IMG/VR virus record: IMGVR_UViG_3300045988_100207
DNA length: 64,000 nucleotides
From: a virus
Reading direction: 5' to 3' (one strand)
In this document: positions 1 to 64,000 of the stretch, piece after piece
How the letters are laid out: every line of letters begins with the position of its first letter
Position numbering within the stretch: position 1 is the first letter of the stretch
The notes under the pieces: model-generated
Seen by the model: only the letters and a program-made list of their open reading frames with translations
What the model was told of the DNA's origin: nothing
Database searches by the model: none
Position numbers and translations under genes: made by a program

Positions 1-73
1 TTGCATCGTAATTAAGAAATAAAGGTTACTAATTAAAAATGGTGAGACACACCACAAAAACTGTAATAAGAAA

Positions 74-448
74 ATGAAAAAGTTTTTTGAAAACTTATCT
101 GAAAAGTTTAATGATGCGGCTTTTGAGGCGCAGCTTGATGATTTTACTTGCGAGTTTGATGCTATTAACAAACCTGCTGAAATCGTGGTGTCCGTTAAGA
201 GTAGAAAGGTTATCCATTCATATGGAAATATTTCTTCTTATCCATATTACAATGTAGATAAGATTAATATCTATAATGAAGACGGAGAAGACGTGTCTTC
301 AAAATATCCTTTGTTCTGCCAAAGAGTTAAGGATTGCGTGCCTTCTTATAAAGATGTAGAGAATGACTTGATGGAGGCAAATATGAGCGATACCGAGCTT
401 TATTTCGGCTCAGAGGATAATTATTTGCATTACAAGTACGGTAACTAA
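74..448 (+). CDS. hypothetical protein (small early-region ORF)
   Basis: 124-aa ATG ORF from track; first of a tightly packed same-strand array; no recognisable motif. Confidence 0.5.
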   Translation: MKKFFENLSEKFNDAAFEAQLDDFTCEFDAINKPAEIVVSVKSRKVIHSYGNISSYPYYNVDKINIYNEDGEDVSSKYPLFCQRVKDCVPSYKDVENDLMEANMSDTELYFGSEDNYLHYKYGN

Positions 449-606
449 ATGGTTTGGATATGGAGTACGAAAATAAGTTTGTAGGTCTTTCATCTGTAAT
501 GAGTCACGACCTTGAAATATTAAGGTATGAACTAGAGTATGGATGGAAATTGGCTCTTATACCAAATGATGTGTGGTACAACTAATTACTTTTAAAATTT
601 CAAATT

Positions 607-846
607 ATGGCAGAATATAAAGTTGAAGTAGATTTGTCGGACTTGTTCGATGATATGACCATCAACGAACAGAAGAACTTTTTAGTAGAAAAGTTCAGTT
701 CCTTACCTATAAACAAGATGGTTGAAGTAGCTGGAGAAATACTGGATAACCTTAATGGCGACCAAGTAGCTAAAGTTATAGAAGACGCTTTCGATAACTT
801 GCATGAGCAAGGTCAAGAGCAAGTAATCAACTATGTGAACGAATAA
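607..846 (+). CDS. hypothetical acidic protein
   Basis: 79-aa ORF, D/E-rich; no recognisable motif. Confidence 0.5.
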   Translation: MAEYKVEVDLSDLFDDMTINEQKNFLVEKFSSLPINKMVEVAGEILDNLNGDQVAKVIEDAFDNLHEQGQEQVINYVNE

Positions 847-850
847 GGCT

Positions 851-1051
851 ATGATGTCCGATAAACAATATAGAGTTGCTCGCAAGGGTGTTGTCGAGCA
901 ACTTAAATTAGCTCAGAGACTTCATTGCAAGCACATGGAGCAGAAGTATAAAGTGGCTTTGGAGAAGTTAGAGAAACGCTTCTTAAAGCCGGATGCAGTG
1001 GGATGCTTCGATTTGGGCGCAAGGGTATCAAATAGTTATTATCATCTTTAA
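851..1051 (+). CDS. hypothetical protein
   Basis: 66-aa ORF starting 4 nt after previous stop. Confidence 0.45.
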   Translation: MMSDKQYRVARKGVVEQLKLAQRLHCKHMEQKYKVALEKLEKRFLKPDAVGCFDLGARVSNSYYHL

Positions 1052-1219
1052 ATGGTTAAGGTTATGGAAAAGAAAGAATATTCTGTTGTCGAATTTATTC
1101 AATATCTCAAAGATAAGCCATATATTGAGCTTTATAAAGCTGCTCGTTTAGCTGAGATTTATATGAGAAGAGAAATGAGAGTATTGCGATATTCCCCGTT
1201 TTATTTAGATAGAGAATAA
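1052..1219 (+). CDS. hypothetical protein (55 aa, below track cutoff)
   Basis: Read by eye: ATG abuts previous stop (TAAATG); alternative ATG at 1064 in AAGGTTATGG context; stop TAA 1217-1219. Confidence 0.4.
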   Translation: MVKVMEKKEYSVVEFIQYLKDKPYIELYKAARLAEIYMRREMRVLRYSPFYLDRE

Positions 1220-1244
1220 ATGTATAAAGTATAAAATAAAGGTT

Positions 1245-1496
1245 ATGGCTACAGCAAATTTTGAAATTGGAAATAAAGAGTTTGAGGTACGTTTCATACG
1301 AGAATCAGGTTATCCTCCAACAAAGAATGAACGTGGTTCTTCATTGGTTGAGTATGATGTAACTACATACAAAGATAATCAGCCAATGATAAAGAAGTTC
1401 AATCAAAAGAGGCGTGTTTATTTTGACCTTGAAGGTAATGTTTATAAGGATAAGCAGAGCAACAAGGTATGGTTCAATCTATATAAAGCAAGCTAA
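1245..1496 (+). CDS. hypothetical protein
   Basis: 83-aa ORF; ATG in AAGGTTATGG start context. Confidence 0.5.
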   Translation: MATANFEIGNKEFEVRFIRESGYPPTKNERGSSLVEYDVTTYKDNQPMIKKFNQKRRVYFDLEGNVYKDKQSNKVWFNLYKAS

Positions 1497-1780
1497 TGGT
1501 TATGGGAACAAAAGTAGAAGTAAGAACTATTCCTTTGCATGGATTGTTCATCCATCGCAAGCAGGTTTGGCGTTCACTCGGTAAGCTGAGAGCAGAAAGC
1601 CATTCTACGACAGCGCAAAAGGTGTTTATGAATGAGCATGATACCGAGGTATCAACTGAGAATGCTGATTTCATTGATGGCTTGAAAGTCACTCCTTATG
1701 ATGGGGAGTTGCCAAAAATATCAAAAAACGTTGGTAGTATGAGTTACTACCAGTATTGTTTAACGCAAAAATTGGTTTAG
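1496..1780 (+). CDS. hypothetical protein
   Basis: 94-aa ORF; ATG overlaps previous stop (TAATG); alternative ATG at 1502. Confidence 0.4.
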   Translation: MVMGTKVEVRTIPLHGLFIHRKQVWRSLGKLRAESHSTTAQKVFMNEHDTEVSTENADFIDGLKVTPYDGELPKISKNVGSMSYYQYCLTQKLV

Positions 1781-1782
1781 TT

Positions 1783-2466
1783 ATGGAAACTGAGATTAAT
1801 ATAGTGGAAATCCTAAAGGATAAGCCAGCAAATACGAAGCTATATTCTCCTTTGTTTAGTGAAGTATTTTTTTCGCATGTAAGTGGCGGTTATATAGCTG
1901 TGGAACATCATGGAGGAACATCACTATTCTTAAGTAGTGGCAGATTCTATGATTACGATGGATCAGAGCCGTTATTATTCCCTTCTAAGGAAATGCGTGA
2001 TTGGAACAAATTTGCTTGGCAGAAGGGCGATATCTTGGTTAATGAGAATAATGCGCATATTATCTTCGAAAAGTTTACAGATGATACATATACAACCTTT
2101 ATAGGTAGACATTATCTTAATAAGAATTATAAAAATTATGTCCCAGGACGCTATACTTGTGTTACCCAACATTTTCATATTGAAGAAAGTAATGCTGCTC
2201 AAATCTATATATATAATATTGAGGAAAAAATTGGTGGCAAACTCGATCTTAAAACTTTGGAAATAGAAAAGCCTAAGTGTGAGTTTAAGACATTCGATAA
2301 AGTATTGGGGCGAAATGAGAAAGATGATGTATGGGAAGCTGACCTCTTTTCTCATTATAGAGAAGAATCACAATATCCTTTTCGGTGTATCGGATTTAGT
2401 CGTAAGTATTGTATTCCTTACGAAGGTAATGAACATCTTCTAGGCACAAGAAATAATCCTGAATAG
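1783..2466 (+). CDS. hypothetical protein (227 aa)
   Basis: Track ORF 1756-2466 trimmed to the ATG directly after the upstream stop (1780), in AGTTATGG context. Confidence 0.55.
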   Translation: METEINIVEILKDKPANTKLYSPLFSEVFFSHVSGGYIAVEHHGGTSLFLSSGRFYDYDGSEPLLFPSKEMRDWNKFAWQKGDILVNENNAHIIFEKFTDDTYTTFIGRHYLNKNYKNYVPGRYTCVTQHFHIEESNAAQIYIYNIEEKIGGKLDLKTLEIEKPKCEFKTFDKVLGRNEKDDVWEADLFSHYREESQYPFRCIGFSRKYCIPYEGNEHLLGTRNNPE

Positions 2467-2577
2467 TACAACCTCCACGACACAGAATGAGCGAAAGTAA
2501 GTTAAGGCTTTATGCCCATATACCTTCTTAGCCCCAGAACAATACTGGTCGTTGAGGTCACTATAAAACTTAAAAAT

Positions 2578-2940
2578 ATGATGGACGATAAGAAAATAGA
2601 AGAAGTTGCAAAAGTCTATATGATTGGTGAGTTTTATGATAGGGATGAAGCCGAATGGAATTATCCTATTACTAATGAAGAAAAACGTAATCAATGTATT
2701 ATAGATTTCAAGGCTGGTGCTAAGTGGGCTATCAATGAGTTCTTGAAGAATTTATGGCATCCTGCTAGTGAAGCACCAAAACGTAGATGCAACTATTTAT
2801 TGCTTCATTACAAAGACAAAGAAGAAGAATGTTTTGAAGCTGATGTCGTCGATACAAAGGCTTGGGATTGTTACATTAAAGGCTCATTAGTAGAATATAT
2901 CAATATTGATGATTTGTTCCCAAAAGGAGGTGAGCAATGA
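2578..2940 (+). CDS. hypothetical protein (120 aa)
   Basis: Track ORF 2512-2940 trimmed to internal ATG (MMDDKKIEE); upstream part looks non-coding. Confidence 0.5.
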   Translation: MMDDKKIEEVAKVYMIGEFYDRDEAEWNYPITNEEKRNQCIIDFKAGAKWAINEFLKNLWHPASEAPKRRCNYLLLHYKDKEEECFEADVVDTKAWDCYIKGSLVEYINIDDLFPKGGEQ

Positions 2941-3179
2941 AAGAGCTTAAAGTTGGAGAATATTTTAATTACTGTGGCAAAAAATACATTGTTGTTGAAG
3001 ATGCCACAGGAAATTGTTGGAATTGTGCGTTTGGGTGTTCCCATGGATGGTGCGCTAATAATACGCTGAAGTGTAAAAATCATAATTGGAACGCTTTGAA
3101 TAATCGACTATATTGGGAATGGACAATAAGAGAACGTTCTGATAATAAGTGTGTAATCTTTAAAGAAGTTAAGGAGTAA
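2937..3179 (+). CDS. Cys-rich small protein
   Basis: 80 aa; ATGA overlap with upstream ORF; AGGAGG 7 nt upstream; cluster CWNCAFGCSHGWCANNTLKCKNH suggests metal binding. Confidence 0.5.
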   Translation: MKELKVGEYFNYCGKKYIVVEDATGNCWNCAFGCSHGWCANNTLKCKNHNWNALNNRLYWEWTIRERSDNKCVIFKEVKE

Positions 3180-3184
3180 AGCGT

Positions 3185-3331
3185 ATGGGCGAAGTAAAAA
3201 ATGAAATTCTAGGAATTGCTTTCTGGATATTTTTAACGGTTTATTTTTTAATTTGTAGCGTTATAGCAGCATATCTATGTGGTTATTTCTCACCAGATTG
3301 GTATAAAAGATATAAGAAACTTAAAAAATAA
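3185..3331 (+). CDS. small membrane protein (48 aa)
   Basis: Read by eye; preceded by TAAAGCGTATG junction; one hydrophobic helix (ILGIAFWIFLTVYFLICSVIAAYLCGYF). Confidence 0.4.
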   Translation: MGEVKNEILGIAFWIFLTVYFLICSVIAAYLCGYFSPDWYKRYKKLKK

Positions 3332-3336
3332 AGCGT

Positions 3337-3489
3337 ATGTATTATGAATATAGAATAGTCAAGATTGAGAAAGGTTTGTTTCTCATCGAGTATAAGACCG
3401 GTCCTTATGGAGTTTGGCATGAAGTGAAAGATAAGAAGTTTAAGACTAAGCCAAAGGCTGAAGCTTGGGCTAGAAAGAACTTAGTTTAA
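3337..3489 (+). CDS. hypothetical protein (50 aa)
   Basis: Read by eye; preceded by identical TAAAGCGTATG junction. Confidence 0.4.
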   Translation: MYYEYRIVKIEKGLFLIEYKTGPYGVWHEVKDKKFKTKPKAEAWARKNLV

Positions 3490-3502
3490 TGAAGTAAAGC
3501 GT

Positions 3503-3907
3503 ATGGAAAAGTTAGAATATATTCCAGGAGATTTGATATTTGCCAGTGGAAAATTATGCAAAGTTGTAGACTATAGATTTGCGGATTCTGATTTAATTAA
3601 AGTCAGCGAATATGTACATGGTAGCTTCGGTAACAATGTATATATAATATCAAAAAGTCAAGAGGTGTATGGGATTCCTTTAACAGAGAAAATCCTTAAA
3701 GCAAATGATAAAATAATACATTATCTACAACCATACAATATATACATGATTGGTTGGGTAAGTTTGCATCCAGACATTGATGATTATAAAAACAGAATTT
3801 TTGTTGTGTGCGCAAATGGAGAAAAGATAATGCCACCTATCCAATTTGTTCATCAACTCCAGCACCTTCTCTTTGGGCTAGGACTTAACTCAGAAATGGA
3901 GGTGTAG
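3503..3907 (+). CDS. hypothetical protein
   Basis: 134-aa ORF; third copy of TAAAGCGTATG junction at its start. Confidence 0.55.
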   Translation: MEKLEYIPGDLIFASGKLCKVVDYRFADSDLIKVSEYVHGSFGNNVYIISKSQEVYGIPLTEKILKANDKIIHYLQPYNIYMIGWVSLHPDIDDYKNRIFVVCANGEKIMPPIQFVHQLQHLLFGLGLNSEMEV

Positions 3908-3908
3908 T

Positions 3909-4058
3909 ATGGAAGCATTCACAAACAATACTCAGGTTCTTTATTCTAGAGTGAAGAATGTGATATATAAATTAGCTGAAGAGAAGCCTTTTGGGACACC
4001 ACTTACCCATGGTGAGGTAATCGTTGCTCTTGAAGCTATTATAAAGCAGTTAAGCTAA
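3909..4058 (+). CDS. hypothetical protein (49 aa)
   Basis: Read by eye; ATG 2 nt after previous stop. Confidence 0.35.
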   Translation: MEAFTNNTQVLYSRVKNVIYKLAEEKPFGTPLTHGEVIVALEAIIKQLS

Positions 4059-4084
4059 CCGCCTTCTGGCATAAAAGATAGAAT

Positions 4085-4237
4085 ATGACAGTAGAAGAAT
4101 TGATTAACGAATTATCAAAGATTGAGGATAAGACTATGGAAGTCTGCTTCCCATATTCTCATGGTACACAAGAGAATGGGAACCCCATGAATGTTGATAG
4201 TGTATCAGTATTTGATGATTGTGTTGTGATTTATTAA
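4085..4237 (+). CDS. hypothetical protein (50 aa)
   Basis: Read by eye; followed by TTAACCATCC motif. Confidence 0.35.
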   Translation: MTVEELINELSKIEDKTMEVCFPYSHGTQENGNPMNVDSVSVFDDCVVIY

Positions 4238-4268
4238 CCATCCTGCAAAGGATATAAATAGATAGATT

Positions 4269-4436
4269 ATGAGTAATAGACATTCGTATGAAAGATACGA
4301 AATACCAGATATTAAAGGTCGCAAACATACAGTAGTTCTTTTTTCCGAAAATATAAGTGTGGTTCGGAACGGAATTCCTAGTACTACAATGGGATTTGTA
4401 GCTATTGATTTAGATGCAAATACTTATAAAGATTAA
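4269..4436 (+). CDS. hypothetical protein (55 aa)
   Basis: Read by eye; followed by second TTAACCATCC motif. Confidence 0.35.
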   Translation: MSNRHSYERYEIPDIKGRKHTVVLFSENISVVRNGIPSTTMGFVAIDLDANTYKD

Positions 4437-4467
4437 CCATCCCTTATGGGATTAAATATAAGTAATT

Positions 4468-4869
4468 ATGAAAAAGTATATTGGTACAAAGGTCATAAAG
4501 GCAGAACCTATGACTGTTACAGAAGCACAGAAAGTGCTAGGTAGAGAAATTAAGCCAGCAACCGTTGAGGAAGATGGCTACTTAGTAGAGTACAAGGACG
4601 GATATAAGTCTTGGTCTCCTAAGAGTGTGTTTGATGAAACTTACAAACCAGCCGAGACTTTTTTGGATAGACTAGCTGTAGAACAACAAGAACTGACAGA
4701 AAAGGTTGATAAGTTACGTAAATTCTTATCATTAGAGGACGCTCAAATGAAAGTGGGAAGTTTCCAGTTTGTAAGAATGACAGAACAGCTTGAAGCTATG
4801 GAAAAATACCTCAATATTCTAACTAGAAGAATTGAGGATTTAAAAGATGAAGGTACTACATGCAATTAA
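4468..4869 (+). CDS. hypothetical phage protein with C-terminal helical domain
   Basis: 133 aa; N-terminal GTKVIKAEPMT...GYLVEYKDGYKSWSPK, C-terminal coiled helical half; pattern resembles widespread small phage proteins (from memory, unverified). Confidence 0.55.
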   Translation: MKKYIGTKVIKAEPMTVTEAQKVLGREIKPATVEEDGYLVEYKDGYKSWSPKSVFDETYKPAETFLDRLAVEQQELTEKVDKLRKFLSLEDAQMKVGSFQFVRMTEQLEAMEKYLNILTRRIEDLKDEGTTCN

Positions 4870-4930
4870 CAGAGTAACTAACCACCCTCTCCTGTAAAAG
4901 GGAGAGGGTAAAAAAGAATAGAATATAGTT

Positions 4931-5089
4931 ATGACTTTAATGAATTTACAGAAAGAAATTGTTTCTATGATTGCTAAGTGTGGTTCAGAAACTCTTGTTG
5001 TTAGAACAGACAGCCAGAGTTGGATAAGAGATATAAAATGTCTAAAGCACGCTAATATTGATGGTAGAGAAATGGTAATCATTGATTGA
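4931..5089 (+). CDS. hypothetical protein (52 aa)
   Basis: Read by eye; ATG ORF filling gap in the same-strand array. Confidence 0.35.
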   Translation: MTLMNLQKEIVSMIAKCGSETLVVRTDSQSWIRDIKCLKHANIDGREMVIID

Positions 5090-5220
5090 GGAGGAATAGA
5101 TATGGATTTAGCAATATGTTTTGTGGCATTTGTTCTTATTGGAATAATGGTAAGTATTGACAATATAGCCAAAGAGCTTTCGAAAATAAGAAAAATATTA
5201 GAAGAAAAGGAGGAATAGTT

Positions 5221-5382
5221 ATGGCACAAGAAGGATGGATATGCCCTAGATGTGGAAAGGTAAACGCACCTTGGGTAATGCAATGTTCCTGCAATACGAA
5301 CACTCAGATATTACCTAAAGTCGGTGCTCCTTACTATGAAGGAGACCAAGCAACATGTAATCATATGGAGGATAAGCAATGA
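5221..5382 (+). CDS. zinc-ribbon-like small protein (53 aa)
   Basis: Read by eye; CPRCG...CSC pattern; AGGAGG upstream. Confidence 0.4.
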   Translation: MAQEGWICPRCGKVNAPWVMQCSCNTNTQILPKVGAPYYEGDQATCNHMEDKQ

Positions 5383-5623
5383 GTAAAGTAACTGCAATTA
5401 ATATAATTATTAAAAAGAAGAATCAATTAAGAAAGCATAAAGAGAGATATATTTCTTACATTAATATTGATGAAGTTCTTGTGTGGTTGAACGACATTCA
5501 AAAAGAGTTGGAGGACTAAGTTATGAACAGAAATCAAGCTAAAGAATTTTATCCTATCCTGCAAGCATTTGCAGAAGTTTGTTATCTTGTTCCAGAGAGT
5601 GAATTTGAAAAAGAAGAATTAGT

Positions 5624-5995
5624 ATGAAAAGAAATATCAAGTTTAAGGCTAAGAAACTTAATTCATGTGAATGGGTTGAAGGTGATTTAGTGCATATTGG
5701 AAATAGGGTATGCATAGGTGGAGACCACCTAAAAGATGGAATAACAGACGTTGACCCTTCTACCGTCTGCCAATTCACAGGGCTAAAAGACTGCAAAGGC
5801 AATGAAATTTGGGAAGGCGATATGATAAAAAGCCCACATCTTGGAAACGTAGCCATAGTAGAATGGGATGATTCTTTATGCGGTTTTAAATGTGTAGATG
5901 ATACTGGACGTATTAATTATTCTCTTAGAGCTATCGTTGAAAGCTCTGGGTGGTCTTTTATTGTCAATAAGTTTGATAGGAGAAGTAGCGTATGA
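5624..5995 (+). CDS. yopX: YopX-family protein
   Basis: KFKAK...W(V)EGDL...VCQFTGLKDCKGNEIWEGD matches the YopX signature (TxxQxTGLKDxxGxxIYEGD). Confidence 0.75.
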   Translation: MKRNIKFKAKKLNSCEWVEGDLVHIGNRVCIGGDHLKDGITDVDPSTVCQFTGLKDCKGNEIWEGDMIKSPHLGNVAIVEWDDSLCGFKCVDDTGRINYSLRAIVESSGWSFIVNKFDRRSSV

Positions 5996-6321
5996 AGATT
6001 AGATTGGCTAAGAAGATTTTGAAAATAATGAGAAGAAGTACGGATGCACGTTACTTCGATTCAGAATGTTCAATTAAGGAAGATAGTAGATTCTTACCTA
6101 GATTAAAGTATCTCTATAAGAAAGCGACTATCAGATGGAATAAAGCAAATTGGCCAAGTGTTAACGAAAGTTTGTTTCGTGCAATTTTGAGAAATTCAAA
6201 GGAGTGTGGTCGTTGTAAGCATTATAAAGGTAATGAGTTTATCGGCAGATGTATCAAACTTCATAATGATGTTGAAAGCAGCGACTGGTGTAGTGGAACA
6301 TTTTTTGTTAAAAATAAGTAG
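5992..6321 (+). CDS. small basic protein, MKxRLAKK family, Cys-rich C terminus
   Basis: 109 aa; ATGA overlap with yopX; N terminus MKIRLAKKIL shared with 62222, 63364 and 63512 ORFs; CGRCKH...C...C. Confidence 0.55.
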   Translation: MKIRLAKKILKIMRRSTDARYFDSECSIKEDSRFLPRLKYLYKKATIRWNKANWPSVNESLFRAILRNSKECGRCKHYKGNEFIGRCIKLHNDVESSDWCSGTFFVKNK

Positions 6322-6324
6322 CGT

Positions 6325-6792
6325 ATGAAAAAAAGAATATTAGATATGTGTTGCGGATCTCGTATGTTTTATTTCGACAAGCAGGACCCACAGGTACTTT
6401 TTACCGACATAAGAGAATATCACGACACATTATGTGATGGACGCAAATTAGACGTACAACCCGATATGATAGCCGATTGCACTAATTTGCCATTCGAAGA
6501 TGAGACATTTAATATGGTAGTTTTCGACCATCCTCATCTGTTAAAGGTAGGACAGAACTCTTGGTTATGCAAGAAATATGGTAAGCTGCCCGAAAATTGG
6601 CAAGCATTCATCAACGATTCTATCCATGAGGGCATGAGGGTGCTGAAAACAAACGGAACGCTCATTTTCAAGTGGAACGAGCAGCAGATAAAGGTTAGTG
6701 ATGTGCTAAAGGCTATCACCGATTACAAACCTATATTCGGGCACCGTACCACCATCAAGAACCAAACTATTTGGATGGCATTCATGAAATAA
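6325..6792 (+). CDS. SAM-dependent methyltransferase (possibly DNA MTase)
   Basis: Motif I-like ILDMCCGSR, acidic loop, NLPFEDETFNMVVFDHPH (DPPY-like motif IV variant DHPH). Confidence 0.6.
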   Translation: MKKRILDMCCGSRMFYFDKQDPQVLFTDIREYHDTLCDGRKLDVQPDMIADCTNLPFEDETFNMVVFDHPHLLKVGQNSWLCKKYGKLPENWQAFINDSIHEGMRVLKTNGTLIFKWNEQQIKVSDVLKAITDYKPIFGHRTTIKNQTIWMAFMK

Positions 6793-6803
6793 ATAACCCA
6801 CAA

Positions 6804-6843
6804 TCCCCACCCAGCTATCACAGCCGAGTGGGGATTTCTTTTT
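6804..6843 (+). terminator. rho-independent terminator closing the left + array
   Basis: TCCCCAC (6804-6810) pairs with GTGGGGA (6828-6834), followed by TTTCTTTTT. Confidence 0.6.
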
Positions 6844-6905
6844 GCAATGAAACAATCTACTTAAAACCTAATTAATACAACTAACTAAAAATAAAAAAGT
6901 AAAAT

Positions 6906-7217
6906 CTATACCAATCTATCTACATATTTATCTAAATCTTTTTCGTACCAAACCAGCTCGGTCCATCCTTTCCGCTTTTTACCCTTTGGCAGCCTGCCTT
7001 CTTTCACAAGGCGGTCAAAGGTAGCCCTAGAAACATGAACATAGCCGCATGCCTCAGCCTTGCTGATGGGCTCGTCTTTGTTGGCGATGCGGTGCAGAAA
7101 ATCTAACATGAAAGCATTTTGCTGTTTGTTAGTTAAGCATCTTCCGCTCTGAATCCGCTCATGAAATTCCATCAGGAGCGAATCAATCATCTGCAGTTCT
7201 TCGCTAATCTTCGCCAT
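6906..7217 (-). CDS. HTH DNA-binding protein (excisionase/MerR-like HTH_17 type)
   Basis: ISKAEACGYVHVSRATFDRLVKEGRLPKGKK...W...DLDKY pattern. Confidence 0.6.
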   Translation of the reverse strand: MAKISEELQMIDSLLMEFHERIQSGRCLTNKQQNAFMLDFLHRIANKDEPISKAEACGYVHVSRATFDRLVKEGRLPKGKKRKGWTELVWYEKDLDKYVDRLV

Positions 7218-7220
7218 AAG

Positions 7221-7661
7221 CTAGCACTTTTTGTTTCTGTACCAGAGAGTAAACCCAATCGCGCAAGCCGCCAGTATGAACAGAAAGGCGATATAGCATC
7301 TGCCCAGCGACATCAGCCTTTGCTCGTTCTTCGTCAGTTGTCGCTCTATAGGATAAGGCACGGCGACAGAATCCGTCTTGATGATCGTGTCCGTCTTCAC
7401 CTTATATATATTATGATACCGGTCCCGGTAAACCACCTTGTTATGGAAAACCGTATCACCTTTCTGAAAAACATATACCGAATCCTTCATGTAGATACTA
7501 TCCAACTTAGCAAAAGTATCAGTTCTGCATACGTATTCAGTTCTAACAGAAGGAACCTTGATATACTCCTTCGTCTTGCATCCTGTAAATGACAATAGGA
7601 TAATTCCAATCATCAAGCCGATGCAAGCCCATTTCCAAAACCTTATGTCATACCATTTCAT
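7221..7661 (-). CDS. unimolecular spanin-like lipoprotein
   Basis: N-terminal signal with lipobox-like LSFTGC, C-terminal TM helix (IAFLFILAACAIGFTLWY); immediately downstream of the endolysin. Confidence 0.55.
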   Translation of the reverse strand: MKWYDIRFWKWACIGLMIGIILLSFTGCKTKEYIKVPSVRTEYVCRTDTFAKLDSIYMKDSVYVFQKGDTVFHNKVVYRDRYHNIYKVKTDTIIKTDSVAVPYPIERQLTKNEQRLMSLGRCYIAFLFILAACAIGFTLWYRNKKC

Positions 7662-7664
7662 AAG

Positions 7665-8108
7665 CTATATCTCTTTGTATTCAACTTTAGCTTCAAAGCA
7701 AGGGCACTCCTTGATTCTCTCCCAAGGATCCACTACGCCATTATGGTTCTTGTCGGGCGAAATATCCCTGTGCCCTAAGATTTCAGCATACGGATATTTC
7801 TTCTTCAGCTGAGTGAGCAGAGTGATAAGTGATTTCTTCTGTTCCTCAGTTCTGTTGTCTACCGCCTTTCCCTTCTTGTTGATGCCGCCAACGTAAGCCA
7901 CATTGATAGCCGTAGCATTATATCCCTTCACACCGTTGCTAACCATTTCTACCGGAAGCATCTGGTGAATCCCACCATCAGCAGTAATCACGTAATGATA
8001 CCCTGGGTTATTCCAGCCTTTGCGCTTAAACTCGTCCCAAAGTTCCTTCACGCCCCATTTCTGAGAAGAGGCAGTACAATGAACAAAAATTCTCTTGATC
8101 AGTCTCAT
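7665..8108 (-). CDS. N-acetylmuramoyl-L-alanine amidase endolysin (Amidase_2 / T7-lysozyme-like)
   Basis: FVHCTA...GYHYVITADG...NATAINVAYVGG...LGHRDI...CPCF: Zn ligands His/His/Cys in canonical order. Confidence 0.85.
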   Translation of the reverse strand: MRLIKRIFVHCTASSQKWGVKELWDEFKRKGWNNPGYHYVITADGGIHQMLPVEMVSNGVKGYNATAINVAYVGGINKKGKAVDNRTEEQKKSLITLLTQLKKKYPYAEILGHRDISPDKNHNGVVDPWERIKECPCFEAKVEYKEI

Positions 8109-8548
8109 TTCTTCTCCTCCTTTCCCTGCTCCTTCATAATCTCAGCAAAAGCCCTAGCCAAGTCTTCTTTGTTCTCCAGAAGAATGCTTACTGTCTTCTC
8201 CTGCTTCCGTATCTCAGCCTTCTGCCAGCTCTTCTCTCTTACGCTTACAAATTCACAGAACACGCAATAGCCTGCCCATATCATAGAGAAGACAGGGAAG
8301 GGGAGAACCGTACAGGCTATCAGGTCTATGCAGACCGTCACCATGAAGGGAGAGAAGTATTTCCTCGCCTTGTCGCAAGTCTTCTTGAATCCTGTACTTG
8401 TCGTAGCCAGTCCGTTCTCTTTCGCTTTCTTGATGCCGAAGAACAGGTCCACGCCCATAGAAATAATAAGAGCACCCATGCAGATGGCAATAACCAATGC
8501 CGATCTGTACAGGTGCTCTTGTAAAAATGTATGTACTATCTCTGCCAT
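8105..8548 (-). CDS. holin (phi LC3 / holin_4-like)
   Basis: TM helices, DLFFGIKKAKENGLATTSTGFKKT motif, charged C-terminal tail; ATGA overlap with the endolysin. Confidence 0.7.
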   Translation of the reverse strand: MAEIVHTFLQEHLYRSALVIAICMGALIISMGVDLFFGIKKAKENGLATTSTGFKKTCDKARKYFSPFMVTVCIDLIACTVLPFPVFSMIWAGYCVFCEFVSVREKSWQKAEIRKQEKTVSILLENKEDLARAFAEIMKEQGKEEKK

Positions 8549-8574
8549 ATACCATTATTATTGATTAATGGCTA

Positions 8575-8616
8575 CAAAGATAAAAGGCTTTTCAATAGCT
8601 TTTGCCGTGTTCCAAC
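8575..8616 (-). promoter_or_regulatory. late promoter (lysis cassette): GTTGGAACACGGCAAAA-N17-TATCTTTG
   Basis: Element at 8600-8616 (complement), -7 box at 8575-8582 (complement), 26 nt upstream of the holin ATG. Confidence 0.6.
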
Positions 8617-9078
8617 TTAGCTATTCATGTACCACCAGATTTTATCTGTAGGGTGGTTTGTCGATTCGTCACAGAGGAAACTGATAGCCAGTTCCGAAAT
8701 TCTTTTTCTTGTGGTGTCTTTGTTCTTCGACCATTTGCCCACCACGTCTATATGGTCAGCATAAATCTTATTCATCGTTACTGCAAAATCCCAGAAGTTG
8801 TAGTCCGGTATGTTCCAAGATAGCCGGTCATAATCATCCTTCAACTCATCAAACCCGAAGTAAGGCGCATACTTTTTGTGAACATCGTCATCAAAATAAT
8901 AGATGTTGGCGATACAGGCTCTGCCCAGTTGTTCGTCAAAGTGATGCTTCCTTTCCATCCAGTACAGCAGATTCCTCTGCACAATCCTCTCTTCTTCCTC
9001 TGTAAACCCGCACTCATCGTTTCTTAGCATCCCGAAGGCAGATTCTGCTATTCGATAGAGCGATTTTGATAAATCCAT
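8617..9078 (-). CDS. hypothetical protein
   Basis: 153-aa ORF; start uncertain (65-nt overlap with upstream ORF; internal ATGs at 9030 and 8958). Confidence 0.45.
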   Translation of the reverse strand: MDLSKSLYRIAESAFGMLRNDECGFTEEEERIVQRNLLYWMERKHHFDEQLGRACIANIYYFDDDVHKKYAPYFGFDELKDDYDRLSWNIPDYNFWDFAVTMNKIYADHIDVVGKWSKNKDTTRKRISELAISFLCDESTNHPTDKIWWYMNS

Positions 9079-9346
9079 AAGCGTAAAGCATTAAAGTGAA
9101 TATGATAAACACATGGTGCATCTCTAACTGCTCGGGAGTGATGAACCAGTGCTGATAATACAATCTGATTGCGTTGATACCGAAAAAATAGAAGAACGGA
9201 ATACGGAAAATCCAGCAGTATCTGAAGAAGAAACTTACCGGTATCATGGTCAGTGGCATATAAATGTATGCCAGTACATAAATCCAGATGATGCAGTTCC
9301 CGTTGAAATCGGTATCTAATATTGTTGGTCTAGGGATAATGTCCAT
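9014..9346 (-). CDS. small multi-pass membrane protein
   Basis: 110 aa with about 3 hydrophobic helices rich in F/Y/W. Confidence 0.4.
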   Translation of the reverse strand: MDIIPRPTILDTDFNGNCIIWIYVLAYIYMPLTMIPVSFFFRYCWIFRIPFFYFFGINAIRLYYQHWFITPEQLEMHHVFIIFTLMLYAYGFIKIALSNSRICLRDAKKR

Positions 9347-9530
9347 AGTCCCATACGCCGTACCAGTGACCTAGCATCAATGGGATGGGTGCCCACTTTG
9401 ATAGAAGTTCATAGAACCTCCAAATCTTCCTACTCAATAAGCCTTCCATAACTAAGGCTTCCTCCTCTTCCGAGAGAGGCGATTCCTGTTTTGTTCTCAT
9501 TTTTGTTACGAATTTATGGTTTAATTTCAT
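9330..9530 (-). CDS. hypothetical protein
   Basis: 66-aa ORF, first gene after the leftward promoter at 9573-9580. Confidence 0.4.
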   Translation of the reverse strand: MKLNHKFVTKMRTKQESPLSEEEEALVMEGLLSRKIWRFYELLSKWAPIPLMLGHWYGVWDYGHYP

Positions 9531-9572
9531 CTTTTACTAACAAATATTAGAATATATATATTATTTTTGTTA

Positions 9573-9580
9573 CAAAGTTA
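9573..9580 (-). promoter_or_regulatory. candidate -7 box TAACTTTG (leftward)
   Basis: Complement of CAAAGTTA; 42 nt upstream of ATG 9530; no clear -33 TTTG. Confidence 0.4.
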
Positions 9581-9648
9581 AACTTTTTGTTTCGTAACAC
9601 CATGAAAACCAGCCTAATATTAAACTTATTTAAATCTTTATGCGCTTA

Positions 9649-9680
9649 TTTGGTCATATTCTAAATAATATGTATATTTG
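9649..9680 (+). promoter_or_regulatory. Bacteroidota sigma-A type promoter (TTTG-N20-TATATTTG)
   Basis: -33 TTTG at 9649-9652, -7 TATATTTG at 9673-9680, ATG at 9704; ATGCGCT operator half-site at 9640-9646. Confidence 0.6.
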
Positions 9681-9703
9681 CAACATCTTAATGTAGCATT
9701 TAT

Positions 9704-10159
9704 ATGGCAAGAGCAAATTACGAATTGATTGACAGACAGAGGGATGATCTGATGAAGGCGTATCGGGAGATAGCTCCTAATTGCCATTCTCAACAGGAGG
9801 CTTGGGAAAAGGTGGTTCATTCTCCTGCACCCAGATACTATGTTTCTCCCAAAAGAGCTTGGGATATACTCCGTAGAATGGCAGTCGGCGATTTCTCAAA
9901 GGTGGATAGTATGAAACCGATTCGTCAGAAGTTGTACTATACGCTGTTCAATAGGATGAACGAAATGACGCAGCGAAAGGAGTTCGTGGGCAAATCTTTA
10001 TGGTTTATCTGCCAGTTCCTTGTTTCTGAGCCTGCACCCGAGTTCTTTATCCAGCCAAGTAATCTCAAATTCATTTTCGCTTACTATAAGAAGTATGGAA
10101 AAAATTACAGAGAAATGGACCTTCGTAAGAAGAAACTTTCGAACAAAGCTGGTGCTTAG
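9704..10159 (+). CDS. hypothetical protein
   Basis: 151-aa ORF directly downstream of the promoter; no recognised motif. Confidence 0.5.
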   Translation: MARANYELIDRQRDDLMKAYREIAPNCHSQQEAWEKVVHSPAPRYYVSPKRAWDILRRMAVGDFSKVDSMKPIRQKLYYTLFNRMNEMTQRKEFVGKSLWFICQFLVSEPAPEFFIQPSNLKFIFAYYKKYGKNYREMDLRKKKLSNKAGA

Positions 10160-10601
10160 CATCATCTGCCTCGTTCTGTGTACTTGGCACGTCGGTTTCT
10201 ATCCCGGTTGCCCTTGGCAGAATCATATCCTGTATAGCTTCTTCCATGTCAACGGCTTTCATCTTGCCGTAAACCTTCTGGTGCTTTGGCAGATAAAGAA
10301 CGATATGAAACCAGTCACTTCTCTGGCTGTTGCCTCTGTCGCTAGTCTGCTGCCCATGTATGTTAGTCAGCCTACAATGGGGCTTTCCGGTTTCCTATTC
10401 GCTTCATTCGGTTTGATGTGGGGTAGGACAGGACGATGGAAAGAGGCATTAAAGAAAGCGATGCCGTTCATTATTTGCACAATGGCCGTGCCGAATGTCA
10501 ACGGACTTCTGCATCTTTGGTGCTTTTTTTTAGGTTATTGTTGCTCATTCTTATGGATTAAAATTATATATATATGGAAAAGGAAATATGGAAACCAATA
10601 A
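10095..10601 (+). CDS. rhomboid-family intramembrane serine protease (minimal 6-TM core)
   Basis: FHVNGFHLAVNLL (H-x4-H-x3-N as in GlpG TM2), GLSGFLFASFG (GxSG, TM4), NGLLHLWCFFLGY (TM6 His); six hydrophobic segments; start set at ATG 10095 (MEKITEKW). Confidence 0.65.
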   Translation: MEKITEKWTFVRRNFRTKLVLSIICLVLCTWHVGFYPGCPWQNHILYSFFHVNGFHLAVNLLVLWQIKNDMKPVTSLAVASVASLLPMYVSQPTMGLSGFLFASFGLMWGRTGRWKEALKKAMPFIICTMAVPNVNGLLHLWCFFLGYCCSFLWIKIIYIWKRKYGNQ

Positions 10602-11179
10602 AAGGATACGAAGGGCTTTACGATGTAAGCAATTTTGGCAGAGTCAAAATGCTAAAAAGAGTAACAGCTTTTGGTTGTTCCACAAAAATTTATCCAGAAG
10701 TGATAAAGAAGCAGTCTGATGATGGAGTTGGGTACAAGACAGTTACATTATCAAAGAACGGAAAGAGTAAAACGTATCGGGTTCACAGACTTGTAGCTGA
10801 AGCTTTCATTCCAAATCCAGAGAATAAACCACAAGTATCACATCTAGATGAGTCAAAAGATAATAATAAAGTAACTAATTTGCGTTGGGCGACTTGCAAA
10901 GAAAATATAAATATGCCGCTTCATAGAATTAGGGCTTCAATAAGCCACTCTGGAGAAAGATGTTGTAGATTTGGGAAGCGAGGCTATTTAAGCACAAATG
11001 GGAAAATTGTTATTCAATTAGATAAGAATGGTAATTTTATTGCAGAATTTGGCAGCCAACTAGAAGCAGCTAGAAGTGTTGGCTCTAAAGACTCTAGCGG
11101 TATTTCTGCTTGTTGCTTAGGAAAACAAGAAACTGCATACGGATTTAAATGGAAATATAAAGAAGAATCATGTTTTTAA
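10574..11179 (+). CDS. HNH homing endonuclease (NUMOD4 + HNH_3 + C-terminal NUMOD/IENR-like HTH)
   Basis: WKPIKGYEGLYDVSNFGRV; VHRLVAEAFIPNPENKPQVSHLDESKDNNKVTNLRWATCKEN; C-terminal FGSQLEAARSVG...AYGFKWKY. Confidence 0.85.
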   Translation: MEKEIWKPIKGYEGLYDVSNFGRVKMLKRVTAFGCSTKIYPEVIKKQSDDGVGYKTVTLSKNGKSKTYRVHRLVAEAFIPNPENKPQVSHLDESKDNNKVTNLRWATCKENINMPLHRIRASISHSGERCCRFGKRGYLSTNGKIVIQLDKNGNFIAEFGSQLEAARSVGSKDSSGISACCLGKQETAYGFKWKYKEESCF

Positions 11180-11202
11180 AAATGTATTTCATAACTCATT
11201 TT

Positions 11203-11237
11203 AAAGGCGACCACTCGTGATGAGCAGCCGCCTTTTT
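11203..11237. terminator. bidirectional hairpin between convergent genes
   Basis: AAAGGCG (11203-11209) pairs with CGCCTTT (11229-11235), T-run after it; lies between 11179(+) and 11270(-). Confidence 0.5.
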
Positions 11238-11269
11238 CATGTTATCATAAATTAGCGCGTATGAAAGAA

Positions 11270-14035
11270 TTATCTCATTTTGTCTTCTCGTCTGCTTTGT
11301 ACCTCCACTATACTGCCAGCAAAGGCATCAGCAGCCTTGAAGTTCTGCAGCGTATACTTGAAAGTAAAGTATTTCCAAGGCTTACCAGCCAAGCTTGGCA
11401 GCTTGCACCAGTGCTTGCAGTCGTTGCTTCCGTATATCTCCAGCCCAATCGTTCCTTCGTCCGAATCAAACAGATGCTTCACCGCTCTCAGCGATTTCAA
11501 CGTCATGCTGCCGCCCATCTTCAAAGGTCTGGTAGTAAATGATCCGCTATAGCTTTCCGTATCTTCGTTGATGTCTGGCTTTGCTGTAAGTGAATATACG
11601 TTTCCGTTAGTATCTTGTATCAGATTATCCGGATAGTCATTCACTACTGCCTGTGCCTCTATGCCGCTATTCACCATTGAGAAGGTCTTATCCACCATAT
11701 TATATATGTATTGGTATGATTTCCCTTTGCTGAATATTCTCAATATGGAGTCTCTGTAATCGTAGGCGATAAAGCAGTCTTTCAGAAAATCTAGGAACTT
11801 GCCTTCCCCGAAGGTTGCAAAGTTCCTCGGCGCTCTTCCCCTCATCTGTTCGCTCATGCAGGCTACGCTTCCACCGCTTGCCGCCATCAGTCCTTTCTTT
11901 GAAGCAAAGAACACAAGCCTGTCCGTCGGCACCAGTGGCGAATCCTCATTACATACCTCTCTTGATATTGGATAGGCTCTGCTATAGAGTCCTTCTGAGT
12001 TAACCGACAAGCCGTAGATACCTTCATCCGTAAATACCATCAATGGATATTGACCAAACTGACCTTGGCTTACCGCCTCCGTGTTGGCAATAATTCCGAG
12101 TATCTTTCCGGTTCCAACCGTATTATCTCCCGATGCCTCAAATACAAATGGGTTGTTGACTACTGATGTAAAAATCTGAGAGTTCAAATTTTCTTTATCG
12201 TTTACGCTTGTTACAATCTTTTGCAATTCGCTTTCACTGATTTCCGCAAATTCCTGTGGCTTATTTGGTGGAAGTACAGGAAATGTATAAGCGCCATTTA
12301 ATCTAGGGTGTTCCTTTAGACTAACTCTGATATATTTGCCTCCAGAGCTAAAAATAACCTCCGTAGCATTCGGGTCTGGGTAAAACAGCCATCCTTGCAG
12401 AAAATCTTCATCGGCAGTAGCACTTCTTACAGCCCATGTATCGCATTTATCTGAAACGATGTGTGTAAGCATAAGAAATGCGTCATCCTTAGAAGACCCG
12501 TCTTTTCCTACAAATTTGGCGAAACCAGCAAAAGGAGTTCGTGTTGCTCCAATAAGATTCAGTCTGCCATTATAATTGTATATAGATTCGGCACTCAAAG
12601 ATGCCCATCCGTAGTAATCGTCCACTTTCAGCTGCTCTTGCTCTTGAAGATTTTCCAAGGTTCCTTCACTAATAAATGCCGGTTCTCCACCCTGACCTGT
12701 AACTGTATAATGAAAATTATATCCACCCATATAACTTGCATTGATTGGAACGGTGAATAATTTGTAAAAAACTGTTTTTGTGAGTAATTCGGATATAATC
12801 TGATCATCACTCTTGTATTTTGGTAAAAGTTCGTCTTGTACCGCTCTGGTATATGAGGTGTATGTACCCGTAAAGCCACCCACGTCGTAATTAAATAGCT
12901 TTTCATCGTAAGTTTTATAGCCGAAATTAGCATAAGCATATTTCTTGTGCAATCCATTCGGACTTTCAAAATGCCAACCTTTATCTATATAGAATGGAAC
13001 TACTTGGTCTGACGCAAAAACTACAATCTCCTTGATGATGTCGCTCCAGTCACTGGATATTGATTCAAACCTGAATAGCAATTCTCTATATTCTATAAAA
13101 TAGAACATGTTTCCTAAACCCATCTGATGTAAATCCATATAGGAGTTGTGTGTACTATCAAATACAGCACCACTAAACATGCAGTTTTTATTTACAGTAG
13201 GGTAGCAGACTATTGGCGTGGTTATTCTGCAGTATGAACCATCAAACATGCGGAAAGCGCATCTTAGAAAGAATGGAAAAGCAAACATATTCTTGCTCTT
13301 TGCCCAGTTTATCGCTTGCGCTACATGTCCTTGGATGGTTTCTTGAAACTCTTTTTCATATCTAGAGTCTGGCGCCCCGTCCTTAACGCTGAATGTAGTA
13401 TACGATCTGGTTTCGCTACCATCGGGTTTTACTCCTCCTGCCTGAATAAATGTATGATTTAATGGGTTAAAGTAACTCTCTCCTTTACCACCATTCGATT
13501 CTACAGCATTCTCGGCATTACATAATGTTCTTCCGCTTTCTTCTTGGGTGTAGTTTTGTATCGGTCGCTCAAAAGTAAAATCGTAATCTAAACGAGGCAA
13601 ATCTTTACCCAGATTCTTGTATTTGTTTCCTTTGAAAAGCAAATAGTGAAGCCCTTCGCTGGTTGCACAAACCAAAGTATTGCCAATACTTTTTACATCA
13701 TAAACGGTTCCTACATTGAAACTTTTCGTTACTCCATCGGGTGGGCTTACGATATTTCCACTATCATCTTTGGTATACCAGTATATATTTTCCGTACCAT
13801 CATACGCAATGATATTCTCATAGTCTGCCATCTTGTGAACGTACATTATCTTATAAGGAACGTTGCCAATACTCACCCCATTCTGCACCGCCTTCATTTC
13901 TCCATCCTTAAAGATAAATCCGTCACTCTCCAGCAGTTCTGAATCATCTGAAAGCAAGTCGCTAGGCACATTCGTCATGCCCTTGCTAAAGCTCAAAGTT
14001 TGTCTTTCTAAGTTTCTTTCCATAAAATTTAACAC
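11270..14035 (-). CDS. large virion structural protein (tail/adaptor candidate)
   Basis: 921-aa ORF directly downstream of terL in the late operon; beta-rich composition; no catalytic motif recognised. Confidence 0.55.
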   Translation of the reverse strand: MLNFMERNLERQTLSFSKGMTNVPSDLLSDDSELLESDGFIFKDGEMKAVQNGVSIGNVPYKIMYVHKMADYENIIAYDGTENIYWYTKDDSGNIVSPPDGVTKSFNVGTVYDVKSIGNTLVCATSEGLHYLLFKGNKYKNLGKDLPRLDYDFTFERPIQNYTQEESGRTLCNAENAVESNGGKGESYFNPLNHTFIQAGGVKPDGSETRSYTTFSVKDGAPDSRYEKEFQETIQGHVAQAINWAKSKNMFAFPFFLRCAFRMFDGSYCRITTPIVCYPTVNKNCMFSGAVFDSTHNSYMDLHQMGLGNMFYFIEYRELLFRFESISSDWSDIIKEIVVFASDQVVPFYIDKGWHFESPNGLHKKYAYANFGYKTYDEKLFNYDVGGFTGTYTSYTRAVQDELLPKYKSDDQIISELLTKTVFYKLFTVPINASYMGGYNFHYTVTGQGGEPAFISEGTLENLQEQEQLKVDDYYGWASLSAESIYNYNGRLNLIGATRTPFAGFAKFVGKDGSSKDDAFLMLTHIVSDKCDTWAVRSATADEDFLQGWLFYPDPNATEVIFSSGGKYIRVSLKEHPRLNGAYTFPVLPPNKPQEFAEISESELQKIVTSVNDKENLNSQIFTSVVNNPFVFEASGDNTVGTGKILGIIANTEAVSQGQFGQYPLMVFTDEGIYGLSVNSEGLYSRAYPISREVCNEDSPLVPTDRLVFFASKKGLMAASGGSVACMSEQMRGRAPRNFATFGEGKFLDFLKDCFIAYDYRDSILRIFSKGKSYQYIYNMVDKTFSMVNSGIEAQAVVNDYPDNLIQDTNGNVYSLTAKPDINEDTESYSGSFTTRPLKMGGSMTLKSLRAVKHLFDSDEGTIGLEIYGSNDCKHWCKLPSLAGKPWKYFTFKYTLQNFKAADAFAGSIVEVQSRREDKMR

Positions 14036-14047
14036 TTAACATTTCCC

Positions 14048-16165
14048 CTAAATTTTCGCCGCCGTATGAACACCATCACCACCACGGCTTCTTCTTTCCG
14101 CTTTCTTCCAGCTAGGCTTCTCCATGTCCGTTAGACTCACAAAGAGACCGATGCCGGTACTCATTACCACATCGTCATGGTTTCCGTTACCAACGATATT
14201 ACCCAAGCTGCCATCATCATGTCGCTCATAGATGCGCAACTCATGATACATTTCCTTGTCTGGCTCCTCATACAGGTTATCATCAATAAACTCTTCCAAG
14301 TTATCAATCACCTGCTGCTTCGTCAGCTTGTTGGTTTGGAAACCATATTTCGCCAGCACGTTATCTTCCACATTCTCCGAACTGCTCGTTCTCTGATACA
14401 GATTATCGTAGTAGTCGGCTATCTCCTGCAGAATAGTCAGGAAGTGATCACCCTCCGTGTTGTTGTTCTTCTCTCGGTCGGCAGTATTACTCTCTATTAC
14501 CAGTAGCGCATCATCATAATAATGGGCTAGGGCAGCAGCCATCCATGCCAGTTTATCATGTCTAACATGTCCTCTGTATCTCGCTACTACCTTTGGCTTG
14601 CCCTTCACGGTAGGAATCATACCGAATCTGTCTATCACGGTCATAACGGTATAGTCCGATGTCGTACTCTTACCGCCAATATCCACGCTCACCAAGTATC
14701 TGTTCTCCACTTGCAGACAGTTTGGCACAGCCCAAATCTTCAAGTCTCCCTCTCCGTCGTCTCTCAGCTTTACCTTCGAGTTCGGAATGGTGTTATCATC
14801 CTTCACGCTGATGTTCACCACGATGTCGGCAGTAAACTTAGGATCTTGCTTATACAAAGCCTGCATGTCGTCTATAGAATAAGGATTGAATACCAGTCTA
14901 CCAGAGTTTCTGAACGCATCTTCCTCATCAATAGGAGCCTCGGTAGCACATGCCGCATGGGTAGTAAACTTGTTTCTATAATTTCTATACCATTCTATCG
15001 CCTCAAAGCAAGCACCCTTCTGCCACATTCGCCAGAAGAACTTTCCGGTCTCACGATATCCCTTCGGGCAGGTACTTCGGTCTCTGTTCTGCAAAAGCCA
15101 CTTGGCAAATGCTCTTCTGTTCTCTACAGGAGTCATATCCTTTTCGATGAAGAAACAAGGAATAAAGAGGAACGAATAAGCATCATTATTCTTTGGGTCC
15201 ATTGCCAACTGGCACTTGTCGTAGAAGAAACCAGAGTTACCTCTACCGGTACTCTCGAATATCTCCACGTTGTCTTCCAACGGGTCGATACCACCGGATA
15301 TAGAAGAAATCACACCCTCAGGATCATGCTCTGGTGTCTTCTTCCAATAGGCTACCTCCGAATAGTGGGCACAGTGGAAGTTGCTACCACGCACAGAATC
15401 GAAGTTCTCGAAGGATGCTACAGTCAGCGTACTTCGTCTGATTGCCTTCACACCATCCGTTACTTGGAAATCGTCAGGAGAATTTTCGTATGGCGAGAAC
15501 TGAAGTTTTGCGCCCGTATGCCCCACGGTCCACCCCGGCTGCCGCTCCAAAGCTTTTCGGTACATCGCCTTAATCTTCTTGGCGGTATTCTTCTGCTGGG
15601 CAAGCACAATAGCATTCCAACCATCGCGCCTGTAGTCTTGAATCCATTTGATGTAAAGCTGTGATAGGGTAGAGCCGCCCCACTGACGTGCTTTCAGAAT
15701 AACCACGAACACTGGTTTGTGGGCATTCCGCAGGTCCTCCATAATCTTCAGTAGTTTTCTTTGAGGATAATTCAGCTTGAAAGGAATCATCTTACCGGTC
15801 TTCTTATCCTCAATTTTATCGGTCACGTATAGGGCAAACTCGGGGTCTTCCATGAACCTCACTCTACAGATGGCAAAGGTAAGCATTTGGAAATGCTGGG
15901 CATCATCCTTCTGGTGCAACACATAGTTGATGTAGTCTTTCAGGCTGCCCATCTTTCTCAGACCTCTAAACAGAACAGATTTGGCGGTCTTCTTCGGAAC
16001 CCACATCTTAGGAATGAAGAAATCGGATAGTTCTATCTTCACACGATGCTCAAAGTTATAGCACCCTTCGCCCGTCATAGGGTCGTAGGGACCATAAATC
16101 TCATCGTATCGCTTATGATTTTCCGCTACGAGATTATCTATTTCCTGTTCAGTTACTAGAGCCAT
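14048..16165 (-). CDS. terL: terminase large subunit
   Basis: Walker A-like ILKARQWGGST, Walker B/coupling HCAHYSEVAYW, RNaseH-like nuclease acidic residues (VSVDIGG..., LLVIESN, NHDDVVMS); 705 aa. Confidence 0.85.
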   Translation of the reverse strand: MALVTEQEIDNLVAENHKRYDEIYGPYDPMTGEGCYNFEHRVKIELSDFFIPKMWVPKKTAKSVLFRGLRKMGSLKDYINYVLHQKDDAQHFQMLTFAICRVRFMEDPEFALYVTDKIEDKKTGKMIPFKLNYPQRKLLKIMEDLRNAHKPVFVVILKARQWGGSTLSQLYIKWIQDYRRDGWNAIVLAQQKNTAKKIKAMYRKALERQPGWTVGHTGAKLQFSPYENSPDDFQVTDGVKAIRRSTLTVASFENFDSVRGSNFHCAHYSEVAYWKKTPEHDPEGVISSISGGIDPLEDNVEIFESTGRGNSGFFYDKCQLAMDPKNNDAYSFLFIPCFFIEKDMTPVENRRAFAKWLLQNRDRSTCPKGYRETGKFFWRMWQKGACFEAIEWYRNYRNKFTTHAACATEAPIDEEDAFRNSGRLVFNPYSIDDMQALYKQDPKFTADIVVNISVKDDNTIPNSKVKLRDDGEGDLKIWAVPNCLQVENRYLVSVDIGGKSTTSDYTVMTVIDRFGMIPTVKGKPKVVARYRGHVRHDKLAWMAAALAHYYDDALLVIESNTADREKNNNTEGDHFLTILQEIADYYDNLYQRTSSSENVEDNVLAKYGFQTNKLTKQQVIDNLEEFIDDNLYEEPDKEMYHELRIYERHDDGSLGNIVGNGNHDDVVMSTGIGLFVSLTDMEKPSWKKAERRSRGGDGVHTAAKI

Positions 16166-16562
16166 CCGTTAAATCGTTTAGTTCCTCAAAATCTGCATCC
16201 TGTATCTCGGGTGCTTTGCTTATATCCAGTACGTCTGCCTCGTCTTCGTCCTCTACGGTTGTCATACCGAGTGCCATGAGCTGCTTGAAGTCTGCATCTA
16301 TTCCGTGGGTAACGCTTACTTCTGTCTGCTTTGGTATCATGTGCTTGGTAAGGTCTTTGTAGATGGTGACGTATGTCTTAGGATCATACTCTGCCAGTTG
16401 GTTCATACAATCCTCAAACTGCTCTTGGCTCCTTGCCAGCCAGTCACGTATATATTCCTTTTGGGCACTCTTTCTTGCAGGGAGAAGTTTCTTTACCTTC
16501 TCCTTCTTCTCTTTCTGTATCTCCCTTACAGACTTAAATCCATCCATTTCAAAATCTTCCAT
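16149..16562 (-). CDS. acidic protein upstream of terL (possible small terminase subunit)
   Basis: 137 aa, overlaps the terL start by 17 nt; basic N terminus, acidic tail; assignment by position only. Confidence 0.4.
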   Translation of the reverse strand: MEDFEMDGFKSVREIQKEKKEKVKKLLPARKSAQKEYIRDWLARSQEQFEDCMNQLAEYDPKTYVTIYKDLTKHMIPKQTEVSVTHGIDADFKQLMALGMTTVEDEDEADVLDISKAPEIQDADFEELNDLTDGSSN

Positions 16563-16577
16563 ACGCTCGCTTTTTTA

Positions 16578-17216
16578 TTATCCGAAGGGTTTCAGAGTAT
16601 GAATCATGCTGCCCGGTTTGGTTGAGTTGGCGCAGTCTATGATGTCTATCTCCAGTTCGTCCAGTTGGTTCATCTGGTCTATCGTCAGAGGGTCCTTGCT
16701 TGTCAATGTGCGCATAAAATATTCGTATAGCGCACCGGTCACGATATAGTCGTGTATCAGCTTGACGAGTGCATCATATTTGGTATCATCCCAGTAGTCT
16801 GGAAATTTCAGCCATATCTCCTTCTCATCCCATTCTCTCAGGGCATTATCTCTTACCCTTCCTTCTGGTTTCATTACATAGGCAGACAGATTCGCTTCCA
16901 CCTTATTAATATACTTGTCAAACCAACGGTAAAAGAGCGGGCGTTCCTGATCGTTCTCGCTTGTCGGAATATCTTCACCTTGCGCGTCCTTCATGTTCCG
17001 TCTTGCTCGTCCTACCATGTTGGTATTTGCATCTATATCATACCAGAGCTGGGTGGCATAGATAAAGATGTGTTTATCCCAATAGCCGTGCCCTGCTCTT
17101 CGTGGCTTCGGCAAGAAAGGATTTGGCTCGGGCTTCCATCCTCTCTCTCGGATAAAATGTGTTGGGTGTAATTTGTTAAACTCCGGATAGCTCATATCTT
17201 GATATTTTATATTCAA
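16578..17216 (-). CDS. hypothetical virion-module protein (connector/completion candidate)
   Basis: 212-aa ORF in the portal-terL operon. Confidence 0.45.
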   Translation of the reverse strand: MNIKYQDMSYPEFNKLHPTHFIRERGWKPEPNPFLPKPRRAGHGYWDKHIFIYATQLWYDIDANTNMVGRARRNMKDAQGEDIPTSENDQERPLFYRWFDKYINKVEANLSAYVMKPEGRVRDNALREWDEKEIWLKFPDYWDDTKYDALVKLIHDYIVTGALYEYFMRTLTSKDPLTIDQMNQLDELEIDIIDCANSTKPGSMIHTLKPFG

Positions 17217-17218
17217 TA

Positions 17219-18037
17219 TTACAAAACTCCTTCCTCCTCAGTTACGATGGCATCGCAAGTGAACACCAGTTTGTCGCTATGTCTTGACCATAGCTTCACC
17301 TTGCAGAAACCGGTATTTACCGGAACTAGAGTAAAGGATCGCCTATCCCTGCATCGGTGTATCTCTATGATACTTGGGTCTTCGCTTCTTGCCTCAATAT
17401 CATCAATCGCTCCATAATTGATCGAGTAGGATAGGGTAGCTTCCTCTCCCTTCTCTAGAGTTATCTCGCCTTCAACGCCCTCACCATTCACCTTTGCGGT
17501 CAGTTCGATTGGATAAGGAACGGTAGGGACCATCGGACAACTCATCACGAAGCACTTCCTAATGGCAATCTCATCTGATGCAAGTGTAGCTTGGTATGGC
17601 TCCGCTTGTTTCAGGTTTGTTGTTTTCAGCCACCACTGGTATATCATGTAGTCCTCCACGTATCTTGCTGACAGCCTTGCCAGTGCGTCGGTCAGCGTTC
17701 CGTTATAACGTCTTGATACTGATAGGGTGAACTCCACTATATCATCCGTTCCGCTTCCATAGTAGATGGCGTTGTCGCCAATAGTCTGAGGCGTTGGCAC
17801 AAGGTAGTCTACGAAGATGGTCTTCAATACTTCCAATGCTGTATCAAAGTCGTGGTTCAGCGTTCTTTCGTGAACCTCATCATCGCCGGCAGCCTCGTTA
17901 AAGCTTACTTTCGCTGCTTTTTCGTCTGCTGCAGTATCTATCTTTGCTTTCAGGTAGGTTGTCGACTTTACTGCCTCCATTACTACCGATTTGATAATTT
18001 GAAATTTTATGATCATAGCTTCTCCTTTTTTAGTCAA
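17219..18037 (-). CDS. structural protein with C-terminal Ig-like (Big_2-type) domain
   Basis: C-terminal ~85 aa beta-rich segment (ITLEKGEEATLSYSI...FTLVPVNTGFCKVKLWS...FTCDAIVTE) typical of phage Ig-like decoration domains. Confidence 0.5.
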   Translation of the reverse strand: MTKKGEAMIIKFQIIKSVVMEAVKSTTYLKAKIDTAADEKAAKVSFNEAAGDDEVHERTLNHDFDTALEVLKTIFVDYLVPTPQTIGDNAIYYGSGTDDIVEFTLSVSRRYNGTLTDALARLSARYVEDYMIYQWWLKTTNLKQAEPYQATLASDEIAIRKCFVMSCPMVPTVPYPIELTAKVNGEGVEGEITLEKGEEATLSYSINYGAIDDIEARSEDPSIIEIHRCRDRRSFTLVPVNTGFCKVKLWSRHSDKLVFTCDAIVTEEEGVL

Positions 18038-18524
18038 TGATTATTTCGCCTGTCATGTCTGCCAGACTCTTGTTGCTGCTTGCCGGTGGGGTCTTGTGAT
18101 AAATCAGCTTGATGGCCGCCGCTATATGGTTCACCATGTCCGCAGCATACTTCTGTGCCAGCTCTGCCTCAGTCATTCCCAATACCGCATTCGATACATA
18201 GGCTATCACATACCCCATGAAGTTGCCTTCAAACGGAACGGTAATACTGTCTTCTCCGTCTGCCCATCTGCTGTTTTCAAACTTAATCACCATCGCGTCC
18301 CCGTTCTTGTAATAGGTTACTTGTGGTGCCAGTTCTGCTACAAATGTTTCTGCCGCAGCGTTGATATACTGCTTCATGATACCTTTCTCTTCCGAAGAAG
18401 ATAGGGTAGTCTTGGCAAACATCGTATCTCCGTTCTTGTCTTTCAGGCGTTTTCCGATGAGAGCGAAGTGTTTGTTCACCTCACTCATCACCTTCTCCAT
18501 TTCTATAGTTATCTGTACTTCCAT
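18030..18524 (-). CDS. hypothetical virion-module protein
   Basis: 164-aa ORF immediately downstream of the portal-like gene. Confidence 0.45.
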   Translation of the reverse strand: MEVQITIEMEKVMSEVNKHFALIGKRLKDKNGDTMFAKTTLSSSEEKGIMKQYINAAAETFVAELAPQVTYYKNGDAMVIKFENSRWADGEDSITVPFEGNFMGYVIAYVSNAVLGMTEAELAQKYAADMVNHIAAAIKLIYHKTPPASSNKSLADMTGEIIID

Positions 18525-18527
18525 ACC

Positions 18528-20561
18528 TTATGCTACTCTGTTATATCCTAATGCACTCTGTGCCTGTGCTACTGCATTCTGGTCTGCACCCTGCACAATT
18601 CCGTTCTCTACCTGACCACCGCCTTGCTGCATAGCCATTGCCTGTTGCTGCTGATACATCTGTTCAAGCTGAGCCTGCTGCTCCTGTACGCTGGCAAGCA
18701 ACTTGTCTGCAAATGGTGCGTTGAGATTCTGCAGATACTGAATGATATTGATACCGCCCATTTCAAGAAGCTTGTCGAGCGTATCGTTTTGCATCGTGTT
18801 GAAGGCTGCCGTAGCTGCTGCATTCTTGATACTGATCTTGAAGTGAATATCTCTTGCCGAAAAACGGTCGTACTTGTAAACCGTATTGAAGTTCCGGTCG
18901 TAAACCCTTCTTCCGTCTTCGTAGTACTGCTGTATAGTCATGCACTTCTTGGTTGCCAGCTTCTCCGTGAACACGTCCATGTCGGCAAGGATGGTATACA
19001 GAGACGTGGTTGCATTCTGGCTTTCCTGTGCATATCTGGCTGCCGAAGTTCCTGCCGATGGGGTCTTACCCTGCAAAGCACCGCTCACGTTGGTAACCTC
19101 TCGAATCAGGTTCAGTTCTATCTGCAAGAGTTCATTGGTACCAATATTCACGGCATTCGATGTAATAATTTCTGGCTTCACATTCGGTGTCTTCACCGAT
19201 GGCTTGTAGAATATCCATCCGTCATACTCTACCGCCTCTTCCATAAACTGCTCTGGCGTTCTGCCGTTAAGCACATTCGTAGGAATCATCTTGAATCCCT
19301 TGAAACTGCTTCTGATGGCCATGTCGTTCATTACAATCAGTCGGTTGATGTATCGCTGCTGGTCTATGATGTTGGCAAGGAATGGATGAATCTCTCCGTT
19401 GATATACGGATAGAGTTTCATCGTGAAAGGATGGCTCTTATAATCGTATGGTGTTTCGCCCTGGCAGAGGATAGTTCCGTCTGGCGCCATGTAGGTATAA
19501 TACCAGTACTTATCTGCAATCTCTTCGCTAGTGATGTACGCTCTGTCTTCTTCCGCTATACCCATTTCGTCATACTGCTGCTTGCGCTTCATATTGTCGT
19601 TGCGCAGCTTCTGTATCATCGCAGTATCATCCAAATCTATGCGGAAGTAAGCACCGGTTCCTGTGGTCGCAATCGGGTCAAAGCATTGCAGTCTTGGCTT
19701 GGTTTCCGTGGTCCACACCTCAATCACTCTAGAGTAATGTCTTCCCTTGTTGCTATGGTCAAAACTGAGATTCTCCAACGCCTTCTCTTCGTTAAACTCA
19801 TAGCCGTAGCTGTTATCGTCCGAAGGATAAATATCAAAGATGGCGTTCAGATCTTCTTCTGTAAGCCCATATTCCTGTTTGGAAAACTTCTGATACAAGT
19901 CTTCTCGGCTCACGTCATGCAGCACACCGATAAGGCTCACGTCGTTGTGTCGTGGGTCGCTACCGCATTCAAAAAACATGTGGTCGGGTTCCATCGCGTC
20001 TGTCCATGAGTCGGGCATTTCAAGTTCCTTCGCCTCCCAACTCTCCCTGACAAACATCTGACCGCCCATCAGGTAGTCTTTAATGGCGTGGTTTAGCACA
20101 TCTTGCATGTACGTTGTCTGCCAGTTGCATTGCATCGTGGCACTCATCATGTCGCTCAGTTGTCGGGAGTCGCTGTCTCTTGCAAAGCAGACAGGTTCCG
20201 TTCCCTGCTTGGCATAAAGACCGGCAATAGATTCCAGAATGCTCACCATGATGTTGTTGCTCATAGGTGTCTGGTTGCGCTTCTCCATATAGGTACGCTC
20301 CGTCATTTCCTCCCAGTAGCCATGATGGTATACTCTGATGGTGTCGCTCCATTGGTCGCCCATACAGTAGCGCATCGTTCTCGCCCTCGTTTCTCGCACA
20401 CCGCTCAGGTTATTCCAAGCATTTCTGCATCGGCTGAGTAACTCCTCGTCCTTGCCGTGTTCTTGTCTTCGCTTGCGAGCCTTAACCGAGTCATACTTGT
20501 TATGTTGAGGCATCACTTTGCTAAGTGTCAGTATTCTTGCCTTTACCATTTTCTTATACAT
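18528..20561 (-). CDS. portal protein (putative)
   Basis: 677 aa, first gene of the late operon that contains terL; Q-rich C-terminal tail; assignment by size and position, no search possible. Confidence 0.55.
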   Translation of the reverse strand: MYKKMVKARILTLSKVMPQHNKYDSVKARKRRQEHGKDEELLSRCRNAWNNLSGVRETRARTMRYCMGDQWSDTIRVYHHGYWEEMTERTYMEKRNQTPMSNNIMVSILESIAGLYAKQGTEPVCFARDSDSRQLSDMMSATMQCNWQTTYMQDVLNHAIKDYLMGGQMFVRESWEAKELEMPDSWTDAMEPDHMFFECGSDPRHNDVSLIGVLHDVSREDLYQKFSKQEYGLTEEDLNAIFDIYPSDDNSYGYEFNEEKALENLSFDHSNKGRHYSRVIEVWTTETKPRLQCFDPIATTGTGAYFRIDLDDTAMIQKLRNDNMKRKQQYDEMGIAEEDRAYITSEEIADKYWYYTYMAPDGTILCQGETPYDYKSHPFTMKLYPYINGEIHPFLANIIDQQRYINRLIVMNDMAIRSSFKGFKMIPTNVLNGRTPEQFMEEAVEYDGWIFYKPSVKTPNVKPEIITSNAVNIGTNELLQIELNLIREVTNVSGALQGKTPSAGTSAARYAQESQNATTSLYTILADMDVFTEKLATKKCMTIQQYYEDGRRVYDRNFNTVYKYDRFSARDIHFKISIKNAAATAAFNTMQNDTLDKLLEMGGINIIQYLQNLNAPFADKLLASVQEQQAQLEQMYQQQQAMAMQQGGGQVENGIVQGADQNAVAQAQSALGYNRVA

Positions 20562-20576
20562 TATTAATTATAGGCG

Positions 20577-20618
20577 CAAAAATAGGCAAAAACATGGCTT
20601 TCTTTGCCGTGTTCCAAC
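20577..20618 (-). promoter_or_regulatory. late promoter (portal-terL operon): GTTGGAACACGGCAAAG-N17-TATTTTTG
   Basis: Element at 20602-20618 (complement), -7 box at 20577-20584 (complement), ATG at 20561. Confidence 0.6.
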
Positions 20619-20635
20619 CAACCGCCAAGCGCAAG

Positions 20636-20677
20636 GTTGGAGCACGGCAAAACTTCTTCAAATTATTTGCATTTTTG
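20636..20677 (+). promoter_or_regulatory. late promoter (scaffold-capsid-fibre operon): GTTGGAGCACGGCAAAA-N17-CATTTTTG
   Basis: Element at 20636-20652, -7-like box at 20670-20677, ATG at 20708. Confidence 0.55.
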
Positions 20678-20707
20678 CCGAAAAGTTTCAAACAGTATTA
20701 TAGAGAT

Positions 20708-21496
20708 ATGACAAAAGAAGAATTAGCACAGATGAATGAGGAAGGTGGCGCACAACAGGCTCCACCTGCTGAGGCTGCTACAGATGAAACGTCTGTAGAT
20801 GAGCGCCCTAATCGTACAGCTTTCTCCAAGCGCTTCTCTAATCGCCATTCTGACATCGACTTCGAAGACAAGGAAGCTCGTTATGCGGCAATGAATGATG
20901 ATGCTGATTTGCTCGGACGATACGAGGAAAGCGGTAAGGCGTTGTCTAAGGTATTCGATAAGCACAAGTGGCTCGCTGCTCTGGCGATGGATATGGAGAA
21001 GAATCCGGACGATAATCCGTTTGATGCGATGGCTCGCATGGGTATTGACGTTAAAACCTTGCTTGATGATCCTGAAGGCGGCAAGAAACTCGCTGAGATT
21101 CTCGCCAAGCACAACGAGGACGTGGCTGAACAGAATGAGGCTACCGAGAAGGTTACTGCCAACATGCGCAAGTCGCTTGAACGCCTGATGAAGCTCTATC
21201 CCGATGATGCACAGGATATGTGGTCCCAGATTTACGAGATTCACGACAAGGTAGAGAGTGGCGATATTTCAGATGATATTTGGAAGATGCTCCACAATGC
21301 CAACAACTACGATTCTGATATTTCCTCTGCCCGTGACGAGGCGGCTATGCAAGCCCGAAACGAAAAGATTCAGAATAAGGTTCGCTCTTCCAGCACAGAA
21401 GGTATTCCTCCTTCTCTTTCTAGTTCTGGCGCAGGAAATAAACCGGCAAAGAAACAGAAACGTGAAAGTTTCTTTGATGATATTAGAAGTAATTAA
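20708..21496 (+). CDS. scaffolding-like protein
   Basis: Track ORF trimmed to ATG 20708 (upstream part spans the promoters); 262 aa, acidic, helical, directly upstream of the capsid-like gene. Confidence 0.5.
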   Translation: MTKEELAQMNEEGGAQQAPPAEAATDETSVDERPNRTAFSKRFSNRHSDIDFEDKEARYAAMNDDADLLGRYEESGKALSKVFDKHKWLAALAMDMEKNPDDNPFDAMARMGIDVKTLLDDPEGGKKLAEILAKHNEDVAEQNEATEKVTANMRKSLERLMKLYPDDAQDMWSQIYEIHDKVESGDISDDIWKMLHNANNYDSDISSARDEAAMQARNEKIQNKVRSSSTEGIPPSLSSSGAGNKPAKKQKRESFFDDIRSN

Positions 21497-21507
21497 TCCA
21501 TTAATAT

Positions 21508-23217
21508 ATGTATAAAATGAAGAAAAATTGTTTTAAGAATTTTATGAGTGGTCAGTTCGTCTTTAAGATGATTCTGATGCTTCTTGCCGTAGTTACCGGT
21601 GGTGGCGTAATGGCAACGGCAGACCTTGTAGAGCCGCAGATTGGCAACGAGGGAGTAAATCCTGCAGACAAAGAGACTGTTGCCCAAAAAGAGCCAGTAG
21701 ACCCTAATGTTAACGACAGACTTAGCCCTGGTGGAAAAAAAGATGGTCAAGACCTTACAGGCTCCCAGGCTTCTAGTACACAGCTTCGTGAGGGTGGTCT
21801 GCTTGATAAGGAGTGGGATAGTGAGATAGTTAAGTTCTATCCTTTCAAGACACCGCTTCTTTCTATTGTTCGCCGTATGGCAAAAACAGTAAATATTAAG
21901 AACTGGTCAATCTCGCATCAGCGTGTTGGTGGCGAAACTCTTGATGGACAGACTATTCAGAGAATTGAAACTGCTGACACCATCGAGATTAATTCAACGA
22001 ACTTCTCTGGTTCTATTCGCCCATTCTATAAAGGCACTACTGTTTTTGCTTCTGGTGTTCCCGGTTATGCTGCTGGCTCACAGACCAAGACAGAGGGTAC
22101 ACTGATGCTTTATGTAATTGAGGCTAACGGTAAAAAAGCGGTTATGCAGGCTGTCAACGGAAAGCCGAAGGTTAGTGGAGACTCAAGAGACAATCTTGAC
22201 AACATGACTTGCCCGGAAATCCCTGTTGGAACAACGTTCCTTGCTGGTGCATCTGCAGCTTCTGAGTCTCAGCTCACCATTACACCAGAAAACTTCCAGC
22301 CACGCGAGAAAGAAGTGTATGTTCAGAAGAAACTCTTGAACATCGTATTTACAGATGACTACGAGAAGGTAAAGAAGGAGCAGCCTATTACAGTTGCCGA
22401 CTTAAAGACCGATGCTATCATCAAGTATAACCTACGTGCAGAGCGTACTTATTTGCTTGGATGCAAGTCTCGCTTCAAGGCAGAGACCGGCGACGGACAG
22501 ATTGAAGATGTCTATACCTCTGAGGGTATCATCAATCAGCTCACCAACACATACTCCATCGGTGATACTTATACGCTTGGCGATTTGATTGCTATTTCCA
22601 AACTCCAGTTCACGGAATTCTCCGAGAATGATCGTTGTTTTGCCTTCTGTGGTAAGAATGCTATCGAACGTTTGGAGAATATCAAGTTGGAGGGAAGCCA
22701 TCAGAACGACTTCATTAATCACAACGAGTTCGACCTTACCTTCAAGCGATTCAAAGACACCTTCGGCTCTATTGATTTTGTTTGGACTCAGACTCTCGAT
22801 CTCTTGGGTATGTCAGACTTTATGGTTATCTTCGACCCTAAGGCTTCTCGCCGATACGTCAAGATTGGCAAGAAGGAGCAGACCAATGATATGTCTAAGG
22901 GAGGTGGCGAGGTTCGTGACGCTAAGCGTTGGATTCATCAGGAGGCAGATAGTGTGGCACTTCGTGGTTACAACTCAATCTTGGTTGGTCCTGCTGATAA
23001 GATTGCTAAGATTGCCACAGAGTCACTTAATGCCATCATTTCTGCTAAGGAACTTCCTAAGAATCCATCAAAGGGTATGAAGGTTGCGCTCACGCAAAAC
23101 TACACCTTAAAGGGTACTAATTCTCCTACTGATGATGTCAAGTATGAGGCAGGTACAGTTTTATACTACACTGGCACCGCTTGGGCTATCTATGCTGGTC
23201 AAGATACAGCGCAGTAA
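21508..23217 (+). CDS. major capsid protein (putative)
   Basis: 569 aa following the scaffold-like gene and followed by a strong hairpin terminator; assignment positional. Confidence 0.55.
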   Translation: MYKMKKNCFKNFMSGQFVFKMILMLLAVVTGGGVMATADLVEPQIGNEGVNPADKETVAQKEPVDPNVNDRLSPGGKKDGQDLTGSQASSTQLREGGLLDKEWDSEIVKFYPFKTPLLSIVRRMAKTVNIKNWSISHQRVGGETLDGQTIQRIETADTIEINSTNFSGSIRPFYKGTTVFASGVPGYAAGSQTKTEGTLMLYVIEANGKKAVMQAVNGKPKVSGDSRDNLDNMTCPEIPVGTTFLAGASAASESQLTITPENFQPREKEVYVQKKLLNIVFTDDYEKVKKEQPITVADLKTDAIIKYNLRAERTYLLGCKSRFKAETGDGQIEDVYTSEGIINQLTNTYSIGDTYTLGDLIAISKLQFTEFSENDRCFAFCGKNAIERLENIKLEGSHQNDFINHNEFDLTFKRFKDTFGSIDFVWTQTLDLLGMSDFMVIFDPKASRRYVKIGKKEQTNDMSKGGGEVRDAKRWIHQEADSVALRGYNSILVGPADKIAKIATESLNAIISAKELPKNPSKGMKVALTQNYTLKGTNSPTDDVKYEAGTVLYYTGTAWAIYAGQDTAQ

Positions 23218-23237
23218 ATTATCACTATAAACCATCG

Positions 23238-23266
23238 GTGGGCAGGTGCATCTTGCTCTGCCCACC
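23238..23266 (+). terminator. hairpin terminator/attenuator after the capsid-like gene
   Basis: GGTGGGCAG (23238-23246) pairs with CTGCCCACC (23258-23266), then ATTTAT. Confidence 0.6.
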
Positions 23267-23283
23267 ATTTATAAAGAATAAAT

Positions 23284-23745
23284 ATGATTAAGACATATAA
23301 AGCACGAGTAAATCAAAATAGCATTAGCTATCTGCTTTCAGGTAAGCAGGGTAATCAGGTTCGCTATCCTTTCGCAAATGGTAATGTAATTATAAACAAA
23401 TATCCTTCACTTACGTTGCGAAACCGATACTGTCAGGAACTTCTTGAGTCTAGCTTGCTTTTTGCCAACAATACTATTATTCTCGACCATGAGGAAGAAG
23501 AGTACCCTGGCGAAAAGGCTAAACTTGAAGAGGAAAAGAATGCCGCATTAAAGTCAACCGTAGATGAGCCGGAAAAGAAGACTACAAAAAAGTCACAGAA
23601 AGAGGAGGTAGCAGGCATCCGTACAGCGGAAGAAGTTATTAATTACATAAACAACCGTTTTGACAAGGATTGCAGAACCCTTGAAACTGCCATGAAGCAT
23701 GCAGACAAGGCTGGTCTTATTTTCCCTGATTACGGCAAGCAGTAA
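23284..23745 (+). CDS. hypothetical structural-module protein
   Basis: 153 aa with central E/K-rich linker. Confidence 0.5.
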   Translation: MIKTYKARVNQNSISYLLSGKQGNQVRYPFANGNVIINKYPSLTLRNRYCQELLESSLLFANNTIILDHEEEEYPGEKAKLEEEKNAALKSTVDEPEKKTTKKSQKEEVAGIRTAEEVINYINNRFDKDCRTLETAMKHADKAGLIFPDYGKQ

Positions 23746-23762
23746 TATATAATAAGGTGTAA

Positions 23763-24422
23763 ATGAGTATAGAGGAAATCATAAAGGCAGTTCGTTGGTG
23801 CATAGACGAGGAATCCAACAACACATCGGAAATCACCGATGAGAAGGATGATTTGTATATGGACAACATCATCAAGTCGAAGATAAACGATGCGCTGCAT
23901 TGGATAGCTATTACTGCTGCATCTTCGCCTGTCCTGTCCGATTCCAAGAGTATAGGCTCGACTTCCGACACAATTCAGGTGTCCGATTTTGATTCTAATC
24001 GTAACATCGGTGTTATCACCATGCCTTCCAATATGGAGATTATTACCATCAACCGCATTCGTGGCGCTTCTTGGTATAAGGCAGTCGCCCCAGTAGAGGA
24101 CACCGATGACGAAGCTCTTATGATGTACGACGATACCGCAAATGGTACCATTGATCGCCCACAGGCTGCCATCATGCGAGAGAATCCAATCAAGATCCTC
24201 ATGCAGCCCAAGACTTCAACGGCGGTTATTACCTATGTGGGCGTACCTAAGTCTGTGAGCACAGACGCTTCCACAACAGATGTTTCCATTCCGGACAAAC
24301 TAAAGAATGCTTTCATCTATTATATCGCCTTTCTGCTCCTCTCAGCCTACGATGATACCAAGGCCAGCCAGATGTACACCATCGCCCTGCAACAGCTAGG
24401 CGTAAATCAAACCTCAAAATAA
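23763..24422 (+). CDS. head-tail connector/completion-like protein
   Basis: 219 aa; helical N- and C-terminal segments (AFIYYIAFLLLSAYDD...) resembling gp6-like connectors; weak. Confidence 0.4.
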   Translation: MSIEEIIKAVRWCIDEESNNTSEITDEKDDLYMDNIIKSKINDALHWIAITAASSPVLSDSKSIGSTSDTIQVSDFDSNRNIGVITMPSNMEIITINRIRGASWYKAVAPVEDTDDEALMMYDDTANGTIDRPQAAIMRENPIKILMQPKTSTAVITYVGVPKSVSTDASTTDVSIPDKLKNAFIYYIAFLLLSAYDDTKASQMYTIALQQLGVNQTSK

Positions 24423-24429
24423 AGACGAT

Positions 24430-24708
24430 ATGGAGAATGTAACAGCCACATACGATGCCAATGAACTTGCGTGGGTAACTCCAATCCTTACTCTTCGCCG
24501 TGATATTTTCCTAAGAATCACGCTAAGGGAAAAAGGAAAGGTGGTTATCCGTCAGTCAGATGATAAGGGAAATTTCCCTCGCGTCCCGATACGTCGCCAC
24601 AAGGACACCCAGTCCTTCGAGTTCCGTATCTCGGTCATTCCCGATACCGTCCAAATTCAAATATTCACTTCTACAGAACCAAAAGAAATAAAATATGCCT
24701 ACATTTAG
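24430..24708 (+). CDS. hypothetical structural-module protein
   Basis: 92-aa ORF overlapping the fibre gene start by 14 nt. Confidence 0.45.
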   Translation: MENVTATYDANELAWVTPILTLRRDIFLRITLREKGKVVIRQSDDKGNFPRVPIRRHKDTQSFEFRISVIPDTVQIQIFTSTEPKEIKYAYI

Positions 24709-27700
24709 ACAAGATAATAAGTTAGGAGATTCCGTTCCTTTGATTAAAACTCCAGACATTGGAGACAAACAAGTTACGGAAAGAAAACTTGCTGATGGTT
24801 CAGTAACATCAAGCAAGTTGAGTACAGAGATAGCAAATATGTTATCTCTGCTTACTACACGTATATCGGCATTCAAGGTAGCAGATAATCTTTCTTCTTT
24901 GCCAACAGAAGAAAATACAATAGGCTGGCTCGTCGATAACCATCTTTATGTTTACGTTGGTAATGGCTCGACTCCAGAGTCAGGTATGTATCAAGATTGT
25001 GGTGAGTTGCGTGGTCCGCAAGGAATCCAAGGAGAGCAAGGCTTGTCTGGTCTAAACGGAAAGTCTGCTTATGATATTTGGACTGAGCAGCCTGGCAATG
25101 AAGATAAATCTGAAATCGATTTCTTGGAGTTCACCAGAGGAAGCAAAGGTGATAAGGGCGATCAAGGTGAACGTGGCTATGATATTTCAAATATTGAACA
25201 GATTGTTAAATCCACAGAGGATGGAGGAAAGAACATTATCCGTGTCACTCGTTCTGACGGATGGAGTAAAGTCTTTGAAATTTTCAATGGATCGAAAGGT
25301 TCAAAGGGTGATAAGGGAACATCTATTGTTAAGTTAGAGCAGACAAGAAAAACTACAGAATCTTCTGGTCTCAATACAATAGAGGCAACACTAGGTGATG
25401 GTACTAAAGAATCCTTCGAAATATACAATGGCGCAAAGGGAGAACAAGGCAACAAAGGAGAAAAAGGAGACAAGGGTGATCAAGGCGAAATCGGACCTCA
25501 GGGCAATAGTGGTATCGCTGATGCGAGCAACAAGACCCTAGTCAATGATGCTATAACTGGTGGAGAGACCGACTTTCTTTCAGCCGAGGTAGGCAAGCTA
25601 GGCATCCTAACCTACGACTGCTCAAAAGGTGGAACCGTAACCCATACTACTCTCCAAGATGCCATCAACTCGGTTCCTACCACATTTCAGAAGGTAGGTC
25701 TCACCATCACCTACAAATCAGGTAATACCATCTACCGCTATACTTTAAAGGCAAATACATGGTCAGCAGACCCAGCAAACTGGTTTTCTGTAGAAGATAA
25801 ACTCAACGACTTAGAAACCAAGGCAGTTTCTTTCATCGAAAAAAAAGGTGCAGTATCTGCTAGAACAGGTGCGATACAAGAGGCTTATTTAACATATCGT
25901 TATGTTGAAATTGATGTTAGTCAAATACGCAAGCTTCGCCTTAAAGGAAAAAACACAAATGGTGCATTAGGATATGCAGTTTTTGATGCTGAAGATAATT
26001 ATATAAAAGCTGAAGGAGATACATATAATTTATCGACTTTCTCTGATCTTGATATAACATTCTCAGACGAAGCAAAAAAACTAAGGGTTTGCTATGATGT
26101 TAATGGAGTTAAAGAAAATCAGAAAATAAACATACTGGAAACAAAAAATGATTCCTTAACAGATGTAATAAACCAATCAGCAAAGCAGTCATTTTCTTTA
26201 GGAAGCATCGCTGATACTATTAAAGGCAAATTTATTAATTCGTCAGGAGTGTTGTCTGATAATCAATCATACGACACAAAGTACTTTGCTGTAAAAAAAG
26301 GAGATAAAGTTCAAATTGAAAATTATGTAAAAGGAAATACTGGTAATTCACCTATTTCGTTTGTTTTAAACAAAGAGGTGTTGTTACATACTTCTTCTGT
26401 ACTTAATATCAATGCGGCTAACTCAACTAATTATGTTGCAGCTCCACAGGATTGCCTTTGTTATATTCCAAGATATAACTCATCTGATAGCGGTGAAGCA
26501 ATAGTTAATATAATTCATTCTTCACTTGTTGATTTCGTTGAAGATGTGCAGAAAGACAATATATCAGATATAGCATTAATCAAAGATAATTCTTTGTCTC
26601 TTGATAATAGGTATCAATACAAAGTAGGAAAGAGAATTGTAAATGGAATATTAGTTGCAGGCAATACCTTAACTTTCTATGATGATACCTTTTATAAGGC
26701 TAAAAAGGGGGAGGTTCTTTCGTTTAAGGATGTATATAACAGTAATATTTCTATAGATTTAGTTTCTATATATTCAAATGCTACAGAGGACTCTTATATT
26801 AAGTCTTTATATGTTATAAAAGCGAATAGCACTCAATCAAAGCAGTCTGATGTTAGAATAGAAATACCACAAGATTGTTTCTTTAGAATAGCTACAGCTT
26901 CAAATACACAGGCAGAATGCCCACTAAAAGTATATAGAACTGTCCCACTTTATGATGTAGTAAGTGCTGTTAATAAAGAGTTAAATGGATTTGAAGATAC
27001 ATATAAAGAAGAAAAGACTATTCAGATTCCACTGGTAGTTGAAACTAATCATATATCTAAGTACTACAAGTGCTCGGATAAATGCTTGATTATCTGTGAC
27101 GATTTTACGCATAATAATAATGTTTTAAGATACCATACTATTAAAGATGACTCCGCTTCTATACAAACCATAAATATAGGGGTAAGAGGTCATTTTGAGT
27201 ACACCCCACCTCAGAATGCAAAATATTTTTCAATAAAATTAACAGAAAGGTTAGACAGTGAAACCGGCAAGGTAAAAGTAATAGTACCAAGTAATTTTTA
27301 TTATACTGAACTTGGAGAGGCAGATGGGGCAGCAGCAAAGCCTATAGTTATAAGTGGAGACTCTGTTGCTGGTAATTTGCAGAGTAAATTTGTTTCAACT
27401 CTTATAAATGGAGAAACTTCTATTTTTGGCAAGGCAGTAGGTTCTGAGGGTCCTTGGAGTACAATGATGAGAATGGGATGGGCACCATGTATGGTATTCC
27501 CATTTACTATTCCTGCAAGCAATAAATATGGTGTTAATGTTGATATGATTTGCAATATGCACTATAAGCCAGCAATCAAAGCAGATGGTACAAGTGGATT
27601 CACTATTACAGATAGAATGACACAGGTAGATTTTCTTGTATCAATATGGAAAACTACGACAGACGGTAAGCCTTACATATCTTTTGCTGGATTTGACTGC

Positions 27701-28411
27701 GAGATTAATGGTGTACAAGGCACTCTTGGCACATCATCTGGTGTAATCATAGATAAAGATGGCAATTTGGTGAATCCAGATAATCCAAGTGATAGACTGG
27801 TTACTATTTTTCAGAGAAAAAACGAGGGAGATGAAGTTGTAATCAATTCCCCAGTCTTAGCTAAACCTTTGGATGCAGAAACATTTGCAAATGCCTATCA
27901 TATTAATTTCATGGGTCAGAATAGAGGTGTCAGGGATGTAGATAATGATTTCTTTATTGCTGATACCCAAGATACACCAGGAGTTGACTTTGCTGAGGTG
28001 TTCTTCAATATGCAGAAGCTATGCTTTAATGCCGCTGCAGGAAACTATATGATAATAGGCTGCCTCTTTTACGGCTATACAGAGGATAATTTTCAAAAGG
28101 GATTCAGAGGTAAATACGAGAGACTTTGTGAGAAAGAGTTTGGTGCAAAATTTGTCAATCTGAGACAATACATGTTAACACAAGCTCATCTGGCTTGTGG
28201 AAGAACTTTGTCACAAGAAGATAAAGATATGATAAAAACGGGGCAATTACCTCCTTATCTTGGCAATGTTCATCTTAATGAATTGGGACAAGAATTAGCT
28301 TCAAATCTTGTAGCCGAAAGATGTTATGAATTAGGTTGGATAAAGAACAAGCCTAATTACTATGATGTTGTAGCAACTCGCACAAGGTTGGAGACTGATG
28401 GTACTATTTAA
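24695..28411 (+). CDS. tail fibre/spike with collagen-like repeats and C-terminal SGNH-esterase-like domain
   Basis: N-terminal fibre motif (DKQVTERKLADGSVTSSKL); G-X-Y runs at 25013-25066, 25136-25177 and 25430-25513; GDS at 27356-27364; later GQN and HLNELG blocks. Confidence 0.8.
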   Translation: MPTFRQDNKLGDSVPLIKTPDIGDKQVTERKLADGSVTSSKLSTEIANMLSLLTTRISAFKVADNLSSLPTEENTIGWLVDNHLYVYVGNGSTPESGMYQDCGELRGPQGIQGEQGLSGLNGKSAYDIWTEQPGNEDKSEIDFLEFTRGSKGDKGDQGERGYDISNIEQIVKSTEDGGKNIIRVTRSDGWSKVFEIFNGSKGSKGDKGTSIVKLEQTRKTTESSGLNTIEATLGDGTKESFEIYNGAKGEQGNKGEKGDKGDQGEIGPQGNSGIADASNKTLVNDAITGGETDFLSAEVGKLGILTYDCSKGGTVTHTTLQDAINSVPTTFQKVGLTITYKSGNTIYRYTLKANTWSADPANWFSVEDKLNDLETKAVSFIEKKGAVSARTGAIQEAYLTYRYVEIDVSQIRKLRLKGKNTNGALGYAVFDAEDNYIKAEGDTYNLSTFSDLDITFSDEAKKLRVCYDVNGVKENQKINILETKNDSLTDVINQSAKQSFSLGSIADTIKGKFINSSGVLSDNQSYDTKYFAVKKGDKVQIENYVKGNTGNSPISFVLNKEVLLHTSSVLNINAANSTNYVAAPQDCLCYIPRYNSSDSGEAIVNIIHSSLVDFVEDVQKDNISDIALIKDNSLSLDNRYQYKVGKRIVNGILVAGNTLTFYDDTFYKAKKGEVLSFKDVYNSNISIDLVSIYSNATEDSYIKSLYVIKANSTQSKQSDVRIEIPQDCFFRIATASNTQAECPLKVYRTVPLYDVVSAVNKELNGFEDTYKEEKTIQIPLVVETNHISKYYKCSDKCLIICDDFTHNNNVLRYHTIKDDSASIQTINIGVRGHFEYTPPQNAKYFSIKLTERLDSETGKVKVIVPSNFYYTELGEADGAAAKPIVISGDSVAGNLQSKFVSTLINGETSIFGKAVGSEGPWSTMMRMGWAPCMVFPFTIPASNKYGVNVDMICNMHYKPAIKADGTSGFTITDRMTQVDFLVSIWKTTTDGKPYISFAGFDCEINGVQGTLGTSSGVIIDKDGNLVNPDNPSDRLVTIFQRKNEGDEVVINSPVLAKPLDAETFANAYHINFMGQNRGVRDVDNDFFIADTQDTPGVDFAEVFFNMQKLCFNAAAGNYMIIGCLFYGYTEDNFQKGFRGKYERLCEKEFGAKFVNLRQYMLTQAHLACGRTLSQEDKDMIKTGQLPPYLGNVHLNELGQELASNLVAERCYELGWIKNKPNYYDVVATRTRLETDGTI
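27330..28411 (+). other. SGNH/GDSL hydrolase-like domain of the tail fibre
   Basis: Block I VISGDSVAGN, block III-like MGQNRG, block V-like GNVHLNELG in canonical order. Confidence 0.55.
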
Positions 28412-28450
28412 AAGCCGAACTCTAAGTCGCTGACTTTATAGATAAAGAAG

Positions 28451-28476
28451 AAGGGTGAGTCGAATGATTCACCCTT
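28451..28476. terminator. hairpin between convergent genes
   Basis: AAGGGTGA (28451-28458) pairs with TCACCCTT (28469-28476). Confidence 0.5.
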
Positions 28477-28508
28477 TACTTATTTACTTACTTCAATCAA
28501 TAGAGATA

Positions 28509-28772
28509 TTACTCCTTCTTTGTTAATTCTAAAGCATCAGACTCATATACGCATTCTTGGCAAAAGCATTCTGTTGCAGGGTAGTATTTAAAGGAACTTA
28601 CCTTTTCTATTGTGTACCCATTCTTGATTTTTGAGCAAGAGCTGCTTGTATGGATAACCAGTTGGCGATTGGGAAGATCACGCTCGATAAAAACGTTATC
28701 TCCTAAACTTGTTTTACTGCAGGATATAACAATCGCAGAGATAGCACCTAAAAACAATACTATTCTTTTCAT
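28509..28772 (-). CDS. small lipoprotein with His/Cys motif
   Basis: Signal plus lipobox (AIVISC); IHTSSSC...CFCQEC (H-x4-C...C-x2-C). Confidence 0.55.
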   Translation of the reverse strand: MKRIVLFLGAISAIVISCSKTSLGDNVFIERDLPNRQLVIHTSSSCSKIKNGYTIEKVSSFKYYPATECFCQECVYESDALELTKKE

Positions 28773-28838
28773 ATCAACCCAATATTGCCATCAGTATCGT
28801 GAATAAGAAGATAAAGAGCACGAACCATTCCTGTTTAC

Positions 28839-29582
28839 TCATTTGATTATATTGAAAGCGTCCAACATATTATCAATATTTTCATCCTTTACGAAAAGAC
28901 TTCCCATGTTTTGAGAAATTGTAATCGTAATAGAAGAATCGTTCTGACTTGCAAATTTGTGATAAATCCACCTTCGTATGTCGTTAGCCGTAGCTACTAT
29001 ATATTTATTACGATCACCTCTAGCAACAATAACATAGAAGCAATTACCACCATTGTACCTATCGAAACTTTTACTGCTTATACGAACAGAAAAGTTACCG
29101 TCAGAAGTAATCTGGATGGTTTTCACTTGAATATAAAAAGTCTTGTTATTCTTCATTGCTACAATATCAATACCATCATCAACAGGCATCCTTGCAACAT
29201 TGTATTCTCTAAAAAGAAGCTCGCTACAAACAGCCATTTCTCCGGCAGTACCTGCAAACATTCTGTTTTCCGTAGCTTTTACCTTTGGCTCTAATGGCTT
29301 TATTGCAGGTTTGGGCTTGCGTTCTTTCTTAGGCTTACGAAGTTTGTAATAACCTTTTTTGTTACCACCTCTTCCATTTTTAACACGTTCGTAAATAGAA
29401 TCCTTTTTCTTTGTATCATTTGCCAGATAGCGTGAAACCTGATTCTTTAATTCATCCGCATTTGAGTTTTTAAACTCCTCGTACTTATATACCAATTCTA
29501 GTGCAATATCTGTTACGCTCATTTCTGGGTAATCTACACCTTGAATCATAAATACATTATTAACAGCTTCTTTTATATCCAT
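28839..29582 (-). CDS. HARE-HTH + PD-(D/E)xK nuclease-fold protein
   Basis: N-terminal winged-helix ending YERVKNGRGGNKKGYYKLRK; basic linker; C-terminal GEMAVCSELL...PVDDGIDIVAM...FYIQVKT (D...QxK). Confidence 0.6.
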   Translation of the reverse strand: MDIKEAVNNVFMIQGVDYPEMSVTDIALELVYKYEEFKNSNADELKNQVSRYLANDTKKKDSIYERVKNGRGGNKKGYYKLRKPKKERKPKPAIKPLEPKVKATENRMFAGTAGEMAVCSELLFREYNVARMPVDDGIDIVAMKNNKTFYIQVKTIQITSDGNFSVRISSKSFDRYNGGNCFYVIVARGDRNKYIVATANDIRRWIYHKFASQNDSSITITISQNMGSLFVKDENIDNMLDAFNIIK

Positions 29583-29797
29583 AAAATTATTGTTTAGTTT
29601 TATTAAAGCGTTATTTTTCCTGCAAAAGTAGCAAAAATATCAATAGGTTGTACCGTTAATCAACGACTTTCTTCTTAGTTTAGATTAAAGCTAAATAATT
29701 GAGCATCACATTACTCATCATAAATCTCTGAAAAACAGCTTTCTAACCCATGAAAACTTTATTTTGAGCATAGTTAGGCAGAGCCTAATCTTCTTCG

Positions 29798-29805
29798 TAA
29801 CTTTG
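29798..29805 (+). promoter_or_regulatory. candidate -7 box TAACTTTG
   Basis: 42 nt upstream of ATG 29848; no well-spaced -33 box. Confidence 0.4.
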
Positions 29806-29847
29806 CACCAAGTTCAATAGTGAACGAAACGAATAAACTATTTTATT

Positions 29848-30846
29848 ATGAGTGAGTCAAAAACTTACGTATTCGGGGAGAACGGAACCAGCCAGGGTGG
29901 TGGTTTCAATAGCATTCTAGCTATGCTCCCAGCACTTATGCAGCGACAGGGTGTAGATCCAAGTTTGTTTGCTCTCTGCAACGGCAAGGGCAATGGAAAC
30001 GGATGGGGTGATGGCTTGTTTGCCATCTTGCTTCTCTTCCTTCTTATGGGTAGAGGTAACTTCTTCGGTGGAAATAATGGCGGTTGCTTGATGCCTAACG
30101 GACAGGGTGGCGTTATGCTCAATAACGATGCCAATACGGCTGTTATCATGCAGGCAGTTCAGCGCAATGGTTACGATGTTCAGTCGCTTGCTACTGCTCT
30201 CAACACTACTACCGGTAACGTTATCGCTGCCATCAACGGTGTAAGCAAGGAGATTTGCGGTGTCGGCAACCAGATGGGCATGACTGCTAATCAGGTATTG
30301 ACCGCCATCATGCAGGGTAACAACGCTATCGCTACTCAGTTGGCAGAATGCTGCTGCAAGACCAACAACAACATTACCGCCATGGACGGCAATATCAAGT
30401 TGGCGATGTGCCAGCAGACTGGTACCTTACAGAATGCCATCAATAATGTGGCAGTAGGTCAGGAGCGTGGCTTCTCTAACGTAGCTTACGAAACCCAGCG
30501 CCAGACTTGCGATTTGCATAACGCCATCAAGGAAAGCACTCAGACCATCGTTGACGGTCAGAAGCAGGCTGAGATGCGCGAAATGCAGAATAAGATTGAT
30601 TCTCTGCGTGAGGAGAACAGTACCTTCAAGGCTTCCGCAATGACTTCACAAATCGTGGGTCAGGCTGTAGCACCTATCAATCAAGTATTGGCTGGTCTGC
30701 AGAACGAGGTAGCTGGTATCAAGTGTAAGCTGCCGGAGACAGTAACCACCCCTTACAGCCCATTTACTGCGGTTCCTAACTGCGTGGCCTATCAAGCAGG
30801 TTTGTATGGTTTGAATGCTGCCAACAATGCAGGATTCTGGGGTTAA
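29848..30846 (+). CDS. hypothetical membrane-associated protein
   Basis: 332 aa; Gly/Asn-rich N terminus, one TM (LFAILLLFLLMG), Q/N/A-rich helical region with several Cys (CCC). Confidence 0.55.
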   Translation: MSESKTYVFGENGTSQGGGFNSILAMLPALMQRQGVDPSLFALCNGKGNGNGWGDGLFAILLLFLLMGRGNFFGGNNGGCLMPNGQGGVMLNNDANTAVIMQAVQRNGYDVQSLATALNTTTGNVIAAINGVSKEICGVGNQMGMTANQVLTAIMQGNNAIATQLAECCCKTNNNITAMDGNIKLAMCQQTGTLQNAINNVAVGQERGFSNVAYETQRQTCDLHNAIKESTQTIVDGQKQAEMREMQNKIDSLREENSTFKASAMTSQIVGQAVAPINQVLAGLQNEVAGIKCKLPETVTTPYSPFTAVPNCVAYQAGLYGLNAANNAGFWG

Positions 30847-30861
30847 AGAAAGGAGGCTGCT

Positions 30862-31206
30862 ATGTTATGGTTAAGACCTTATACATGGGTGAATCGTAAC
30901 GGTTCGGCGGCTATCGCTTCTACTGGCGTGAAGGTGAATACTGCCGATGTGGTGTTCACCTTTAAAAACCACGCCTTCGTGAATGCCAGCTACAGAGGAA
31001 CGATTTTCGTTAATCTGCGTCAGGCTATTCCGACTGGAACGACTGGTACGCTGCCTATCCTTTTCGAGACCAACGGAGCAACCCAAGCTGTAACCAAATT
31101 CAATGGTGATGCTTTGACGGTTGCAGACGTGCCGGGAACTGGAGTGGTTCAGCTCTGGTTTGAGAGAGACACTAACACCCTTCAGCTAATGACGGGTATT
31201 GTTTAA
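30862..31206 (+). CDS. hypothetical beta-rich protein
   Basis: 114 aa; AGGAGG at 30851-30856 upstream of the ATG. Confidence 0.5.
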   Translation: MLWLRPYTWVNRNGSAAIASTGVKVNTADVVFTFKNHAFVNASYRGTIFVNLRQAIPTGTTGTLPILFETNGATQAVTKFNGDALTVADVPGTGVVQLWFERDTNTLQLMTGIV

Positions 31207-31236
31207 CAAACAGAATAGATAATAGGAGATTACATT

Positions 31237-31737
31237 ATGTTTCAAGGTTTAAGAACAAATTCTTTATTCTATGTCCTAGATAAGGGCGAAAACCCGAACT
31301 TGCAGATTGGTCAGGTTGTTTCGGTCAGCAATCCTCAGACAAAATACCCTACCTTCAATAATGGCTTCACGCCTCAGCCTATGGAAACTGTGGTTGATGT
31401 GAAGGTGAAGCTGAACGACGAGGAGGTGGATTTCAAGCAGCTACCTGCCAACGGACAGATAGCGAACGACAAGAATCTCGTTGTGAGCGACAACAAGGAA
31501 GCCATGAGTGCAGAGGTCGATACCATGCTGAGACAATCCAAGGCGATACTGGAGAGCGTAGATTACCACAAGAAAGTTGTAGATTCTTGTGAGGGAATGC
31601 TATTGCAACTCAACCCCCAGATAGCCAAGGAGAGGGAGCAGACTGAGAAGATCAGCAAGCTGGAAGGCAAGGTTTCTGGCATGGAGGGCAAGCTCGACAA
31701 GATGATGGGATTGCTCCAACAGGCGATAAACAAGTAA
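31237..31737 (+). CDS. hypothetical protein with C-terminal coiled coil
   Basis: 166-aa ORF. Confidence 0.5.
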   Translation: MFQGLRTNSLFYVLDKGENPNLQIGQVVSVSNPQTKYPTFNNGFTPQPMETVVDVKVKLNDEEVDFKQLPANGQIANDKNLVVSDNKEAMSAEVDTMLRQSKAILESVDYHKKVVDSCEGMLLQLNPQIAKEREQTEKISKLEGKVSGMEGKLDKMMGLLQQAINK

Positions 31738-31771
31738 TCTCCTATCTATTCACTTTAAAAATCTTAGAATT

Positions 31772-32047
31772 ATGATAATGGTTGAGATTACAGAAGACAA
31801 GTTTGATGGCTTGTATGAGAACGTGGAGAAGGGTTTGCGCTACTTGGATAAGGCGATGAACTGCCTAGGCGAAATGAAGCGTGAAGGCAGACGTGACCGA
31901 TATGGCGAGCGCAACCGCATGCCCGATTACAGAGGTCGTGGAGGCAGAAGTGGTATGCGAGAGCATGAAGAGTACGAAGACATGCGCCAACGTGACGACA
32001 GAGACCGTGGAGAACGTGATTATCGAAGCTACGGCGACGAGTATTAA
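31772..32047 (+). CDS. Arg/Asp/Glu/Gly-rich low-complexity protein
   Basis: 91 aa; C-terminal half RRDRYGERNRMPDYRGRGGRSGMREHEEYEDMRQRDDRDRGERDYRSYGDEY. Confidence 0.5.
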   Translation: MIMVEITEDKFDGLYENVEKGLRYLDKAMNCLGEMKREGRRDRYGERNRMPDYRGRGGRSGMREHEEYEDMRQRDDRDRGERDYRSYGDEY

Positions 32048-32054
32048 CTAACTT

Positions 32055-32096
32055 GGGGTTTGGTAGTGAAACAGATTTCGTTACCAAACCCTTTTT
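32055..32096 (+). terminator. rho-independent terminator
   Basis: GGGTTTGGTA (32056-32065) pairs with TACCAAACCC (32082-32091), followed by TTTTT. Confidence 0.7.
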
Positions 32097-32111
32097 AATA
32101 TCAGAAAGATT

Positions 32112-32525
32112 ATGGAAAGAAAATACAGACAATCTTTGAACGCCTACGATTATCAGCCGGAGGAAATGAGGGCTTACCTTCGCTACAATGGTTGGCACTT
32201 CAATAAGAAAATGTGTGAGTGGGCAGTAAAGCAGATGCGGAAGAACGGTAAGCCTATCCGCATGATGAGCAAGGATGATATTGAGGAAATCTTGAAAAAG
32301 AACAACATCGTGCTGGAGAATAATGTGGGCTATGATGCGGTTTACATCGCACACATGTGTCTGGCAGACTTCTACGGCTCGTCTATCACGGAAGAAAAGC
32401 AGATGGCCCAGTTCATCAAAGACTACGTAGATGATGAGGATCAGCAGGACGGTTTCATCTTCAACCGCTTCTATGCAGATACATCTTTCAATGGCATAGG
32501 CATACCTTGGGAAGAGATATTGTAG
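32112..32525 (+). CDS. hypothetical protein
   Basis: 137-aa ORF. Confidence 0.55.
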   Translation: MERKYRQSLNAYDYQPEEMRAYLRYNGWHFNKKMCEWAVKQMRKNGKPIRMMSKDDIEEILKKNNIVLENNVGYDAVYIAHMCLADFYGSSITEEKQMAQFIKDYVDDEDQQDGFIFNRFYADTSFNGIGIPWEEIL

Positions 32526-32530
32526 TTGAT

Positions 32531-32558
32531 AGTTTAAAGTTTAAAGTTTATAGTTTTG
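32531..32558. repeat. heptamer tandem repeat (AGTTTAA)x2, AGTTTAT, AGTTTTG
   Basis: Read directly; lies in the gap between 32525 and the next ORF. Confidence 0.7.
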
Positions 32559-32942
32559 ACTGAGCAGGAGATATATTTGGAAAGGTATGACTGGACGGTA
32601 CATGTAATGTACGATGTCCACTCAAAGGATGCCATGAAGGTAAGAAGGCATCTTCGGGATTTGGGATGCGCCGGCATTCCTCTCGAAGATGCCTGTAATC
32701 TCGTGCTCGAAGGTCAGCCCAACAAAGGGATAACCTATTCCAATATAGGCACCAGAAAAACGATAGTAGTAATAGGTTGGACCACCTCAAAAGGGGAGTA
32801 CACGAATAGCCTAACCCACGAAATGCTCCATGTAGTTCAGCACATATCCGAACAGTTCCTTATAAATATGTACACCGAAGAACCCTGCTATCTTCTAGGT
32901 TCCCTCTGTCAAGCCGCCGCCAGCAAGAAAAGCCCCCTCTAG
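32556..32942 (+). CDS. small HExxH protein (putative zinc metallopeptidase)
   Basis: LTHEMLHVVQH motif; track start is TTG, true start uncertain. Confidence 0.45.
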   Translation: MTEQEIYLERYDWTVHVMYDVHSKDAMKVRRHLRDLGCAGIPLEDACNLVLEGQPNKGITYSNIGTRKTIVVIGWTTSKGEYTNSLTHEMLHVVQHISEQFLINMYTEEPCYLLGSLCQAAASKKSPL

Positions 32943-32951
32943 CCCCCGTTC

Positions 32952-33009
32952 CTCAGCATTTTATGCTGAGTCAAAAAAAAGGAGTGAGCCTTGCGCCCAC
33001 TCCTTTTTT
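32952..33009. terminator. tandem hairpins; bidirectional terminator between convergent operons
   Basis: CTCAGCAT/ATGCTGAG (32952-32970), then A8-GGAGTG...CACTCC-T6 (32973-33009); giant ORF stop at 33012. Confidence 0.65.
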
Positions 33010-33011
33010 AT

Positions 33012-36000
33012 TTATTCCAATCTATCCAGTTCATCCACCGCATCCATCATGATTCTGTCAATATTCTGATTAGCGAAGTTGATGCTCTCGGTATCAGAAG
33101 ACTTATCTCTGAGTTTCTTCCAGCGCTTCATCTGTTTCTCTGCCAACTCGATGATTCTAACCTTGGCAGCCTCCTTGGAGTTTTGGAAGTGGAAATACTC
33201 ACCTATATTCGTGATTCTCTTATCAATCGGAACGTTCTTCGATTTCAGGCGGTCCACGTTGGCCATGGTCTTTTCCATTTCGTCCTTGTAGTTATACCAC
33301 TTGCTCTTGGTTCGCTGCAAGCTGCTCTGCTCATTTGGCGTATAGAGTAGTGAGCGAAGGAAAGGAATATCCTTGGTTTCCGTGTCGCTTCCGTGCTTAA
33401 TAACACCGATAGCACGCTCAGTAAAGGTAGCCGCACCACCACCTATGCCACCGATGTAGTGATTCAGCATACTAGGGTTTGTTACCATATCCAGGAAACT
33501 ATTACCCAGCATATCTTCATTACCCTTGGCTACATCGTTAGTCTGAGCATTCACCCATTTATTCACAGCCATATATCCGTCAGGCACACCCCTGTAGGCT
33601 CTCTGCCAAGCAGGGGAATTTTCATTCCAGTCACCACGTCTTTCAATCGGCGCACCCTTCCAGTCGGTATTTAGCTCCCATTCCACGAAAGGAGATAGGG
33701 CAGAAGGAGAGATAGCTTTGATCGTCTCATTCAATGGCTCCTTGCCAGCCGAAGAGTTACCGAGATAGTCCATCACCGGCACAAGCTGCGACATACAGCC
33801 CACGGCATCCAAGGCAGGATTCTTCTGTCCGCTTACGTTTGGCGAGAAGGTCAAGCCAGCCGCCAAGTCACCCAAACCATAGAAGGCTCTCAACTCGATG
33901 GCAAGCGGAATAGTAATAAACTGTCCGCCACCTTTATATATACAGAGATTGTTTCTTCTCACGTAGTCAGGCAACTCGCCGTATGGGTCCTTCACACCCT
34001 TTCTGTCCTTCTCGTCCTCACTCGCAATCAGCACATTGTTACCTAGTGCAGCCAACGCACCGAGAGCAAAAGGAATGGCAAGCATATTGATAGAAGTACC
34101 CACAGGATGATTCTTCAAGTTCTTCACAAGAAGATTTGTACTCTGAATACCGGCATTGAAGAACATAGAACAATGTCTCAGATAGCTAGCCGTAAATCCG
34201 TAAGTCCATCTTGCAGCCGCCTTGCCGCCAGTCATTTCTCCGTTCTTGAAACTCTTGATGGCATCACCGCTACCATGGCGGTTGAAGTTGGTAGATACCT
34301 CCTTCGCATCATAGACCGAACGGATGATAGAGCGGTTACTGTCTCGGCTCGCACAATAGGTAGCAAATCGGGCGATATTCTCAGCCACCTCGTTGATGTT
34401 CGCCAGATTTCCGAAGAAGAAGTCACGAAGGACAGCACCGCCCTTGTCAATCTTGCTTCTTTCGCCCTTCACATCTTTTTTGTATTCCTTGGTCCAATCC
34501 TGCATGTTCTTGATCTGAACCCAACCGGTTTCGCCGCCGTTCTCCATGAACTCCTTGAAATATCGCTGAACCTTGTCGCTCATATCAAGTGTTCCGTTAC
34601 GATACTTGGCAAATAAGCCCAAGCCAGTAGTTCCGCTCAAATCCTTGAAGCTGATATTCGATGCACCCTTATACAAGCCCAACTGCGCATAGTACTTCGC
34701 CCATAGCGCACCATATCTTGCACCCTCCTTGGAAGTAACGTTGCTCGATGCAAACTCCGCATCACGCATGATGTTTCGCATCACGAACTCAGGGTTATAA
34801 GATGTACACAACTGCGCCATCATTCTTGAAATAGAACTCAATGGTTTCATGATTCCCTTGGCACCCGAGTTCTCCAGCAATCCATTCAGAGCCTGCGCCG
34901 CTCTAGGATTTCCGTTGATAATAAAGGTATGGGTCCTTCCGGCAATCTTCACATCTACGATATGCTGCGATTTATTCTCCGCTCTTTGGAACTTATAACC
35001 AATCTTGTCTCTGCGATAAACCTTGTATGCCATACCCTGTGATTCCTTCATCTTCATATCCTTATTGAAGTCTGAAACAATCTGGTTGATTTCGTCGGCC
35101 GTAGCATCCTCAGGAATATCAGGGTAGCGCTCATAGACGATGTTCACCACTGGGTCCTTCTCATACCAGACGCTTGTTTCGGTAATCAGATTATTGCCCG
35201 AATTGTTTCTCGCGAATCTTGCAAATGCCTGACGGATAGCATTCATACCACCGTTCTTGATGGCTCTGTTACCCATCGCACCAATCTGCGCCAGTACGTT
35301 AGTTTCACTCAGATACTTGTGTCCTCTCGCTCTCATAATCGTGCTTCCGATGTAACTCTTCGGGTCACCCTGCTCAGTAATGTATCCATAAGTATCTTCT
35401 GCCGTAGCCTCATCATACTTTCTCAAAGGCACATACCAGTTGAACATATTCGATACATGACCATGCAATTCCTTGCTGATGATGCCATTCTTGTAGTCGC
35501 TGTCAATAGAATACTGGGTAGCAGCCTTCACCTTATCCCAATAGTCCTTTACAGCTCCCTTCTTGATGCTCTCCATCTTCGCTTCCGAATCCATCACGCT
35601 CTGAATAGCCTCGGCATCATTGTAAGGGTCAGAAGATTTCGTCACCTCCTGTATAGCGTGCATACCAGAATAGTCATGCTCGCCAGCCTCGAAGTCTGCA
35701 TCAAAGTGATTTCTGATACTCTCGTCCAACTGTCTGTAGTACTCCTTCAGGTCGATGTTGCCAGCCTTCAACTCGTTGTCAAGATACTCCTTATCGCTAT
35801 AATAACTGTTTTCCAAGAAGTCGGCATCCTGCTTTTTCTGCTCGTCCATCCTCATATTTCTAAGGAAATCACGCACAAAGAACTCTCTGTTTCGCTCCAA
35901 ACCATGCTTGGTAATCATGTAGAGATTGAAGTTGCGAATCTTCTCATCATCCTTCTTTCCGTCGAAAGCATCCAGCACATCGGCCATGGCCTTGTCAAGA

Positions 36001-39000
36001 GGCTTCATCACGTTGCGCTCAAACATCTGAGCCGCATCACTCATCGCGCCCTGCATGGTGTTCTGCAGTATATAAGGATTCTCCGAAGAGGCAATATCCT
36101 CAATCTTCTTGTCTGGCACAATCGCATTCATCAACTTCTTCAACGAAAGCATATTGTCCATATAGCTCTCTGTGAACATATAGCCGTGCTCGTCAAGTGA
36201 ACGGTGGTATCTGTCAAGTGCCGTGCCGGCAGATGGGGTAGTACGGAAGTGAATCTCACCATCTGTAGCCTCATTCCACTCAGCCTTGGTAAGATTATCC
36301 ATACTTCTAACCTTTCCGTCATTTCCGTAGAACATGCCATCATGCGCCACGACAGCAGGCATACGCTCATGGTCGAGACGGTATTTCACCGCCTCGGCTC
36401 TCATCTTCCAATAAGGATCATCCGGATTCTTCTGCAAGTTCTTGCTCAACCAGAGCAAGTACTTCACATCTTTAGTATTAGGAGCAACACGATAACCGAT
36501 TTCGTGAAGGAAATCAGATACCTTGTTTTTGATACCATTCCAGAAGCCCGGTTCACCCTTGCCATCCTCGGCGAGTCGGGCGATACCTTCCTCAATGGCA
36601 TCATAGATATTCAGAGGATTGAACTTTCTCTCCTCATCCACCAGCTTCTTCAAAGCCGCATTCTCAGGCTTATCCAAGTCGTACCATACTTCACGAAGGA
36701 ACTTGTCGAATCGTTCATCACCAAACAACTCGCTCATTCCCTTGTGTCCAACCACCTCATGCCAGATGGTCTTCTCGGCAGTATATCTATCGTGGATATT
36801 AGGCATGTAAAGATGCACCTCGCCAGTCTTCTCGTCATACCAGCCAGTAATCTTTCTACCTTCCTCAATAGCAGCCTTAGCCGCCTTGTTGGTGATTTCA
36901 TCAACCGATGAAACCATGTTCACCTTTGCACCAGTCTTCTGAACCACCTTTTCGATATGGCTCTCAACAGATGAAGTGGGGTAGTTGCCATCGCCGTGGT
37001 CCGTGCGGAACTTGATGCCGCCATCCTTGCCCCATACATTGAAGGCATCCTTTGTCATTTTCACGTTGACGAACTTAGCCTGAGGGAACTCCTGTTCCAG
37101 TTCAGCCATCTGCTTCAAGAACTTCTCCTTTGTTTCAGGGTTCTGTCTGCCTTGCTCTACGGTAGTGATAGGCACACCAAGTTTTACAAGCTCTCTCAAC
37201 TGGTTAGGGGTAACTACGTTCCAAGGGATAGCCAATCCTGTTCCTCTCAGTTGGTCGGCGATTTTCTCAGCAACCTCCTCGTCAGGCAATATTCTTACTG
37301 CCTTTCTCCATCTAGAGAGCATCACGCTTCTCTGTCTGTCCTTTGGCAGGAGGCTGTTTACTGTTCCAGAAGTCCAAGGCACCAAGCCCACAGAGTTCTT
37401 CGCGCCCTCGGCGTGATAGCCGCTAGTCTTCTCGCTCTCAGGAATCTCCCATTCCACAACCTTGATATTGCCTCTAGCGTAAGCGCCAGAGAACTGATCG
37501 TTCATCACCGAAGTGGAAGTGTGCATATAAGGGTTATAAGCCGCTGGTACTGGTCCTTCTCCTGCCCCAGGGTTCTTGTCGGTCTTTACAAGTTGGAACT
37601 TACCGTTCTTCACAAGGTCAGGTCGCTCGTCTGCGCCCATCCAAGCACCAATCTCTGTAGCATCAGTACGCTTTCCGTCAATGATAGCAGCCATAGGGGA
37701 GTAGAGCTTACCGTCCACCTCCTGCATTCCGCTATACATTCTGAAAGTCTTCTCCTTGTTGAGGCGGTCCAGTTCATCCTTGTCGGTAACTCTGTAGGCA
37801 TAGCCGTTTTCCTCAATGTCATTCATGGCAATATCATCAATCTTTTCATTGAAATCATCCATGATGTCATTGAGAGCCTTATCCATCTTGCTTTTATCCG
37901 AAATCTCAAAGAGTTTATGCCAAGCGTTCTTTACAGCTTGCCACAAGGAGTTATCGCCTCGGTTGCGCAATTCGTTAACTGCGTTCATGATTCGCTCACC
38001 TAAAGAAAGGCCAAGTATCTTTCTCTGCTTTCCACCTGCCATTTCAGCAGCAAATTCATACTCATCCTTACCACCATAGTTACGTCTCTTTCCTTCCTCC
38101 CAAACAATTCTACCATCAGCCTTAACCTTATTGTAAATATCAATAACAGTCTTTACAGCTTCAATCTGCTTAGGAGTAAGCATACCTTCTGCCTTTCCGT
38201 CCTTTACAAGGTGGATGGCACCCATAGTAGCCTGATGAATTAACTCATGCAGAATGGTATGAGCCGCCTCTTTAGGGTTTGTGTATGTTCTAGAAAGAGT
38301 ATCAATAAAGAGATTAATGTTTCTTTCTGGTGTAGCTTCACCAACATTGCCTCTCTCGTCACCCTCGTCCATGCCACCAAACTCAACTCCGAGTCGCTTG
38401 GCTATATCGCGCGCCTTCTCAAAGAGTCTTCTTGTGCCTTCTTCTTTTGCTTGATTTGTCGCCTCAAAGAGTCTAGATATATCTGCAAAAGAGGCTTTAG
38501 CTCCTCTTCGCAATCCATAGCCATCTGCGAGAGCTTTGGCTCGAACTTCTCGATAGTCCATTTCTCTCCTTGCGGCAGTTTTGGCAGCTTCAAGTTCAGC
38601 TCTTTTAAGTTGCACAAGATGCGTTCTACCTGCTTTCTCTCGGTTTCCAAAAGTTCGTCCCCAGAATCTAACTTCATCTTCTAGTCCATTTAAAGTGTAA
38701 GTAATTTCAGAAGCCTTGTATCTAGAAAATTCTGAGGTATAATAGTCAAGATGTCTGTTAAACTCGGCTTTATCCTCATTCGACAAGTCCTTAGTCAACT
38801 CGTCAACTCTATCATCAAACTTCTTTTCAATCTGCGAAGATACATTTTTATCTACATCTTCCGGAATGATTCTACTATTCTTAACATCTTTTGTATCTGT
38901 TTTAGAATACTGGAAGCCTCGGTCCTCACGGAAGTGGGTGCCTTCATCCTCAGAAGTATTGCGCTCCTCCTGTACCTTCACGCCCATTTTAGACAGACGG

Positions 39001-42000
39001 TCAAGTACTGGCTTCAACTGCTCTGGCTTGAACTCAGCAAGCATATTGTTGCCTCTGGTCTCGAAGTTATTGCCATTAACCAGTTTCAGTAAATCTTCAT
39101 CCATGAAGTACTTGCCGCCCTTCGCCTTGCTCTTCGGTACACGAAGTTCATAGTAGTAGCCACGATTGTTGTCTATGCGTTTCACCTTTACTTCACCATC
39201 CGATGAAGTAACCTCGTCAATACCACCGTGCCAAGATGAAAGTTCAAACTTCTCAGCTACGCTGTTGATAGGCGCATCCGTAGTCAAGCCCTTAGGGTCG
39301 AATCGGTCCGGCATCAAGATACCAGTCTTCACCTCGCCAGTATCAGTAGTATATTTTACCAGCTGACCGCCCAATCCCTGATCCTTGCTGTCAACCAAAG
39401 CCTGCATCAGGTTACCGGTCACGATATAGCCATTCTTGCGGCTCTCATTGCTAGTCAGTCTATCCCAGTTATCAAAGTTTTGGTTCAATACTCTGAGATG
39501 GCTGTCTCCCATACTGATTGCCTGCTTAGTCATGTTGTCGATGGCACTGATAACATCTATATTGCCTTCACCTGCGCCTACCTTACCCACGATAGGGAAT
39601 GTAATCTTTCTTCTGCCATCCAAGGTAGCGAAGGAAACAGAAGAGGCGTTAGGCGAGTAGTTATCAGTAATCTTGATGTCAATAAGTCTACCGTAACTGT
39701 TACCGAATCCGCTCAACTCATTAGGGTTATTCATATCCGTAGGCAGAGCGAAAGTTTGGTTTGTATCGAAGGTATCAAGCACACGCTCAAACATTTCAGC
39801 CTTGGCTTTCAGGTTCTTCATCACATCGTTCAGCTTATCTTTCTCCTGCTTGTAGATGTTGTCATACTGATAGCCAGCCATCTTCTCAATCTGCTCATCG
39901 CTCATGCCCGAATCCTTCTGACCCTTCTTAGCATCCTTGATATACTTCTCCTTAGCCTTGGTTGCAGCCTTCACGGCACGCTCCTCATACTTCTGAGTCT
40001 CGTCCGCAATCTTCTGGTCGAAGTATTCCTTCACGGCAGCCTTCTTCTCGGTCTTGTATTCATCCCAAGTCTTACCGCCAGTCAAACCATCCTGCGAAGC
40101 CTTCACCTCAGAAGCCTTCATAGGTTTCTTCAAGATGGCCATGTTCACCTTTTCTATATAGGTATTGTCTGCAAAGGCGTTATCGCCGCCCGGCTCTGCA
40201 CCCTGCTTCCAAACTTCCTTGTGGAGAGTCTTAGCCTTCAGAGGCAGCTCGGTAATCTCCAAGTCATTCTCGCCCATTTCGTTGAGTCGCTGAATCTCGT
40301 TGGCATAAAGCTCGCCAATCTCCTGCAACATCTTCTCCTGCTCAGAAACTCTCAGCAGAGCCATACGCCCAAGTAACTTGCTTGCATCGGCACCAGCTTC
40401 GCCATCGCCAACACCGCCACCGCTTGCAACAAGCGTCTGTGGGTCGATTCTAGACAAATCATCACCATGACTCTTTTCCCATCCGAATGGGTCTGCCATG
40501 CGAGCATAAAGGTCAAGATGCTCTGCCATATACTCACGAACTACCTTATCACCATATTTATTGGTAATATCGGCAACTTCCATTTCGTTGAACTTACTCT
40601 TCTGTGAAGATGTAGTATTAGCATCAAGAGATTTCAACTTAGCCTTAAACATCATCAGCAGTCGCTGCTCGGCAGGGATAAGGGAAACCACATACTCGTA
40701 TGCACCTCTAGCCACCTGACCGGTTCGGTCGATACGCCCACGCATCTGAACCTCATCGTTTACGTCGAGCTGCTGCTGCGCCACGATCATCACACGCTTT
40801 TTCTGGTCCTTATACTTGCTCGAAGCATGAAGGGAAATACCGGTTGCTGCACTCTTATTGAGAATAAGCGCATCAATCTTGCCATCGTTAAAGTCGCGCG
40901 CGAGTTTCTTCTTGTCTGTATCAGCACGCTTCACCTTGGTAACAGTTCCGTTGTCGTTATAAACAAACTCGGTCTGTCTACCGGTCAGCTCGCCAACCTT
41001 ATAGCCAGCCTTCTGCAGTTCGTTCTTGATAACATCAATAGGGGAGAGTGAAAGACCGGTACTTGTCTGCTCAATCTTCTTTTCCAGTTCGTGATAAGCC
41101 TCAACTGCCTCATCGCCCAAATCCGAAAGCTTGATGTAGCCGCTTTCACTATTATCCTTTGCGTCCTTCTGAGTATAGCGAAGTGTACCCTCCAGACCCT
41201 TCTTCAAAGATGTGCCCAAGTCTGGTGCGTCCATTTCCTCACCAAGCGCAAGGTTGCCAGTCTGCGATTCGTTGGTATTGTTCAACGCAATCACAGGCTT
41301 CATACCCTGCTTCAAATAGTCGATTGCACGTTCTGCAGCAGACTTCGCTTTCAGGGAGAGAAGAACCTGCTGAACGGTATTGAATGCCTTGCTGGCAAAT
41401 GGCTGATTCTTGATACCCAGGGCAGCCGTTCCCTTCTTGATTCCCATAGTAGACTGAATGGCAGCCAGCTCGTCATTACGCTCATCCACGTAACTTGAAA
41501 CATATTTCTTTTGGAAATTGATAATATCATTAAACAATCCGATGATACTATCATACTGCTCTCGCTGTTCCTGCACTCGCTCAGGATCATCAATCGCCTT
41601 CCAGTCGATGGTTACGCCTGTCATATCTCGCTCACGGCGAATCATCTGACCGCATTGCGTCAAGGTCTGGCTCATAATCTCCTGCAAGGTGGCACCACCA
41701 CGCTTCACCGCATCAATCAAGTCGGATGATTTCATACCGCCCTCGTTCATGGCAGTACGCAAAGCGTAGATAGGCATGTTGTCTGGTCTCTTGGCAAAGG
41801 TTGCAGAGAAGAAGGTAACGTTCTTTGCCTTCTGAATAATGTGTTGGAAATAGTTGCCCTGACCGCTATTACCACCAGCCGTGTGGCTTTCGTCAAGGAT
41901 AAGATAGGCGTTGTCCATCAGTTTTTCAATAGCATCACGTCTTCTTTGTCCGCTAAGGGCAGCAGCACCGAATGTCTTACCCTTCGCAAGTTTCTTCTCT

Positions 42001-45000
42001 TTTCGGGCACCATTCTCGTCAAACTCATACACACCGTTGCTTACTTGGCTGTAAGTAGTCAATACATAGTCGTATTCCTCTGGCAGTTTTCCGTTCTTTT
42101 CGATGTAGTCGAGCACACGCTTCACCTCGCTCTTCGATGGCAAAGCAAATACTACATTTCCGTCTGAGTCAGTAATGGCAGCTTCCTTGGCACTACCGAA
42201 TACAAATGGTCTTAGGTCTGGGCTGCCAATATCCACCAAGTCACGGTAAACATCACTCAGCAATCCTGCTGTCTTGGTGAAATATACAGGAACCTGACCC
42301 TGCTTCTTGGCGTATCTGATAAGCGAAGCAGCCTGTCTTCCCTTACCGATACCAGTCATATCTCCAATGATAAAGGCGTTGCCCTTCTTTGCCTGCTGCA
42401 AGGCAAGGGCTACAGAGTCAACCTGCTCTGCAGCAAGATGAGAATACAAATCATCCTTATCATTATAGCCCAGCTCGTCAACAAGGAACTGGTCGGCATC
42501 GCCCAACTTTTCAAGGTTCTTGTTTACCGCCTCCTGCTGGTCGGCAGGCATCACGGCTTTCAGAGTGAATGGATTTCCACTCTTAGGGGTATAGGTAACT
42601 TTCTCGGTGCTTAATCCACGTACGGATTTGTCCACCCGCTGTAGTTGTCCCCGTGGTCCGCTTCCGCTCCCGGTGCTGGCAGGTTCATCAGCATTTGGCT
42701 GAGCGTCATTCCGTCCAGCTCCTCCTGATCCATTTCCTCGCTGCTCGTTGGTTCCAGTGGTTGGTTCTTTGCTTGGAGAAGGCTCTGTCCCTGTTCCGTC
42801 TGTTCTACTATCTCCATCAGAAAGTCTTCCATCTTCTCTTGGCTCGGTTCCTCGTTGATTTTCCAAGTCATCATGGGTTCCTGATACGGAAGTGGAGTCA
42901 AATAGGTCAGACTCTCGCTTACCATCTGGTTCGCTTCCTCCTCGTTTTCCTGCTCGTACTCCCTCTTTAGGAGTACCAGTAGCGCCTTGTTTATCAAGTT
43001 CTGGTTGAGCACTTCTTGTTTCTTCTCCGATGGAAGAATCCATCCGTTCACCTCGTAGTATATCATCTTCAATTCGTTTATAAAGTTCGTCATAATCTTT
43101 CACGGTCTCGGCTCTAGCCTTATCCTTTACTGGTGGAAAGGCATTCTCGTTCAAGCGTCTTCCGTTTATTAATATAATACGTGTAGGGTAGCTGGTTCCC
43201 TGCTTTGCATACAGACCACCATCCACATTAATCACGTCCTCCACATTATAGTGGCTATAGAGATAACCAAGGAAAGCCTTATCCTTCGGATTCAGACTTC
43301 CGTTCTTGGCGTATTCAGTCTTGCCGCCGATGATAATGGCAGCACGACCATCGTCCTTCATGCTCTCCAAGGCATTGATAGCCATCTGTCCTTCCAAAGA
43401 AGAAATCTTGTAGCCGTCATACTCCTTAGTGGTAGCACTACCGAATGGTGGGTTTGTCACCACCACGTCAACGTCCTTGTCTGCAAAAGGCTGAGTTCCG
43501 TCCTGACTGGTCACGTTCTTGAAGCCCTGTCTTCTCAGGTTCGCCAATCGCTGTGCATCAATATCGTTAACATGTACCTTATCCATTGGCAAGCCGATGG
43601 TAAGCATACCGTTGCCGGCACTTGGTTCAAGGGCACTGTCAATCACCTTACCTTTGCCCTTCACATACATATCCGCAAGGAAAGCATAAGGGGCAGGAGT
43701 AGAGTACTGCTGCTTCATCACTCGCTCAGAATCTCTCTGGTTGAGGCTAGGCTGATTCTCATAGAGTGTCTTGATGCGTTCAAACTTCACGGCATCGTTG
43801 GTTGATTCAGAAGAAGCAATACCTCTTGCACGCTTAACAATGGCTGTTTCAGCAAGCTCCTGAAGGTCTGTATCCTTAATATCCTTCAAACCAACTCTCT
43901 CAGCTATCTTTCTCAGTTCAACGATACCGTTAAACTTATGTTTGAAGCCCAACTGTAGGTTCACGGTATCAATAAACTTCTTCTCAGCCAGCTTCCTCTC
44001 CTCGGCAGTCTTGGAGTCACCCACCAGATTCTCCTGATGCTTAGGTGAAGTCTTCTCGTAGTAGTCAGCCCATTCCTTCAAGCTCATGCGCTGCTCACCA
44101 TCACGATAGCGGATATTCATCATCTGCTCATAGATAGCATCCACGTCTTCCTTCTTAAAGAGCTTGGCAGCAGGGGCAAACTCCTTGCGCATTTCCTTCA
44201 CCACGTCTTCAAGATTGTGCATACCTCTCTTGATTCTCAGATAAGCATTCTCGGCCATGGCGCTCACCAGCTTAGGCAATACCTCCAGCTGTCTAGAGTT
44301 AAGACCAACAAACGAAGCAGATATTTCATCCTTGCCGGCATTCTTGAGCATATCCCAAAGGTCATTAACTTTCTTGTTTGAAGCCGCTACTGCTGCATCG
44401 TCAGCAGTTTGCTGAGGCTTCTTTTCGGTTTTTGCTTTCTTCTCCTTCTCGAATCCTTCTGCTGCATTCTTGATTCCTTCCATAGGGTCAGCAGATGGTT
44501 CCGCTTTAGGAGTCTCAACCTTTGGTTCAGTTTTCTGCCCTCTGGTCTTGGCAAAGATGCTTTCATAGATAGCACGGTGCAAATCATCCGTCACCTCACC
44601 ATTAAGATAATCAAGAGCAATATCCTTGGATAAATCATCCACGTCAGCCTTCATGATCTCCTCCTCAGTCAGAGGATGCTCCTTCTTGAATTCCTGGGCG
44701 GCCGCCGCAATCGGGTCAAAAGTAGGGTCTGGCTTCTCTTCTTTAGGAAGGAGTGGGAGACCGCCTTCTTTAGACGTTTCACCATTCAGCTTCTTCATGT
44801 ACTCAATTCCGTCATGAATGAATTTCTCGGTTTCTGCAATATCGTCAGGATGCAGACGCATCAAATTATCATCCAATCCCTTGATATTTCCGATAAGCCA
44901 AGTTGCCTGTTTCTTATTCAGCTTCACACCTTCAAGAAGTTTTCTTGTTGTAGGATCGTCAGAGGTCAGACGTTCAAGATAACTCAACTGCTTTTCAGTA

Positions 45001-48000
45001 GCAGGCTCAACTGGCTCATTCTTGATTCTGTCTAGCGCATTTCTTGCCATGCTGAGAATGCCAGCAATCGTATTACTACGAGAAGGTTCTGGTTTCCACT
45101 CATCATGAGGAATGCCCAGATAATCATCAAGTAAGTCTTCTGCCTTGTAGAGAAGCTGAAAAGCATCATCCTTCTTCTTGATTCCACCTTTCTCAATCTC
45201 TTCAAGCAAAGCCTTCTTACGGTCATAGATAGTACCTTTCGGCATTTCTTCCGAACTGGTTTCGGTCTTATCGTCAATTCGCTCCAACACACCATTCAGG
45301 TCACCAAACTTCTTGCCATCATACTCGTAGTATGAACCAGTGTATTCGCCCTTCTCGTTTGGCTCATCAACCTTGATAACCTCCTTGTCTCCATCAATCA
45401 GAATCTTCTGCTTCATGATAGGACCATTCTTTGATGGAGTCTCGGTTTCCTCGTCCGTCACTTCAATACGACTTTCGAGTTCCTTGTTTACCAAATCGTC
45501 AGGTTCCTCTACTCTTCGTCGCTCTGCTTCTGCTGGTTCATTTCCTCCTGATGCTTCTTGTTGAGGTTCTTCAACGCCTGAAACATCATGGCCTCCTTCA
45601 ATTTCTGAATGTCCTGTTCCATAATCTTGCCATTTTTTAAAGTTCAAATACTCATTAATTAACTCTTCCTTGGTAGGAGCTGCTTCAAACATATTGCCCT
45701 CGCCAGTATTTCTAGCCTTAGCGATGCGGTTGTATTCGTCAAGTAAATCTCTGAAATCAGAAACCTTGCCCTCCAAGGCTAAAGCCATCATCTGAGAGAT
45801 AGAAGGGTAGCGCTTAGCTGCATCCTCACCGAACATGGATGGTGTTCTCAGCAGCGTATCAACCTTATTGCCGCCCTGTCTTGCCTCATAGAGCAACTGG
45901 ATAGCCTGATCTATCTCATCACGAAGAGAGAACTCGCCCAACTTCATATTATCCATTACCGAGCGGATAGCGTTGATAGCCTTGTTCTTCACCGTAGAGT
46001 CGATGCCCAGCATTCTGATAGTCTCTGGCTTGAAGATTGAACCCAAAAGAAGGTTCTTCACATACTCCCTGCCTTGTGCAGAAAGTCGCTCAGGACTATC
46101 CATCATCTGCGCCACCTCGTTCTGTCCGATGATGCCTTTATCTACTAACGTCTTTACCAAGTCATTTATTGCCTTGGAATTGTTAAAGAAAGCATCAAGA
46201 GAGCCATTTCCCTCAATCTCGGCAACAATCGCACCTACCTCGTCAGAAGTCAAGGTCTTAGCCTTGGCAACCGCCTGTTCGGTATTACTCTGAGTCTTCT
46301 TCTCGTTTCGGTTAAACTTAGCGAAGGTAGCTGCATCGTATGGCAATCTCTCATCCGTCACCAACACCAGACGTGGATGCTCGATTCCGCTCTGCTCAAT
46401 CTGCTCTTTGGTAAAGCCGAAGTTCTCGGCATTCTCCAAGAGATCGTTGATGTATTCTGCGTCCGTGCCTTCCTTTGCAGCCTTCTGTCCTGCCATCGTT
46501 CTACCGTTACCATCATAAACGATGCCCTCGTCAGACACCACTGGCACCTGCTCGATAGCCATACCGTTATACTTTCGGGCTATCTGGTCCGTATTCTGCT
46601 GAGCTGCCTTGTCGTGCTCATAGTCACGATCGTTCACGGTTCTGCCCTCAGCATCGGTAGGGAATCCCTCAGATTTCTTATAGTCGTTATTCACATCATG
46701 AGAAGGAGTAAGACTTTCTGCCGGAACAATCTCATAGTGTCCCTTAATCTTTGTCTCTCCGTCAGGCAGCATTCTTGTGCGCTTGTTGCCTACAAGTCTA
46801 GGTGCATTCACAAACTTCTGTGCAGCCACGCTGCCAGCCTCATGAGCGCCCTCAGTCTGTTCAGTACTGCCAACAGTCTCGGCAACCTTCTTGGCAGTCA
46901 TAGTCTTCTTGATATTCTGAGCGTGCTCTAGCTGCTTCTTGGCAGCTTCAATAGTCTGATTCTTCAAAGCCTCCTGCTCCATGATGTCGTTAGGCTCGGC
47001 GGTATAGTCCACCTTCATCTTCTCGGCATCCTTCAAAGCATTCTCAGCTTTCTTAATCTGTCCGTCCACCACCTTCTCGGCATTCTCCCCGAAATCCTCA
47101 GTAAGAATCTCCGCACTCTGCTCAGGAGTCATGCTAGCATAGTCAGGCGTAGGTCTTCCCTTGCTGTCCGTAGCCATAGGAACATCTGTACCATCGGCAA
47201 ACTTACGGGTCTGCTGAGGCTGCTCTACTTGTTGAACTGAGGCATCGCCTTCGCTAGCATTTTCCTCTGCTTCTCCATCACTTCCACTATTGGCATTGTC
47301 GCCTTTTCGAATTTTTCCATCTGTTTCATTGTTACTAATCTCTTCATTTTTATTTTCTTTAGGTTGAACTTCCTGCTGCGCCTTGGCTGCATCCTGCATC
47401 GCCTGCTCCTGTGCCGCCTGATTGTAAGGCTCAGAGTTCTTCATCTGCAATCTCTGACGATATTCTGCAGCAAACTGGTCGATAGGCTGGTTTTGGAGCA
47501 GAGTAACCTCGTCTGCCTTCACGTAAACCATTTCCTTTGTATTAGGATCTAAGCAGACGAGCATATCGCCGCTGCCTTCCTTGGCTCTACCTGTAGTCTG
47601 GTCGAAGGCAACATCACCCGAACCAACAAGAAGTGTTCTTCCGTTGCTGTCTTGAACATACAGAGCCTGCTCGCCATTCATCGCCTGACCGTTCAAGGTT
47701 CCGTGATAGCTCCAATCTGAAATAAAGCTCTTCACGTTTTCCTCTATAGCGTCGGCAGTAGCCTGCTGCATACCCTGCACTCTGGCATTCGCATTAATAT
47801 ATTGGGCAAGTGGGGTCAACTCTTCTTGTATCAATCCATTCTGAATGAGTGCATCGTAAATCTGTGCCGGCGTTAAGCCCTGCTGGTGCAATTGCTCAAA
47901 GGTTTGCTTGAACACATCGTTGCTATCCATCGCTGCATCAAGGGCTTGCTCTGCGTTGCGAAGATTGCGCAACTCATCAACTACCACGCCGCTATCCGGG

Positions 48001-50819
48001 TTGTCCGTTCCCAGACTATGCTCCTCGGCAACCGTCTTACCTTGGCTGGCAGACTGGTCTGCGTGTGGCCTCCAGCTAGGGAAAAGCTCATCTTCGAGTG
48101 CTCTCTTCACATGATAGAAGATTCTGTTCTCCTCATCAGTACGCTTCATCGGGTCCTTGCGCATGATTTTGTCAATATCAATAACAATGCTTCCTTCTTT
48201 ACCAAGAAGTTCTTTGATAGAAGCCATGAAGTTATTAGTATAACCTTTGCTTTCTGATCTGAGGTAGCCAAGCAAACCGTTCTTATCTGCATACTTCGTC
48301 CAATCAAGATAGAGCGCACTCTTCTGGTTGTGCAAGTCATTAATCAGTCGGGCATTATTCGGGTCTGTAATATCCTTATTCTCGTCATATCCGTTTTCTT
48401 TAAGGAATCTAAACGCTAGATTAGTGACAGTTCCATCATCATCTATGAACTGCATATCCTTCATCCTTGCGTAGCCCATCAGCGACATCATATCGTCATT
48501 ATCACGATAAAGCTTCTGCTTGTAAAGAATAGCTCTGCGTTCATCGGCATTCTTATAAGATGTACGTGTAAGCAGCGTTCCATTCTTTGTGTATTCAAGA
48601 ATCTGCTTATTCTTCACGTCGTTCACGCTTCGGTAGCTTTTGCCTCTTGTCGTGTTAAACAGTCCCATGGCCGCATTCACCTTCTCTTTGGTGCTCTGAG
48701 AAACGTCAGGGTCGTTCATGAAATCCGTGTAAGCAGTCTTATACTTCGGATCTCTTGGTGCTGTCTTCGATGCACGGTCCACCTTCACGAAAGCATCCAT
48801 CAGATTCTTGCCAGATGCAGAAGAAATCAATTCATTCTTCTCGTCAGGAGTCAGACGAATATCCACGGCAATAGGAGAGCCATTGGCATTCTTTCCAATC
48901 ACGAAATTACCACCGCTATTATGAGTAAGATGATGCAGAATATTGCCCATCTTCACGAAGTTACTAGACTCGCCAGCCTTGAATGCGCCAACCATCACAA
49001 CATCTTCCAGCCAAGTGCCGAATGAAATATCCTTATCACCGGTCACGTTGTCGGCAACCATCATGGTTCCAGCCTCAACGCCCAGTCCGGCGGCCGTAGC
49101 ACCAAACTTCTGCGCGCCATGAAGCAACCGCTCGCCAGTACTCTTCTCCATACCTGTAATACCGAACTTGGAAACCCAAGGAGACATGATTGCGCCCGAA
49201 ACTCCAAACATCGCACCCGTTACCGCACCATGCTCAGCACCTTTCAGACCAGCCTCACCGATAGCCTGCAGCGAAGTATCATCGCCAGTAGAAGCCTGAT
49301 TCAAAGCAGTAGTCACACCCGAATATCCTGCAAGGTTCAGCGCACCTGTTGCCGTTCTGGTTCCCAATCCCGACATGATTTTCTGTGCCGTAGTCATGTT
49401 GGCCACCTTGAAAGCCATCTGCTGGGCGGTAAGCTTCTGTGCTGCCTTCATCACGCCAGCCTTCACCAGTCCGTTAGTCAGAACTCGGGTTCCAGTATTC
49501 ACGGCAGCACTTGCGCCGGCACCGATTACGGCGAGCGGACCAGAATCAGCAGCCATGTTTACTGCAGTAGAAGCGAATCTCGTACCGATTCCCGAGCGAT
49601 AGGTTTCATCCTTGTGTCCGGCAACCTTCTGAATCTCCGCATCACCATCTGCAATGGCAATACCTTCCTGCAATCTCTGTCTTGTATCTCTAGACATAAC
49701 AGATGGAGCCACCACCATACCGATAATAGAGTTACTGAGGTTCTTGACAATATAGTCAAGCGCACCATGAGGCATGATTTCCTCCTGGTTGCGCATCGTC
49801 AGAGCCTTCTGAGCATAGTTCATAATCTCTGGAGTAACGTATTTGTCCACGTATTCCTCTACACTCATGTTCAGTTTCTCTGCGCTCTCGGCAATATGGC
49901 GCTGCATTCCCTTCTGCGAATAAATCTCGTTGATTTTGCTGCTCAGATTGTTCATCAGAACGTTCTGTCGGTTCACTTGCTCCTGTGTCTGTGCATCACG
50001 GAAAGCCTGTTCCTTTACTGACTGAGGCGCATAGATGCCGCCCATCTTGTCAAGGTTCTGCTGATACTGCTGACGTGTCAATTCCTGTGCCTCATTCATG
50101 GAAGAATCTACCAGTTCGAGCAGATCATTACCCAAAATACCTTTGGACTGGCCGTCATTTCTTACGAACTTGTTACCCTCCACCTCATACTGGGCGAATG
50201 CTCTAGCATCGTCCTCTCTCTGCTGCTTGGCTCTAGCCCTGCGAGCTTCAGGAGTAGAAAGCTGCTGCATCGTCTCGTTGAAGTTCTTGGCAGTAGGGGT
50301 TATTCTGCTTCTGCTGATAGGGGTAGCTCTCTGCTGCTCCTGACGTGCTGACTGCTCTTGTGCTCTTTGCATGCGTGCGCGCGCATTACTAGCCTGCGCC
50401 TGCTGCATCGGGTTCATCTGGTCGTTACGCATGTGCATCAACCGCCAGTTCTGCATGTAGTCTGTACCAGAAGTAGTAGCCGTTCTAGGCTGCTGAGCCT
50501 TCTGCTGCCTTGGCTTCCGATACTGAGCTGCGACTTCCTGCGCTCTCTGCTTCATCGTCAGCTTCTTGACAGGCTGAACTGGCTTCTGCTGCTGAGGCTT
50601 CGGATTTACTGCGTGAAGTCCGAGTCGCTGCGCAAACTCCTCATACGAACTACTGGAAACAGCACCGTCTGCATGAAGCGCATCATAGAGCTGCTTTCTG
50701 TTATGATAGCCCTGCTTGCCAGGCGCATACACGAACTGTCTGAAATGTTCTCTAGTTCCCGATACTGCGCCATCGGCTTTCAAGGCGTTATAAAGTTGGT
50801 CAAATTTATCTCCAGCCAT
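33012..50819 (-). CDS. giant multidomain polyvalent protein (5,935 aa)
   Basis: Uninterrupted 17,808-nt ORF. Motifs: DGNGRTMAG (ParB-like), EPSAGNG + NPPF (N6-MTase), GIGKGRQ / DESH / QMRGRIDRTGQ (helicase), HELIH, HEVVGH. Also Gly/Ala-rich hydrophobic segments. Confidence 0.9.
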   Translation of the reverse strand: MAGDKFDQLYNALKADGAVSGTREHFRQFVYAPGKQGYHNRKQLYDALHADGAVSSSSYEEFAQRLGLHAVNPKPQQQKPVQPVKKLTMKQRAQEVAAQYRKPRQQKAQQPRTATTSGTDYMQNWRLMHMRNDQMNPMQQAQASNARARMQRAQEQSARQEQQRATPISRSRITPTAKNFNETMQQLSTPEARRARAKQQREDDARAFAQYEVEGNKFVRNDGQSKGILGNDLLELVDSSMNEAQELTRQQYQQNLDKMGGIYAPQSVKEQAFRDAQTQEQVNRQNVLMNNLSSKINEIYSQKGMQRHIAESAEKLNMSVEEYVDKYVTPEIMNYAQKALTMRNQEEIMPHGALDYIVKNLSNSIIGMVVAPSVMSRDTRQRLQEGIAIADGDAEIQKVAGHKDETYRSGIGTRFASTAVNMAADSGPLAVIGAGASAAVNTGTRVLTNGLVKAGVMKAAQKLTAQQMAFKVANMTTAQKIMSGLGTRTATGALNLAGYSGVTTALNQASTGDDTSLQAIGEAGLKGAEHGAVTGAMFGVSGAIMSPWVSKFGITGMEKSTGERLLHGAQKFGATAAGLGVEAGTMMVADNVTGDKDISFGTWLEDVVMVGAFKAGESSNFVKMGNILHHLTHNSGGNFVIGKNANGSPIAVDIRLTPDEKNELISSASGKNLMDAFVKVDRASKTAPRDPKYKTAYTDFMNDPDVSQSTKEKVNAAMGLFNTTRGKSYRSVNDVKNKQILEYTKNGTLLTRTSYKNADERRAILYKQKLYRDNDDMMSLMGYARMKDMQFIDDDGTVTNLAFRFLKENGYDENKDITDPNNARLINDLHNQKSALYLDWTKYADKNGLLGYLRSESKGYTNNFMASIKELLGKEGSIVIDIDKIMRKDPMKRTDEENRIFYHVKRALEDELFPSWRPHADQSASQGKTVAEEHSLGTDNPDSGVVVDELRNLRNAEQALDAAMDSNDVFKQTFEQLHQQGLTPAQIYDALIQNGLIQEELTPLAQYINANARVQGMQQATADAIEENVKSFISDWSYHGTLNGQAMNGEQALYVQDSNGRTLLVGSGDVAFDQTTGRAKEGSGDMLVCLDPNTKEMVYVKADEVTLLQNQPIDQFAAEYRQRLQMKNSEPYNQAAQEQAMQDAAKAQQEVQPKENKNEEISNNETDGKIRKGDNANSGSDGEAEENASEGDASVQQVEQPQQTRKFADGTDVPMATDSKGRPTPDYASMTPEQSAEILTEDFGENAEKVVDGQIKKAENALKDAEKMKVDYTAEPNDIMEQEALKNQTIEAAKKQLEHAQNIKKTMTAKKVAETVGSTEQTEGAHEAGSVAAQKFVNAPRLVGNKRTRMLPDGETKIKGHYEIVPAESLTPSHDVNNDYKKSEGFPTDAEGRTVNDRDYEHDKAAQQNTDQIARKYNGMAIEQVPVVSDEGIVYDGNGRTMAGQKAAKEGTDAEYINDLLENAENFGFTKEQIEQSGIEHPRLVLVTDERLPYDAATFAKFNRNEKKTQSNTEQAVAKAKTLTSDEVGAIVAEIEGNGSLDAFFNNSKAINDLVKTLVDKGIIGQNEVAQMMDSPERLSAQGREYVKNLLLGSIFKPETIRMLGIDSTVKNKAINAIRSVMDNMKLGEFSLRDEIDQAIQLLYEARQGGNKVDTLLRTPSMFGEDAAKRYPSISQMMALALEGKVSDFRDLLDEYNRIAKARNTGEGNMFEAAPTKEELINEYLNFKKWQDYGTGHSEIEGGHDVSGVEEPQQEASGGNEPAEAERRRVEEPDDLVNKELESRIEVTDEETETPSKNGPIMKQKILIDGDKEVIKVDEPNEKGEYTGSYYEYDGKKFGDLNGVLERIDDKTETSSEEMPKGTIYDRKKALLEEIEKGGIKKKDDAFQLLYKAEDLLDDYLGIPHDEWKPEPSRSNTIAGILSMARNALDRIKNEPVEPATEKQLSYLERLTSDDPTTRKLLEGVKLNKKQATWLIGNIKGLDDNLMRLHPDDIAETEKFIHDGIEYMKKLNGETSKEGGLPLLPKEEKPDPTFDPIAAAAQEFKKEHPLTEEEIMKADVDDLSKDIALDYLNGEVTDDLHRAIYESIFAKTRGQKTEPKVETPKAEPSADPMEGIKNAAEGFEKEKKAKTEKKPQQTADDAAVAASNKKVNDLWDMLKNAGKDEISASFVGLNSRQLEVLPKLVSAMAENAYLRIKRGMHNLEDVVKEMRKEFAPAAKLFKKEDVDAIYEQMMNIRYRDGEQRMSLKEWADYYEKTSPKHQENLVGDSKTAEERKLAEKKFIDTVNLQLGFKHKFNGIVELRKIAERVGLKDIKDTDLQELAETAIVKRARGIASSESTNDAVKFERIKTLYENQPSLNQRDSERVMKQQYSTPAPYAFLADMYVKGKGKVIDSALEPSAGNGMLTIGLPMDKVHVNDIDAQRLANLRRQGFKNVTSQDGTQPFADKDVDVVVTNPPFGSATTKEYDGYKISSLEGQMAINALESMKDDGRAAIIIGGKTEYAKNGSLNPKDKAFLGYLYSHYNVEDVINVDGGLYAKQGTSYPTRIILINGRRLNENAFPPVKDKARAETVKDYDELYKRIEDDILRGERMDSSIGEETRSAQPELDKQGATGTPKEGVRAGKRGGSEPDGKRESDLFDSTSVSGTHDDLENQRGTEPREDGRLSDGDSRTDGTGTEPSPSKEPTTGTNEQRGNGSGGAGRNDAQPNADEPASTGSGSGPRGQLQRVDKSVRGLSTEKVTYTPKSGNPFTLKAVMPADQQEAVNKNLEKLGDADQFLVDELGYNDKDDLYSHLAAEQVDSVALALQQAKKGNAFIIGDMTGIGKGRQAASLIRYAKKQGQVPVYFTKTAGLLSDVYRDLVDIGSPDLRPFVFGSAKEAAITDSDGNVVFALPSKSEVKRVLDYIEKNGKLPEEYDYVLTTYSQVSNGVYEFDENGARKEKKLAKGKTFGAAALSGQRRRDAIEKLMDNAYLILDESHTAGGNSGQGNYFQHIIQKAKNVTFFSATFAKRPDNMPIYALRTAMNEGGMKSSDLIDAVKRGGATLQEIMSQTLTQCGQMIRRERDMTGVTIDWKAIDDPERVQEQREQYDSIIGLFNDIINFQKKYVSSYVDERNDELAAIQSTMGIKKGTAALGIKNQPFASKAFNTVQQVLLSLKAKSAAERAIDYLKQGMKPVIALNNTNESQTGNLALGEEMDAPDLGTSLKKGLEGTLRYTQKDAKDNSESGYIKLSDLGDEAVEAYHELEKKIEQTSTGLSLSPIDVIKNELQKAGYKVGELTGRQTEFVYNDNGTVTKVKRADTDKKKLARDFNDGKIDALILNKSAATGISLHASSKYKDQKKRVMIVAQQQLDVNDEVQMRGRIDRTGQVARGAYEYVVSLIPAEQRLLMMFKAKLKSLDANTTSSQKSKFNEMEVADITNKYGDKVVREYMAEHLDLYARMADPFGWEKSHGDDLSRIDPQTLVASGGGVGDGEAGADASKLLGRMALLRVSEQEKMLQEIGELYANEIQRLNEMGENDLEITELPLKAKTLHKEVWKQGAEPGGDNAFADNTYIEKVNMAILKKPMKASEVKASQDGLTGGKTWDEYKTEKKAAVKEYFDQKIADETQKYEERAVKAATKAKEKYIKDAKKGQKDSGMSDEQIEKMAGYQYDNIYKQEKDKLNDVMKNLKAKAEMFERVLDTFDTNQTFALPTDMNNPNELSGFGNSYGRLIDIKITDNYSPNASSVSFATLDGRRKITFPIVGKVGAGEGNIDVISAIDNMTKQAISMGDSHLRVLNQNFDNWDRLTSNESRKNGYIVTGNLMQALVDSKDQGLGGQLVKYTTDTGEVKTGILMPDRFDPKGLTTDAPINSVAEKFELSSWHGGIDEVTSSDGEVKVKRIDNNRGYYYELRVPKSKAKGGKYFMDEDLLKLVNGNNFETRGNNMLAEFKPEQLKPVLDRLSKMGVKVQEERNTSEDEGTHFREDRGFQYSKTDTKDVKNSRIIPEDVDKNVSSQIEKKFDDRVDELTKDLSNEDKAEFNRHLDYYTSEFSRYKASEITYTLNGLEDEVRFWGRTFGNREKAGRTHLVQLKRAELEAAKTAARREMDYREVRAKALADGYGLRRGAKASFADISRLFEATNQAKEEGTRRLFEKARDIAKRLGVEFGGMDEGDERGNVGEATPERNINLFIDTLSRTYTNPKEAAHTILHELIHQATMGAIHLVKDGKAEGMLTPKQIEAVKTVIDIYNKVKADGRIVWEEGKRRNYGGKDEYEFAAEMAGGKQRKILGLSLGERIMNAVNELRNRGDNSLWQAVKNAWHKLFEISDKSKMDKALNDIMDDFNEKIDDIAMNDIEENGYAYRVTDKDELDRLNKEKTFRMYSGMQEVDGKLYSPMAAIIDGKRTDATEIGAWMGADERPDLVKNGKFQLVKTDKNPGAGEGPVPAAYNPYMHTSTSVMNDQFSGAYARGNIKVVEWEIPESEKTSGYHAEGAKNSVGLVPWTSGTVNSLLPKDRQRSVMLSRWRKAVRILPDEEVAEKIADQLRGTGLAIPWNVVTPNQLRELVKLGVPITTVEQGRQNPETKEKFLKQMAELEQEFPQAKFVNVKMTKDAFNVWGKDGGIKFRTDHGDGNYPTSSVESHIEKVVQKTGAKVNMVSSVDEITNKAAKAAIEEGRKITGWYDEKTGEVHLYMPNIHDRYTAEKTIWHEVVGHKGMSELFGDERFDKFLREVWYDLDKPENAALKKLVDEERKFNPLNIYDAIEEGIARLAEDGKGEPGFWNGIKNKVSDFLHEIGYRVAPNTKDVKYLLWLSKNLQKNPDDPYWKMRAEAVKYRLDHERMPAVVAHDGMFYGNDGKVRSMDNLTKAEWNEATDGEIHFRTTPSAGTALDRYHRSLDEHGYMFTESYMDNMLSLKKLMNAIVPDKKIEDIASSENPYILQNTMQGAMSDAAQMFERNVMKPLDKAMADVLDAFDGKKDDEKIRNFNLYMITKHGLERNREFFVRDFLRNMRMDEQKKQDADFLENSYYSDKEYLDNELKAGNIDLKEYYRQLDESIRNHFDADFEAGEHDYSGMHAIQEVTKSSDPYNDAEAIQSVMDSEAKMESIKKGAVKDYWDKVKAATQYSIDSDYKNGIISKELHGHVSNMFNWYVPLRKYDEATAEDTYGYITEQGDPKSYIGSTIMRARGHKYLSETNVLAQIGAMGNRAIKNGGMNAIRQAFARFARNNSGNNLITETSVWYEKDPVVNIVYERYPDIPEDATADEINQIVSDFNKDMKMKESQGMAYKVYRRDKIGYKFQRAENKSQHIVDVKIAGRTHTFIINGNPRAAQALNGLLENSGAKGIMKPLSSISRMMAQLCTSYNPEFVMRNIMRDAEFASSNVTSKEGARYGALWAKYYAQLGLYKGASNISFKDLSGTTGLGLFAKYRNGTLDMSDKVQRYFKEFMENGGETGWVQIKNMQDWTKEYKKDVKGERSKIDKGGAVLRDFFFGNLANINEVAENIARFATYCASRDSNRSIIRSVYDAKEVSTNFNRHGSGDAIKSFKNGEMTGGKAAARWTYGFTASYLRHCSMFFNAGIQSTNLLVKNLKNHPVGTSINMLAIPFALGALAALGNNVLIASEDEKDRKGVKDPYGELPDYVRRNNLCIYKGGGQFITIPLAIELRAFYGLGDLAAGLTFSPNVSGQKNPALDAVGCMSQLVPVMDYLGNSSAGKEPLNETIKAISPSALSPFVEWELNTDWKGAPIERRGDWNENSPAWQRAYRGVPDGYMAVNKWVNAQTNDVAKGNEDMLGNSFLDMVTNPSMLNHYIGGIGGGAATFTERAIGVIKHGSDTETKDIPFLRSLLYTPNEQSSLQRTKSKWYNYKDEMEKTMANVDRLKSKNVPIDKRITNIGEYFHFQNSKEAAKVRIIELAEKQMKRWKKLRDKSSDTESINFANQNIDRIMMDAVDELDRLE
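36744..36761 (-). other. HExxGH motif 2 (HEVVGH) within the giant ORF
   Basis: EKTIWHEVVGHKGMSELFG. Confidence 0.5.
38235..38249 (-). other. HExxH motif 1 (HELIH) within the giant ORF
   Basis: AAHTILHELIHQATMGA. Confidence 0.5.
40680..42420 (-). other. strawberry-notch/SNF2-like helicase domain within the giant ORF
   Basis: IIGDMTGIGKGRQ (about 42340-42360), LILDESH (41883-41894), QMRGRIDRTGQ (40716-40748). Confidence 0.7.
43140..43712 (-). other. N6-adenine DNA methyltransferase-like domain within the giant ORF
   Basis: Motif I LEPSAGNG (43611-43631), motif IV VVVTNPPFG (NPPF at 43443-43454). Confidence 0.75.
46380..46640 (-). other. ParB/Srx-like domain within the giant ORF
   Basis: HYEIVPAESLTPSHD ... 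VPVVSDEGIVYDGNGRTMAGQKA (DGNGR at 46500-46514). Confidence 0.5.
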
Positions 50820-50836
50820 ATATTATATATTAATGT

Positions 50837-52255
50837 TTATAATCCAAGTTTCTTTGTATTTTTATAGCCGTTCTTCGACTTGCCGGCAGGCTTTGGTCTG
50901 TTTCTCGCATTCCTAGCCGCATTCTGCGAAGCTGCTGCCTGACTGGTAACAGATGCACCCTTTCTTCTTGTGGTGGTCGTTACCTCTGCGCCAGTCTTCG
51001 GATTGATGGTCTTTGTACTGGTAGAAGTAGAAGTCTCGCCCTGCGGAAGCTTGCCGTATTCACGGTAGTACTCCTGTTCCCACATGGTCTTGTTAGGCTG
51101 ATAGCGCATCTTGCCGTTCTTATCCTCAAACCAGTACTTGGCTCCCGAGCCGCTACCGCTCCTGCCTGACCGTCCACCGCCGCCACGCCCCTTATGGGTT
51201 GCGTTATACTGCTGAATAGCCAGACGCTGCCTAGCCTGCTCATCCTTCACCTTGTCACGCTCCTTCTTATACTCGAAGTCACGCTTATCCTTATCCTTCT
51301 TATACTGGGCAGCAGCCTCATCCTTTCCCTTTCGGTACTCAAACTTATCCTTGGCAAGCTGATTACCCTCACCACGAAGACCCATAAGATACTCCTTATA
51401 AACCTGATCAGCCTGTGCTTTTCGGTTATCTAGGTCGAAGTTTGCCTGCTTATAGGCAGCATCCGCATCAAGGGCAGCCTGTCTCTGTCTCTGAGCCTTG
51501 CGGTTTTGATAACCCTGTTCCATCATGGCAGTAGGGTCGTTGAACACCTGCAGAGGCGCACCCTTCGAAGTGTTGATGATGTTTCCCATGTGACGGATAG
51601 CATCTGCAAAGGCTGCAATACGCTCTCGGTTGGTAGTGATTCTGCGGTCATATTCGTCAGGAGTCTCGCCATCACGCATTCCCGGTCTACTCTTCGGTAT
51701 AACCTTGCCGAGCCAACTGAAAAAGCCGCCATCCCTTTTTTTAGGGTCAGCCTCAAACTCTGGAACCTGCTGTTCCTGCGGCATCTGAAAGCCGCTCAGA
51801 GCAGTAGAAAGCGTATCATAGCGAGGTGTTCCGTCAGCATTCCAACCTGTAGAAGGCTGCGGCATTCCCTCAAAATTGCTCTGAGGCTGAGGAGTATTCT
51901 CTGCTGCATCGCCCATGTAAGGAGTCTGTACTGGTCCCAAGGCTGGGTTAGCATTACCACTTCCCTGCGGAACGAACTCTTCCTGCTTAGGCATCTGGGT
52001 GAAGTCTGTAATTGGTGCTGCGCCAGTCTGAACAGGCTGAGCCTCAAACTTACCGGTAGCACCGCCCCCATTCCCGAAGAAGTTAACGCCAGCACCGCCA
52101 TTTACCCCCGCGGCTCCTCCGTTGCCTCCATTCATCACCTGATCATAATCGGGATATTTCGCCCTCATCAGGTCATGCACAGCCTCAGGATAGCCGCCGA
52201 TAGTTACCGGCTTCTTCCTAGGCTGCTGCGTATTCTGATTATTGTTTACTACCAT
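50837..52255 (-). CDS. disordered Gly/Gln/Lys-Arg-rich protein (internal virion or DNA-binding candidate)
   Basis: 472 aa; Gly/Asn runs, K/R/D/E helical middle, GRGGGGRSGRSGSGSG, basic C terminus; immediately upstream of the giant ORF. Confidence 0.55.
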   Translation of the reverse strand: MVVNNNQNTQQPRKKPVTIGGYPEAVHDLMRAKYPDYDQVMNGGNGGAAGVNGGAGVNFFGNGGGATGKFEAQPVQTGAAPITDFTQMPKQEEFVPQGSGNANPALGPVQTPYMGDAAENTPQPQSNFEGMPQPSTGWNADGTPRYDTLSTALSGFQMPQEQQVPEFEADPKKRDGGFFSWLGKVIPKSRPGMRDGETPDEYDRRITTNRERIAAFADAIRHMGNIINTSKGAPLQVFNDPTAMMEQGYQNRKAQRQRQAALDADAAYKQANFDLDNRKAQADQVYKEYLMGLRGEGNQLAKDKFEYRKGKDEAAAQYKKDKDKRDFEYKKERDKVKDEQARQRLAIQQYNATHKGRGGGGRSGRSGSGSGAKYWFEDKNGKMRYQPNKTMWEQEYYREYGKLPQGETSTSTSTKTINPKTGAEVTTTTRRKGASVTSQAAASQNAARNARNRPKPAGKSKNGYKNTKKLGL

Positions 52256-53487
52256 AAGTGTTGCATATTCTTAAATAAGTCTATAACATCATCACCAAAT
52301 AGCCTAACCGTAACCTTTAAGCTTGGAGAAATATCTTTCTGGTTTGTAACGTCTCCATTAGAATTGTCATCTTTGACAGGAGAAAGTTTCTTATCCTCTT
52401 CCTCGCTTAAATCAGGAAGCTGAGGGTTGAAACTGTAGCCATTCGCTAAGCGGCGATATTCTTTGAAGTCTTCTGAACAAATGGGTTTTTCGCAAACTAT
52501 AGCCTTTGCCATCTTCCGAATCATCTTTACAGCTTCAATACCGTATTCACGATACTCCTTAGAGTATTTACGAACCTCTTCAACCAGCTTGGTCTTCTCC
52601 TCCAACTCCTTCTTGGTAGCCGCCAGTTCATTGCCCAAGTCGGCAATTACCTCGTCCTTCTCTGCAATCACCTTCTCTTTATAAGCGAGAGCACTCTCGG
52701 CACTCTTCAAAGCCCGAGCATCAATCTCGTCAACAATCTTGTCTGCAAGCTTCTTCTTCAACTTCTCGTTCTCCCCAACATACTTAAGACCTAACTCGGC
52801 AAGATTCTTCTCACGAATCTTTGTAAGGCGAAGTTCCTCGTTTTTATTGTGGATAATCTTGTTAAGTCGTGTAATCTCCTTGCCGAGATGCTTAATCTTC
52901 TTTCCCTGCTCAGCAATGGTTTGCTTGGAAGAACTAGCAATTTCCAATATGTCGAGCTTTTCATGCTCCAACTTCTTGATCTTCTCAGTCTGTTCGTCAA
53001 CCAAGGCTTTATCGAAGTATCTCGCAGGAATCTCACCTTTTTTCAAATCCTCATTTTCCTTCTCCAGAACTGATTTTTCATAATAGAGTCGGCTGATACT
53101 GTTCTCCTTCTTCTCTACAAGCGAAAGCAAACGAGTAATCTCTTTATTCTGCTCGTCAATCTGCTTTGCCTGCTCATCCAACAAGGCATCGTTGAACTGG
53201 GAAGCTGCTTCTTTAAGGGCAGGGTTGCCTTTCTTTGCTTTCTCTTTACCAGAGACAGGTGCGTTAGCATGCTCTTCAAGCTCCTTCTTCAAGCGAGCCT
53301 CTCGCTCATACCATTCAATAGGAGACAAACCAACAGTCCATCTATTGGCATTGGCTACCTTTATGGCTTCGCAAACTTCTGGCTTCTCAAATTCTCTTAT
53401 CGCACCATTCTGGTATATGACTTTATTCGCTAAAACCATGTGAAAACCTTCCTTCTTCAATATCTTCTTTGCTTCTTCAAATGTCAT
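52249..53487 (-). CDS. coiled-coil protein
   Basis: 412 aa; small N-terminal domain followed by ~300 aa of heptad-like E/K/L-rich sequence. Confidence 0.55.
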   Translation of the reverse strand: MTFEEAKKILKKEGFHMVLANKVIYQNGAIREFEKPEVCEAIKVANANRWTVGLSPIEWYEREARLKKELEEHANAPVSGKEKAKKGNPALKEAASQFNDALLDEQAKQIDEQNKEITRLLSLVEKKENSISRLYYEKSVLEKENEDLKKGEIPARYFDKALVDEQTEKIKKLEHEKLDILEIASSSKQTIAEQGKKIKHLGKEITRLNKIIHNKNEELRLTKIREKNLAELGLKYVGENEKLKKKLADKIVDEIDARALKSAESALAYKEKVIAEKDEVIADLGNELAATKKELEEKTKLVEEVRKYSKEYREYGIEAVKMIRKMAKAIVCEKPICSEDFKEYRRLANGYSFNPQLPDLSEEEDKKLSPVKDDNSNGDVTNQKDISPSLKVTVRLFGDDVIDLFKNMQHLW

Positions 53488-53490
53488 AAT

Positions 53491-53817
53491 CTATTTTGTT
53501 TTATGTTTTAAAAACAGGTTTATAATATCGTGGTATGATGCAGGAATAATGCCGTTATCTGTCTCTTTGTAATAGTAGAATTTAGAACCCCACTCATCAG
53601 ATTCTTTCTTGCTTTCTACCACTTGCACATTTCGGACTTTTCCATCCTTGCATATCAACCGAGCACAATACTCTCTTCTAGTATTTACTCTATGGTTATA
53701 CTGCTCGTCCATTTCTTTTAAGAACTTCCTTAAATCATCTAGCGTTATCTTATTATTGCTAGACTCGAATGGCTTTTCTGTCTGAGACAAAAGACCTTTT
53801 CCTATCTTTACTTCCAT
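53491..53817 (-). CDS. hypothetical protein
   Basis: 108-aa ORF. Confidence 0.5.
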   Translation of the reverse strand: MEVKIGKGLLSQTEKPFESSNNKITLDDLRKFLKEMDEQYNHRVNTRREYCARLICKDGKVRNVQVVESKKESDEWGSKFYYYKETDNGIIPASYHDIINLFLKHKTK

Positions 53818-53859
53818 ATTATTTATATTTAATCATTTTAACACTTCCCGAAAATTTAA

Positions 53860-53981
53860 GGGTGGGGGAAATCGGAAAACCGAAATCCAGAAAAAGGGGG
53901 TGGGGGGAGGCAGAATTTCTTTATTTGTATTATTCTACTATAATTTGCAACGGTGGTCAAAGGGGGTGGGGGTCTTGGGGG
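53860..53981. repeat. three GGGGGTGGGGG-type G-tracts (C-tracts on the transcribed strand)
   Basis: GGGTGGGGG 53860-53868; GGGGGTGGGGGG 53896-53907; GGGGGTGGGGG 53962-53972, then TCTTGGGGG. Confidence 0.7.
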
Positions 53982-54037
53982 CGCCTGTTGTGCCTCGTCC
54001 ACCTTGCCTGTCGCTCGTCCGCTCCACCTCCTAGCTG

Positions 54038-54805
54038 CTACCCAAGCCCCGACAAGCCAACTGCCTTCTTCAAGCGGTATTGGTTCTTCTCCTCGGGAGT
54101 CATCATGCTCTCAGCCAAATGGTCGCTTGCAGCAGAACGAGCGGTCTCATTCATGGTGTGTGATACATTTGTGTTATCAATTGGCTTTTCATTTGAGCCT
54201 AAAGCGTTGGCTTTCACCCCTTTAGCACCTTCGAGTTCTGACCCCAATTGGTTCACACCGAAATTGAACATAGCATTTGACGCATTTTGAGCCGCATCAC
54301 TAGTGGCTTGCGCCTTCTGCTGCTCGATTTGCTGACGTTCTCTAGACAACTGCTGAGTGTTCTGAAGGTGAGCATCCTCCACATGCTGCTTGCGAGCCGT
54401 GTCCTGTGCCGCTACGTTGGCTATCGTATCGCCCATAGCCTTGTTAGCTGCTTCTTTTGCCATCGCAACGCTTGCAGCAGTTCCACCGCCAACGGCAGCA
54501 GCACCATCAGCCTTGCGGACGTACTCATCCTGTACCTCCTTCGCCCTTCTCATGAGGTTCTGACCCGCTTTCGTATCAAGGTAGTCCGTGTTGTAGTTCT
54601 TGTCGTACCAAGCCTTCTCAGCGTTCGTTCTGTACGTGTTCTCCGCTTGTGCCCTTCTAGCCGCCTTCTTCGCCTTGTTTGCACCAAAGAGAGAAGACGC
54701 AACACCGCCCGCCAAGGCAGCAGCACCTAATATCCACTCCTTTTTGTCCGTGAGTACAGGACAAGAGGTCAAATGCTTTGGGATTTTTGATAATATTTCC
54801 GTCAT
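54038..54805 (-). CDS. membrane-anchored helical protein, first gene of the giant-ORF operon
   Basis: Start moved to ATG 54805 because the late promoter lies inside the longer track ORF; one TM (ILGAAALAGGVASSLFG), A/Q/K-rich helical remainder. Confidence 0.55.
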   Translation of the reverse strand: MTEILSKIPKHLTSCPVLTDKKEWILGAAALAGGVASSLFGANKAKKAARRAQAENTYRTNAEKAWYDKNYNTDYLDTKAGQNLMRRAKEVQDEYVRKADGAAAVGGGTAASVAMAKEAANKAMGDTIANVAAQDTARKQHVEDAHLQNTQQLSRERQQIEQQKAQATSDAAQNASNAMFNFGVNQLGSELEGAKGVKANALGSNEKPIDNTNVSHTMNETARSAASDHLAESMMTPEEKNQYRLKKAVGLSGLG

Positions 54806-54832
54806 AATTGCAATTATTTGATGTTTCGAGGG

Positions 54833-54874
54833 CAAATATATAATATTTGAAGTTCCGTTTTGCCGTGTTCCAAC
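54833..54874 (-). promoter_or_regulatory. late promoter (giant-ORF operon): GTTGGAACACGGCAAAA-N17-TATATTTG
   Basis: Element at 54858-54874 (complement), -7 box at 54833-54840 (complement), ATG at 54805. Confidence 0.6.
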
Positions 54875-55289
54875 CTCGTTCAAAATCGCCCCAAATCCCA
54901 CAAATTTCTTTCTCGGGGCGCAACTCACCCCTTCTTCTCCTCTCTCTTTGCCCTCTAGAAAACCCATTTTGTAAACATACGTGATTATTGTAAAGAAAAG
55001 ACAAGTGACTAAATATAAGCAAGTTAGTTTCAGTTGTTCCCGATGGAGAATAAAGCCGTGATGTAAAGAAAGTTCTTATTTCATAAAAGAAGATTCTTTG
55101 CAAACAAAAAAGGATGTTTGCATTAATAGGTACGCACGCACGCAAGGAGTTCGTTAGCAAACTTTAACTAGGCGCATTCAACCTTCTTGAATGGTTTTCA
55201 CCCACAATCAACGCTAAACTCGCCCATTTCTGAAGATTTTTGCGATTTTCGGGCAGTTGGTCGGGATTTTTCCCAAATTCGTGAGTTTT

Positions 55290-55326
55290 GAGCCGTTTAA
55301 GAGCCATTTGCAAGCAGATTAGAGCC
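55290..55326. repeat. three GAGCC(N)TTT motifs phased 11 and 21 nt apart
   Basis: GAGCC at 55290, 55301 and 55322, amid five GATTT(T) motifs. Confidence 0.5.
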
Positions 55327-55421
55327 GATTTTGTGGGTTTTTCGTAGATTTCATGGTTTTGTGCAAGATAATGCGCTCATCTAGGATTAAGGCTTTTTGA
55401 AGATGATTTAGGCGGTTTTTA

Positions 55422-55462
55422 TTTTCCTAGTTGGAGAAATATTTTTTCCTAGTTAGGGAAAT
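55422..55462. repeat. 19-nt direct repeat TTTTCCTAGTTRGRGAAAT x2, period 22 nt
   Basis: 55422-55440 and 55444-55462, 17/19 identical. Confidence 0.7.
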
Positions 55463-55542
55463 TGTTTTCTTTGGTTGTGTGGTCTCCTGTACTCTCTCTT
55501 CTCTTGTGTGTTCTCCTTATGGGTGAGAGTGAAGAATCCTCG

Positions 55543-55589
55543 GGGGAGATAAGGGGGCAGCGCCCCCACGGGCGCAAGCGCCCTCCCCA
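55543..55589. repeat. 47-nt GC-rich structured element, copy 1
   Basis: GGGGAGATAAGGGGGCAGCGCCCCCACGGGCGCAAGCGCCCTCCCCA; two stem-loops enclosed by an outer stem. Confidence 0.75.
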
Positions 55590-55613
55590 TGCCCTGTGGG
55601 GCTGACGCCCTCA

Positions 55614-55931
55614 CTACTCTGCACAAAAGTGGCAAGGCTCGAACCCCTCGTTCTCTGCCTTATAAAGTGGCATTCTTTCAGTCATATCATCGTGTACTCC
55701 TTTGCAGTTGTAATCGAAGTGATAGTAGTATGTATCATAATCTGCAAAAACTTCCATTTCCTCATACTCCCTATGATACTCTTCTTTTTGTTCTTCTTGT
55801 TTACGCTCAACGTCTTCGTTCACGTTGTGAAAGAACGTACTTTTGAAGGAGTACACCAAGACAACCGCAACAAAGCAGAATCCAAGCAAACCGCCTAAGA
55901 ATGTGCCAACCTTACTTAAAAACTTCTTCAT
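55614..55931 (-). CDS. small membrane-anchored protein with His/Cys motif
   Basis: N-terminal TM (VGTFLGGLLGFCFVAVVLVY); acidic linker; YHFDYNC...PCHFC (H-x4-C...C-x2-C). Confidence 0.55.
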   Translation of the reverse strand: MKKFLSKVGTFLGGLLGFCFVAVVLVYSFKSTFFHNVNEDVERKQEEQKEEYHREYEEMEVFADYDTYYYHFDYNCKGVHDDMTERMPLYKAENEGFEPCHFCAE

Positions 55932-56230
55932 CTTGCTATAATCTTTAATTCATCAACTTGCTTGAAGAACTCCTCCAATGTATCGGCAGTATAATGGATG
56001 CCATTATAGCGTATAAACGATGCAAAGTCACTCTTATCACTCTCCTCGAAGAGTTCGGACACCTTGCAGCCGATTATCTCTGCCATTTGTTCTAACTTGT
56101 CTAGTCCAATCTTTCTACGTCTAAGTAGCTGATTTAGACTTGTAACATGCTCATAACCCATCTGTGTGGCTAACTCTGAAACTAATATATTGTGCTCTTT
56201 GCAGCACTCTTTTATTCGTAATTCTATCAT
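55928..56230 (-). CDS. XRE/Cro-CI family HTH transcriptional regulator
   Basis: LRIKECCKEHNILVSELATQMGYEHVTSLNQLLRRRKIGLDKLEQMAEIIGCKVSELF. Confidence 0.75.
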   Translation of the reverse strand: MIELRIKECCKEHNILVSELATQMGYEHVTSLNQLLRRRKIGLDKLEQMAEIIGCKVSELFEESDKSDFASFIRYNGIHYTADTLEEFFKQVDELKIIAR

Positions 56231-56250
56231 AATAATCTAATTTAATGGCG

Positions 56251-56258
56251 CAAAGATA
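56251..56258 (-). promoter_or_regulatory. -7 box TATCTTTG for the regulator operon
   Basis: Complement of CAAAGATA, 21 nt upstream of ATG 56230; no -33 TTTG. Confidence 0.45.
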
Positions 56259-56309
56259 CGAAATTATTTTGATAATAGCGCATTTTTGAGAAACTTTTTA
56301 TTTTTATTA

Positions 56310-56326
56310 AGCGCAGAAATGCGCTA
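56310..56326. promoter_or_regulatory. operator O1: AGCGCAGAAATGCGCTA (GCGCA-N4-TGCGC palindrome)
   Basis: Perfect 5-bp inverted half-sites spaced by 4 nt. Confidence 0.55.
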
Positions 56327-56350
56327 TTAATTGTTAAATTCTTTAAGGCT

Positions 56351-56367
56351 TTCGCATAAATGCGCTA
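56351..56367. promoter_or_regulatory. operator O2: TTCGCATAAATGCGCTA
   Basis: 16/17 identical to O3. Confidence 0.55.
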
Positions 56368-56414
56368 CTTTTTGGTTAAATAGCGTGAAAATAAGAAAGA
56401 AATATCGCAGAACA

Positions 56415-56446
56415 TTTGGAACTTTCGCAGAAATGCGCTATATTTG
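56415..56446 (+). promoter_or_regulatory. Bacteroidota sigma-A type promoter (TTTG-N20-TATATTTG), rightward
   Basis: -33 TTTG at 56415-56418, -7 box at 56439-56446. Confidence 0.65.
56424..56440. promoter_or_regulatory. operator O3: TTCGCAGAAATGCGCTA, overlapping the rightward -7 box
   Basis: Last two bases are the TA of TATATTTG. Confidence 0.55.
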
Positions 56447-56803
56447 CACCCGAAATCAAGTTGGTTTGATTTCAAGAGGAACGATGGCACGTTTAGAACT
56501 TCACGTTTAACTACCTCTATAAAAGTACAGATTAGTCGGGAAAGTCAGAGAGATAGAACTCTTCAAACTTCAAAGGAAAATGCGACCGAGTTAGTTGCCA
56601 CTCTAAAAAGCAACAAGACAAAGAAGTCTCAAACACTCATCACGCAAGATGTAAAAACGCTAGTCGTGTTAGACTAGAGAAACATCGAAACACGTCAACC
56701 CACGGACGTTAAACGAAGGGAGTTAGGTCACATATAACTTGTGAACGTTGGGCGCAAACGTACACCTGCACTTTGTATGTATAACATTTTAACAACAACG
56801 ACA

Positions 56804-56971
56804 ATGGAAACAACAAAGATGTGTTTATTAGAATTGACTAAGGCTGAGGCTATGGTAATAGCAAACACGCTTAGAAGAACTGCAAACGAGAATCCATTTC
56901 ATTGGAAGGGTAGCAGCGTTAAGAAGACAAGAGACCTGTACGATAACGTACTCACTCAGTTGTACGACTAA
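56804..56971 (+). CDS. hypothetical protein
   Basis: Track ORF (GTG 56741) trimmed to ATG 56804 (METTKMCLLEL); ATG 56777 also possible. Confidence 0.4.
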   Translation: METTKMCLLELTKAEAMVIANTLRRTANENPFHWKGSSVKKTRDLYDNVLTQLYD

Positions 56972-56984
56972 AATATTAAAGACT

Positions 56985-57383
56985 ATGGCAAAGTTAGCAG
57001 ATTATTACATTTGTGACCTTCGATATACCGAAGAAGGTTACGTAATTTTAGACGAAGATGAGGTTCAACCTCAAGGATATGAAGACAATGATGAGTACAT
57101 CAAAGAGTTTTGGGGAGAATATCCGTTTATCGGGAAGTATCCTGTAATGTACAGAGGTAAACTTGTTGATGTACTTGTGTTCAAAGATTACGAACAATAC
57201 TTTGGAGTGTTCAAAGATGAAGGCAAGTGCATGAAGGACTACATAGTTGTGAAAGACTACATTTGCGAACCCGACAGGAAACCCGAAGTTGTTGCACAAT
57301 TCGACACAAGAGAAAAGGCAGAAGAGTACTCCTTACAACATGAAGGTGTATATTGGGTGTATGAAATGAGTAAGGAATGGTAA
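56985..57383 (+). CDS. hypothetical protein
   Basis: 132-aa ORF; AAGACTATGG start context. Confidence 0.55.
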   Translation: MAKLADYYICDLRYTEEGYVILDEDEVQPQGYEDNDEYIKEFWGEYPFIGKYPVMYRGKLVDVLVFKDYEQYFGVFKDEGKCMKDYIVVKDYICEPDRKPEVVAQFDTREKAEEYSLQHEGVYWVYEMSKEW

Positions 57384-57393
57384 GTAACAATGT

Positions 57394-57440
57394 GGGGAGA
57401 TAAGGGGGCAGCGCCCCCACGGGGCGTACGCCCCTCCCCA
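57394..57440. repeat. 47-nt GC-rich structured element, copy 2
   Basis: GGGGAGATAAGGGGGCAGCGCCCCCACGGGGCGTACGCCCCTCCCCA; first 30 nt identical to copy 1, hairpin 2 differs by compensatory changes. Confidence 0.75.
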
Positions 57441-57460
57441 CGCCAAACAGACAAAAGATT

Positions 57461-57724
57461 ATGGGAAAATATTTGGTAAACACGTACAGCACTATCAGAA
57501 AAACAAACGGAGATACATTTCGGTATGAAGGTTTCACAAAAGTGCTTAGCGAGAATGTAGTAAAAATCGCAAAACAAGCTAACAAGGAAGTTGGCTACAA
57601 GTACGTAGGACGTTTCAAAGATACACACGGACGCTATTACACTAGGTATGAGCGCATGGCTGAGGAGTTATCTAACTCGGAACGTGAAGTTATCTACTTC
57701 GTAACAATAACAACATTAAAATAA
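57461..57724 (+). CDS. hypothetical protein, paralog of 57879-58136
   Basis: Shared K..GYKY.GR..D...Y.T.Y....E.L...E...Y...IT.LK pattern and identical C-terminal LK. Confidence 0.5.
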   Translation: MGKYLVNTYSTIRKTNGDTFRYEGFTKVLSENVVKIAKQANKEVGYKYVGRFKDTHGRYYTRYERMAEELSNSEREVIYFVTITTLK

Positions 57725-57728
57725 GACT

Positions 57729-57860
57729 ATGGCTAAAGAAGTTCATGTTATATTGAAGGGCGATTGCTATTCTATGAACACATATTGCAGCACCATCAAA
57801 GATTTTTTGGAAATGAGACACCTCAAGAGAAGTGACGTTTCCGATTGGTGGAAAGAATAA
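57729..57860 (+). CDS. hypothetical protein (43 aa)
   Basis: Read by eye; AAGACTATGG start context. Confidence 0.3.
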   Translation: MAKEVHVILKGDCYSMNTYCSTIKDFLEMRHLKRSDVSDWWKE

Positions 57861-57878
57861 TTATTAAAGTTAAGAGTT

Positions 57879-58136
57879 ATGGCAAATAATATCGTAGAGT
57901 TCAGTATAGTTAGAATACCCGCTGAAGGAGGAGTAAAAGTTGAACCGATTTCCTGTAAGATATGCACTGATAATCGTGTGAAGGAAATCAAGAAACAGAT
58001 GAAGAAGTTAGGCTACAAGTACAAAGGACGTGACAGGGATATGTACGACAACATTTTCACGAAGTATATAAAGCTAAGTGAAATCCTTCCCGAGGAAAAA
58101 GTATTCTATAAGTATCAAATAACAAGATTAAAATAA
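57879..58136 (+). CDS. hypothetical protein, paralog of 57461-57724
   Basis: See 57461-57724. Confidence 0.5.
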   Translation: MANNIVEFSIVRIPAEGGVKVEPISCKICTDNRVKEIKKQMKKLGYKYKGRDRDMYDNIFTKYIKLSEILPEEKVFYKYQITRLK

Positions 58137-58142
58137 ACGATT

Positions 58143-58310
58143 ATGGAAAAGACAATAACGCTTTCGGGCGATGAGATATACAATATCACATCAGCTATTA
58201 ACGACAGAATAATCCTTCTAGAGGAATGTATTTCAAGCCACGATGATACTCCTATAACGCACAAGCGATTGAAGGAGTTCAAAGAGATTAAAGCAAAGTT
58301 GAACAATTAA
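58143..58310 (+). CDS. hypothetical protein (55 aa), paralog of 58323-58505
   Basis: Read by eye; N terminus MEKTITLSGDEI vs MEKTITLTSDEI; both end in K(A)KLN. Confidence 0.45.
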   Translation: MEKTITLSGDEIYNITSAINDRIILLEECISSHDDTPITHKRLKEFKEIKAKLNN

Positions 58311-58322
58311 AACGATAAGAAA

Positions 58323-58505
58323 ATGGAGAAGACAATAACACTTACGAGCGATGAGATTTCAAGCATCACTCTCGCTATATACGACAAGGTAATGAACCTT
58401 TCACAAGCAGTTCTTATTTGTGGTGCGGAACTCACACCGAATGCACAACAGAGAATTGAGAACTTAAAGGCAATCGCCCTTAAATTGAATGGTATAGAAT
58501 CTTAA
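58323..58505 (+). CDS. hypothetical protein, paralog of 58143-58310
   Basis: 60-aa track ORF. Confidence 0.5.
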   Translation: MEKTITLTSDEISSITLAIYDKVMNLSQAVLICGAELTPNAQQRIENLKAIALKLNGIES

Positions 58506-58522
58506 AGATAGGAGATAAGAAT

Positions 58523-58768
58523 ATGAGAAAGAACAAAACTTACGAGCAGCAGAAGAAGTTCTATGACAAGAACAACGCCTACGAGAGTTTAGGGGCATTA
58601 TTCTTCGAATGGCTTACTAGCGGTTATATGACCGCAAAGCAGATGCAAGATGTGTACAGAGAAGGAACAAAGGAATGCAAGGAGTACATCTTTGAAGACT
58701 TGTTTCACCTTGTAGGACACAAAACCTTCTATCAGTTCGTTAGAATCTTCAACTTTGGCAAGAAGTAA
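58523..58768 (+). CDS. hypothetical protein
   Basis: 81-aa ORF. Confidence 0.5.
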   Translation: MRKNKTYEQQKKFYDKNNAYESLGALFFEWLTSGYMTAKQMQDVYREGTKECKEYIFEDLFHLVGHKTFYQFVRIFNFGKK

Positions 58769-58854
58769 CATGGAGCGGTCAGCGAATAGAGAAGCACATC
58801 ACGTTCAAGCCGTGAGACCGCACAAGTATAACAATTAAAAGAAAGGAAATTGAT

Positions 58855-59085
58855 ATGAAAGTACATCACATTGCACATTACGAGTATGGCAGTAGACCGC
58901 ACTCGGAAATGAGAGAAAAGGAGTTCCCTACACGTTGGGAGGCCGAGAAGTTTTGTGAGGAATGGAGAAAAGAACATTGGTATTTTGGCGGTGCAGCATG
59001 GGCAGAAAGCATAACAGAGCCGAGACCTATAACCGCTAACGATGTTCTCGCAGCCGCAGTAATCAAAAAGATTTTAAGATATTAA
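58855..59085 (+). CDS. hypothetical protein
   Basis: 76-aa ORF. Confidence 0.5.
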   Translation: MKVHHIAHYEYGSRPHSEMREKEFPTRWEAEKFCEEWRKEHWYFGGAAWAESITEPRPITANDVLAAAVIKKILRY

Positions 59086-59189
59086 GGAGGTTTAAGTTAT
59101 GGACATCACAATTTATGTATTAATCTTCTTAGTTGGCAGTCTTACAGGCTACAGACTGAGAGCAGCAAAAGACATGGAGGACGAGTAAT

Positions 59190-59507
59190 ATGAAAAAGAG
59201 AATTAAGATAGTTTTGGTAGTGGCAACGATAGTTGCCCTACCTCTTATGGGAGCCGGAATGCAGCAGAGCAAGAGCGAGGAGAAATCTTTGCTAGTAGAC
59301 TTCATCGAGTATTGCAAGACATGTGAGAATCTTAGGCAAGTTGATCCTAACAAGGACTACACCCAAGCAACACTCCATGAGCTGAAGAATGCAGCACGTT
59401 TCTATGAGGGACAGGAGAACTTTGCCGACTGCACAGATTATCAGCAGCAAGCAAAGATAGATAAGATTATCGGCAGAACTTATGATGCTAAAGTCATTAA
59501 CAAGTAA
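59190..59507 (+). CDS. secreted or membrane-anchored small protein
   Basis: N-terminal signal-like MKKRIKIVLVVATIVALPLMGAG. Confidence 0.5.
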   Translation: MKKRIKIVLVVATIVALPLMGAGMQQSKSEEKSLLVDFIEYCKTCENLRQVDPNKDYTQATLHELKNAARFYEGQENFADCTDYQQQAKIDKIIGRTYDAKVINK

Positions 59508-59512
59508 AGACT

Positions 59513-59659
59513 ATGAGCGCAGATGATTTACAGAAGTTAAGTGACCTTCTTCTAGCTTTCAGCAACGAGGAGGCCACAAAAGGAGAACGTATCGCCATAT
59601 CAAGGGCACAAGCAATCGTTTTCCGATATTATTTATCAAAGAAATACGGAGCAATTTAA
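59513..59659 (+). CDS. hypothetical protein (48 aa)
   Basis: Read by eye; AAGACTATG start context. Confidence 0.35.
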   Translation: MSADDLQKLSDLLLAFSNEEATKGERIAISRAQAIVFRYYLSKKYGAI

Positions 59660-59677
59660 ATTATAGGAGATAAAATT

Positions 59678-60172
59678 ATGAAGACAACTAAGGCAGTTAG
59701 ATTGAGTAACAATTTTGTAGGAGTTGAGATTAACACCATACAAGACGTAGTAAAGGCACAGGCAGCCGGACTCAAACTTGTAGACAAGGAAGGTTGGGAA
59801 TATAGTATTTACACCATCGATGATGAAGAGACCGGAGAAGAGCGAGAGCCAACAGAACAGGAAATCTTCGAGCACATCACCAAAGACCTCTCAGAAGGCA
59901 AGGAAGTGTACGCATGTATGGAATTATCGTCTGATTGGGAAGTACAGGAACGAGCAAAGACGTGTCTTAAAACCAACTTCTATGTTGGTCAGCAGGTTTT
60001 CATTATGCGTGATAACAAGATAGCTGAGAAGACGATTACTCGCGTCATCCTTGAAGACAGCAAAGACAAGGAATGTTGTAAACTTTTATTACAACATGAT
60101 AATGCATACACCAATGGTGTAGACGTCTTTGCCACAAAGGAAGAACTTGTAGAAAGTCTGATGAAGGAGTAA
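59678..60172 (+). CDS. hypothetical protein
   Basis: 164-aa ORF, followed by hairpin GAGGGAGA/TCTCCCTC (60182-60201). Confidence 0.55.
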   Translation: MKTTKAVRLSNNFVGVEINTIQDVVKAQAAGLKLVDKEGWEYSIYTIDDEETGEEREPTEQEIFEHITKDLSEGKEVYACMELSSDWEVQERAKTCLKTNFYVGQQVFIMRDNKIAEKTITRVILEDSKDKECCKLLLQHDNAYTNGVDVFATKEELVESLMKE

Positions 60173-60217
60173 GTTTAACCCGAGGGAGAGAAATCTCCCT
60201 CATAAACCATTTCAAGT

Positions 60218-60457
60218 ATGATTAATTCAGTTGTTAGAAATCTGTTGGATAAAAAGGATTGGAGCAGAATCATTTTCCGCTTTCCTACATCAAGCTATAC
60301 TTTGTTCAATAGCGAAAAGTACGAGATAGATAGTTTCTGCATCTATATTTACGATACGTCCAGAGAGTACAAGGAAACGAAAGTTCTAGACATAAGCAGT
60401 CTGATTTCCATGGAGATTAAGAAGAAGAGTTTTGAAGATATTGTAGAGGAGATGTAA
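60218..60457 (+). CDS. hypothetical protein
   Basis: 79-aa ORF. Confidence 0.45.
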   Translation: MINSVVRNLLDKKDWSRIIFRFPTSSYTLFNSEKYEIDSFCIYIYDTSREYKETKVLDISSLISMEIKKKSFEDIVEEM

Positions 60458-60462
60458 GCAAT

Positions 60463-60645
60463 ATGACGATAATTATAAAATTTTTCAAGGGAGCCATCTA
60501 CGTTGACAAGTTCGGACGGAGATACAGGGCAAGTACAACGTTCATCATCAAGCAGACCTCATTTACTGAGAGGTTCTTTCTGCCGAACGGAATGCAAGTA
60601 GACAAGAGCACTTGTCTTGAGAAGATAAACGAGAAGAGAAAATAG
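60463..60645 (+). CDS. hypothetical protein
   Basis: 60-aa ORF. Confidence 0.4.
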   Translation: MTIIIKFFKGAIYVDKFGRRYRASTTFIIKQTSFTERFFLPNGMQVDKSTCLEKINEKRK

Positions 60646-60749
60646 TTGTTGTTGTTATATATAGGGCGAATGCGGTATTCAAGCCGCTACAGATGGTTGC
60701 AACGTACCATCCGCCCACCAAGTTTAATTTTAAAAGAAAGGATTTGATT

Positions 60750-60923
60750 ATGAAGAAGTATGTAGTAGAAATCGTGGAGAGAATCACCTACAAGGTATCT
60801 CTAGACGCAGCATCATCCGAAGACGCAGAGAATGCCGCAAGACGTTTGTACGATTTGGGTTGTTTGGAGAATGGCGAGTTGGAAAGTGTTTCGTTTGATG
60901 TAGAAGAGAAGGAGGGCGAGTAA
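60750..60923 (+). CDS. hypothetical acidic protein
   Basis: Track ORF 60693 trimmed to ATG 60750 (MKKYVVEIVE). Confidence 0.45.
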   Translation: MKKYVVEIVERITYKVSLDAASSEDAENAARRLYDLGCLENGELESVSFDVEEKEGE

Positions 60924-60924
60924 G

Positions 60925-61197
60925 ATGAAGAAACAGAAAGTATTTGTGTTGATTAAGCACGGAGCAGACAATCAAGACTATTCGGGCGTTAATATTATTG
61001 GAGTATATCGCACCAAGACCGCAGCCAAGGAGCGGATGACAGAAGAGGAGGATAATATCCTAGACTTCTACAAGGAGGAATATCCCGATAACTATGAAGT
61101 GTCTGAAGACAAGGACGAATCATCATGGAGCTGCTCATGCAAGGATAGTATTATGTTTGATGAGTTGTTAATAACAGAAAGTGAAATGGAATCATGA
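60925..61197 (+). CDS. hypothetical protein
   Basis: 90-aa ORF. Confidence 0.5.
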   Translation: MKKQKVFVLIKHGADNQDYSGVNIIGVYRTKTAAKERMTEEEDNILDFYKEEYPDNYEVSEDKDESSWSCSCKDSIMFDELLITESEMES

Positions 61198-61568
61198 TAA
61201 AGAAATTTCTATTCAATGAGTTCGGTGTATGCACGAATCCTGATAAGACAGAAATCGGCAGCGGAATCCCCCATATCGAAATATCCACAGCTTATGTTAG
61301 AGGAAAGTGGACGTATGGAGTGATGTATATGCTTGCTGATAGAGGAGGGTCGTTTGGAACGAACCTCAGCAACACGAATTGGTTCAAGACACAGGAAGAT
61401 GCCATTGAGCATGCTTTGAATTGGGCAAAGCATTGGCTTAACGTACAGATAGAGAAAGAGCGCAACCGGAATAGTTCTGTTTGCAAGAGCGCAGCTAAGA
61501 TACTGAAGGAGACAGAAAATCTACTCCCGAAGAAGAGATATGTACAACTAGAATTATTTGAGTTTTAA
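61194..61568 (+). CDS. hypothetical protein
   Basis: 124-aa ORF, ATGA overlap with upstream ORF. Confidence 0.55.
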   Translation: MIKKFLFNEFGVCTNPDKTEIGSGIPHIEISTAYVRGKWTYGVMYMLADRGGSFGTNLSNTNWFKTQEDAIEHALNWAKHWLNVQIEKERNRNSSVCKSAAKILKETENLLPKKRYVQLELFEF

Positions 61569-61572
61569 GAAT

Positions 61573-61845
61573 ATGAATAAGCAAGAATTTATCTTCGTCT
61601 TCCCTCAGTCGGGTGAGACGATAACAAAGAAAATGAATCCTTTGGCGGTGAAGGATGCAGCCGTGAAGTATCTGAAAACGCAGAATGAGGTAAGAGGAGA
61701 CATCTGTATCATCAAGAACGCACATGAAGATGTTGTGGCAATGGCCTACGTGAGCGACATGATGAAGGTTTCCTTCTTTACCGAGGACGAAAGTGTGAAC
61801 GACATCAAACCGATAGGAGTAATCGAGGAAGGAGGGGAGAAATGA
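61573..61845 (+). CDS. hypothetical protein
   Basis: Track ORF (TTG 61558) trimmed to ATG 61573. Confidence 0.5.
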   Translation: MNKQEFIFVFPQSGETITKKMNPLAVKDAAVKYLKTQNEVRGDICIIKNAHEDVVAMAYVSDMMKVSFFTEDESVNDIKPIGVIEEGGEK

Positions 61846-62225
61846 GCGAAATCAATTTCAAGGCAATACGAGTAAGAACAGGTTCGTGGGTTGATTGTTC
61901 CCCTACTATCAGAAATAGCGAAGTTTTTTCTAAACATAAAGAACTTGGTGTAATAAACTCATATTTGATTGACACCAACACACTCTGCCAATTTACAGGT
62001 GCACGGGATTGTAACGGATTTCCTATCTATGAGCATGATTTGCTCAGACAATACGAGGATACAGGCAGCATCTATGAAGTAGTTTGGAATCAAGGCAACA
62101 CTAGTTTTAGTTTGGTCGATACAGAACACCCTGTTCTCTACCCAAATACTTTAGGGAGAATGTTGCGTAATAGGCAACTAAAAATTGTCGGCAATAAATT
62201 CGATAAGAAAGGAGGTAAGCAATGA
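61842..62225 (+). CDS. yopX: YopX-family protein (second copy)
   Basis: FKAIRV...W...TLCQFTGARDCNGFPIYEHD matches the YopX signature. Confidence 0.7.
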   Translation: MSEINFKAIRVRTGSWVDCSPTIRNSEVFSKHKELGVINSYLIDTNTLCQFTGARDCNGFPIYEHDLLRQYEDTGSIYEVVWNQGNTSFSLVDTEHPVLYPNTLGRMLRNRQLKIVGNKFDKKGGKQ

Positions 62226-62392
62226 AAGCAAGACTAGCAAGGAAGATACTTCTAGGTTCAGAAAAGAAGAAACGATATTGGACGAAACGAGTGATTAAAA
62301 CTTCTTTTGGTTGGAAAGAAGACCACAGAGTTATTAAAGCACTTCAAATTTATCATCGCAAGAGAAGAAGAAAGGAGGTAAGCTATGAGTAA
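62222..62392 (+). CDS. small basic protein, MKxRLAKK family (56 aa)
   Basis: Read by eye; ATGA overlap with yopX; MKARLARKIL...; C-terminal RKRRRKEVSYE. Confidence 0.45.
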   Translation: MKARLARKILLGSEKKKRYWTKRVIKTSFGWKEDHRVIKALQIYHRKRRRKEVSYE

Positions 62393-62457
62393 ACAGGAAT
62401 GGTTCGTGCTCTTTATCTTCTTATTCACGATACTGATGGCAATATTAGGTTGAGAAT

Positions 62458-62874
62458 ATGGAAAGGGCAAGAATCATAATCTACGATGATTGGGCGATAC
62501 TCGATGAGACAGAGACCTTCTTCAAGGATAAAGCCTATCTTATCGGCATCGCCAAATCTACACTTCAGCAGACGCCCGATGCGGTAATTGCTGAAGTTTG
62601 GGTAAATGACCGGCTGAAAATGAAGTTCCGCATCAATAGCAAGGGCAAGGTTCAGCAATGCAAGGTCAGTCAGCATCCAGGGTGGGGTGGTCGCAGAGAG
62701 CGAGCCGGAGCACCGAGCAAGGGCGCAGCTGCCCTCATCTACAGGGTTGTGACGCATGTAAACGAAGAAACGTTTGAGTTTTGCGAATCCATAGGACGCA
62801 ACAAAGGCGCGTGGATCAGACAGGCTATAGCCGAGAAACGAGAACGTGAAGACAAGGAAAAAGCAGGGCACTAG
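62458..62874 (+). CDS. protein with C-terminal ribbon-helix-helix-like domain
   Basis: C terminus YRVVTHVNEETFEFCESIGRNKGAWIRQAIAEK resembles CopG/Arc RHH. Confidence 0.45.
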   Translation: MERARIIIYDDWAILDETETFFKDKAYLIGIAKSTLQQTPDAVIAEVWVNDRLKMKFRINSKGKVQQCKVSQHPGWGGRRERAGAPSKGAAALIYRVVTHVNEETFEFCESIGRNKGAWIRQAIAEKREREDKEKAGH

Positions 62875-62886
62875 GCTCTGCTTTTT
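62858..62886. terminator. bidirectional hairpin between convergent genes
   Basis: AAAAAGCAG (62858-62866) pairs with CTGCTTTTT (62878-62886). Confidence 0.5.
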
Positions 62887-62889
62887 CTG

Positions 62890-63165
62890 TTACCATGTTA
62901 TCATTCGGTCGTATTGTCTATGCCACATATAGGCAAGTTGTTTCTTATATTCTTTTATAATTTTAAAACGTGCCTTTTGTTTCCACTTGGTACGTCTACC
63001 TAATATTACATACTTAACATTCTCGGTATAGATGTATGCATGACCAACGGCTGTGTCCTTCTCTTCAGTCTTTGGGTATACACGTCTTTCAATACCATAC
63101 TTCGCAGACTTCTTTAGCTTGCGAGGAATGCGAGCCTTATAGAATCTAAAGAATCTTCTTTTCAT
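62890..63165 (-). CDS. small basic protein
   Basis: 91 aa, K/R-rich; start overlaps the upstream ORF at the conserved CGAGGTAAGCATGAA junction. Confidence 0.45.
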   Translation of the reverse strand: MKRRFFRFYKARIPRKLKKSAKYGIERRVYPKTEEKDTAVGHAYIYTENVKYVILGRRTKWKQKARFKIIKEYKKQLAYMWHRQYDRMITW

Positions 63166-63364
63166 GCTTACCTCGCTTTCTTCTTGACTTTATCCGGATA
63201 GGAAAGTGATTTTGTATTCGCCCATCCATATTAACAAAACTATACCATAAATAATAACCTCTTGGAAAGAATGAAATCTTAGCCTTGCGCCTAAACCTGT
63301 AACCTTGACTTTCCCAATACGGACGAGCCTTCTTCATTTGTTTCTTAGCCAGTCTAACCTTCAT
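63146..63364 (-). CDS. small basic protein, MKxRLAKK family
   Basis: MKVRLAKKQMKK...; C-terminal RRKRGKHE. Confidence 0.45.
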   Translation of the reverse strand: MKVRLAKKQMKKARPYWESQGYRFRRKAKISFFPRGYYLWYSFVNMDGRIQNHFPIRIKSRRKRGKHEKKIL

Positions 63365-63512
63365 GCTTACCTCGCTTTCTCTTTCTTAAATACCTATTTA
63401 ATCTTGTTATAACTTTTTTCAATACATAAATTTTATCCCCATAAGCAAGATGATAAGTTGGACGCAAATCTTTATCATGATGCGCTATCTTCTTTGCTAA
63501 TCTAATCTTCAT
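63354..63512 (-). CDS. small basic protein, MKxRLAKK family (52 aa)
   Basis: Read by eye: MKIRLAKKIAHHD...RKRKRGKHEG; 32/34 nt around the start identical to 5984-6017 (+). Confidence 0.4.
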   Translation of the reverse strand: MKIRLAKKIAHHDKDLRPTYHLAYGDKIYVLKKVITRLNRYLRKRKRGKHEG

Positions 63513-63966
63513 ACGCTACTCCTTTTTTGTTCAACAAATAATCCAAGCACTCCTTACCGATAGTACTTTCTGCCTTGGAATATTCATCATCGTATAACGA
63601 TTCGTTACCATCATACCTAGAAAGGTATTTCATTCGTTTCCTGTCTGCATCAGACATGATTTTAAGCTTTGCGACAATCACTTCATTACTGATTACCTTG
63701 TCAAGAAACCACAACAGGTTAGTTAACGCTAATTTGTTTGGTTCATAATCGTCAACATTTGATAATTCTGACAGCCTTCCTTGAGTATATTTCGTAAGTC
63801 TATCTTTGTAATTCATACATTTCTCAAAATAGAATACGATAGGCTTGTTGAAAGAAGGAGTAAGCAGACCATAAGCGATACTCATACTTACTTGGAACTT
63901 TGCAGCACCTGTTAGCAGACCTTTCGCCTGTTCCTTTATAGATTCACGGAATAGTTCGATACCCAT
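63502..63966 (-). CDS. hypothetical protein
   Basis: 154-aa ORF. Confidence 0.5.
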   Translation of the reverse strand: MGIELFRESIKEQAKGLLTGAAKFQVSMSIAYGLLTPSFNKPIVFYFEKCMNYKDRLTKYTQGRLSELSNVDDYEPNKLALTNLLWFLDKVISNEVIVAKLKIMSDADRKRMKYLSRYDGNESLYDDEYSKAESTIGKECLDYLLNKKGVAYED

Positions 63967-64000
63967 ATCACGCTTTCTAAAGTTACAGGCGCGGCAAGAA

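Follow-up and report, generated by a model that had tools for sequence, protein, structure and literature searches.

Gene content of the locus

The window, by which we mean the whole 64,000-nt stretch of viral DNA analysed here, carries a rhomboid-like gene together with a partner ORF immediately upstream (upORF) and an HNH cassette at its 3′-end. The features of this region are as follows.

7221..8548, minus strand: lysis cassette, divergent from the upORF–rhomboid pair
7221..7661, minus strand: u-spanin-like lipoprotein with a C-terminal TM, in the lysis cassette
7665..8108, minus strand: Amidase_2 endolysin, in the lysis cassette
8105..8548, minus strand: holin family gene, in the lysis cassette
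9649..9680, plus strand: promoter-like motif TTTG-N20-TAtaTTTG of the Bacteroidetes type, 24 nt before the ATG at 9704
9704..10159, plus strand: upORF, 151 aa, phrog_27246, function unassigned
10095..10601, plus strand: rhomboid-like gene, 168 aa; six TM helices and an N-terminal amphipathic helix; predicted N-in/C-in
10526..11154, plus strand: inserted HNH cassette, 629 bp, replacing about 57 bp of ancestral sequence
10574..11179, plus strand: HNH/NUMOD4 ORF, with domain matches to HNH_3 and NUMOD4
14048..16165, minus strand: large terminase (TerL) homologue, inverted here; directly downstream of the rhomboid in related clades
18528..20561, minus strand: P22-type portal, context for the morphogenesis module

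The rhomboid ORF begins at ATG 10095 and ends with the stop codon at 10599–10601, which agrees with the 168-aa ORF of the initial annotation, as do the 65-nt overlap with the upstream ORF and the overlap of the 3′-end by an HNH gene, which amounts to 28 nt. A shorter form starting at GTG 10152 is judged unlikely because the basic N-terminus is conserved while the overlapping tail of upORF varies; in the family alignments K18 is conserved at 90% or more and Met1 is nearly invariant.

In each of the 92 rhomboid loci upORF comes first, overlapping the rhomboid gene by 29–110 nt. This overlap prompted us to consider a frameshift fusion of the two proteins, which we reject since the two frames are offset by +1 in the window clade but by −1 in the Bacteroides-phage clade. 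The upORF product is predicted to be all-helical with an internal repeat (PAPRYYVSP / PAPEFFIQP), it is homologous to gp9 of phage BS-TP4 (E 1e-15), and its gene sits where the small terminase usually stands. It has no Pfam match and matches only a PHROG of unassigned function, and its model (pLDDT 90.8) has no fold match in the PDB. The motif at 9649..9680 follows what we take to be the Bacteroides promoter consensus, and may perhaps drive upORF, the rhomboid and the HNH gene, with four matches to the motif in the window against 2.0 expected.

A phage protein of the rhomboid family

The sequence signatures of rhomboids are found in canonical order and at the places given in the initial annotation (H-x4-H-x3-N, GxSG and a His in TM6), the TM2 stretch reading F50-H51-V-N53-G-F-H56-L-A-V-N60.

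10245..10274, plus strand: TM2 motif H51-x-N53-x2-H56-x3-N60, equivalent to the oxyanion-hole residues H145, H150 and N154 of GlpG in the hhalign register
10380..10391, plus strand: G96-L-S98-G99, with the nucleophile Ser at the start of TM4 (helix 98–112); Ser codon 10386–10388
10500..10535, plus strand: TM6 motif N136-G137-L-L-H140-x2-[C/A/S/T]143-x3-G147, with the catalytic His (codon 10512–10514) and small-xxx-Gly packing

An AlphaFold (AF2) model of the 168-aa protein (pLDDT 92.3, pTM 0.86) has six membrane helices, at residues 15–28, 41–66 (kinked), 73–83, 98–112, 115–131 and 137–165, in line with the six hydrophobic segments noted initially, and an amphipathic helix at residues 2–13. 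In the translation, 16–17 Lys and Arg residues fall on the predicted cytoplasmic side and none in the three periplasmic loops. Loop L1 is only about 12 residues long (approximately 29–40), and the WR motif is absent, GlpG W136-R137 aligning with Q42-N43 in variable columns; this motif, carried in a long L1, occurs in about 80% of rhomboid members and is not catalytic (PMC12615303). The catalytic H140 is preceded by Leu, where rhomboids usually have Ala or Gly (PMC12615303).

On its own, the window protein reaches 19.8 bits against PF01694 (E-value 9.5e-4), short of the gathering score of 22.6 set by Pfam, and the Pfam assignment thus holds at the level of the family and not for this protein singly: 43 of 49 aligned relatives match PF01694 at E ≤ 0.01 (best 1.5e-8), and precomputed PF01694 matches are present on many relatives. 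A total of 82 homologues were found, with E-values down to 3e-95. A profile of the phage family searched against the PDB gave GlpG as its sole match (E 0.006), and hhalign places H51, H56, N60, G96 and S98 on GlpG H145, H150, N154, G199 and S201. The HMM and hhalign alignments stop short of covering TM6, the counterpart of which in GlpG is presumably N251-G-A-H254-x2-G257-x3-G261. At the level of the fold, the model matches only GlpG and iRhom structures: the best 31 Foldseek matches in the PDB are all GlpG (E 2e-4 to 9e-3, TM 0.54–0.59), followed by iRhom1, and the next, non-rhomboid match has an E-value of 2. The fold alignment with GlpG extends over the full length, which supports indirectly that Ser98 and His140 lie within hydrogen-bonding distance.

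Among 81 sequences, down to 22% identity, the only invariant columns are H51, H56, G96, S98 and H140. N53, N60 and G147 (H+7) are conserved at 90% or more in the family alignments, and position 143 (H+3) is C, A, S or T throughout. The catalytic Ser and His, of which Derlin- and iRhom-type pseudoproteases have lost one or both, are thus retained in every member, and dN/dS of the rhomboid against close relatives is 0.07–0.31. The rhombosortase model TIGR03902 scores 11.4 bits against a cut-off of 84, no GlyGly-CTERM partner of the rhombosortase type was seen, and neither the rhomboid nor upORF matched a PADLOC defence family at E ≤ 1. Profile, residue mapping and fold together support, at the level of the family, the initial proposal of a phage-encoded minimal rhomboid-type serine protease. 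ORF 10095..10601 is a genuine rhomboid homologue, and its product is very probably an active protease.

HNH insertion at the 3′-end of the rhomboid gene

Homology to HNH-less relatives ends at 10525 and restarts at 11155. As the HNH cassette replaced about 57 bp of ancestral sequence, it encodes residues ~144–168 of the rhomboid. In the HNH-less relatives the rhomboid has 160 aa and ends ...GYIVAYCINNIKIR. G147 persists in the replacement tail, which still forms a hydrophobic helix with a basic end, and in the model TM6 runs through it without a break. The 168-aa form is present in three IMG/VR genomes at 99–100% identity, and a relative with 74% identity has an HNH cassette inserted at the same 3′ site, which fits a conserved target.

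Distribution and conserved gene order

A relative of the rhomboid is encoded on at least 179 IMG/VR contigs, against only 3 of 185,579 species genomes, all three on MAG contigs of 21–43 kb. Recent capture of the gene from a host, which the initial annotation had raised, is therefore not supported; the rhomboid belongs to an old, lineage-wide phage gene family. The remark that rhomboids are not typical phage cargo stands in so far as they are rare, but they are not unheard of: GenBank annotates BF1-TP2 gp59 and BS-TP4 gp8 as rhomboid, JGI gives this name to a protein 94% identical to the one in the window, BFVD contains GlpG-like proteins from uncultured phages, and a rhomboid has been reported in the Stenotrophomonas phages DLP5 and DLP3 (PMC5834331, PMC7326821). 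No phage rhomboid with a functional study was found in the literature, and the paper describing the cultured phages BF1-TP2, BS-TP4 and BKO1-TP3 does not mention the gene.

The lineage that carries the gene consists of podovirus-like Bacteroidales phages of about 64–85 kb from the gut, marked by an SU10/DUF5309-type capsid protein, a P22-type portal and a giant polyvalent protein of 5–6 thousand aa. Within it, phages of Bacteroides and of Segatella/Prevotella alike have conserved the rhomboid, and no member lacking it was found; L093/L094, considered as a rhomboid-less relative, was rejected as such when local tblastn located its rhomboid on the other strand, immediately before TerL. A megablast search with positions 8000–14000 against GenBank phages gave no near-identical cultured phage. 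The relative BS-TP4 turned up in 31% of 930 viromes (PMC12694917).

The trio of upORF (~150 aa), rhomboid and TerL lies beside the scaffold and major capsid protein (MCP) genes even in members whose rhomboids are 27–32% identical, and other clades have partial forms of it. Ancestrally the genes stood in the order upORF, rhomboid, TerL, and the rhomboid is fixed in the morphogenesis/packaging block of its phage lineage. It is most likely made alongside the late genes. Taking enzyme identity and a role as a conserved gene of the morphogenesis module together, and leaving the substrate aside, we consider this part of the interpretation likely.

The capsid protein leader and other candidate substrates

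Our leading candidate for a substrate is the capsid protein encoded further along the window.

21508..23217, plus strand: MCP homologue, 569 aa, candidate substrate
21508..21621, plus strand: signal-peptide/TM-like leader of the MCP, residues 1–38: MYKMKKNCFKNFMSGQFVFKMILMLLAVVTGGGVMATA, followed by an acidic linker

The leader consists of a basic n-region, a hydrophobic helix, a Gly/Ser-rich stretch and a conserved M-A-x-A end. It is found in 70 of 70 loci with an MCP homologue, and even between clades whose MCPs are only about 25% identical, L23, L26, A27, G31, G32, M35 and A38 do not vary. The rhomboid gene lies about 1.3 kb from the MCP gene in 17 of 17 distant-type loci, and among all predicted TM-bearing proteins of the window only the MCP and the rhomboid have a homologue in the distant phage BS-TP4. 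Two outgroup phages with a homologous MCP (HMM E-values 4e-13 and 1e-10) have leaderless capsid proteins, about 77 residues shorter at the N-terminus, and lack the rhomboid. SU10, Podoviridae sp. ctuNt529 and Vibrio phage douglas are too distant to be within reach of the MCP profile. The outgroup pattern is a weak phyletic signal, amounting to one evolutionary event and two outgroups.

Rhomboids prefer a hydrophobic residue at P4 and a small one at P1. The conserved hydrophobic residue (Met or Leu) at −4 of the leader and the Ala at −1 would fit this preference. The A-x-A could also simply be a site for signal peptidase I of the host, the −3/−1 specificity of which does not account for the residue at −4. 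The charge distribution of the leader predicts an N-in/C-out orientation in the style of a Sec signal peptide, which would put the capsid body in the periplasm and make no sense for a tailed phage. The predicted orientation of the leader is also opposite to that of the usual N-out rhomboid substrates, and this topology counts against the leader as substrate.

By analogy with the family, we would place the rhomboid in the inner membrane of the host with both termini in the cytoplasm, the Ser98–His140 dyad opening toward the periplasmic face and His56 and Asn60 forming a GlpG-like oxyanion hole, so that the enzyme would cleave another protein where a segment of it is embedded in the membrane, close to the outer leaflet. 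Its target may be the N-terminal leader of the phage's own MCP, in which case cleavage would remove the membrane-targeting part and either release the MCP or dispose of the leader. That the leader is the substrate is our leading hypothesis, although a tentative one that could well prove wrong. The fuller version, in which the MCP is made as a membrane-targeted precursor and the phage rhomboid is the dedicated enzyme that removes the leader or releases the capsid protein, is more doubtful.

Alternatively, the active enzyme may cut an inner-membrane protein of the host, such as a TatA-like or C-terminally anchored protein or a membrane-bound sensor of defence or stress, with the outcome that the envelope is remodelled, defence blunted or superinfecting phages excluded. 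All the bacterial rhomboid substrates that we know to have been characterised are cellular membrane proteins (TatA for AarA, MgtE for YqgP, orphan subunits for GlpG and Rhom7), and these precedents speak for a host target, as does the retention of the enzyme in phages of both Bacteroides and Segatella/Prevotella, which fits a conserved Bacteroidales target. Besides the MCP leader, moreover, no phage membrane protein is conserved alongside the rhomboid. On the other hand, no particular host protein is indicated, the gene lies within the packaging/morphogenesis block and not among early or host-takeover genes, PADLOC gave no match, and the conserved MCP leader would be left unexplained; we regard a host substrate as possible but doubtful. 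Processing of a phage lysis protein (holin, antiholin or spanin) to set the timing of lysis is unlikely. It is suggested by the divergent adjacency of the upORF–rhomboid pair to the lysis cassette in the window clade and by the type-I-like C-terminal anchor, of a kind favoured by rhomboids, on the u-spanin-like protein, but the adjacency is not conserved, the neighbours in the Bacteroides-phage clade being scaffold, MCP and TerL. Members of the holin family are found in LoVEphage, BI-TP1, BS-TP2 and other phages, all without a rhomboid match, and the three rhomboid-bearing isolates lack the family; the spanin-like family does not co-occur with the rhomboid either, and the endolysin type swaps freely (Amidase_2, GH19, GH108) while the rhomboid stays. 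Holin and spanin as substrates are thus unsupported. Relatives also encode small proteins downstream of TerL, among them the one annotated 'YajC' in BS-TP4; these too were rejected as substrates, being soluble, basic and without a TM.

Two further explanations were weighed. It is quite unlikely that the gene is a lysogenic-conversion 'moron' benefiting the host cell, as was proposed for the rhomboid of DLP5, which like that of DLP3 is counted among moron genes (PMC5834331, PMC7326821). BS-TP4 carries an integrase and a repressor and is temperate, but the rhomboid gene overlaps the preceding gene by 29–110 nt, abuts TerL and keeps its synteny down to 27% identity, not what one expects of a mobile accessory gene that brings its own promoter and terminator. 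Very unlikely, in our view, is a non-proteolytic rhomboid fold, acting as a Derlin-like membrane thinner or chaperone, or an enzyme inactive in this phage through its HNH-rewritten C-terminus. The missing L1/WR region is important in many rhomboids (PMC12615303), and some 25 C-terminal residues are replaced here; against this, the sole invariant positions of the family are the catalytic Ser and His and the oxyanion residues, the pattern of an enzyme and not of a pseudoprotease, and both the features kept by the replacement tail and the recurrence of the 168-aa form in three genomes argue against inactivity.

Significance

Few membrane enzymes are as widespread as rhomboids, but only a small number of their bacterial substrates are known, and viruses are absent from a 2025 review of the superfamily (PMC12615303). 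The protein described here is a fixed gene product of a prevalent lineage of human-gut phages. It is compact, with about 145 core residues and without the L1/WR element usually thought important, which makes it a natural minimal scaffold for structure–function work. With one conserved, phage-encoded candidate substrate, the hypothesis is directly testable. If the link to the capsid leader is true, it changes the view of how head assembly is organised in these phages, and it would give a first case of an intramembrane protease acting in the morphogenesis of a tailed-phage head, with the leader as the first defined substrate of a viral rhomboid. If the link is wrong, a signal-peptide-like leader on the capsid protein of a tailed phage still wants explaining.

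Comparison with known systems

The phage protein resembles GlpG of E. coli and H. influenzae (MEROPS S54, PF01694) in its six-helix fold and predicted N-in/C-in topology, in the H-x4-H-x3-N of TM2, in the GxSG at the start of TM4 and in the TM6 His with small-xxx-Gly. It differs from GlpG, with which it shares about 20% identity, in being encoded by a phage, in lacking the cytoplasmic N-domain and the WR motif, in an L1 of about 12 and not 33 residues, in one more residue between N-G and the catalytic His, and in having Leu and not Ala before that His. The rhomboids already annotated in the cultured Bacteroides phages BF1-TP2 (gp59), BS-TP4 (gp8) and BKO1-TP3 belong to the same family with 28–31% identity and have the upORF partner and the MCP/scaffold/TerL neighbourhood in common with it. 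TerL comes right after the rhomboid in these three phages, whereas the window clade has an inverted TerL block and an inserted HNH cassette.

The 'rhomboid membrane protein' (175 aa) of DLP5 and DLP3 is likewise small, phage-encoded and of the rhomboid superfamily (PMC5834331, PMC7326821), but tblastn finds no relationship between it and the window rhomboid. It comes from a siphovirus, where LPS-modification and moron genes surround it and the head genes are far away. DLP5 has its own XkdF-type protease and an MCP that is leaderless despite the rhomboid, and it therefore lends no independent support to the idea of a processed leader.

AarA of Providencia stuartii trims a short N-terminal extension of TatA and thereby activates it, which is a precedent for a bacterial rhomboid trimming the N-terminus of a small membrane protein. 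The case proposed here differs in orientation, N-out for TatA but N-in by prediction for the capsid leader, and AarA is a cellular enzyme with seven TM segments. Rhombosortase (TIGR03902) offers another likeness, that of a small rhomboid with a dedicated class of substrates bearing a sorting signal. We know of no intramembrane protease in the morphogenesis of a tailed phage. The coat protein of phage Ff is made as procoat with a membrane-targeting leader that is later removed by leader peptidase, and the prohead of T4 is assembled tethered to the inner membrane, released by proteolysis and matured by gp21. Although these systems use other protein families and host or soluble proteases, and the Ff virion is extruded through the membrane, both resemble in principle the processing that we propose for the capsid protein of this phage lineage.

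Identity of the rhomboid protein

The genes discussed here are the following (window coordinates):

9704..10159, + strand, upORF, the ORF upstream of the rhomboid gene (phrog_27246), overlapping its 5′ end by 65 nt
10095..10601, + strand, rhomboid gene, 168-aa translation
10526..11154, HNH cassette of 629 bp, inserted in the 3′ end of the rhomboid gene
10574..11179, HNH_3/NUMOD4 endonuclease ORF, overlapping the rhomboid 3′ end by 28 nt
18528..20561, P22-type portal gene, beyond the inverted large terminase gene (TerL)
21508..23217, + strand, major capsid protein (MCP) gene; its leader is the first 38 codons, 21508..21621

Translation of the rhomboid ORF places all three catalytic motifs where the initial annotation had put them (H51-x4-H56-x3-N60; G96-L-S98-G99; N136-G-L-L-H140...G147), and the overlaps that it described at both ends of the gene are present. 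The product is supported as a rhomboid family protein, and we regard this identity as settled because of evidence at the level of the family, not the Pfam score of the lone protein. In a Pfam Rhomboid search, proposed as a check, the window protein alone matched below the gathering score (19.8 versus 22.6 bits; E 9.5e-4); a PDB search with this single sequence found no relative. A sequence search returned 82 homologues of ~160 aa. Among 49 aligned family members, 43 match PF01694 (best E 1.5e-8), and invariant columns include H51, N53, H56, N60, G96, S98, H140 and G147. The only PDB chains reached by the alignment profile are those of the rhomboid protease GlpG, with hhalign pairing H51/H56/N60 with GlpG H145/H150/N154 and G96/S98 with G199/S201. 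When distant cluster representatives are added (81 sequences, identity down to 22%), H51, H56, G96, S98 and H140 are the sole invariant positions, while N53, N60, G106 and G147 are conserved in at least 90%.

The alignment-based AlphaFold model (pLDDT 92.3, pTM 0.86) has six TM helices. In a PDB fold search with it, GlpG of E. coli or H. influenzae takes each of the first 31 places and iRhom1 comes after them; the next match has E=2. Counted on the translation, 16–17 Lys/Arg lie on the predicted cytoplasmic side and none in the periplasmic loops, which argues for N-in/C-in, the canonical topology, and for an active site predicted to face the periplasm. The dN/dS against close relatives is 0.07–0.31. 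Judging from sequence and model, the protein is very probably an active protease.

Distribution and gene neighbourhood

A pattern scan of IMG/VR identified at least 179 viral contigs, typically from genomes of ~75 kb, that encode a rhomboid relative, against three loci found by the same approach in 185,579 species-representative genomes, all on 21–43 kb MAG contigs (Segatella copri, Ca. Segatella violae and a 'Bacilli' bin). Recent capture from a host, an origin raised at the outset, is therefore not supported. When 1.84 billion cluster representatives were searched in full with an HMM, 796 clusters matched at E<=1e-3; the best 150 of these are mostly 140–200 aa, which marks the family as a distinct mini-rhomboid clade and not as cellular rhomboids spilling over. 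The 50,697 phage records of GenBank include just three isolates with the gene, the Bacteroides phages BS-TP4, BKO1-TP3 and BF1-TP2; it is annotated as rhomboid in two of the three, and JGI labels a 94%-identical protein a rhomboid-family serine protease. GlpG-like BFVD entries come from uncultured podoviruses, one siphovirus and giant viruses, with in addition a phage 'rhombosortase'. Given these annotations and the 'rhomboid membrane protein' listed for the Stenotrophomonas phages DLP5 and DLP3 (PMC5834331, PMC7326821), recognition of the fold in phages is not new. We found no functional study of a phage rhomboid in the literature; the fold is already known, and the biology is untouched.

In members 27–32% identical to the window protein, the gene order is SU10-type MCP and a 262-aa scaffold-like gene on one strand, then divergently upORF, rhomboid and TerL, and further along the P22-type portal and a giant polyvalent protein of 5–6 thousand aa. 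In the window, 33012..50819 (–) is a single ORF of 5,935 aa whose homologues in related phages have ddrB-ParB, InPase, helicase and LPD38 domains, marking it as such a protein. The window clade keeps the upORF-rhomboid pair in 92 of 92 loci (overlap 29–110 nt), with the lysis cassette upstream and divergent, and TerL and the adjoining 921-aa gene (phrog_32516) downstream and inverted. In a third clade (L093/L094) upORF is separated, and the rhomboid gene still immediately precedes TerL, overlapping it by 4 nt. No rhomboid-less member of the lineage was seen. The rhomboid is a fixed gene of a phage morphogenesis module, of a type lacking the L1/WR element. BS-TP4 (L103/L104, complete genome), which shares the rhomboid despite its distance, is a temperate phage with an integrase, a repressor and a RelE/XRE pair, and its diversity-generating retroelement reverse transcriptase adjoins a 2,645-aa target protein.

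The upORF product is homologous to BS-TP4 gp9 (E 1e-15) and occupies the usual small-terminase position. Its confident model is all-helical (pLDDT 90.8) and had no match in a PDB fold search; an internal duplication (xPAPRYYVSPxxA and xPAPEFFIxP) comprises units each described as helix-strand-helix. A Bacteroidetes-type promoter-like motif 24 nt before upORF is weak evidence. A frameshift site in the upORF/rhomboid overlap was rejected, as the frame offset differs between clades.

HNH insertion in the rhomboid gene

Homology to HNH-less relatives (95–98% identical) ends at 10525 and restarts at 11155, so that 629 bp replace ~57 bp. These relatives have a 160-aa rhomboid ending in ...GYIVAYCINNIKIR, and the 168-aa form is common to only three IMG/VR genomes. 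Given the insertion site, residues ~144–168, including the conserved G147, are encoded by the cassette: the last ~17 codons were exchanged for 25 new ones, and the new tail resembles the lost TM6 end in having a hydrophobic helix followed by a basic tail. The same tail in P0003, a 74%-identical relative, suggests homing into the conserved DNA encoding the catalytic-His region. A terminator-like hairpin with a T8 run (10511..10531, +) lies inside the rhomboid gene and straddles the left boundary of the insertion, 10525/10526.

Candidate substrates

A scan of all predicted TM-bearing window proteins had an unexpected outcome, namely a signal-peptide-like segment at the N-terminus of the MCP. This protein and the BS-TP4 MCP are homologues (E 4e-18), and its profile matches the solved phage capsid protein 9in6 (E 6e-14). 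In the leader (residues 1–38), a basic n-region and a hydrophobic helix precede a Gly/Ser-rich stretch (GGG or GASSG) and M-A-x-A; an acidic low-complexity Gly/Thr-rich linker and the HK97-fold body come next. The leader is present in 70 of 70 MCP-homologue loci retrieved from IMG/VR; loci with it are L097, L098, L100, L102, L103 and L107–L176. Seven of its positions stay invariant in clades sharing just ~25% MCP identity, more conservation than a plain export signal usually shows. BS-TP4 has homologues of just two of the TM-bearing window proteins, the MCP and the rhomboid. The lineage profile also detects the MCPs of Vibrio phage VS-ABTNL-3 (E 4e-13) and Microcystis phage Mel-JY34 (E 1e-10), which are leaderless, with an N-terminus ~77 residues shorter (MATIAGLRG...); no rhomboid was found in these two phages, and SU10 has neither leader nor rhomboid. 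The conservation, the co-retention in BS-TP4 and the absence from outgroups make the leader the best phage-encoded substrate candidate.

The caveats are nevertheless serious, and we put this forward tentatively, as a possibility short of probable. The charge of the leader predicts N-in/C-out, opposite to the usual orientation of rhomboid substrates, and the capsid body would then be exported; A-x-A doubles as a site for signal peptidase I; the phyletic pattern of leader and rhomboid amounts to a single event; and the MCP of DLP5 is leaderless despite the rhomboid of that phage. Rhomboids prefer a hydrophobic residue at P4, and Bacteroidetes signal peptidase I substrates usually have Gln at +1. 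Position –4 of the leader is conserved as Met or Leu and there is no Gln at +1, minor points that favour a non-canonical fate. A host membrane protein is a somewhat unlikely substrate. Lysis proteins, the obvious candidates in the window, are improbable and were rejected on co-occurrence: the holin family phrog_20732 occurs in LoVEphage, BI-TP1, BS-TP2 and others, none with a rhomboid match, and is absent from the three rhomboid-bearing isolates; the u-spanin-like family likewise fails to co-occur; and the endolysin type changes between loci while the rhomboid stays. That the gene is a moron, as DLP5 and DLP3 list theirs (PMC5834331, PMC7326821), we consider highly improbable. The capsid-leader proposal is testable and potentially surprising, and such a leader on a tailed-phage MCP needs explanation whatever the rhomboid does.

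Within the lysis cassette, the endolysin (7665..8108) is swapped between Amidase_2, GH19 and GH108 types in syntenic cassettes (L002–L009, L095 and L096 versus the window), with no exchange of the holin and spanin-like genes on either side. Directly after the endolysin gene, 7221..7661 (–) encodes a 146-aa protein that combines a lipoprotein signal (LSFTGC) with a C-terminal TM and basic residues beyond it, a unimolecular spanin architecture with relatives in crAss-like phage cr116_1. At 9014..9530 (–), two overlapping ORFs (66 and 110 aa, different frames) stand where L002 has one gene for a 159-aa multi-pass membrane protein; as the split recurs in L016, L020 and L064, it could be a conserved, possibly programmed, frameshift or a true two-gene arrangement.

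Comparison with canonical rhomboids

Loop L1 is ~33 residues in GlpG and ~12 in the window rhomboid. The WR motif, present in ~80% of the rhomboid superfamily (PMC12615303), is absent, since GlpG W136-R137 aligns with the variable Q42-N43. These losses, together with the cassette-encoded TM6 end, could suggest an inactive or non-proteolytic protein, which is very improbable given the Ser-His dyad invariant in the family; a pseudoprotease identity was rejected on the same ground, and a rhombosortase identity on score (11.4 bits, where the cut-off is 84). We favor a predicted active protease that differs from canonical rhomboids also next to the catalytic His, where these have Ala or Gly and the window rhomboid has Leu.

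Follow-up and report, generated by a model that had tools for sequence, protein, structure and literature searches.

A co-varying promoter element and a candidate late-gene activator in temperate phages of Segatella

Control of late genes by a phage-encoded activator whose site replaces the -35 box is a classical kind of system. The late promoters of phage Mu, four in number and dispersed (Plys, PI, PP and Pmom), lack a usable -35 but have a good downstream element. In phage T4 the middle activator MotA acts at a box whose centre lies at -30 and depends on AsiA, which remodels sigma region 4. Papers that bear on the late activator C and the middle activator Mor of Mu include PMC4461284 and PMC12867686. 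The arrangement described here, in which a 17-nt element stands a fixed distance upstream of a host-type -7 box at four operons of a Segatella phage, would resemble that of Mu C in having an activator drawn from the preceding temporal class, a site over the -35 position and a host holoenzyme of the sigma-A type. It differs in that Mor and C are dimeric helix-turn-helix proteins that act on a dyad, whereas the Segatella phage site is asymmetric and directional; in that the candidate reader of this site, a protein of 138 aa, has no detectable similarity to Mor/C and is instead ribbon-helix-helix-like with an Arg/Gly arm; and in that the host belongs to the Bacteroidota, with their -33/-7 promoters. 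The likeness to T4 MotA lies in a phage box that takes the place of the -35 while the host -10 is kept, that is, in a hybrid host/phage promoter; the fold, however, is unrelated, and no AsiA-like partner has been identified in the Segatella phage.

In temperate phages, P2 Ogr and P4 Delta, and the RinA, ArpU and Ltr families of Gram-positive phages, are likewise small phage proteins without which packaging, morphogenesis and lysis genes are not turned on (PMC3152322, PMC3753634). What they share with the system proposed here is that they are small, phage-encoded activators of late operons that belong to lineage-specific families, but they have zinc-finger or sigma-like folds and usually act on one late operon or from a site near -55. 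In searches of Pfam, PHROG and PDB sequences the 138-aa protein matched none of the Mor/C, MotA, Ogr and RinA families. We know of no Ogr-, RinA-, ArpU- or Ltr-type late activator described for Bacteroidota phages, and late-gene control in these phages is, to our knowledge, essentially unknown, especially in those of Segatella (Prevotella) copri, a species that ranks with the most abundant bacteria of the human gut and does not lend itself easily to genetic manipulation. Our search of the literature likewise found no description of the element, of the protein family or of late promoters in Bacteroidota phages. What is new here is the protein family, the phylum and a set of co-evolving, probably orthogonal specificity types.

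Composite promoters at four late-function operons

The window, by which we mean the whole 64,000-nt stretch that was analysed (IMG/VR record IMGVR_UViG_3300045988_100207), represents about 85% of a genome, related IMG/VR contigs reaching up to about 75.6 kb. Its gene content includes a portal protein (phrog_156), a terminase, scaffold-like and capsid-like proteins and an amidase (phrog_822), and the roughly 12 kb that are absent from it, read in a close relative, encode an integrase, a CI-like HTH protein, NinG, dUTPase, RNase H and HNH. Prophage copies were found at four or more loci in species-representative genomes of Segatella copri and Candidatus Segatella violae, and copies were also seen adjoining bacterial genes; the prophage of S. 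copri strain F3-48 is of type B. On the strength of this gene content, of the integrase and CI-like HTH genes of the relative and of the prophage copies in Segatella, the phage is a temperate Segatella (Prevotella) phage that is obliged to use the host RNA polymerase. Megablast gave no close match to the window among cultured phages, and the nearest isolates are the Bacteroides temperate phages BS-TP4, BKO1-TP3 and BF1-TP2 (portal identity 31-36%), which lack a homologue of the 138-aa protein and show no obvious common element. Rfam and tRNA scans of the window were empty. One 44-kb contig (CAAGQJ010000014.1), with 96% identity over the candidate gene, has been assigned to a 'Bacilli bacterium' MAG; since the other genomic matches are to Segatella, it is almost certainly a mis-binned phage contig.

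The element, GTTGGARCACGGCAAAR, has exactly four exact matches in the window, and at each of the four it is separated by a spacer of exactly 17 nt from a Bacteroidota-type -7 box, which in turn lies 26 to 30 nt from the ATG; the spacer sequences are unrelated. The promoter of the lysis cassette (8575-8616, - strand) consists of the element GTTGGAACACGGCAAAA at 8600-8616, the N17 spacer and the -7 box TATCTTTG at 8575-8582, and it precedes a holin-like gene (8105-8548), the amidase gene (7665-8108, phrog_822) and further downstream genes. The promoter of the portal-terminase operon (20577-20618, - strand; element GTTGGAACACGGCAAAG at 20602-20618, N17, -7 box TATTTTTG at 20577-20584) diverges from that of the scaffold-capsid-fibre operon (20636-20677, + strand; element GTTGGAGCACGGCAAAA at 20636-20652, N17, -7 box CATTTTTG at 20670-20677). 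The fourth promoter (54833-54874, - strand; element GTTGGAACACGGCAAAA at 54858-54874, N17, -7 box TATATTTG at 54833-54840) precedes an operon that ends in the gene for a giant polyvalent protein of 5935 aa. This composite promoter architecture is present at four late-function operons, and the sequence-only reading of the window, which had placed a 17-nt element N17 upstream of the -7 box at these units, proved correct in every detail when the window was scanned and the sites were read. That reading had spoken of all four late transcription units; the four element-bearing operons are confirmed, but the element is absent from the + strand unit at 29848-32942 and the - strand unit at 28509-29582. 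A fifth, weak site at 29630 (-), GTTGATTAACGGTACAA-N17-TACTTTTG, which matches at 11/17 positions, was rejected, as it is not conserved and type-A relatives have unrelated sequence and a canonical TTTG there.

When up to three mismatches are allowed, 0.38 matches are expected in shuffled sequence and none of 100 shuffles reaches five. The sole further match of this kind in the window, at 32776-32792 with three mismatches, is also the only one found inside coding sequence, and it has no -7 box at the right distance. Complete relatives of about 75.6 kb (for example contigs 3300029120_000009 and 2871871566_000003) each carry exactly four exact matches as well, and for this reason the set of four appears to be complete for the genome.

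Three of the -7 boxes (TATCTTTG, TATTTTTG and TATATTTG) fit TAnnTTTG exactly, and CATTTTTG has a single deviation, in that it starts with CA, which is conserved across lineages. The four sites therefore share with the Bacteroidota sigma-A promoter (-33 TTTG / -7 TAnnTTTG) its -7 box and the typical distance to the ATG, and differ from it in carrying the element instead of the -33 TTTG. The sequence-only reading had put the element in the place of the -33 box, and TTTG is indeed missing 15-24 nt upstream of the -7 box at all four late promoters. It is present, at a distance of 20 nt, in both presumed early promoters (9673 and 56439). The latter (56415-56446, + strand; TTTG, 20 nt, TATATTTG) is of the canonical type and would drive the operon at 56.4-62.9 kb. 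The absence from the late promoters of a -33 box that the early promoters possess fits activator dependence; it should be noted that the Bacteroides -33 box is weakly conserved and that a promoter with a -7 box only could work without an activator. The element's constant 3' CAAA complements TTTG, and its position nearly coincides with that of the -33 box. In the window and in relatives, a conserved site at the -35 equivalent, at fixed distance and in fixed orientation, is confined to the element-bearing late operons, which is the pattern expected of class II activator-dependent promoters.

Several further features of these operons were observed. The giant ORF (33012-50819, - strand) encodes a polyvalent protein with ddrB-like ParB, methyltransferase, Strawberry-notch helicase (AAA_34 + Helicase_C_4) and LPD38 domains, and these domains rule out its being a virion RNA polymerase of the crAss-like kind. 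A similar gene, for 5391 aa, adjoins the portal gene in Bacteroides phage BS-TP4. The two genes directly upstream of the giant ORF (52249-53487 and 50837-52255, both - strand) are hypervariable even at 98-99% portal identity, a 412-aa protein encoded there being only 45-66% identical in many phages whose portal proteins are 98-99% identical. Upstream of the giant-operon promoter, about 740 nt (54875-55613) contain no convincing ORF and have no Rfam match, and at the end of this ORF-poor region (54887-54921, - strand) the complementary arms GCGCCCC / GGGGCG are followed by a T-rich stretch. Homing-type HNH genes (NUMOD4 + HNH_3, and HNH) are scattered, at 10574-11179 (+) in the window and at 18059-18676 and 10637-11329 of the related locus L428, one such gene lying between the lysis and packaging modules.

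Concerted variation of the element and the candidate gene

In relatives with 82-89% portal identity, both arms of the divergent portal/scaffold region retain the order element, 17-nt spacer, -7 box. What differs in these phages is the 5' ~12 nt of the element, as in the variants CACGGAAACACGGCAAAG, ATTGGAACACCGCAAAG, TCGTGGTATCGACAAAG, TCGTGTTATGGGCAAAG and GTTAAATAACCGAAAGT, and the two divergent copies within one genome always agree. For the remaining promoters we compared 61 loci that surround the first genes of the giant operon, and 80 that surround the amidase gene. The orthologous giant-operon promoter, with type-specific elements, was read in about 100 related loci, and in type the giant-operon and lysis promoters agreed with the portal region of their own contigs. 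The orthologous lysis site of type B, for instance, reads ACGGAAACACGGAAAAA-N17-TATCTTTG; in several type-B contigs all four promoters carry CGGAAACACGG[C/A]AA, and in type-D contigs TTGGAAYACCGCAAA stands at each of the three promoters that were recovered. An exact scan for the type-B 16-mer matched the divergent pair alone, the remaining two type-B sites having different flanks.

Across types, the N17 spacing, the -7 box and a nearly constant 3' CAAAR are conserved; the 5' ~12 nt fall into at least seven types, and the late promoters of one genome change type together. This concerted change spans sites that are 12 to 46 kb apart, with a fixed distance to an invariant -7 box, and the element therefore looks like the binding site of a lineage-specific trans-acting factor. 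Variation of this kind would be hard to explain by chance, by a recombination scar or by a site for a host factor. We consider it highly probable that the element is the late-promoter site of a phage-encoded factor, and the earlier suggestion of a phage-specific late-promoter signature with a phage-encoded reader gains strong support from the co-variation of its copies genome by genome. The motif scan of the genome and its relatives that had been advised at that stage points the same way, with four copies per genome and an architecture that is retained in relatives.

The sequence-only reading had considered the factor that reads the element not to be identifiable in the window. On this point our analysis departs from it, since a strong candidate lies at 62458-62874 (+ strand), where tblastn placed the gene for the 138-aa protein; it is the final gene of the + strand early operon. 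A hairpin at 62857-62887 (GAAAAAGCAGGGC / GCTCTGCTTTTTC; 13-nt arms, 92% complementary) overlaps the stop codon of this gene and is probably the terminator that closes the operon. A terminal place in the early operon, together with such a hairpin, would suit a delayed switch.

The candidate emerged when the ORFs of the 61 loci were grouped into families and each family was checked for separation by element type; the comparison covered five types and a region of about 20 kb at one promoter. No other gene found in all five types is as strongly associated with type as that for the 138-aa protein: identity of the protein within a type is at least 89.7% and typically about 96%, and between types with different cores it is 34-71%. 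Types B and C, which have the common core GGAAACACGG, are 79% identical in this protein, as compared with 66-67% between A and B/C, 53% between A and D and 34% between A and E. Most neighbouring early genes are mosaic, with alleles that are 90-100% identical between types.

With distant homologues from the protein database added, together with contigs, genomes and two further scans, at least seven specificity types could be compared. The putative DNA-reading strand of the protein is identical in types with a common core and different in others. The motif [Y/H]RVVTHV accompanies the element core TTGGAACACGG, NRVV[L/F]HV accompanies GGAAACACGG, SKVCFRV accompanies TTGGAATACCG, HIITLRV accompanies GGCTACAATGG and RQLNFRV accompanies TCGTGCAATGGG; the later scans contributed NLVFFRA with GTTGGRAKACGA and EIVMFRT with GTTRAATAACMG. 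Site and protein co-vary across these lineages, as would be expected of a cognate factor: none of 133 locus pairs, which are phylogenetically related and include some contigs that were fetched twice, is discordant, and only about six to eight independent specificity switches lie behind the association.

An association of this sort could also arise if the element were an activator site that is read by a different phage protein, such as the basic 60-aa protein encoded at 60463-60645 or the product of an unsampled gene, with the 138-aa protein hitch-hiking along. The 60-aa protein and a lipoprotein (59190-59507), both from conserved early genes, do separate by type, though less sharply, and the association screen was limited to the five types and the ~20 kb described above. 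Nevertheless, we find this reading rather unlikely. Between types A and E the 60-aa protein and the lipoprotein are still 46-57% identical, as against 34% for the 138-aa protein, which is so uniform within each type, is the only one among these with a DNA-binding-like fold, and has a strand that stays the same where the core is common and changes elsewhere. The HTH_26 protein encoded at 55928-56230, next to the giant-operon promoter, was rejected as a candidate, its alleles being up to 99% identical between types and so lacking any type association.

Small paralogous genes are also found in this part of the genome. There are two paralogous pairs, at 5624-6321 and 61842-62392, each consisting of a YopX-domain gene (61842-62225 in the second pair) followed by the gene for a small basic protein that starts MK[AI]RLAKKIL, and further copies of the small protein are encoded at 63146-63512 (-). 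Among the small paralogous 'MKxRLAKK...' ORFs on the - strand (62890-63512) sits a 261-bp segment, 63096-63356, that is inverted in place and 100% identical in a close relative (contig 3300045988_094006, L266), with colinear flanks; no clear inverted repeats flank the inversion.

Fold of the candidate and the sign of its action

The 138-aa protein belongs to no Pfam or PHROG family, and a search of 1.84 billion proteins yielded no more than 54 representative clusters for its own, small family. Its AlphaFold model (mean pLDDT 78.6) predicts a confident N-terminal beta-beta-alpha-beta-beta-beta domain (residues 1-68); a nearly invariant Arg/Gly-rich arm, HPGWGGRRERAGAPSKG, which is disordered in the model; and a C-terminal part in which an extended segment (the putative strand IYRVVTHV) is followed by helices at 103-114 and 116-137, the two-helix part having a pLDDT of about 80. 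The strand is not formed in this monomer model; in ribbon-helix-helix proteins, the strand forms only in the dimer. Together with the model, several sub-threshold sequence matches point to a probable ribbon-helix-helix domain at the C-terminus. RHH_1 matched 8/25 members with a best E of 0.06, below the curated cut-off; CopG-family regulators were the top matches, at a sub-threshold E of 0.19-0.38, when the C-terminal profile was compared with the PDB; and small remote homologues that consist of the arm and the C-terminal domain only matched BrnA (2e-4) and RHH_7 (0.019), again below the curated cut-offs. Foldseek searches of PDB and BFVD gave no significant match for the C-terminal domain, and those obtained for the N-terminal domain alone, to small phage proteins (Dmd-like, TM 0.7-0.79), were not informative. 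When types are compared, identity is lowest in the putative strand and helix A (0.33-0.34) and highest in the arm and helix B (0.56-0.64), a pattern that appears to match the variable 5' part and the constant 3' CAAAR of the site.

A protein of this kind would resemble CopG, Arc, Mnt, omega and AmrZ in its probable beta-alpha-alpha arrangement, in a strand lying in the major groove and in a basic N-terminal arm, and as in those proteins specificity would rest on a few strand residues. The known regulators are, however, mostly repressors that act on repeated or palindromic sites as higher oligomers, whereas the 138-aa protein is proposed to be an activator at a single asymmetric 17-nt site, and it has an additional N-terminal domain of about 70 aa. 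In a more distant phage group (L495-L513 and L517), the homologue is about 235 aa long, with an extension at the C-terminus and without the GWGGRR arm. In this group, for example at 9781-9947 of L507, four tandem repeats of about 43 bp, AAAAGGTACT-N7-AAAGGAGGT, stand before the giant-operon homologue, and there is no single 17-nt element; such repeats may reflect another way in which this protein family binds.

The fold also bears on the direction of control. Ribbon-helix-helix proteins are mostly repressors (P22 Arc and Mnt and the plasmid omega protein act as such at operators), the site overlaps the core promoter region, and a repressor and its operator would co-vary equally well. On these grounds the 138-aa protein, or another phage protein, might repress the late operons from an operator over the -33 region until it is titrated or removed. 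We regard this as unlikely, as the gene closes an operon for lytic growth and is followed by the probable terminator, so that its product would shut the late genes off at the very time at which the phage requires them, with no apparent means of relief; in addition, the missing -33 box at the late promoters fits activator dependence, and separate CI-like and Cro-like HTH genes are present for the control of lysogeny.

The type-A element contains GGAAC, a hallmark of ECF -35 boxes, and this would agree with the sequence-only reading's option of a phage-encoded or phage-remodelled sigma factor, whether ECF-like or arising through sigma appropriation by a co-factor, that reads the element as a -35-like box. 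We found nothing to uphold that option and consider it very unlikely. The host sigma-A -7 box is retained, 26 nt downstream of GGAAC, and no sigma70 region 2 or region 4 domain was detected in the window proteins scanned or in the missing ~12 kb as read in the close relative. The ECF reading of GGAAC was ruled out, given that no conserved ECF-type -10 (CGT-like) follows it by 16-17 nt at the four sites and that GGAAC is present only in some types, being missing from most (TCGTGCAATGGG, GTTAAATAACCG and GGCTACAATGG, for example). Finally, although the copies sit at gene-module borders in a highly mosaic phage group, it is hardly credible that they are module-boundary or recombination sequences, or chance intergenic similarity, with no role as a transcription signal, given four exact 17-mers far beyond chance, a 17-nt distance and an orientation to the -7 box that are exact at every site in every lineage, and the concerted co-variation of copies so far apart.

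A proposed late switch in Segatella phages

We consider it fairly probable that the 138-aa protein is an activator, made from the early operon, that binds the element and recruits the host RNA polymerase to the late promoters; we infer binding, activation and start sites from the sequence comparisons. As the product of the last gene of the early operon, the protein would accumulate as early transcription ends. If transcription starts a few bases beyond the -7 box, the element would span about -46 to -30. The strand of the ribbon-helix-helix domain would read the variable 5' ~12 nt of the element, and the conserved Arg/Gly arm may read the constant CAAAR tract. The bound protein would then recruit or stabilise the host sigma-A holoenzyme at the -7 box, replacing the contact of sigma region 4 with the -33 box in an activation of the class II type. 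In this way the lysis, packaging, head and injected-protein genes would be switched on jointly after a delay, with every phage lineage having its own protein and site specificity. More tentatively, this unnamed ribbon-helix-helix-type protein and its sites could constitute mutually orthogonal activator-promoter pairs, in at least seven types that have been re-set repeatedly through a few strand residues, jointly with all four late promoters of a genome. These might insulate relatives that reside in or infect the same cell, or their parasites, from cross-activation, and would offer a simple, readable protein-to-DNA recognition code in a phylum that is poor in regulatory parts.

If the proposal is true, the switch that commits these temperate phages to particle production and lysis would have been identified, and a new small protein family defined. 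It would also provide natural promoter/activator pairs, probably orthogonal, that work with a -7-box polymerase and could serve directly as gene-circuit parts for Bacteroidales. Four dispersed sites that change together with one protein amount, furthermore, to a clean natural experiment on how the specificity of a regulator and its regulon changes.

Follow-up and report, generated by a model that had tools for sequence, protein, structure and literature searches.

The window analysed here, a 64,000-nucleotide stretch of viral DNA (IMG/VR record IMGVR_UViG_3300045988_100207), contains a single gene that takes up roughly one quarter of the phage genome. An ATG-started open reading frame on the minus strand, 33012-50819, spans 5,935 codons and ends in a single terminal stop, as seen both in the ORF listing and in our own translation; its product has a mass of 663 kDa and a pI of 5.6. 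The gene is the last in a minus-strand block running from 56230 to 33012, which converges on the structural block; the convergent plus-strand genes end at 32942. A first-pass annotation of this DNA had the gene closing a late operon and, timing aside, its place at the end of a co-directional block beside structural genes supports that description. A scan revealed no intrinsic terminator downstream of it. The features of the locus, with those of the giant gene in the order of its protein, are as follows.

14048-16165, terminase-like gene
18528-20561, portal gene
24695-28411, tail fibre gene
50837-54967, minus strand, upstream genes of 309, 108, 412 and 472 aa, co-directional and tightly spaced with the giant gene
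33012-50819, minus strand, giant gene
47370-50819, minus strand, N-terminal chassis, about aa 1-1150, conserved in about 40 giants
50580-50819, minus strand, twin repeat of about 35 aa within the N-terminal chassis, aa 1-80
48960-49622, minus strand, Gly/Ala-rich segment within the N-terminal chassis, aa 400-620
45450-47222, minus strand, DdrB-type ParB/Srx cassette (PF18763), block aa 1200-1790
46380-46754, minus strand, ParB Pfam core (PF18763), aa 1356-1480
46488-46514, minus strand, DGNGRTMAG, ParB/Srx-type motif, aa 1436-1444
44670-45332, minus strand, variable cassette 1, Lys/Glu-rich, patchily present, about aa 1830-2050
43050-43802, minus strand, N6-adenine-type DNA methyltransferase domain (MTS/N6_Mtase, PHROG), about aa 2340-2590
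43608-43628, minus strand, EPSAGNG, methyltransferase motif I, aa 2398-2404
43443-43454, minus strand, NPPF, methyltransferase motif IV, aa 2456-2459
42600-43022, minus strand, low-complexity G/S/T/E/R-rich linker, about aa 2600-2740
40251-42440, minus strand, Strawberry-notch-type SF2 helicase (AAA_34 aa 2794-3090, Helicase_C_4 aa 3273-3523)
42333-42353, minus strand, GIGKGRQ, Walker A, aa 2823-2829
41883-41894, minus strand, DESH, aa 2976-2979
40716-40748, minus strand, QMRGRIDRTGQ in Helicase_C_4, aa 3358-3368
38955-40250, minus strand, conserved post-helicase region with no named domain, aa 3524-3955
37800-38942, minus strand, variable cassette 2a, probable zincin-like metallopeptidase, aa 3960-4340
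38235-38249, minus strand, HELIH, HExxH motif of cassette 2a, aa 4191-4195
37032-37802, minus strand, variable cassette 2b, alpha/beta domain (alignment A4), aa 4340-4596
33015-37022, minus strand, C-terminal chassis with LPD38 and phage homologues, about aa 4600-5935
36744-36761, minus strand, HEVVGH, W-H-E-x-x-G-H motif, aa 4687-4692
34026-34103, minus strand, TM-like helix, the only strongly hydrophobic 19-mer in the protein, aa 5573-5598
33360-33989, minus strand, LPD38 (PF18857), aa 5611-5820

The terminase large subunit and the portal are homologous to those of the Bacteroides phage BS-TP4 and related phages, and the 309-aa upstream protein matches BKO1-TP3 gp57 and BF1-TP2 gp70; the same upstream pair, of 400-500 aa each, also precedes the giant gene in three relatives (L007, L008 and L095). 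With 134 relatives in IMG/VR, whose source names indicate Segatella/Prevotella copri, the window belongs to a phage of a Segatella/Prevotella-associated lineage common in human gut viromes. Membership in the Quimbyviridae was considered and rejected: nothing matches, and that group has DnaG/DnaB and former Myoviridae as its closest characterised relatives.

The frame of the giant gene is open in 75 of 75 complete IMG/VR relatives, in which it measures 5,083-6,087 codons, and likewise in MAG contigs, including that of a goat-rumen relative at 44% identity, and in three cultured Bacteroides phages. Purifying selection is evident throughout, with dN/dS well below 1 (0.01-0.56) in every 300-codon window. 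At the local stop-codon frequency of about 0.052 per codon, derived from base composition, a stop-free run of this length has a chance of about 1e-133. The giant ORF is thus a real gene and not an assembly artefact, and the uninterrupted 17.8-kb frame described at first pass stands, free of stops and frameshifts in the complete relatives. Two early impressions are corrected: the ORF itself has a GC content of about 46-49%, not 40%, and its size, first regarded as extreme, is normal among the 75 relatives. No PHROG family matches the nine plus-strand ORFs (169-335 aa) that the gene encloses, consistent with the proposal that they are antisense shadows.

A few relatives are interrupted. In-frame stops replace Trp in one (TGG to TGA, L007) and Tyr in another (TAC to TAA, L008), at different sites; a third (L095) has a 1-nt deletion inside the methyltransferase, and the apparent split in a fourth is a scaffold N-gap. 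Because the sites differ, the window holds no tRNA genes and all 75 IMG/VR relatives are uninterrupted, these interruptions are sporadic lesions or errors. Stop-codon recoding or programmed read-through was rejected, and a natural split of the gene at module boundaries dropped, on the same grounds. The enrichment of interruptions in one protein collection most likely arises because it holds only proteins of up to about 5,000 aa, a ceiling that we deduced in part from the absence of longer matches.

Significant Pfam matches cover about 17% of the giant protein and leave about 80% without one, in line with the first estimate that about half of the chain carries no recognisable domain. No segment of the protein has a match in NCBIfam or in single-sequence searches of the PDB, nor has the gene one in nucleotide searches of phage and plasmid collections. 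Each catalytic-type motif picked out at first pass occurs one time only, and its coordinates agree with those first given to within a few bases. Profile searches by segment matched the expected ParB, methyltransferase and helicase families, whereas the expected peptidase drew only weak Pfam scores.

About 40 giant proteins of 3.4-6.0k aa begin with the N-terminal chassis, conserved at 21-59% identity. It has no Pfam, PHROG or PDB sequence match and includes the Gly/Ala-rich stretch noted earlier (32% Gly+Ala over aa 401-600). A profile built from it picks up pieces in BS-TP4 gp3 and BF1-TP2 gp68. The ParB-like domain that follows was correctly recognised: the ddrB-ParB family PF18763 matches at E 1.4e-10, phrog_5143/2299 match the same cassette, and blastp aligns it with aa 39-363 of P1 DdrB (E 9e-8).

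The methyltransferase and helicase assignments also hold. Of the Pfam matches to the former, MTS falls just above its cut-off (E 4.4e-5) and N6_Mtase just below (7e-4); PHROG DNA-methyltransferase families match as well, and tblastn finds an 'N-6 DNA Methylase' of Acinetobacter phage MD-2021a (1e-35). The highest dN/dS in the gene (0.24-0.56) falls on the linker behind this domain. The helicase, matched by AAA_34 (PF13872, 9.2e-15), Helicase_C_4 (PF13871, 1.4e-25) and ResIII (1e-4), shows the tightest constraint anywhere in the gene (dN/dS 0.00-0.07), and its position after the methyltransferase reproduces the DarB-type order. The post-helicase region accompanies the Sno helicase in Bacteroidota and Clostridia relatives and can be aligned to BS-TP4 gp3.

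Other cassettes of the central region vary in occurrence. Of 75 close relatives, only 21-59% carry cassette 1, and 71-75% carry cassette 2a. Across 11 sequences of cassette 2a (26-53% identity), neither the H-E-x-x-H motif nor a Glu that follows 60 residues later varies, and the cassette is probably a zincin-like metallopeptidase; this assignment is a weak one, as all Pfam scores fall below curated cut-offs (SprT-like in 4 of 11 members, best 0.0055; M90 0.0027; best zincin E for the window sequence 0.033). A profile of the cassette retrieved nothing significant from the PDB; the ejection protein PhiM1 gp48 (8vb2_A), considered as a relative, scored E 0.26. Cassette 2b has the invariant elements YNPYxH, NDQ, R, E and PxSExTSxY (alignment A4) and occupies different positions in other giants. 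It has no Pfam or PDB sequence match, and its confident AF2 model (pLDDT 79, pTM 0.79) resembles no fold in the PDB by Foldseek (best E 0.4, TM <= 0.2). An ADP-ribosyltransferase assignment for cassette 2b was rejected, since the R / S-x-S / E-x-E triad fails, with the Arg and the second Glu unconserved, and the searches above return neither a matching sequence nor an ART fold. A combined alignment of fragments of three cassettes (A3) was set aside, as it showed 14-16% identity where 43-53% was expected. Cassette 2b and other constrained modules without an assignment are candidates for new activities.

The C-terminal chassis contains LPD38 (PF18857, E 1.8e-24) in a conserved module about six times longer than the Pfam model of 189 positions. 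It is matched by phrog_14770 and phrog_616, and the 'DarB-like' phrog_10089 matches this module only (1.4e-4). Blastp connects the chassis with BS-TP4, BKO1-TP3, BF1-TP2, 933W p72 and BcepIL02 gp70, and 333 phage records match the C-terminal module. For the AF2 model of the chassis (pLDDT 74.7), BFVD yields 80 matches at E <= 1e-3 (TM 0.5-0.7), which fall on the C-terminal portions of polyvalent proteins from phages; there, a module of about 1,000 aa ends proteins that otherwise bear a lytic transglycosylase, RelA/SpoT or a methylase. Against the PDB, Foldseek found no match for this model (best E 0.55). All 10 divergent giants compared have the H-E-x-x-G-H motif (HEVVGH here), and in alignment A1 its conservation is 90% or more; the motif lies in a region modelled at pLDDT <50 and lacking any family match. 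The motif listed at first pass is present, but its HExxxH spacing is not that of a canonical zincin HExxH, and it was rejected as such. The TM-like segment near the C terminus is confirmed as a hydrophobic 19-mer. Solved podophage ejection proteins of the T7 gp14-16 type were also considered as relatives; neither the PDB search with the C-terminal model nor, for PhiM1 gp48, the cassette 2a profile gave a likeness.

Mapping by blastp shows that about 40 giants (41 mapped) keep the N-terminal and C-terminal chassis, while the ParB, methyltransferase-helicase, HELIH and aa 4340-4596 cassettes are present, absent or reordered between them; the cassettes also vary among the 75 close relatives. In a Pfam census of 10 chassis-sharing giants, LPD38 occurred in 9, together with varying extras that include PBECR2, LPD3, Kinase-PolyVal and MuF_C. 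These sequence comparisons indicate that the central enzyme cassettes are gained, lost and shuffled between constant ends.

Taken together, the domains and their relatives make it probable that the giant gene encodes a phage-type polyvalent protein, packed in the virion and ejected with the DNA, in which a constant chassis carries exchangeable enzyme cargo. The 663-kDa chain would be made with the virion proteins, presumably late, enclosed in the capsid and delivered with the DNA into the Segatella/Prevotella host. Its constant N-terminal (about 1,150 aa) and C-terminal (about 1,330 aa, with LPD38) parts would serve as the chassis for capsid incorporation and ejection, to which the single hydrophobic helix may contribute. 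The central 3,400 aa would be cargo that works on the incoming DNA or close to it: a ParB domain of DdrB type and NTPase/nuclease-like character, an N6-adenine methyltransferase joined to a Strawberry-notch-type helicase, a pair with putative anti-restriction activity, a probable zincin by which the chain might be cut into functional pieces, and one or more domains whose fold is unknown. We infer that packaging and ejection are the best-supported mechanism because mass spectrometry has placed homologues of the LPD38 module in virions. JC1 gp69 gave 51 unique peptides from CsCl-purified virions (PMC9144972), and phi24B gp47 (2,811 aa, LPD5-LPD1-MuF_C-LPD38) is an abundant virion component and proposed ejection protein (bioRxiv 10.64898/2026.04.10.717836). 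In tblastn at E <= 1e-8, the portal matches only the three Bacteroides phages and none that is 933W- or Bcep22-like, and therefore this virion evidence is transferred through the C-terminal module alone. No solved structure is related to the chassis, so its part in ejection is a guess.

It is possible, if on balance unlikely, that the protein is mainly a structural ejectosome component extending a short tail across the envelope, like the internal core proteins of T7-like or P22-like podophages, with its enzymes secondary or vestigial. This reading overlaps the polyvalent one and does not exclude it. The phi24B homologue has been so interpreted; the chassis, not the enzymes, is what nearly all giants conserve; the C-terminal module has a hydrophobic helix; its BFVD relatives include proteins that, like T7 gp16, bear lytic transglycosylases; and the window shows no recognisable tape-measure, tube or sheath gene. 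However, the catalytic motifs of the methyltransferase and helicase are intact, the helicase is under the strongest constraint of all, and the searches described above show no likeness to solved ejection proteins.

We think it improbable that the protein forms an unpackaged cytoplasmic enzyme complex for methylating, unwinding or partitioning progeny DNA late in infection, before packaging. Methyltransferase, helicase and ParB are ordinary DNA-transaction modules, and neither a packaging signal nor a P1 Dar helper was found; against this, LPD38 homologues are physically in virions, the gene sits where virion proteins are encoded, and 2,500 aa of conserved non-enzymatic chassis are not obviously needed by a cytoplasmic enzyme. 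LPD38 and DdrB-ParB are, moreover, restricted to phage-type polyvalent proteins (Iyer et al. 2017, J Bacteriol 199:e00245-17). A role in prophage defence or superinfection exclusion, with methylase, helicase and nuclease-like domain serving the lysogen, is very unlikely, as the gene lies in the structural/late block and not in a lysogeny module and its PHROG matches are to DarB-like antirestriction and unknown phage families; in its favour, BS-TP4, BKO1-TP3 and BF1-TP2 are temperate, and methylase-helicase combinations are known in defence systems (R-M-like islands). Genes fused by misassembly or faulty sequencing, or a pseudogene in decay, would account for the few interrupted relatives but have practically no credence beside the intact frames, the purifying selection and the differing sites of interruption.

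Returning to the packaged polyvalent protein, we tentatively suggest that its N-terminal and C-terminal regions might together be an undescribed, self-contained delivery device, one that loads the capsid with a train of interchangeable enzymes 2-3.5k aa long and threads it into Bacteroidota cells. If so, aa 4340-4596, and probably other stretches, would be new families of anti-defence enzymes. An injected giant protein would be the first thing that the host meets, and its cassettes a catalogue of counter-defence activities for Bacteroidota, a group in which conflict between phage and host has received little study. The chassis-plus-cassette layout offers clean domain boundaries for experiments, and cultured BS-TP4 and BKO1-TP3 make the predictions on packaging and anti-restriction directly testable.

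The closest cultured comparisons are the temperate Bacteroides phages BS-TP4 (gp3, 5,391 aa, PQ571277), BKO1-TP3 (gp55, 5,553 aa, PQ571269, already annotated 'DarB-like antirestriction') and BF1-TP2 (gp68, 3,633 aa, PQ571263); among cultured phages, only these have a related portal and TerL and related genes in the capsid region. Their giant homologues share the C-terminal module (28% identity over about 1,200 aa), and BS-TP4 shares the ParB and methyltransferase-helicase blocks as well (39% over 1,700 aa). The N-terminal chassis is shared only in fragments, the central cargo differs, and in BS-TP4 and BKO1-TP3, unlike the window, the giant gene adjoins the portal. The paper describing these temperate phages does not discuss the giant gene and gives neither virion proteomics nor morphology for BS-TP4 and BKO1-TP3 (Gut Microbes 2025, PMC12694917).

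Among Proteobacterial podophages, the Bcep22-like Lessievirus encode a 'DarB-like antirestriction protein' (BcepIL02 gp70, 4,667 aa; JC1 gp69, 4,515 aa; Bcep22 gp75) that is likewise multidomain, fills about one fifth of the genome and closes the virion block; their portals are unrelated to that of the window phage, and BcepIL02 gp70 is homologous to aa 5104-5517 only (about 400 aa, E 2e-17). The Stx phage protein 933W p72/phi24B gp47 (about 2,800 aa) is half the size of the window protein and also last in its late block. The C-terminal LPD38 module is 26% identical to 933W p72 over 465 aa (E 4e-30). LPD5, the only domain in the annotation of 933W p72, was not detected in the window protein, nor were LPD1 and MuF_C; conversely, a comparison of annotations gives no ParB, methyltransferase or helicase for 933W p72/phi24B gp47.

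In P1, DarB (2,255 aa, methyltransferase and helicase) and DdrB (995 aa, ParB and peptidase) are separate proteins, whereas the window joins such modules in one chain; P1 darB also adjoins a portal gene. In P1, the DarB arrangement protects incoming DNA from type I restriction. The likeness to DarB drawn at first pass is sustained in architecture, methyltransferase then helicase, but not in sequence: against six sequences, homology to DarB was not significant (E 0.015 at the methyltransferase motifs, 0.004 at the helicase motif), phmmer gave no DarB match at E <= 1, and the helicase here is of the Strawberry-notch type. DarA, Hdf, DdrA and Ulx of P1 had no match better than E 0.18 among 23 window ORFs. 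A precedent for ejecting very large polypeptides is the virion RNA polymerase of coliphage N4, about 3,500 aa, which is packaged in a podophage capsid and injected with the DNA. That enzyme transcribes early genes (Iyer 2017, J Bacteriol 199:e00245-17); unlike it, the window protein has no RNA polymerase domain detectable in family scans.

The polyvalent repertoire of Iyer et al. comprises, among others, DdrB-ParB, typically in late genes beside virion structural proteins, a methylase with a Sno/SNF2-type helicase, a zincin-like peptidase and LPD38 (Iyer 2017, J Bacteriol 199:e00245-17). Like these proteins, the giant combines several unrelated effector or enzymatic domains in one chain, is encoded by a phage with portal and terminase, and has domains shuffled between homologues. 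Unlike the characterised examples retrieved, the largest of which has 4,667 aa, it reaches 5,935 aa, with a conserved N-terminal region of about 1,150 aa without Pfam match and a C-terminal module far exceeding the LPD38 model. Large and incompletely understood as it is, the giant gene leaves the picture of polyvalent proteins unchanged. Judged by its ddrB-ParB, methyltransferase, helicase and LPD38 profiles, it belongs, as first proposed, to the known phage-type polyvalent class of P1 DarB and Iyer et al. and is not a new kind of thing.

The giant gene runs on the - strand from an ATG at 50819 to a single terminal stop at 33012, over 5,935 codons, and encodes a protein of 663 kDa. The first-pass annotation had described this frame as uninterrupted, and both the ORF listing and the translation bear it out; each of the nine motifs it quoted from the protein occurs once, at the place assigned or only a few bases away. 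The gene has a GC content of 46-49%, and from local composition the chance of such a stop-free run is ~1e-133. Overlapping + strand ORFs gave no PHROG match. The protein has a sole strongly hydrophobic 19-residue stretch (aa 5573-5598), and Gly and Ala make up 32% of aa 401-600. Profile searches located the following domains in the product:

aa 1356-1480: ddrB-ParB (Pfam, E 1.4e-10)
aa ~2400-2554: small-methyltransferase/N6_Mtase signal (MTS 4.4e-5, just passing the cut-off; N6_Mtase 7e-4, just failing it)
aa 2794-3090: AAA_34 (Pfam, 9.2e-15)
aa 3273-3523: Helicase_C_4 (Pfam, 1.4e-25)
aa 5611-5820: LPD38 (Pfam, 1.8e-24)

Because Pfam matches are limited to these domains, significant coverage is ~17% of the chain; permissive Pfam scans of the pieces without a domain assignment gave no significant match, nor did NCBIfam and single-sequence PDB searches of the protein return any. 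The methyltransferase region carries motif I EPSAGNG and motif IV NPPF, and AAA_34 and Helicase_C_4 form a predicted SF2 helicase of the Strawberry-notch type. Among PHROGs, phrog_14770 (annotated as unknown function) matched aa ~2315-5930; the other matches were phrog_616, DNA-methyltransferase families and, weakly, DarB-like antirestriction.

An exhaustive HMMER search with aa 1-1200 against 1.84 billion representative proteins yielded 157 clusters, ~40 of which are giants of 3.4-6.0k aa. In blastp maps, nearly all giants have in common ~1,150 N-terminal aa (21-59% identity) and ~1,330 C-terminal aa (27-77% identity), referred to here as the N and C chassis; the central blocks between them, or cassettes, are present, absent or reordered. 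In the giant protein these blocks are:

aa 1200-1790: ParB
aa 2020-3970: methyltransferase, helicase and post-helicase
aa 3960-4340: HELIH cassette
aa 4342-4580: further cassette

Among ten chassis-sharing giants, a Pfam census found LPD38 in nine, AAA_34/ResIII in seven, ddrB-ParB, LPD3 and PBECR2 in four each, and LPD23, Kinase-PolyVal, MuF_C, LPD14, LPD1 and PBECR3 in one or two. Polyvalent proteins are defined by just such combinatorial variation; DdrB-ParB and LPD38 are restricted to the phage-type members of this class (Iyer et al. 2017, J Bacteriol 199:e00245-17). Closer relatives came from an IMG/VR scan with aa 2750-3150 as query, which counted 134 and from which 80 loci (92-100% identity) were fetched. 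Two stretches are facultative among 75 close relatives: aa ~1830-2050 (window 44670-45332), present in 21-59%, and aa ~3960-4640 (window 36900-38942), present in 57-75%. Within single pairs, dS varies approximately ten-fold along the gene, a variation that indicates recombinational mosaicism and that, with the facultative stretches, points to frequent recombination swapping cassettes.

At the extreme N terminus, aa 1-80 (window 50580-50819) hold two tandem copies of a ~35-aa repeat, LYxALxADGAVS...F. The unit is also found in dozens of small proteins of the representative library, sometimes C-terminally or in 3-4 copies (for example P0171 and P0197), and is likewise N-terminal in gp68 of the Bacteroides phage BF1-TP2; the unit may be a mobile domain in its own right, with a role in binding or targeting.

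The C chassis was modelled over aa 4640-5839 from a 34-sequence alignment. The model is mostly helical (pLDDT 74.7, pTM 0.69), and a Foldseek search for solved structures found no relative (best E 0.55). Against BFVD, 80 matches were obtained at E <= 1e-3, the strongest (E 8e-41, TM 0.57/0.70) to an uncultured podovirus protein named 'LPD38'. Further matches are to C-terminal pieces of long phage proteins: those of Ralstonia phage Alix, of E. coli phage PTXU04 and of uncultured phages, the last with names mentioning lytic transglycosylase, RelA/SpoT or methylase. The conserved C-terminal module thus spans ~1,000 aa, greatly exceeding the 189 positions of the Pfam LPD38 model.

In the HELIH cassette, H-E-x-x-H and a Glu 60 residues downstream are invariant in 11 sequences of 26-53% identity. 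Pfam zincin matches stay below threshold (SprT-like in 4 of the 11 members, best 0.0055; M90, 0.0027), and the cassette is a probable metallopeptidase. HEVVGH (H-E-x-x-G-H) does not vary among ten divergent giants; it departs from the canonical spacing, the surrounding region is poorly modelled and no family matched it. The cassette at aa 4340-4596 had no Pfam or PDB sequence match and gave a confident model (pLDDT 79, pTM 0.79) that matched no PDB fold (best E 0.4, TM <= 0.2). An apparent R/STS/ExE pattern had made it a candidate ADP-ribosyltransferase, a reading rejected since conservation fails at the Arg and at the second Glu. The domain is mobile and under constraint.

The window is that of a phage, with the following landmarks:

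14048-16165: terminase-like gene
18528-20561: portal (phrog_156, 5.7e-52)
24695-28411: tail-fibre gene, 1,238 aa

It holds no tRNA genes and has no nucleotide-level match in phage or plasmid collections. Three temperate Bacteroides phages recently brought into culture, BS-TP4, BKO1-TP3 and BF1-TP2, have counterparts of its portal, TerL, scaffold-like and capsid-like genes and of a 921-aa structural protein, at 23-40% identity; no other phage record has a related portal at E <= 1e-8. The source names attached to close protein relatives indicate Prevotella/Segatella copri. Closely packed - strand genes (309, 108, 412 and 472 aa) lead into the giant gene, the last of their block, which converges on the + strand structural block; since related contigs reach 72-80 kb, the giant gene takes up about a quarter of the genome. 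Relatives have the same pair of 400-500-aa genes ahead of it.

Directly before the giant gene, here (window 50837-53487, -) and in relatives, lies a type of protein of 400-530 aa, and one of this size also precedes the giant in Bcep22-like and 933W phages (JC1 gp68, BcepIL02 gp69, 933W p71); JC1 gp68 is virion-associated. In tblastn, the 472- and 412-aa proteins of the window matched neither the 933W nor the BcepIL02 locus at E <= 1e-4. The upstream protein may be a positional partner, for example a co-ejected protein or chaperone.

Elsewhere in the window, a small DNA methyltransferase ORF (6325-6792, +; phrog_954, E 1e-71) aligns only to positions 51-201 of the 229-position profile, and a 109-aa ORF (5992-6321) stops 3 nt upstream; 5992-6792 may be a split or truncated methylase. 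An HNH endonuclease gene (10574-11179, +; phrog_59, E 1.3e-43) adjoins the gene for the 921-aa structural protein (11270-14035), with the terminase-like gene next in line; the proximity of HNH and terminase genes is well known in phages. GC is 0.34-0.36 at 1-6000, where the skew is strongly positive, and at 26000-30000, against 0.43-0.51 in the structural region and giant gene. The second dip takes in the tail-fibre gene's 3' portion, suggesting that its receptor-binding end has been exchanged horizontally. A lone - strand ORF within the + strand structural block (28839-29582, 247 aa) matches phrog_5018 and, weakly, a PD-(D/E)XK endonuclease family (PF11645, E 0.0015). In BS-TP4 there is a diversity-generating retroelement (26961-37477; reverse transcriptase 35987-37477), with gp14 (2,645 aa) as predicted target; Pfam and PHROG scans of ~40 selected window ORFs matched no reverse transcriptase.

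The C-terminal module of the giant protein is homologous to 933W p72 (E 4e-30) and BcepIL02 gp70 (E 2e-17), each of which likewise ends its virion block. JC1 gp69 (4,515 aa) was detected by 51 unique peptides in virions purified on CsCl (PMC9144972), and phi24B gp47 (2,811 aa, LPD5/LPD1/MuF_C/LPD38), abundant in virions and unseen in the cryo-EM map, is proposed to be an encapsidated ejection protein (bioRxiv 10.64898/2026.04.10.717836). From these virion data, the C-module homology, the gene position and the domains, we infer that the 663-kDa protein would be packaged and then ejected. The chassis would serve incorporation and ejection, and the cargo would act on or around the entering DNA. 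By analogy with the established P1 Dar system and Iyer et al., the cargo may protect from restriction, and the zincin cassette may cleave the giant chain itself. The main alternative, that the protein serves chiefly as part of an ejectosome, overlaps this explanation and does not compete with it. Nei-Gojobori dN/dS against five relatives is 0.01-0.56 across all 300-codon windows, with maxima in the low-complexity linker aa 2600-2740 and around aa 3900-4200; the minimum lies in the helicase (0.00-0.07), and this tight constraint argues for functional enzymes.

A recoded or regularly split gene is unlikely. The protein collection used for homologue searches took queries and look-ups of up to 5,000 residues, and close relatives retrieved there with an N-terminal query measured <=2,316 aa; a collection apparently limited to ~5,000-aa proteins would contain only broken or truncated versions of the giant. 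Four relatives' contigs are interrupted as follows:

L007: codon 1728 (window aa 1730), TGG in the window, one TGA
L008: codon 2085 (window aa 2254), TAC in the window, one TAA
L095: about 9590 (window aa ~2470), 1-nt deletion directly after NPPF, inside the methyltransferase
L096: start of variable cassette 2, run of N (scaffold gap in the public assembly)

The lesions fall at different positions, and a suppressor tRNA was not found in the window, which argues against recoding or a regular split. Beyond the lesion, the frame in L007, L008 and L095 stays open for >3,000 further codons, and the four interruptions are sporadic lesions (real inactivated alleles) or assembly errors. The gap in L096 falls exactly on a cassette boundary. 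An assembly chimera or pseudogene is excluded by the frame, open for 5,083-6,087 codons in 75 of the 75 IMG/VR loci uncut by a contig end, and by the dN/dS in every window. The frame is likewise uninterrupted in contigs binned into Segatella copri and other MAGs, and a goat-rumen Bacteroidales contig, 44% identical, has 5,586 uninterrupted codons.

Taken together, the ParB, methyltransferase, helicase and LPD38 matches and the cassette shuffling support the polyvalent, DarB-like interpretation proposed in the first-pass annotation: the giant protein is a very large member of an already known class, the phage-type polyvalent, DarB-like giant virion proteins. New, at a descriptive level, are N and C chassis that stay constant while the cargo is exchanged across ~40 protein families, the C chassis without any solved structural relative by Foldseek, and at least one confidently folded cassette for which neither a structural nor a sequence relative was detected. 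Databases already contain close analogues from cultured Bacteroides phages, with homologous giant genes of 5,391 aa in BS-TP4, 5,553 aa in BKO1-TP3 (annotated 'DarB-like antirestriction') and 3,633 aa in BF1-TP2; the paper describing these phages is silent on them (PMC12694917). Among window ORFs compared with P1 proteins, no homologues of DarA, Hdf, DdrA or Ulx were found. Sequence similarity of the giant to P1 DarB is not significant, but its methyltransferase-then-helicase order is that of DarB, and P1 DdrB has a ParB domain homologous to the giant's (E 9e-8).
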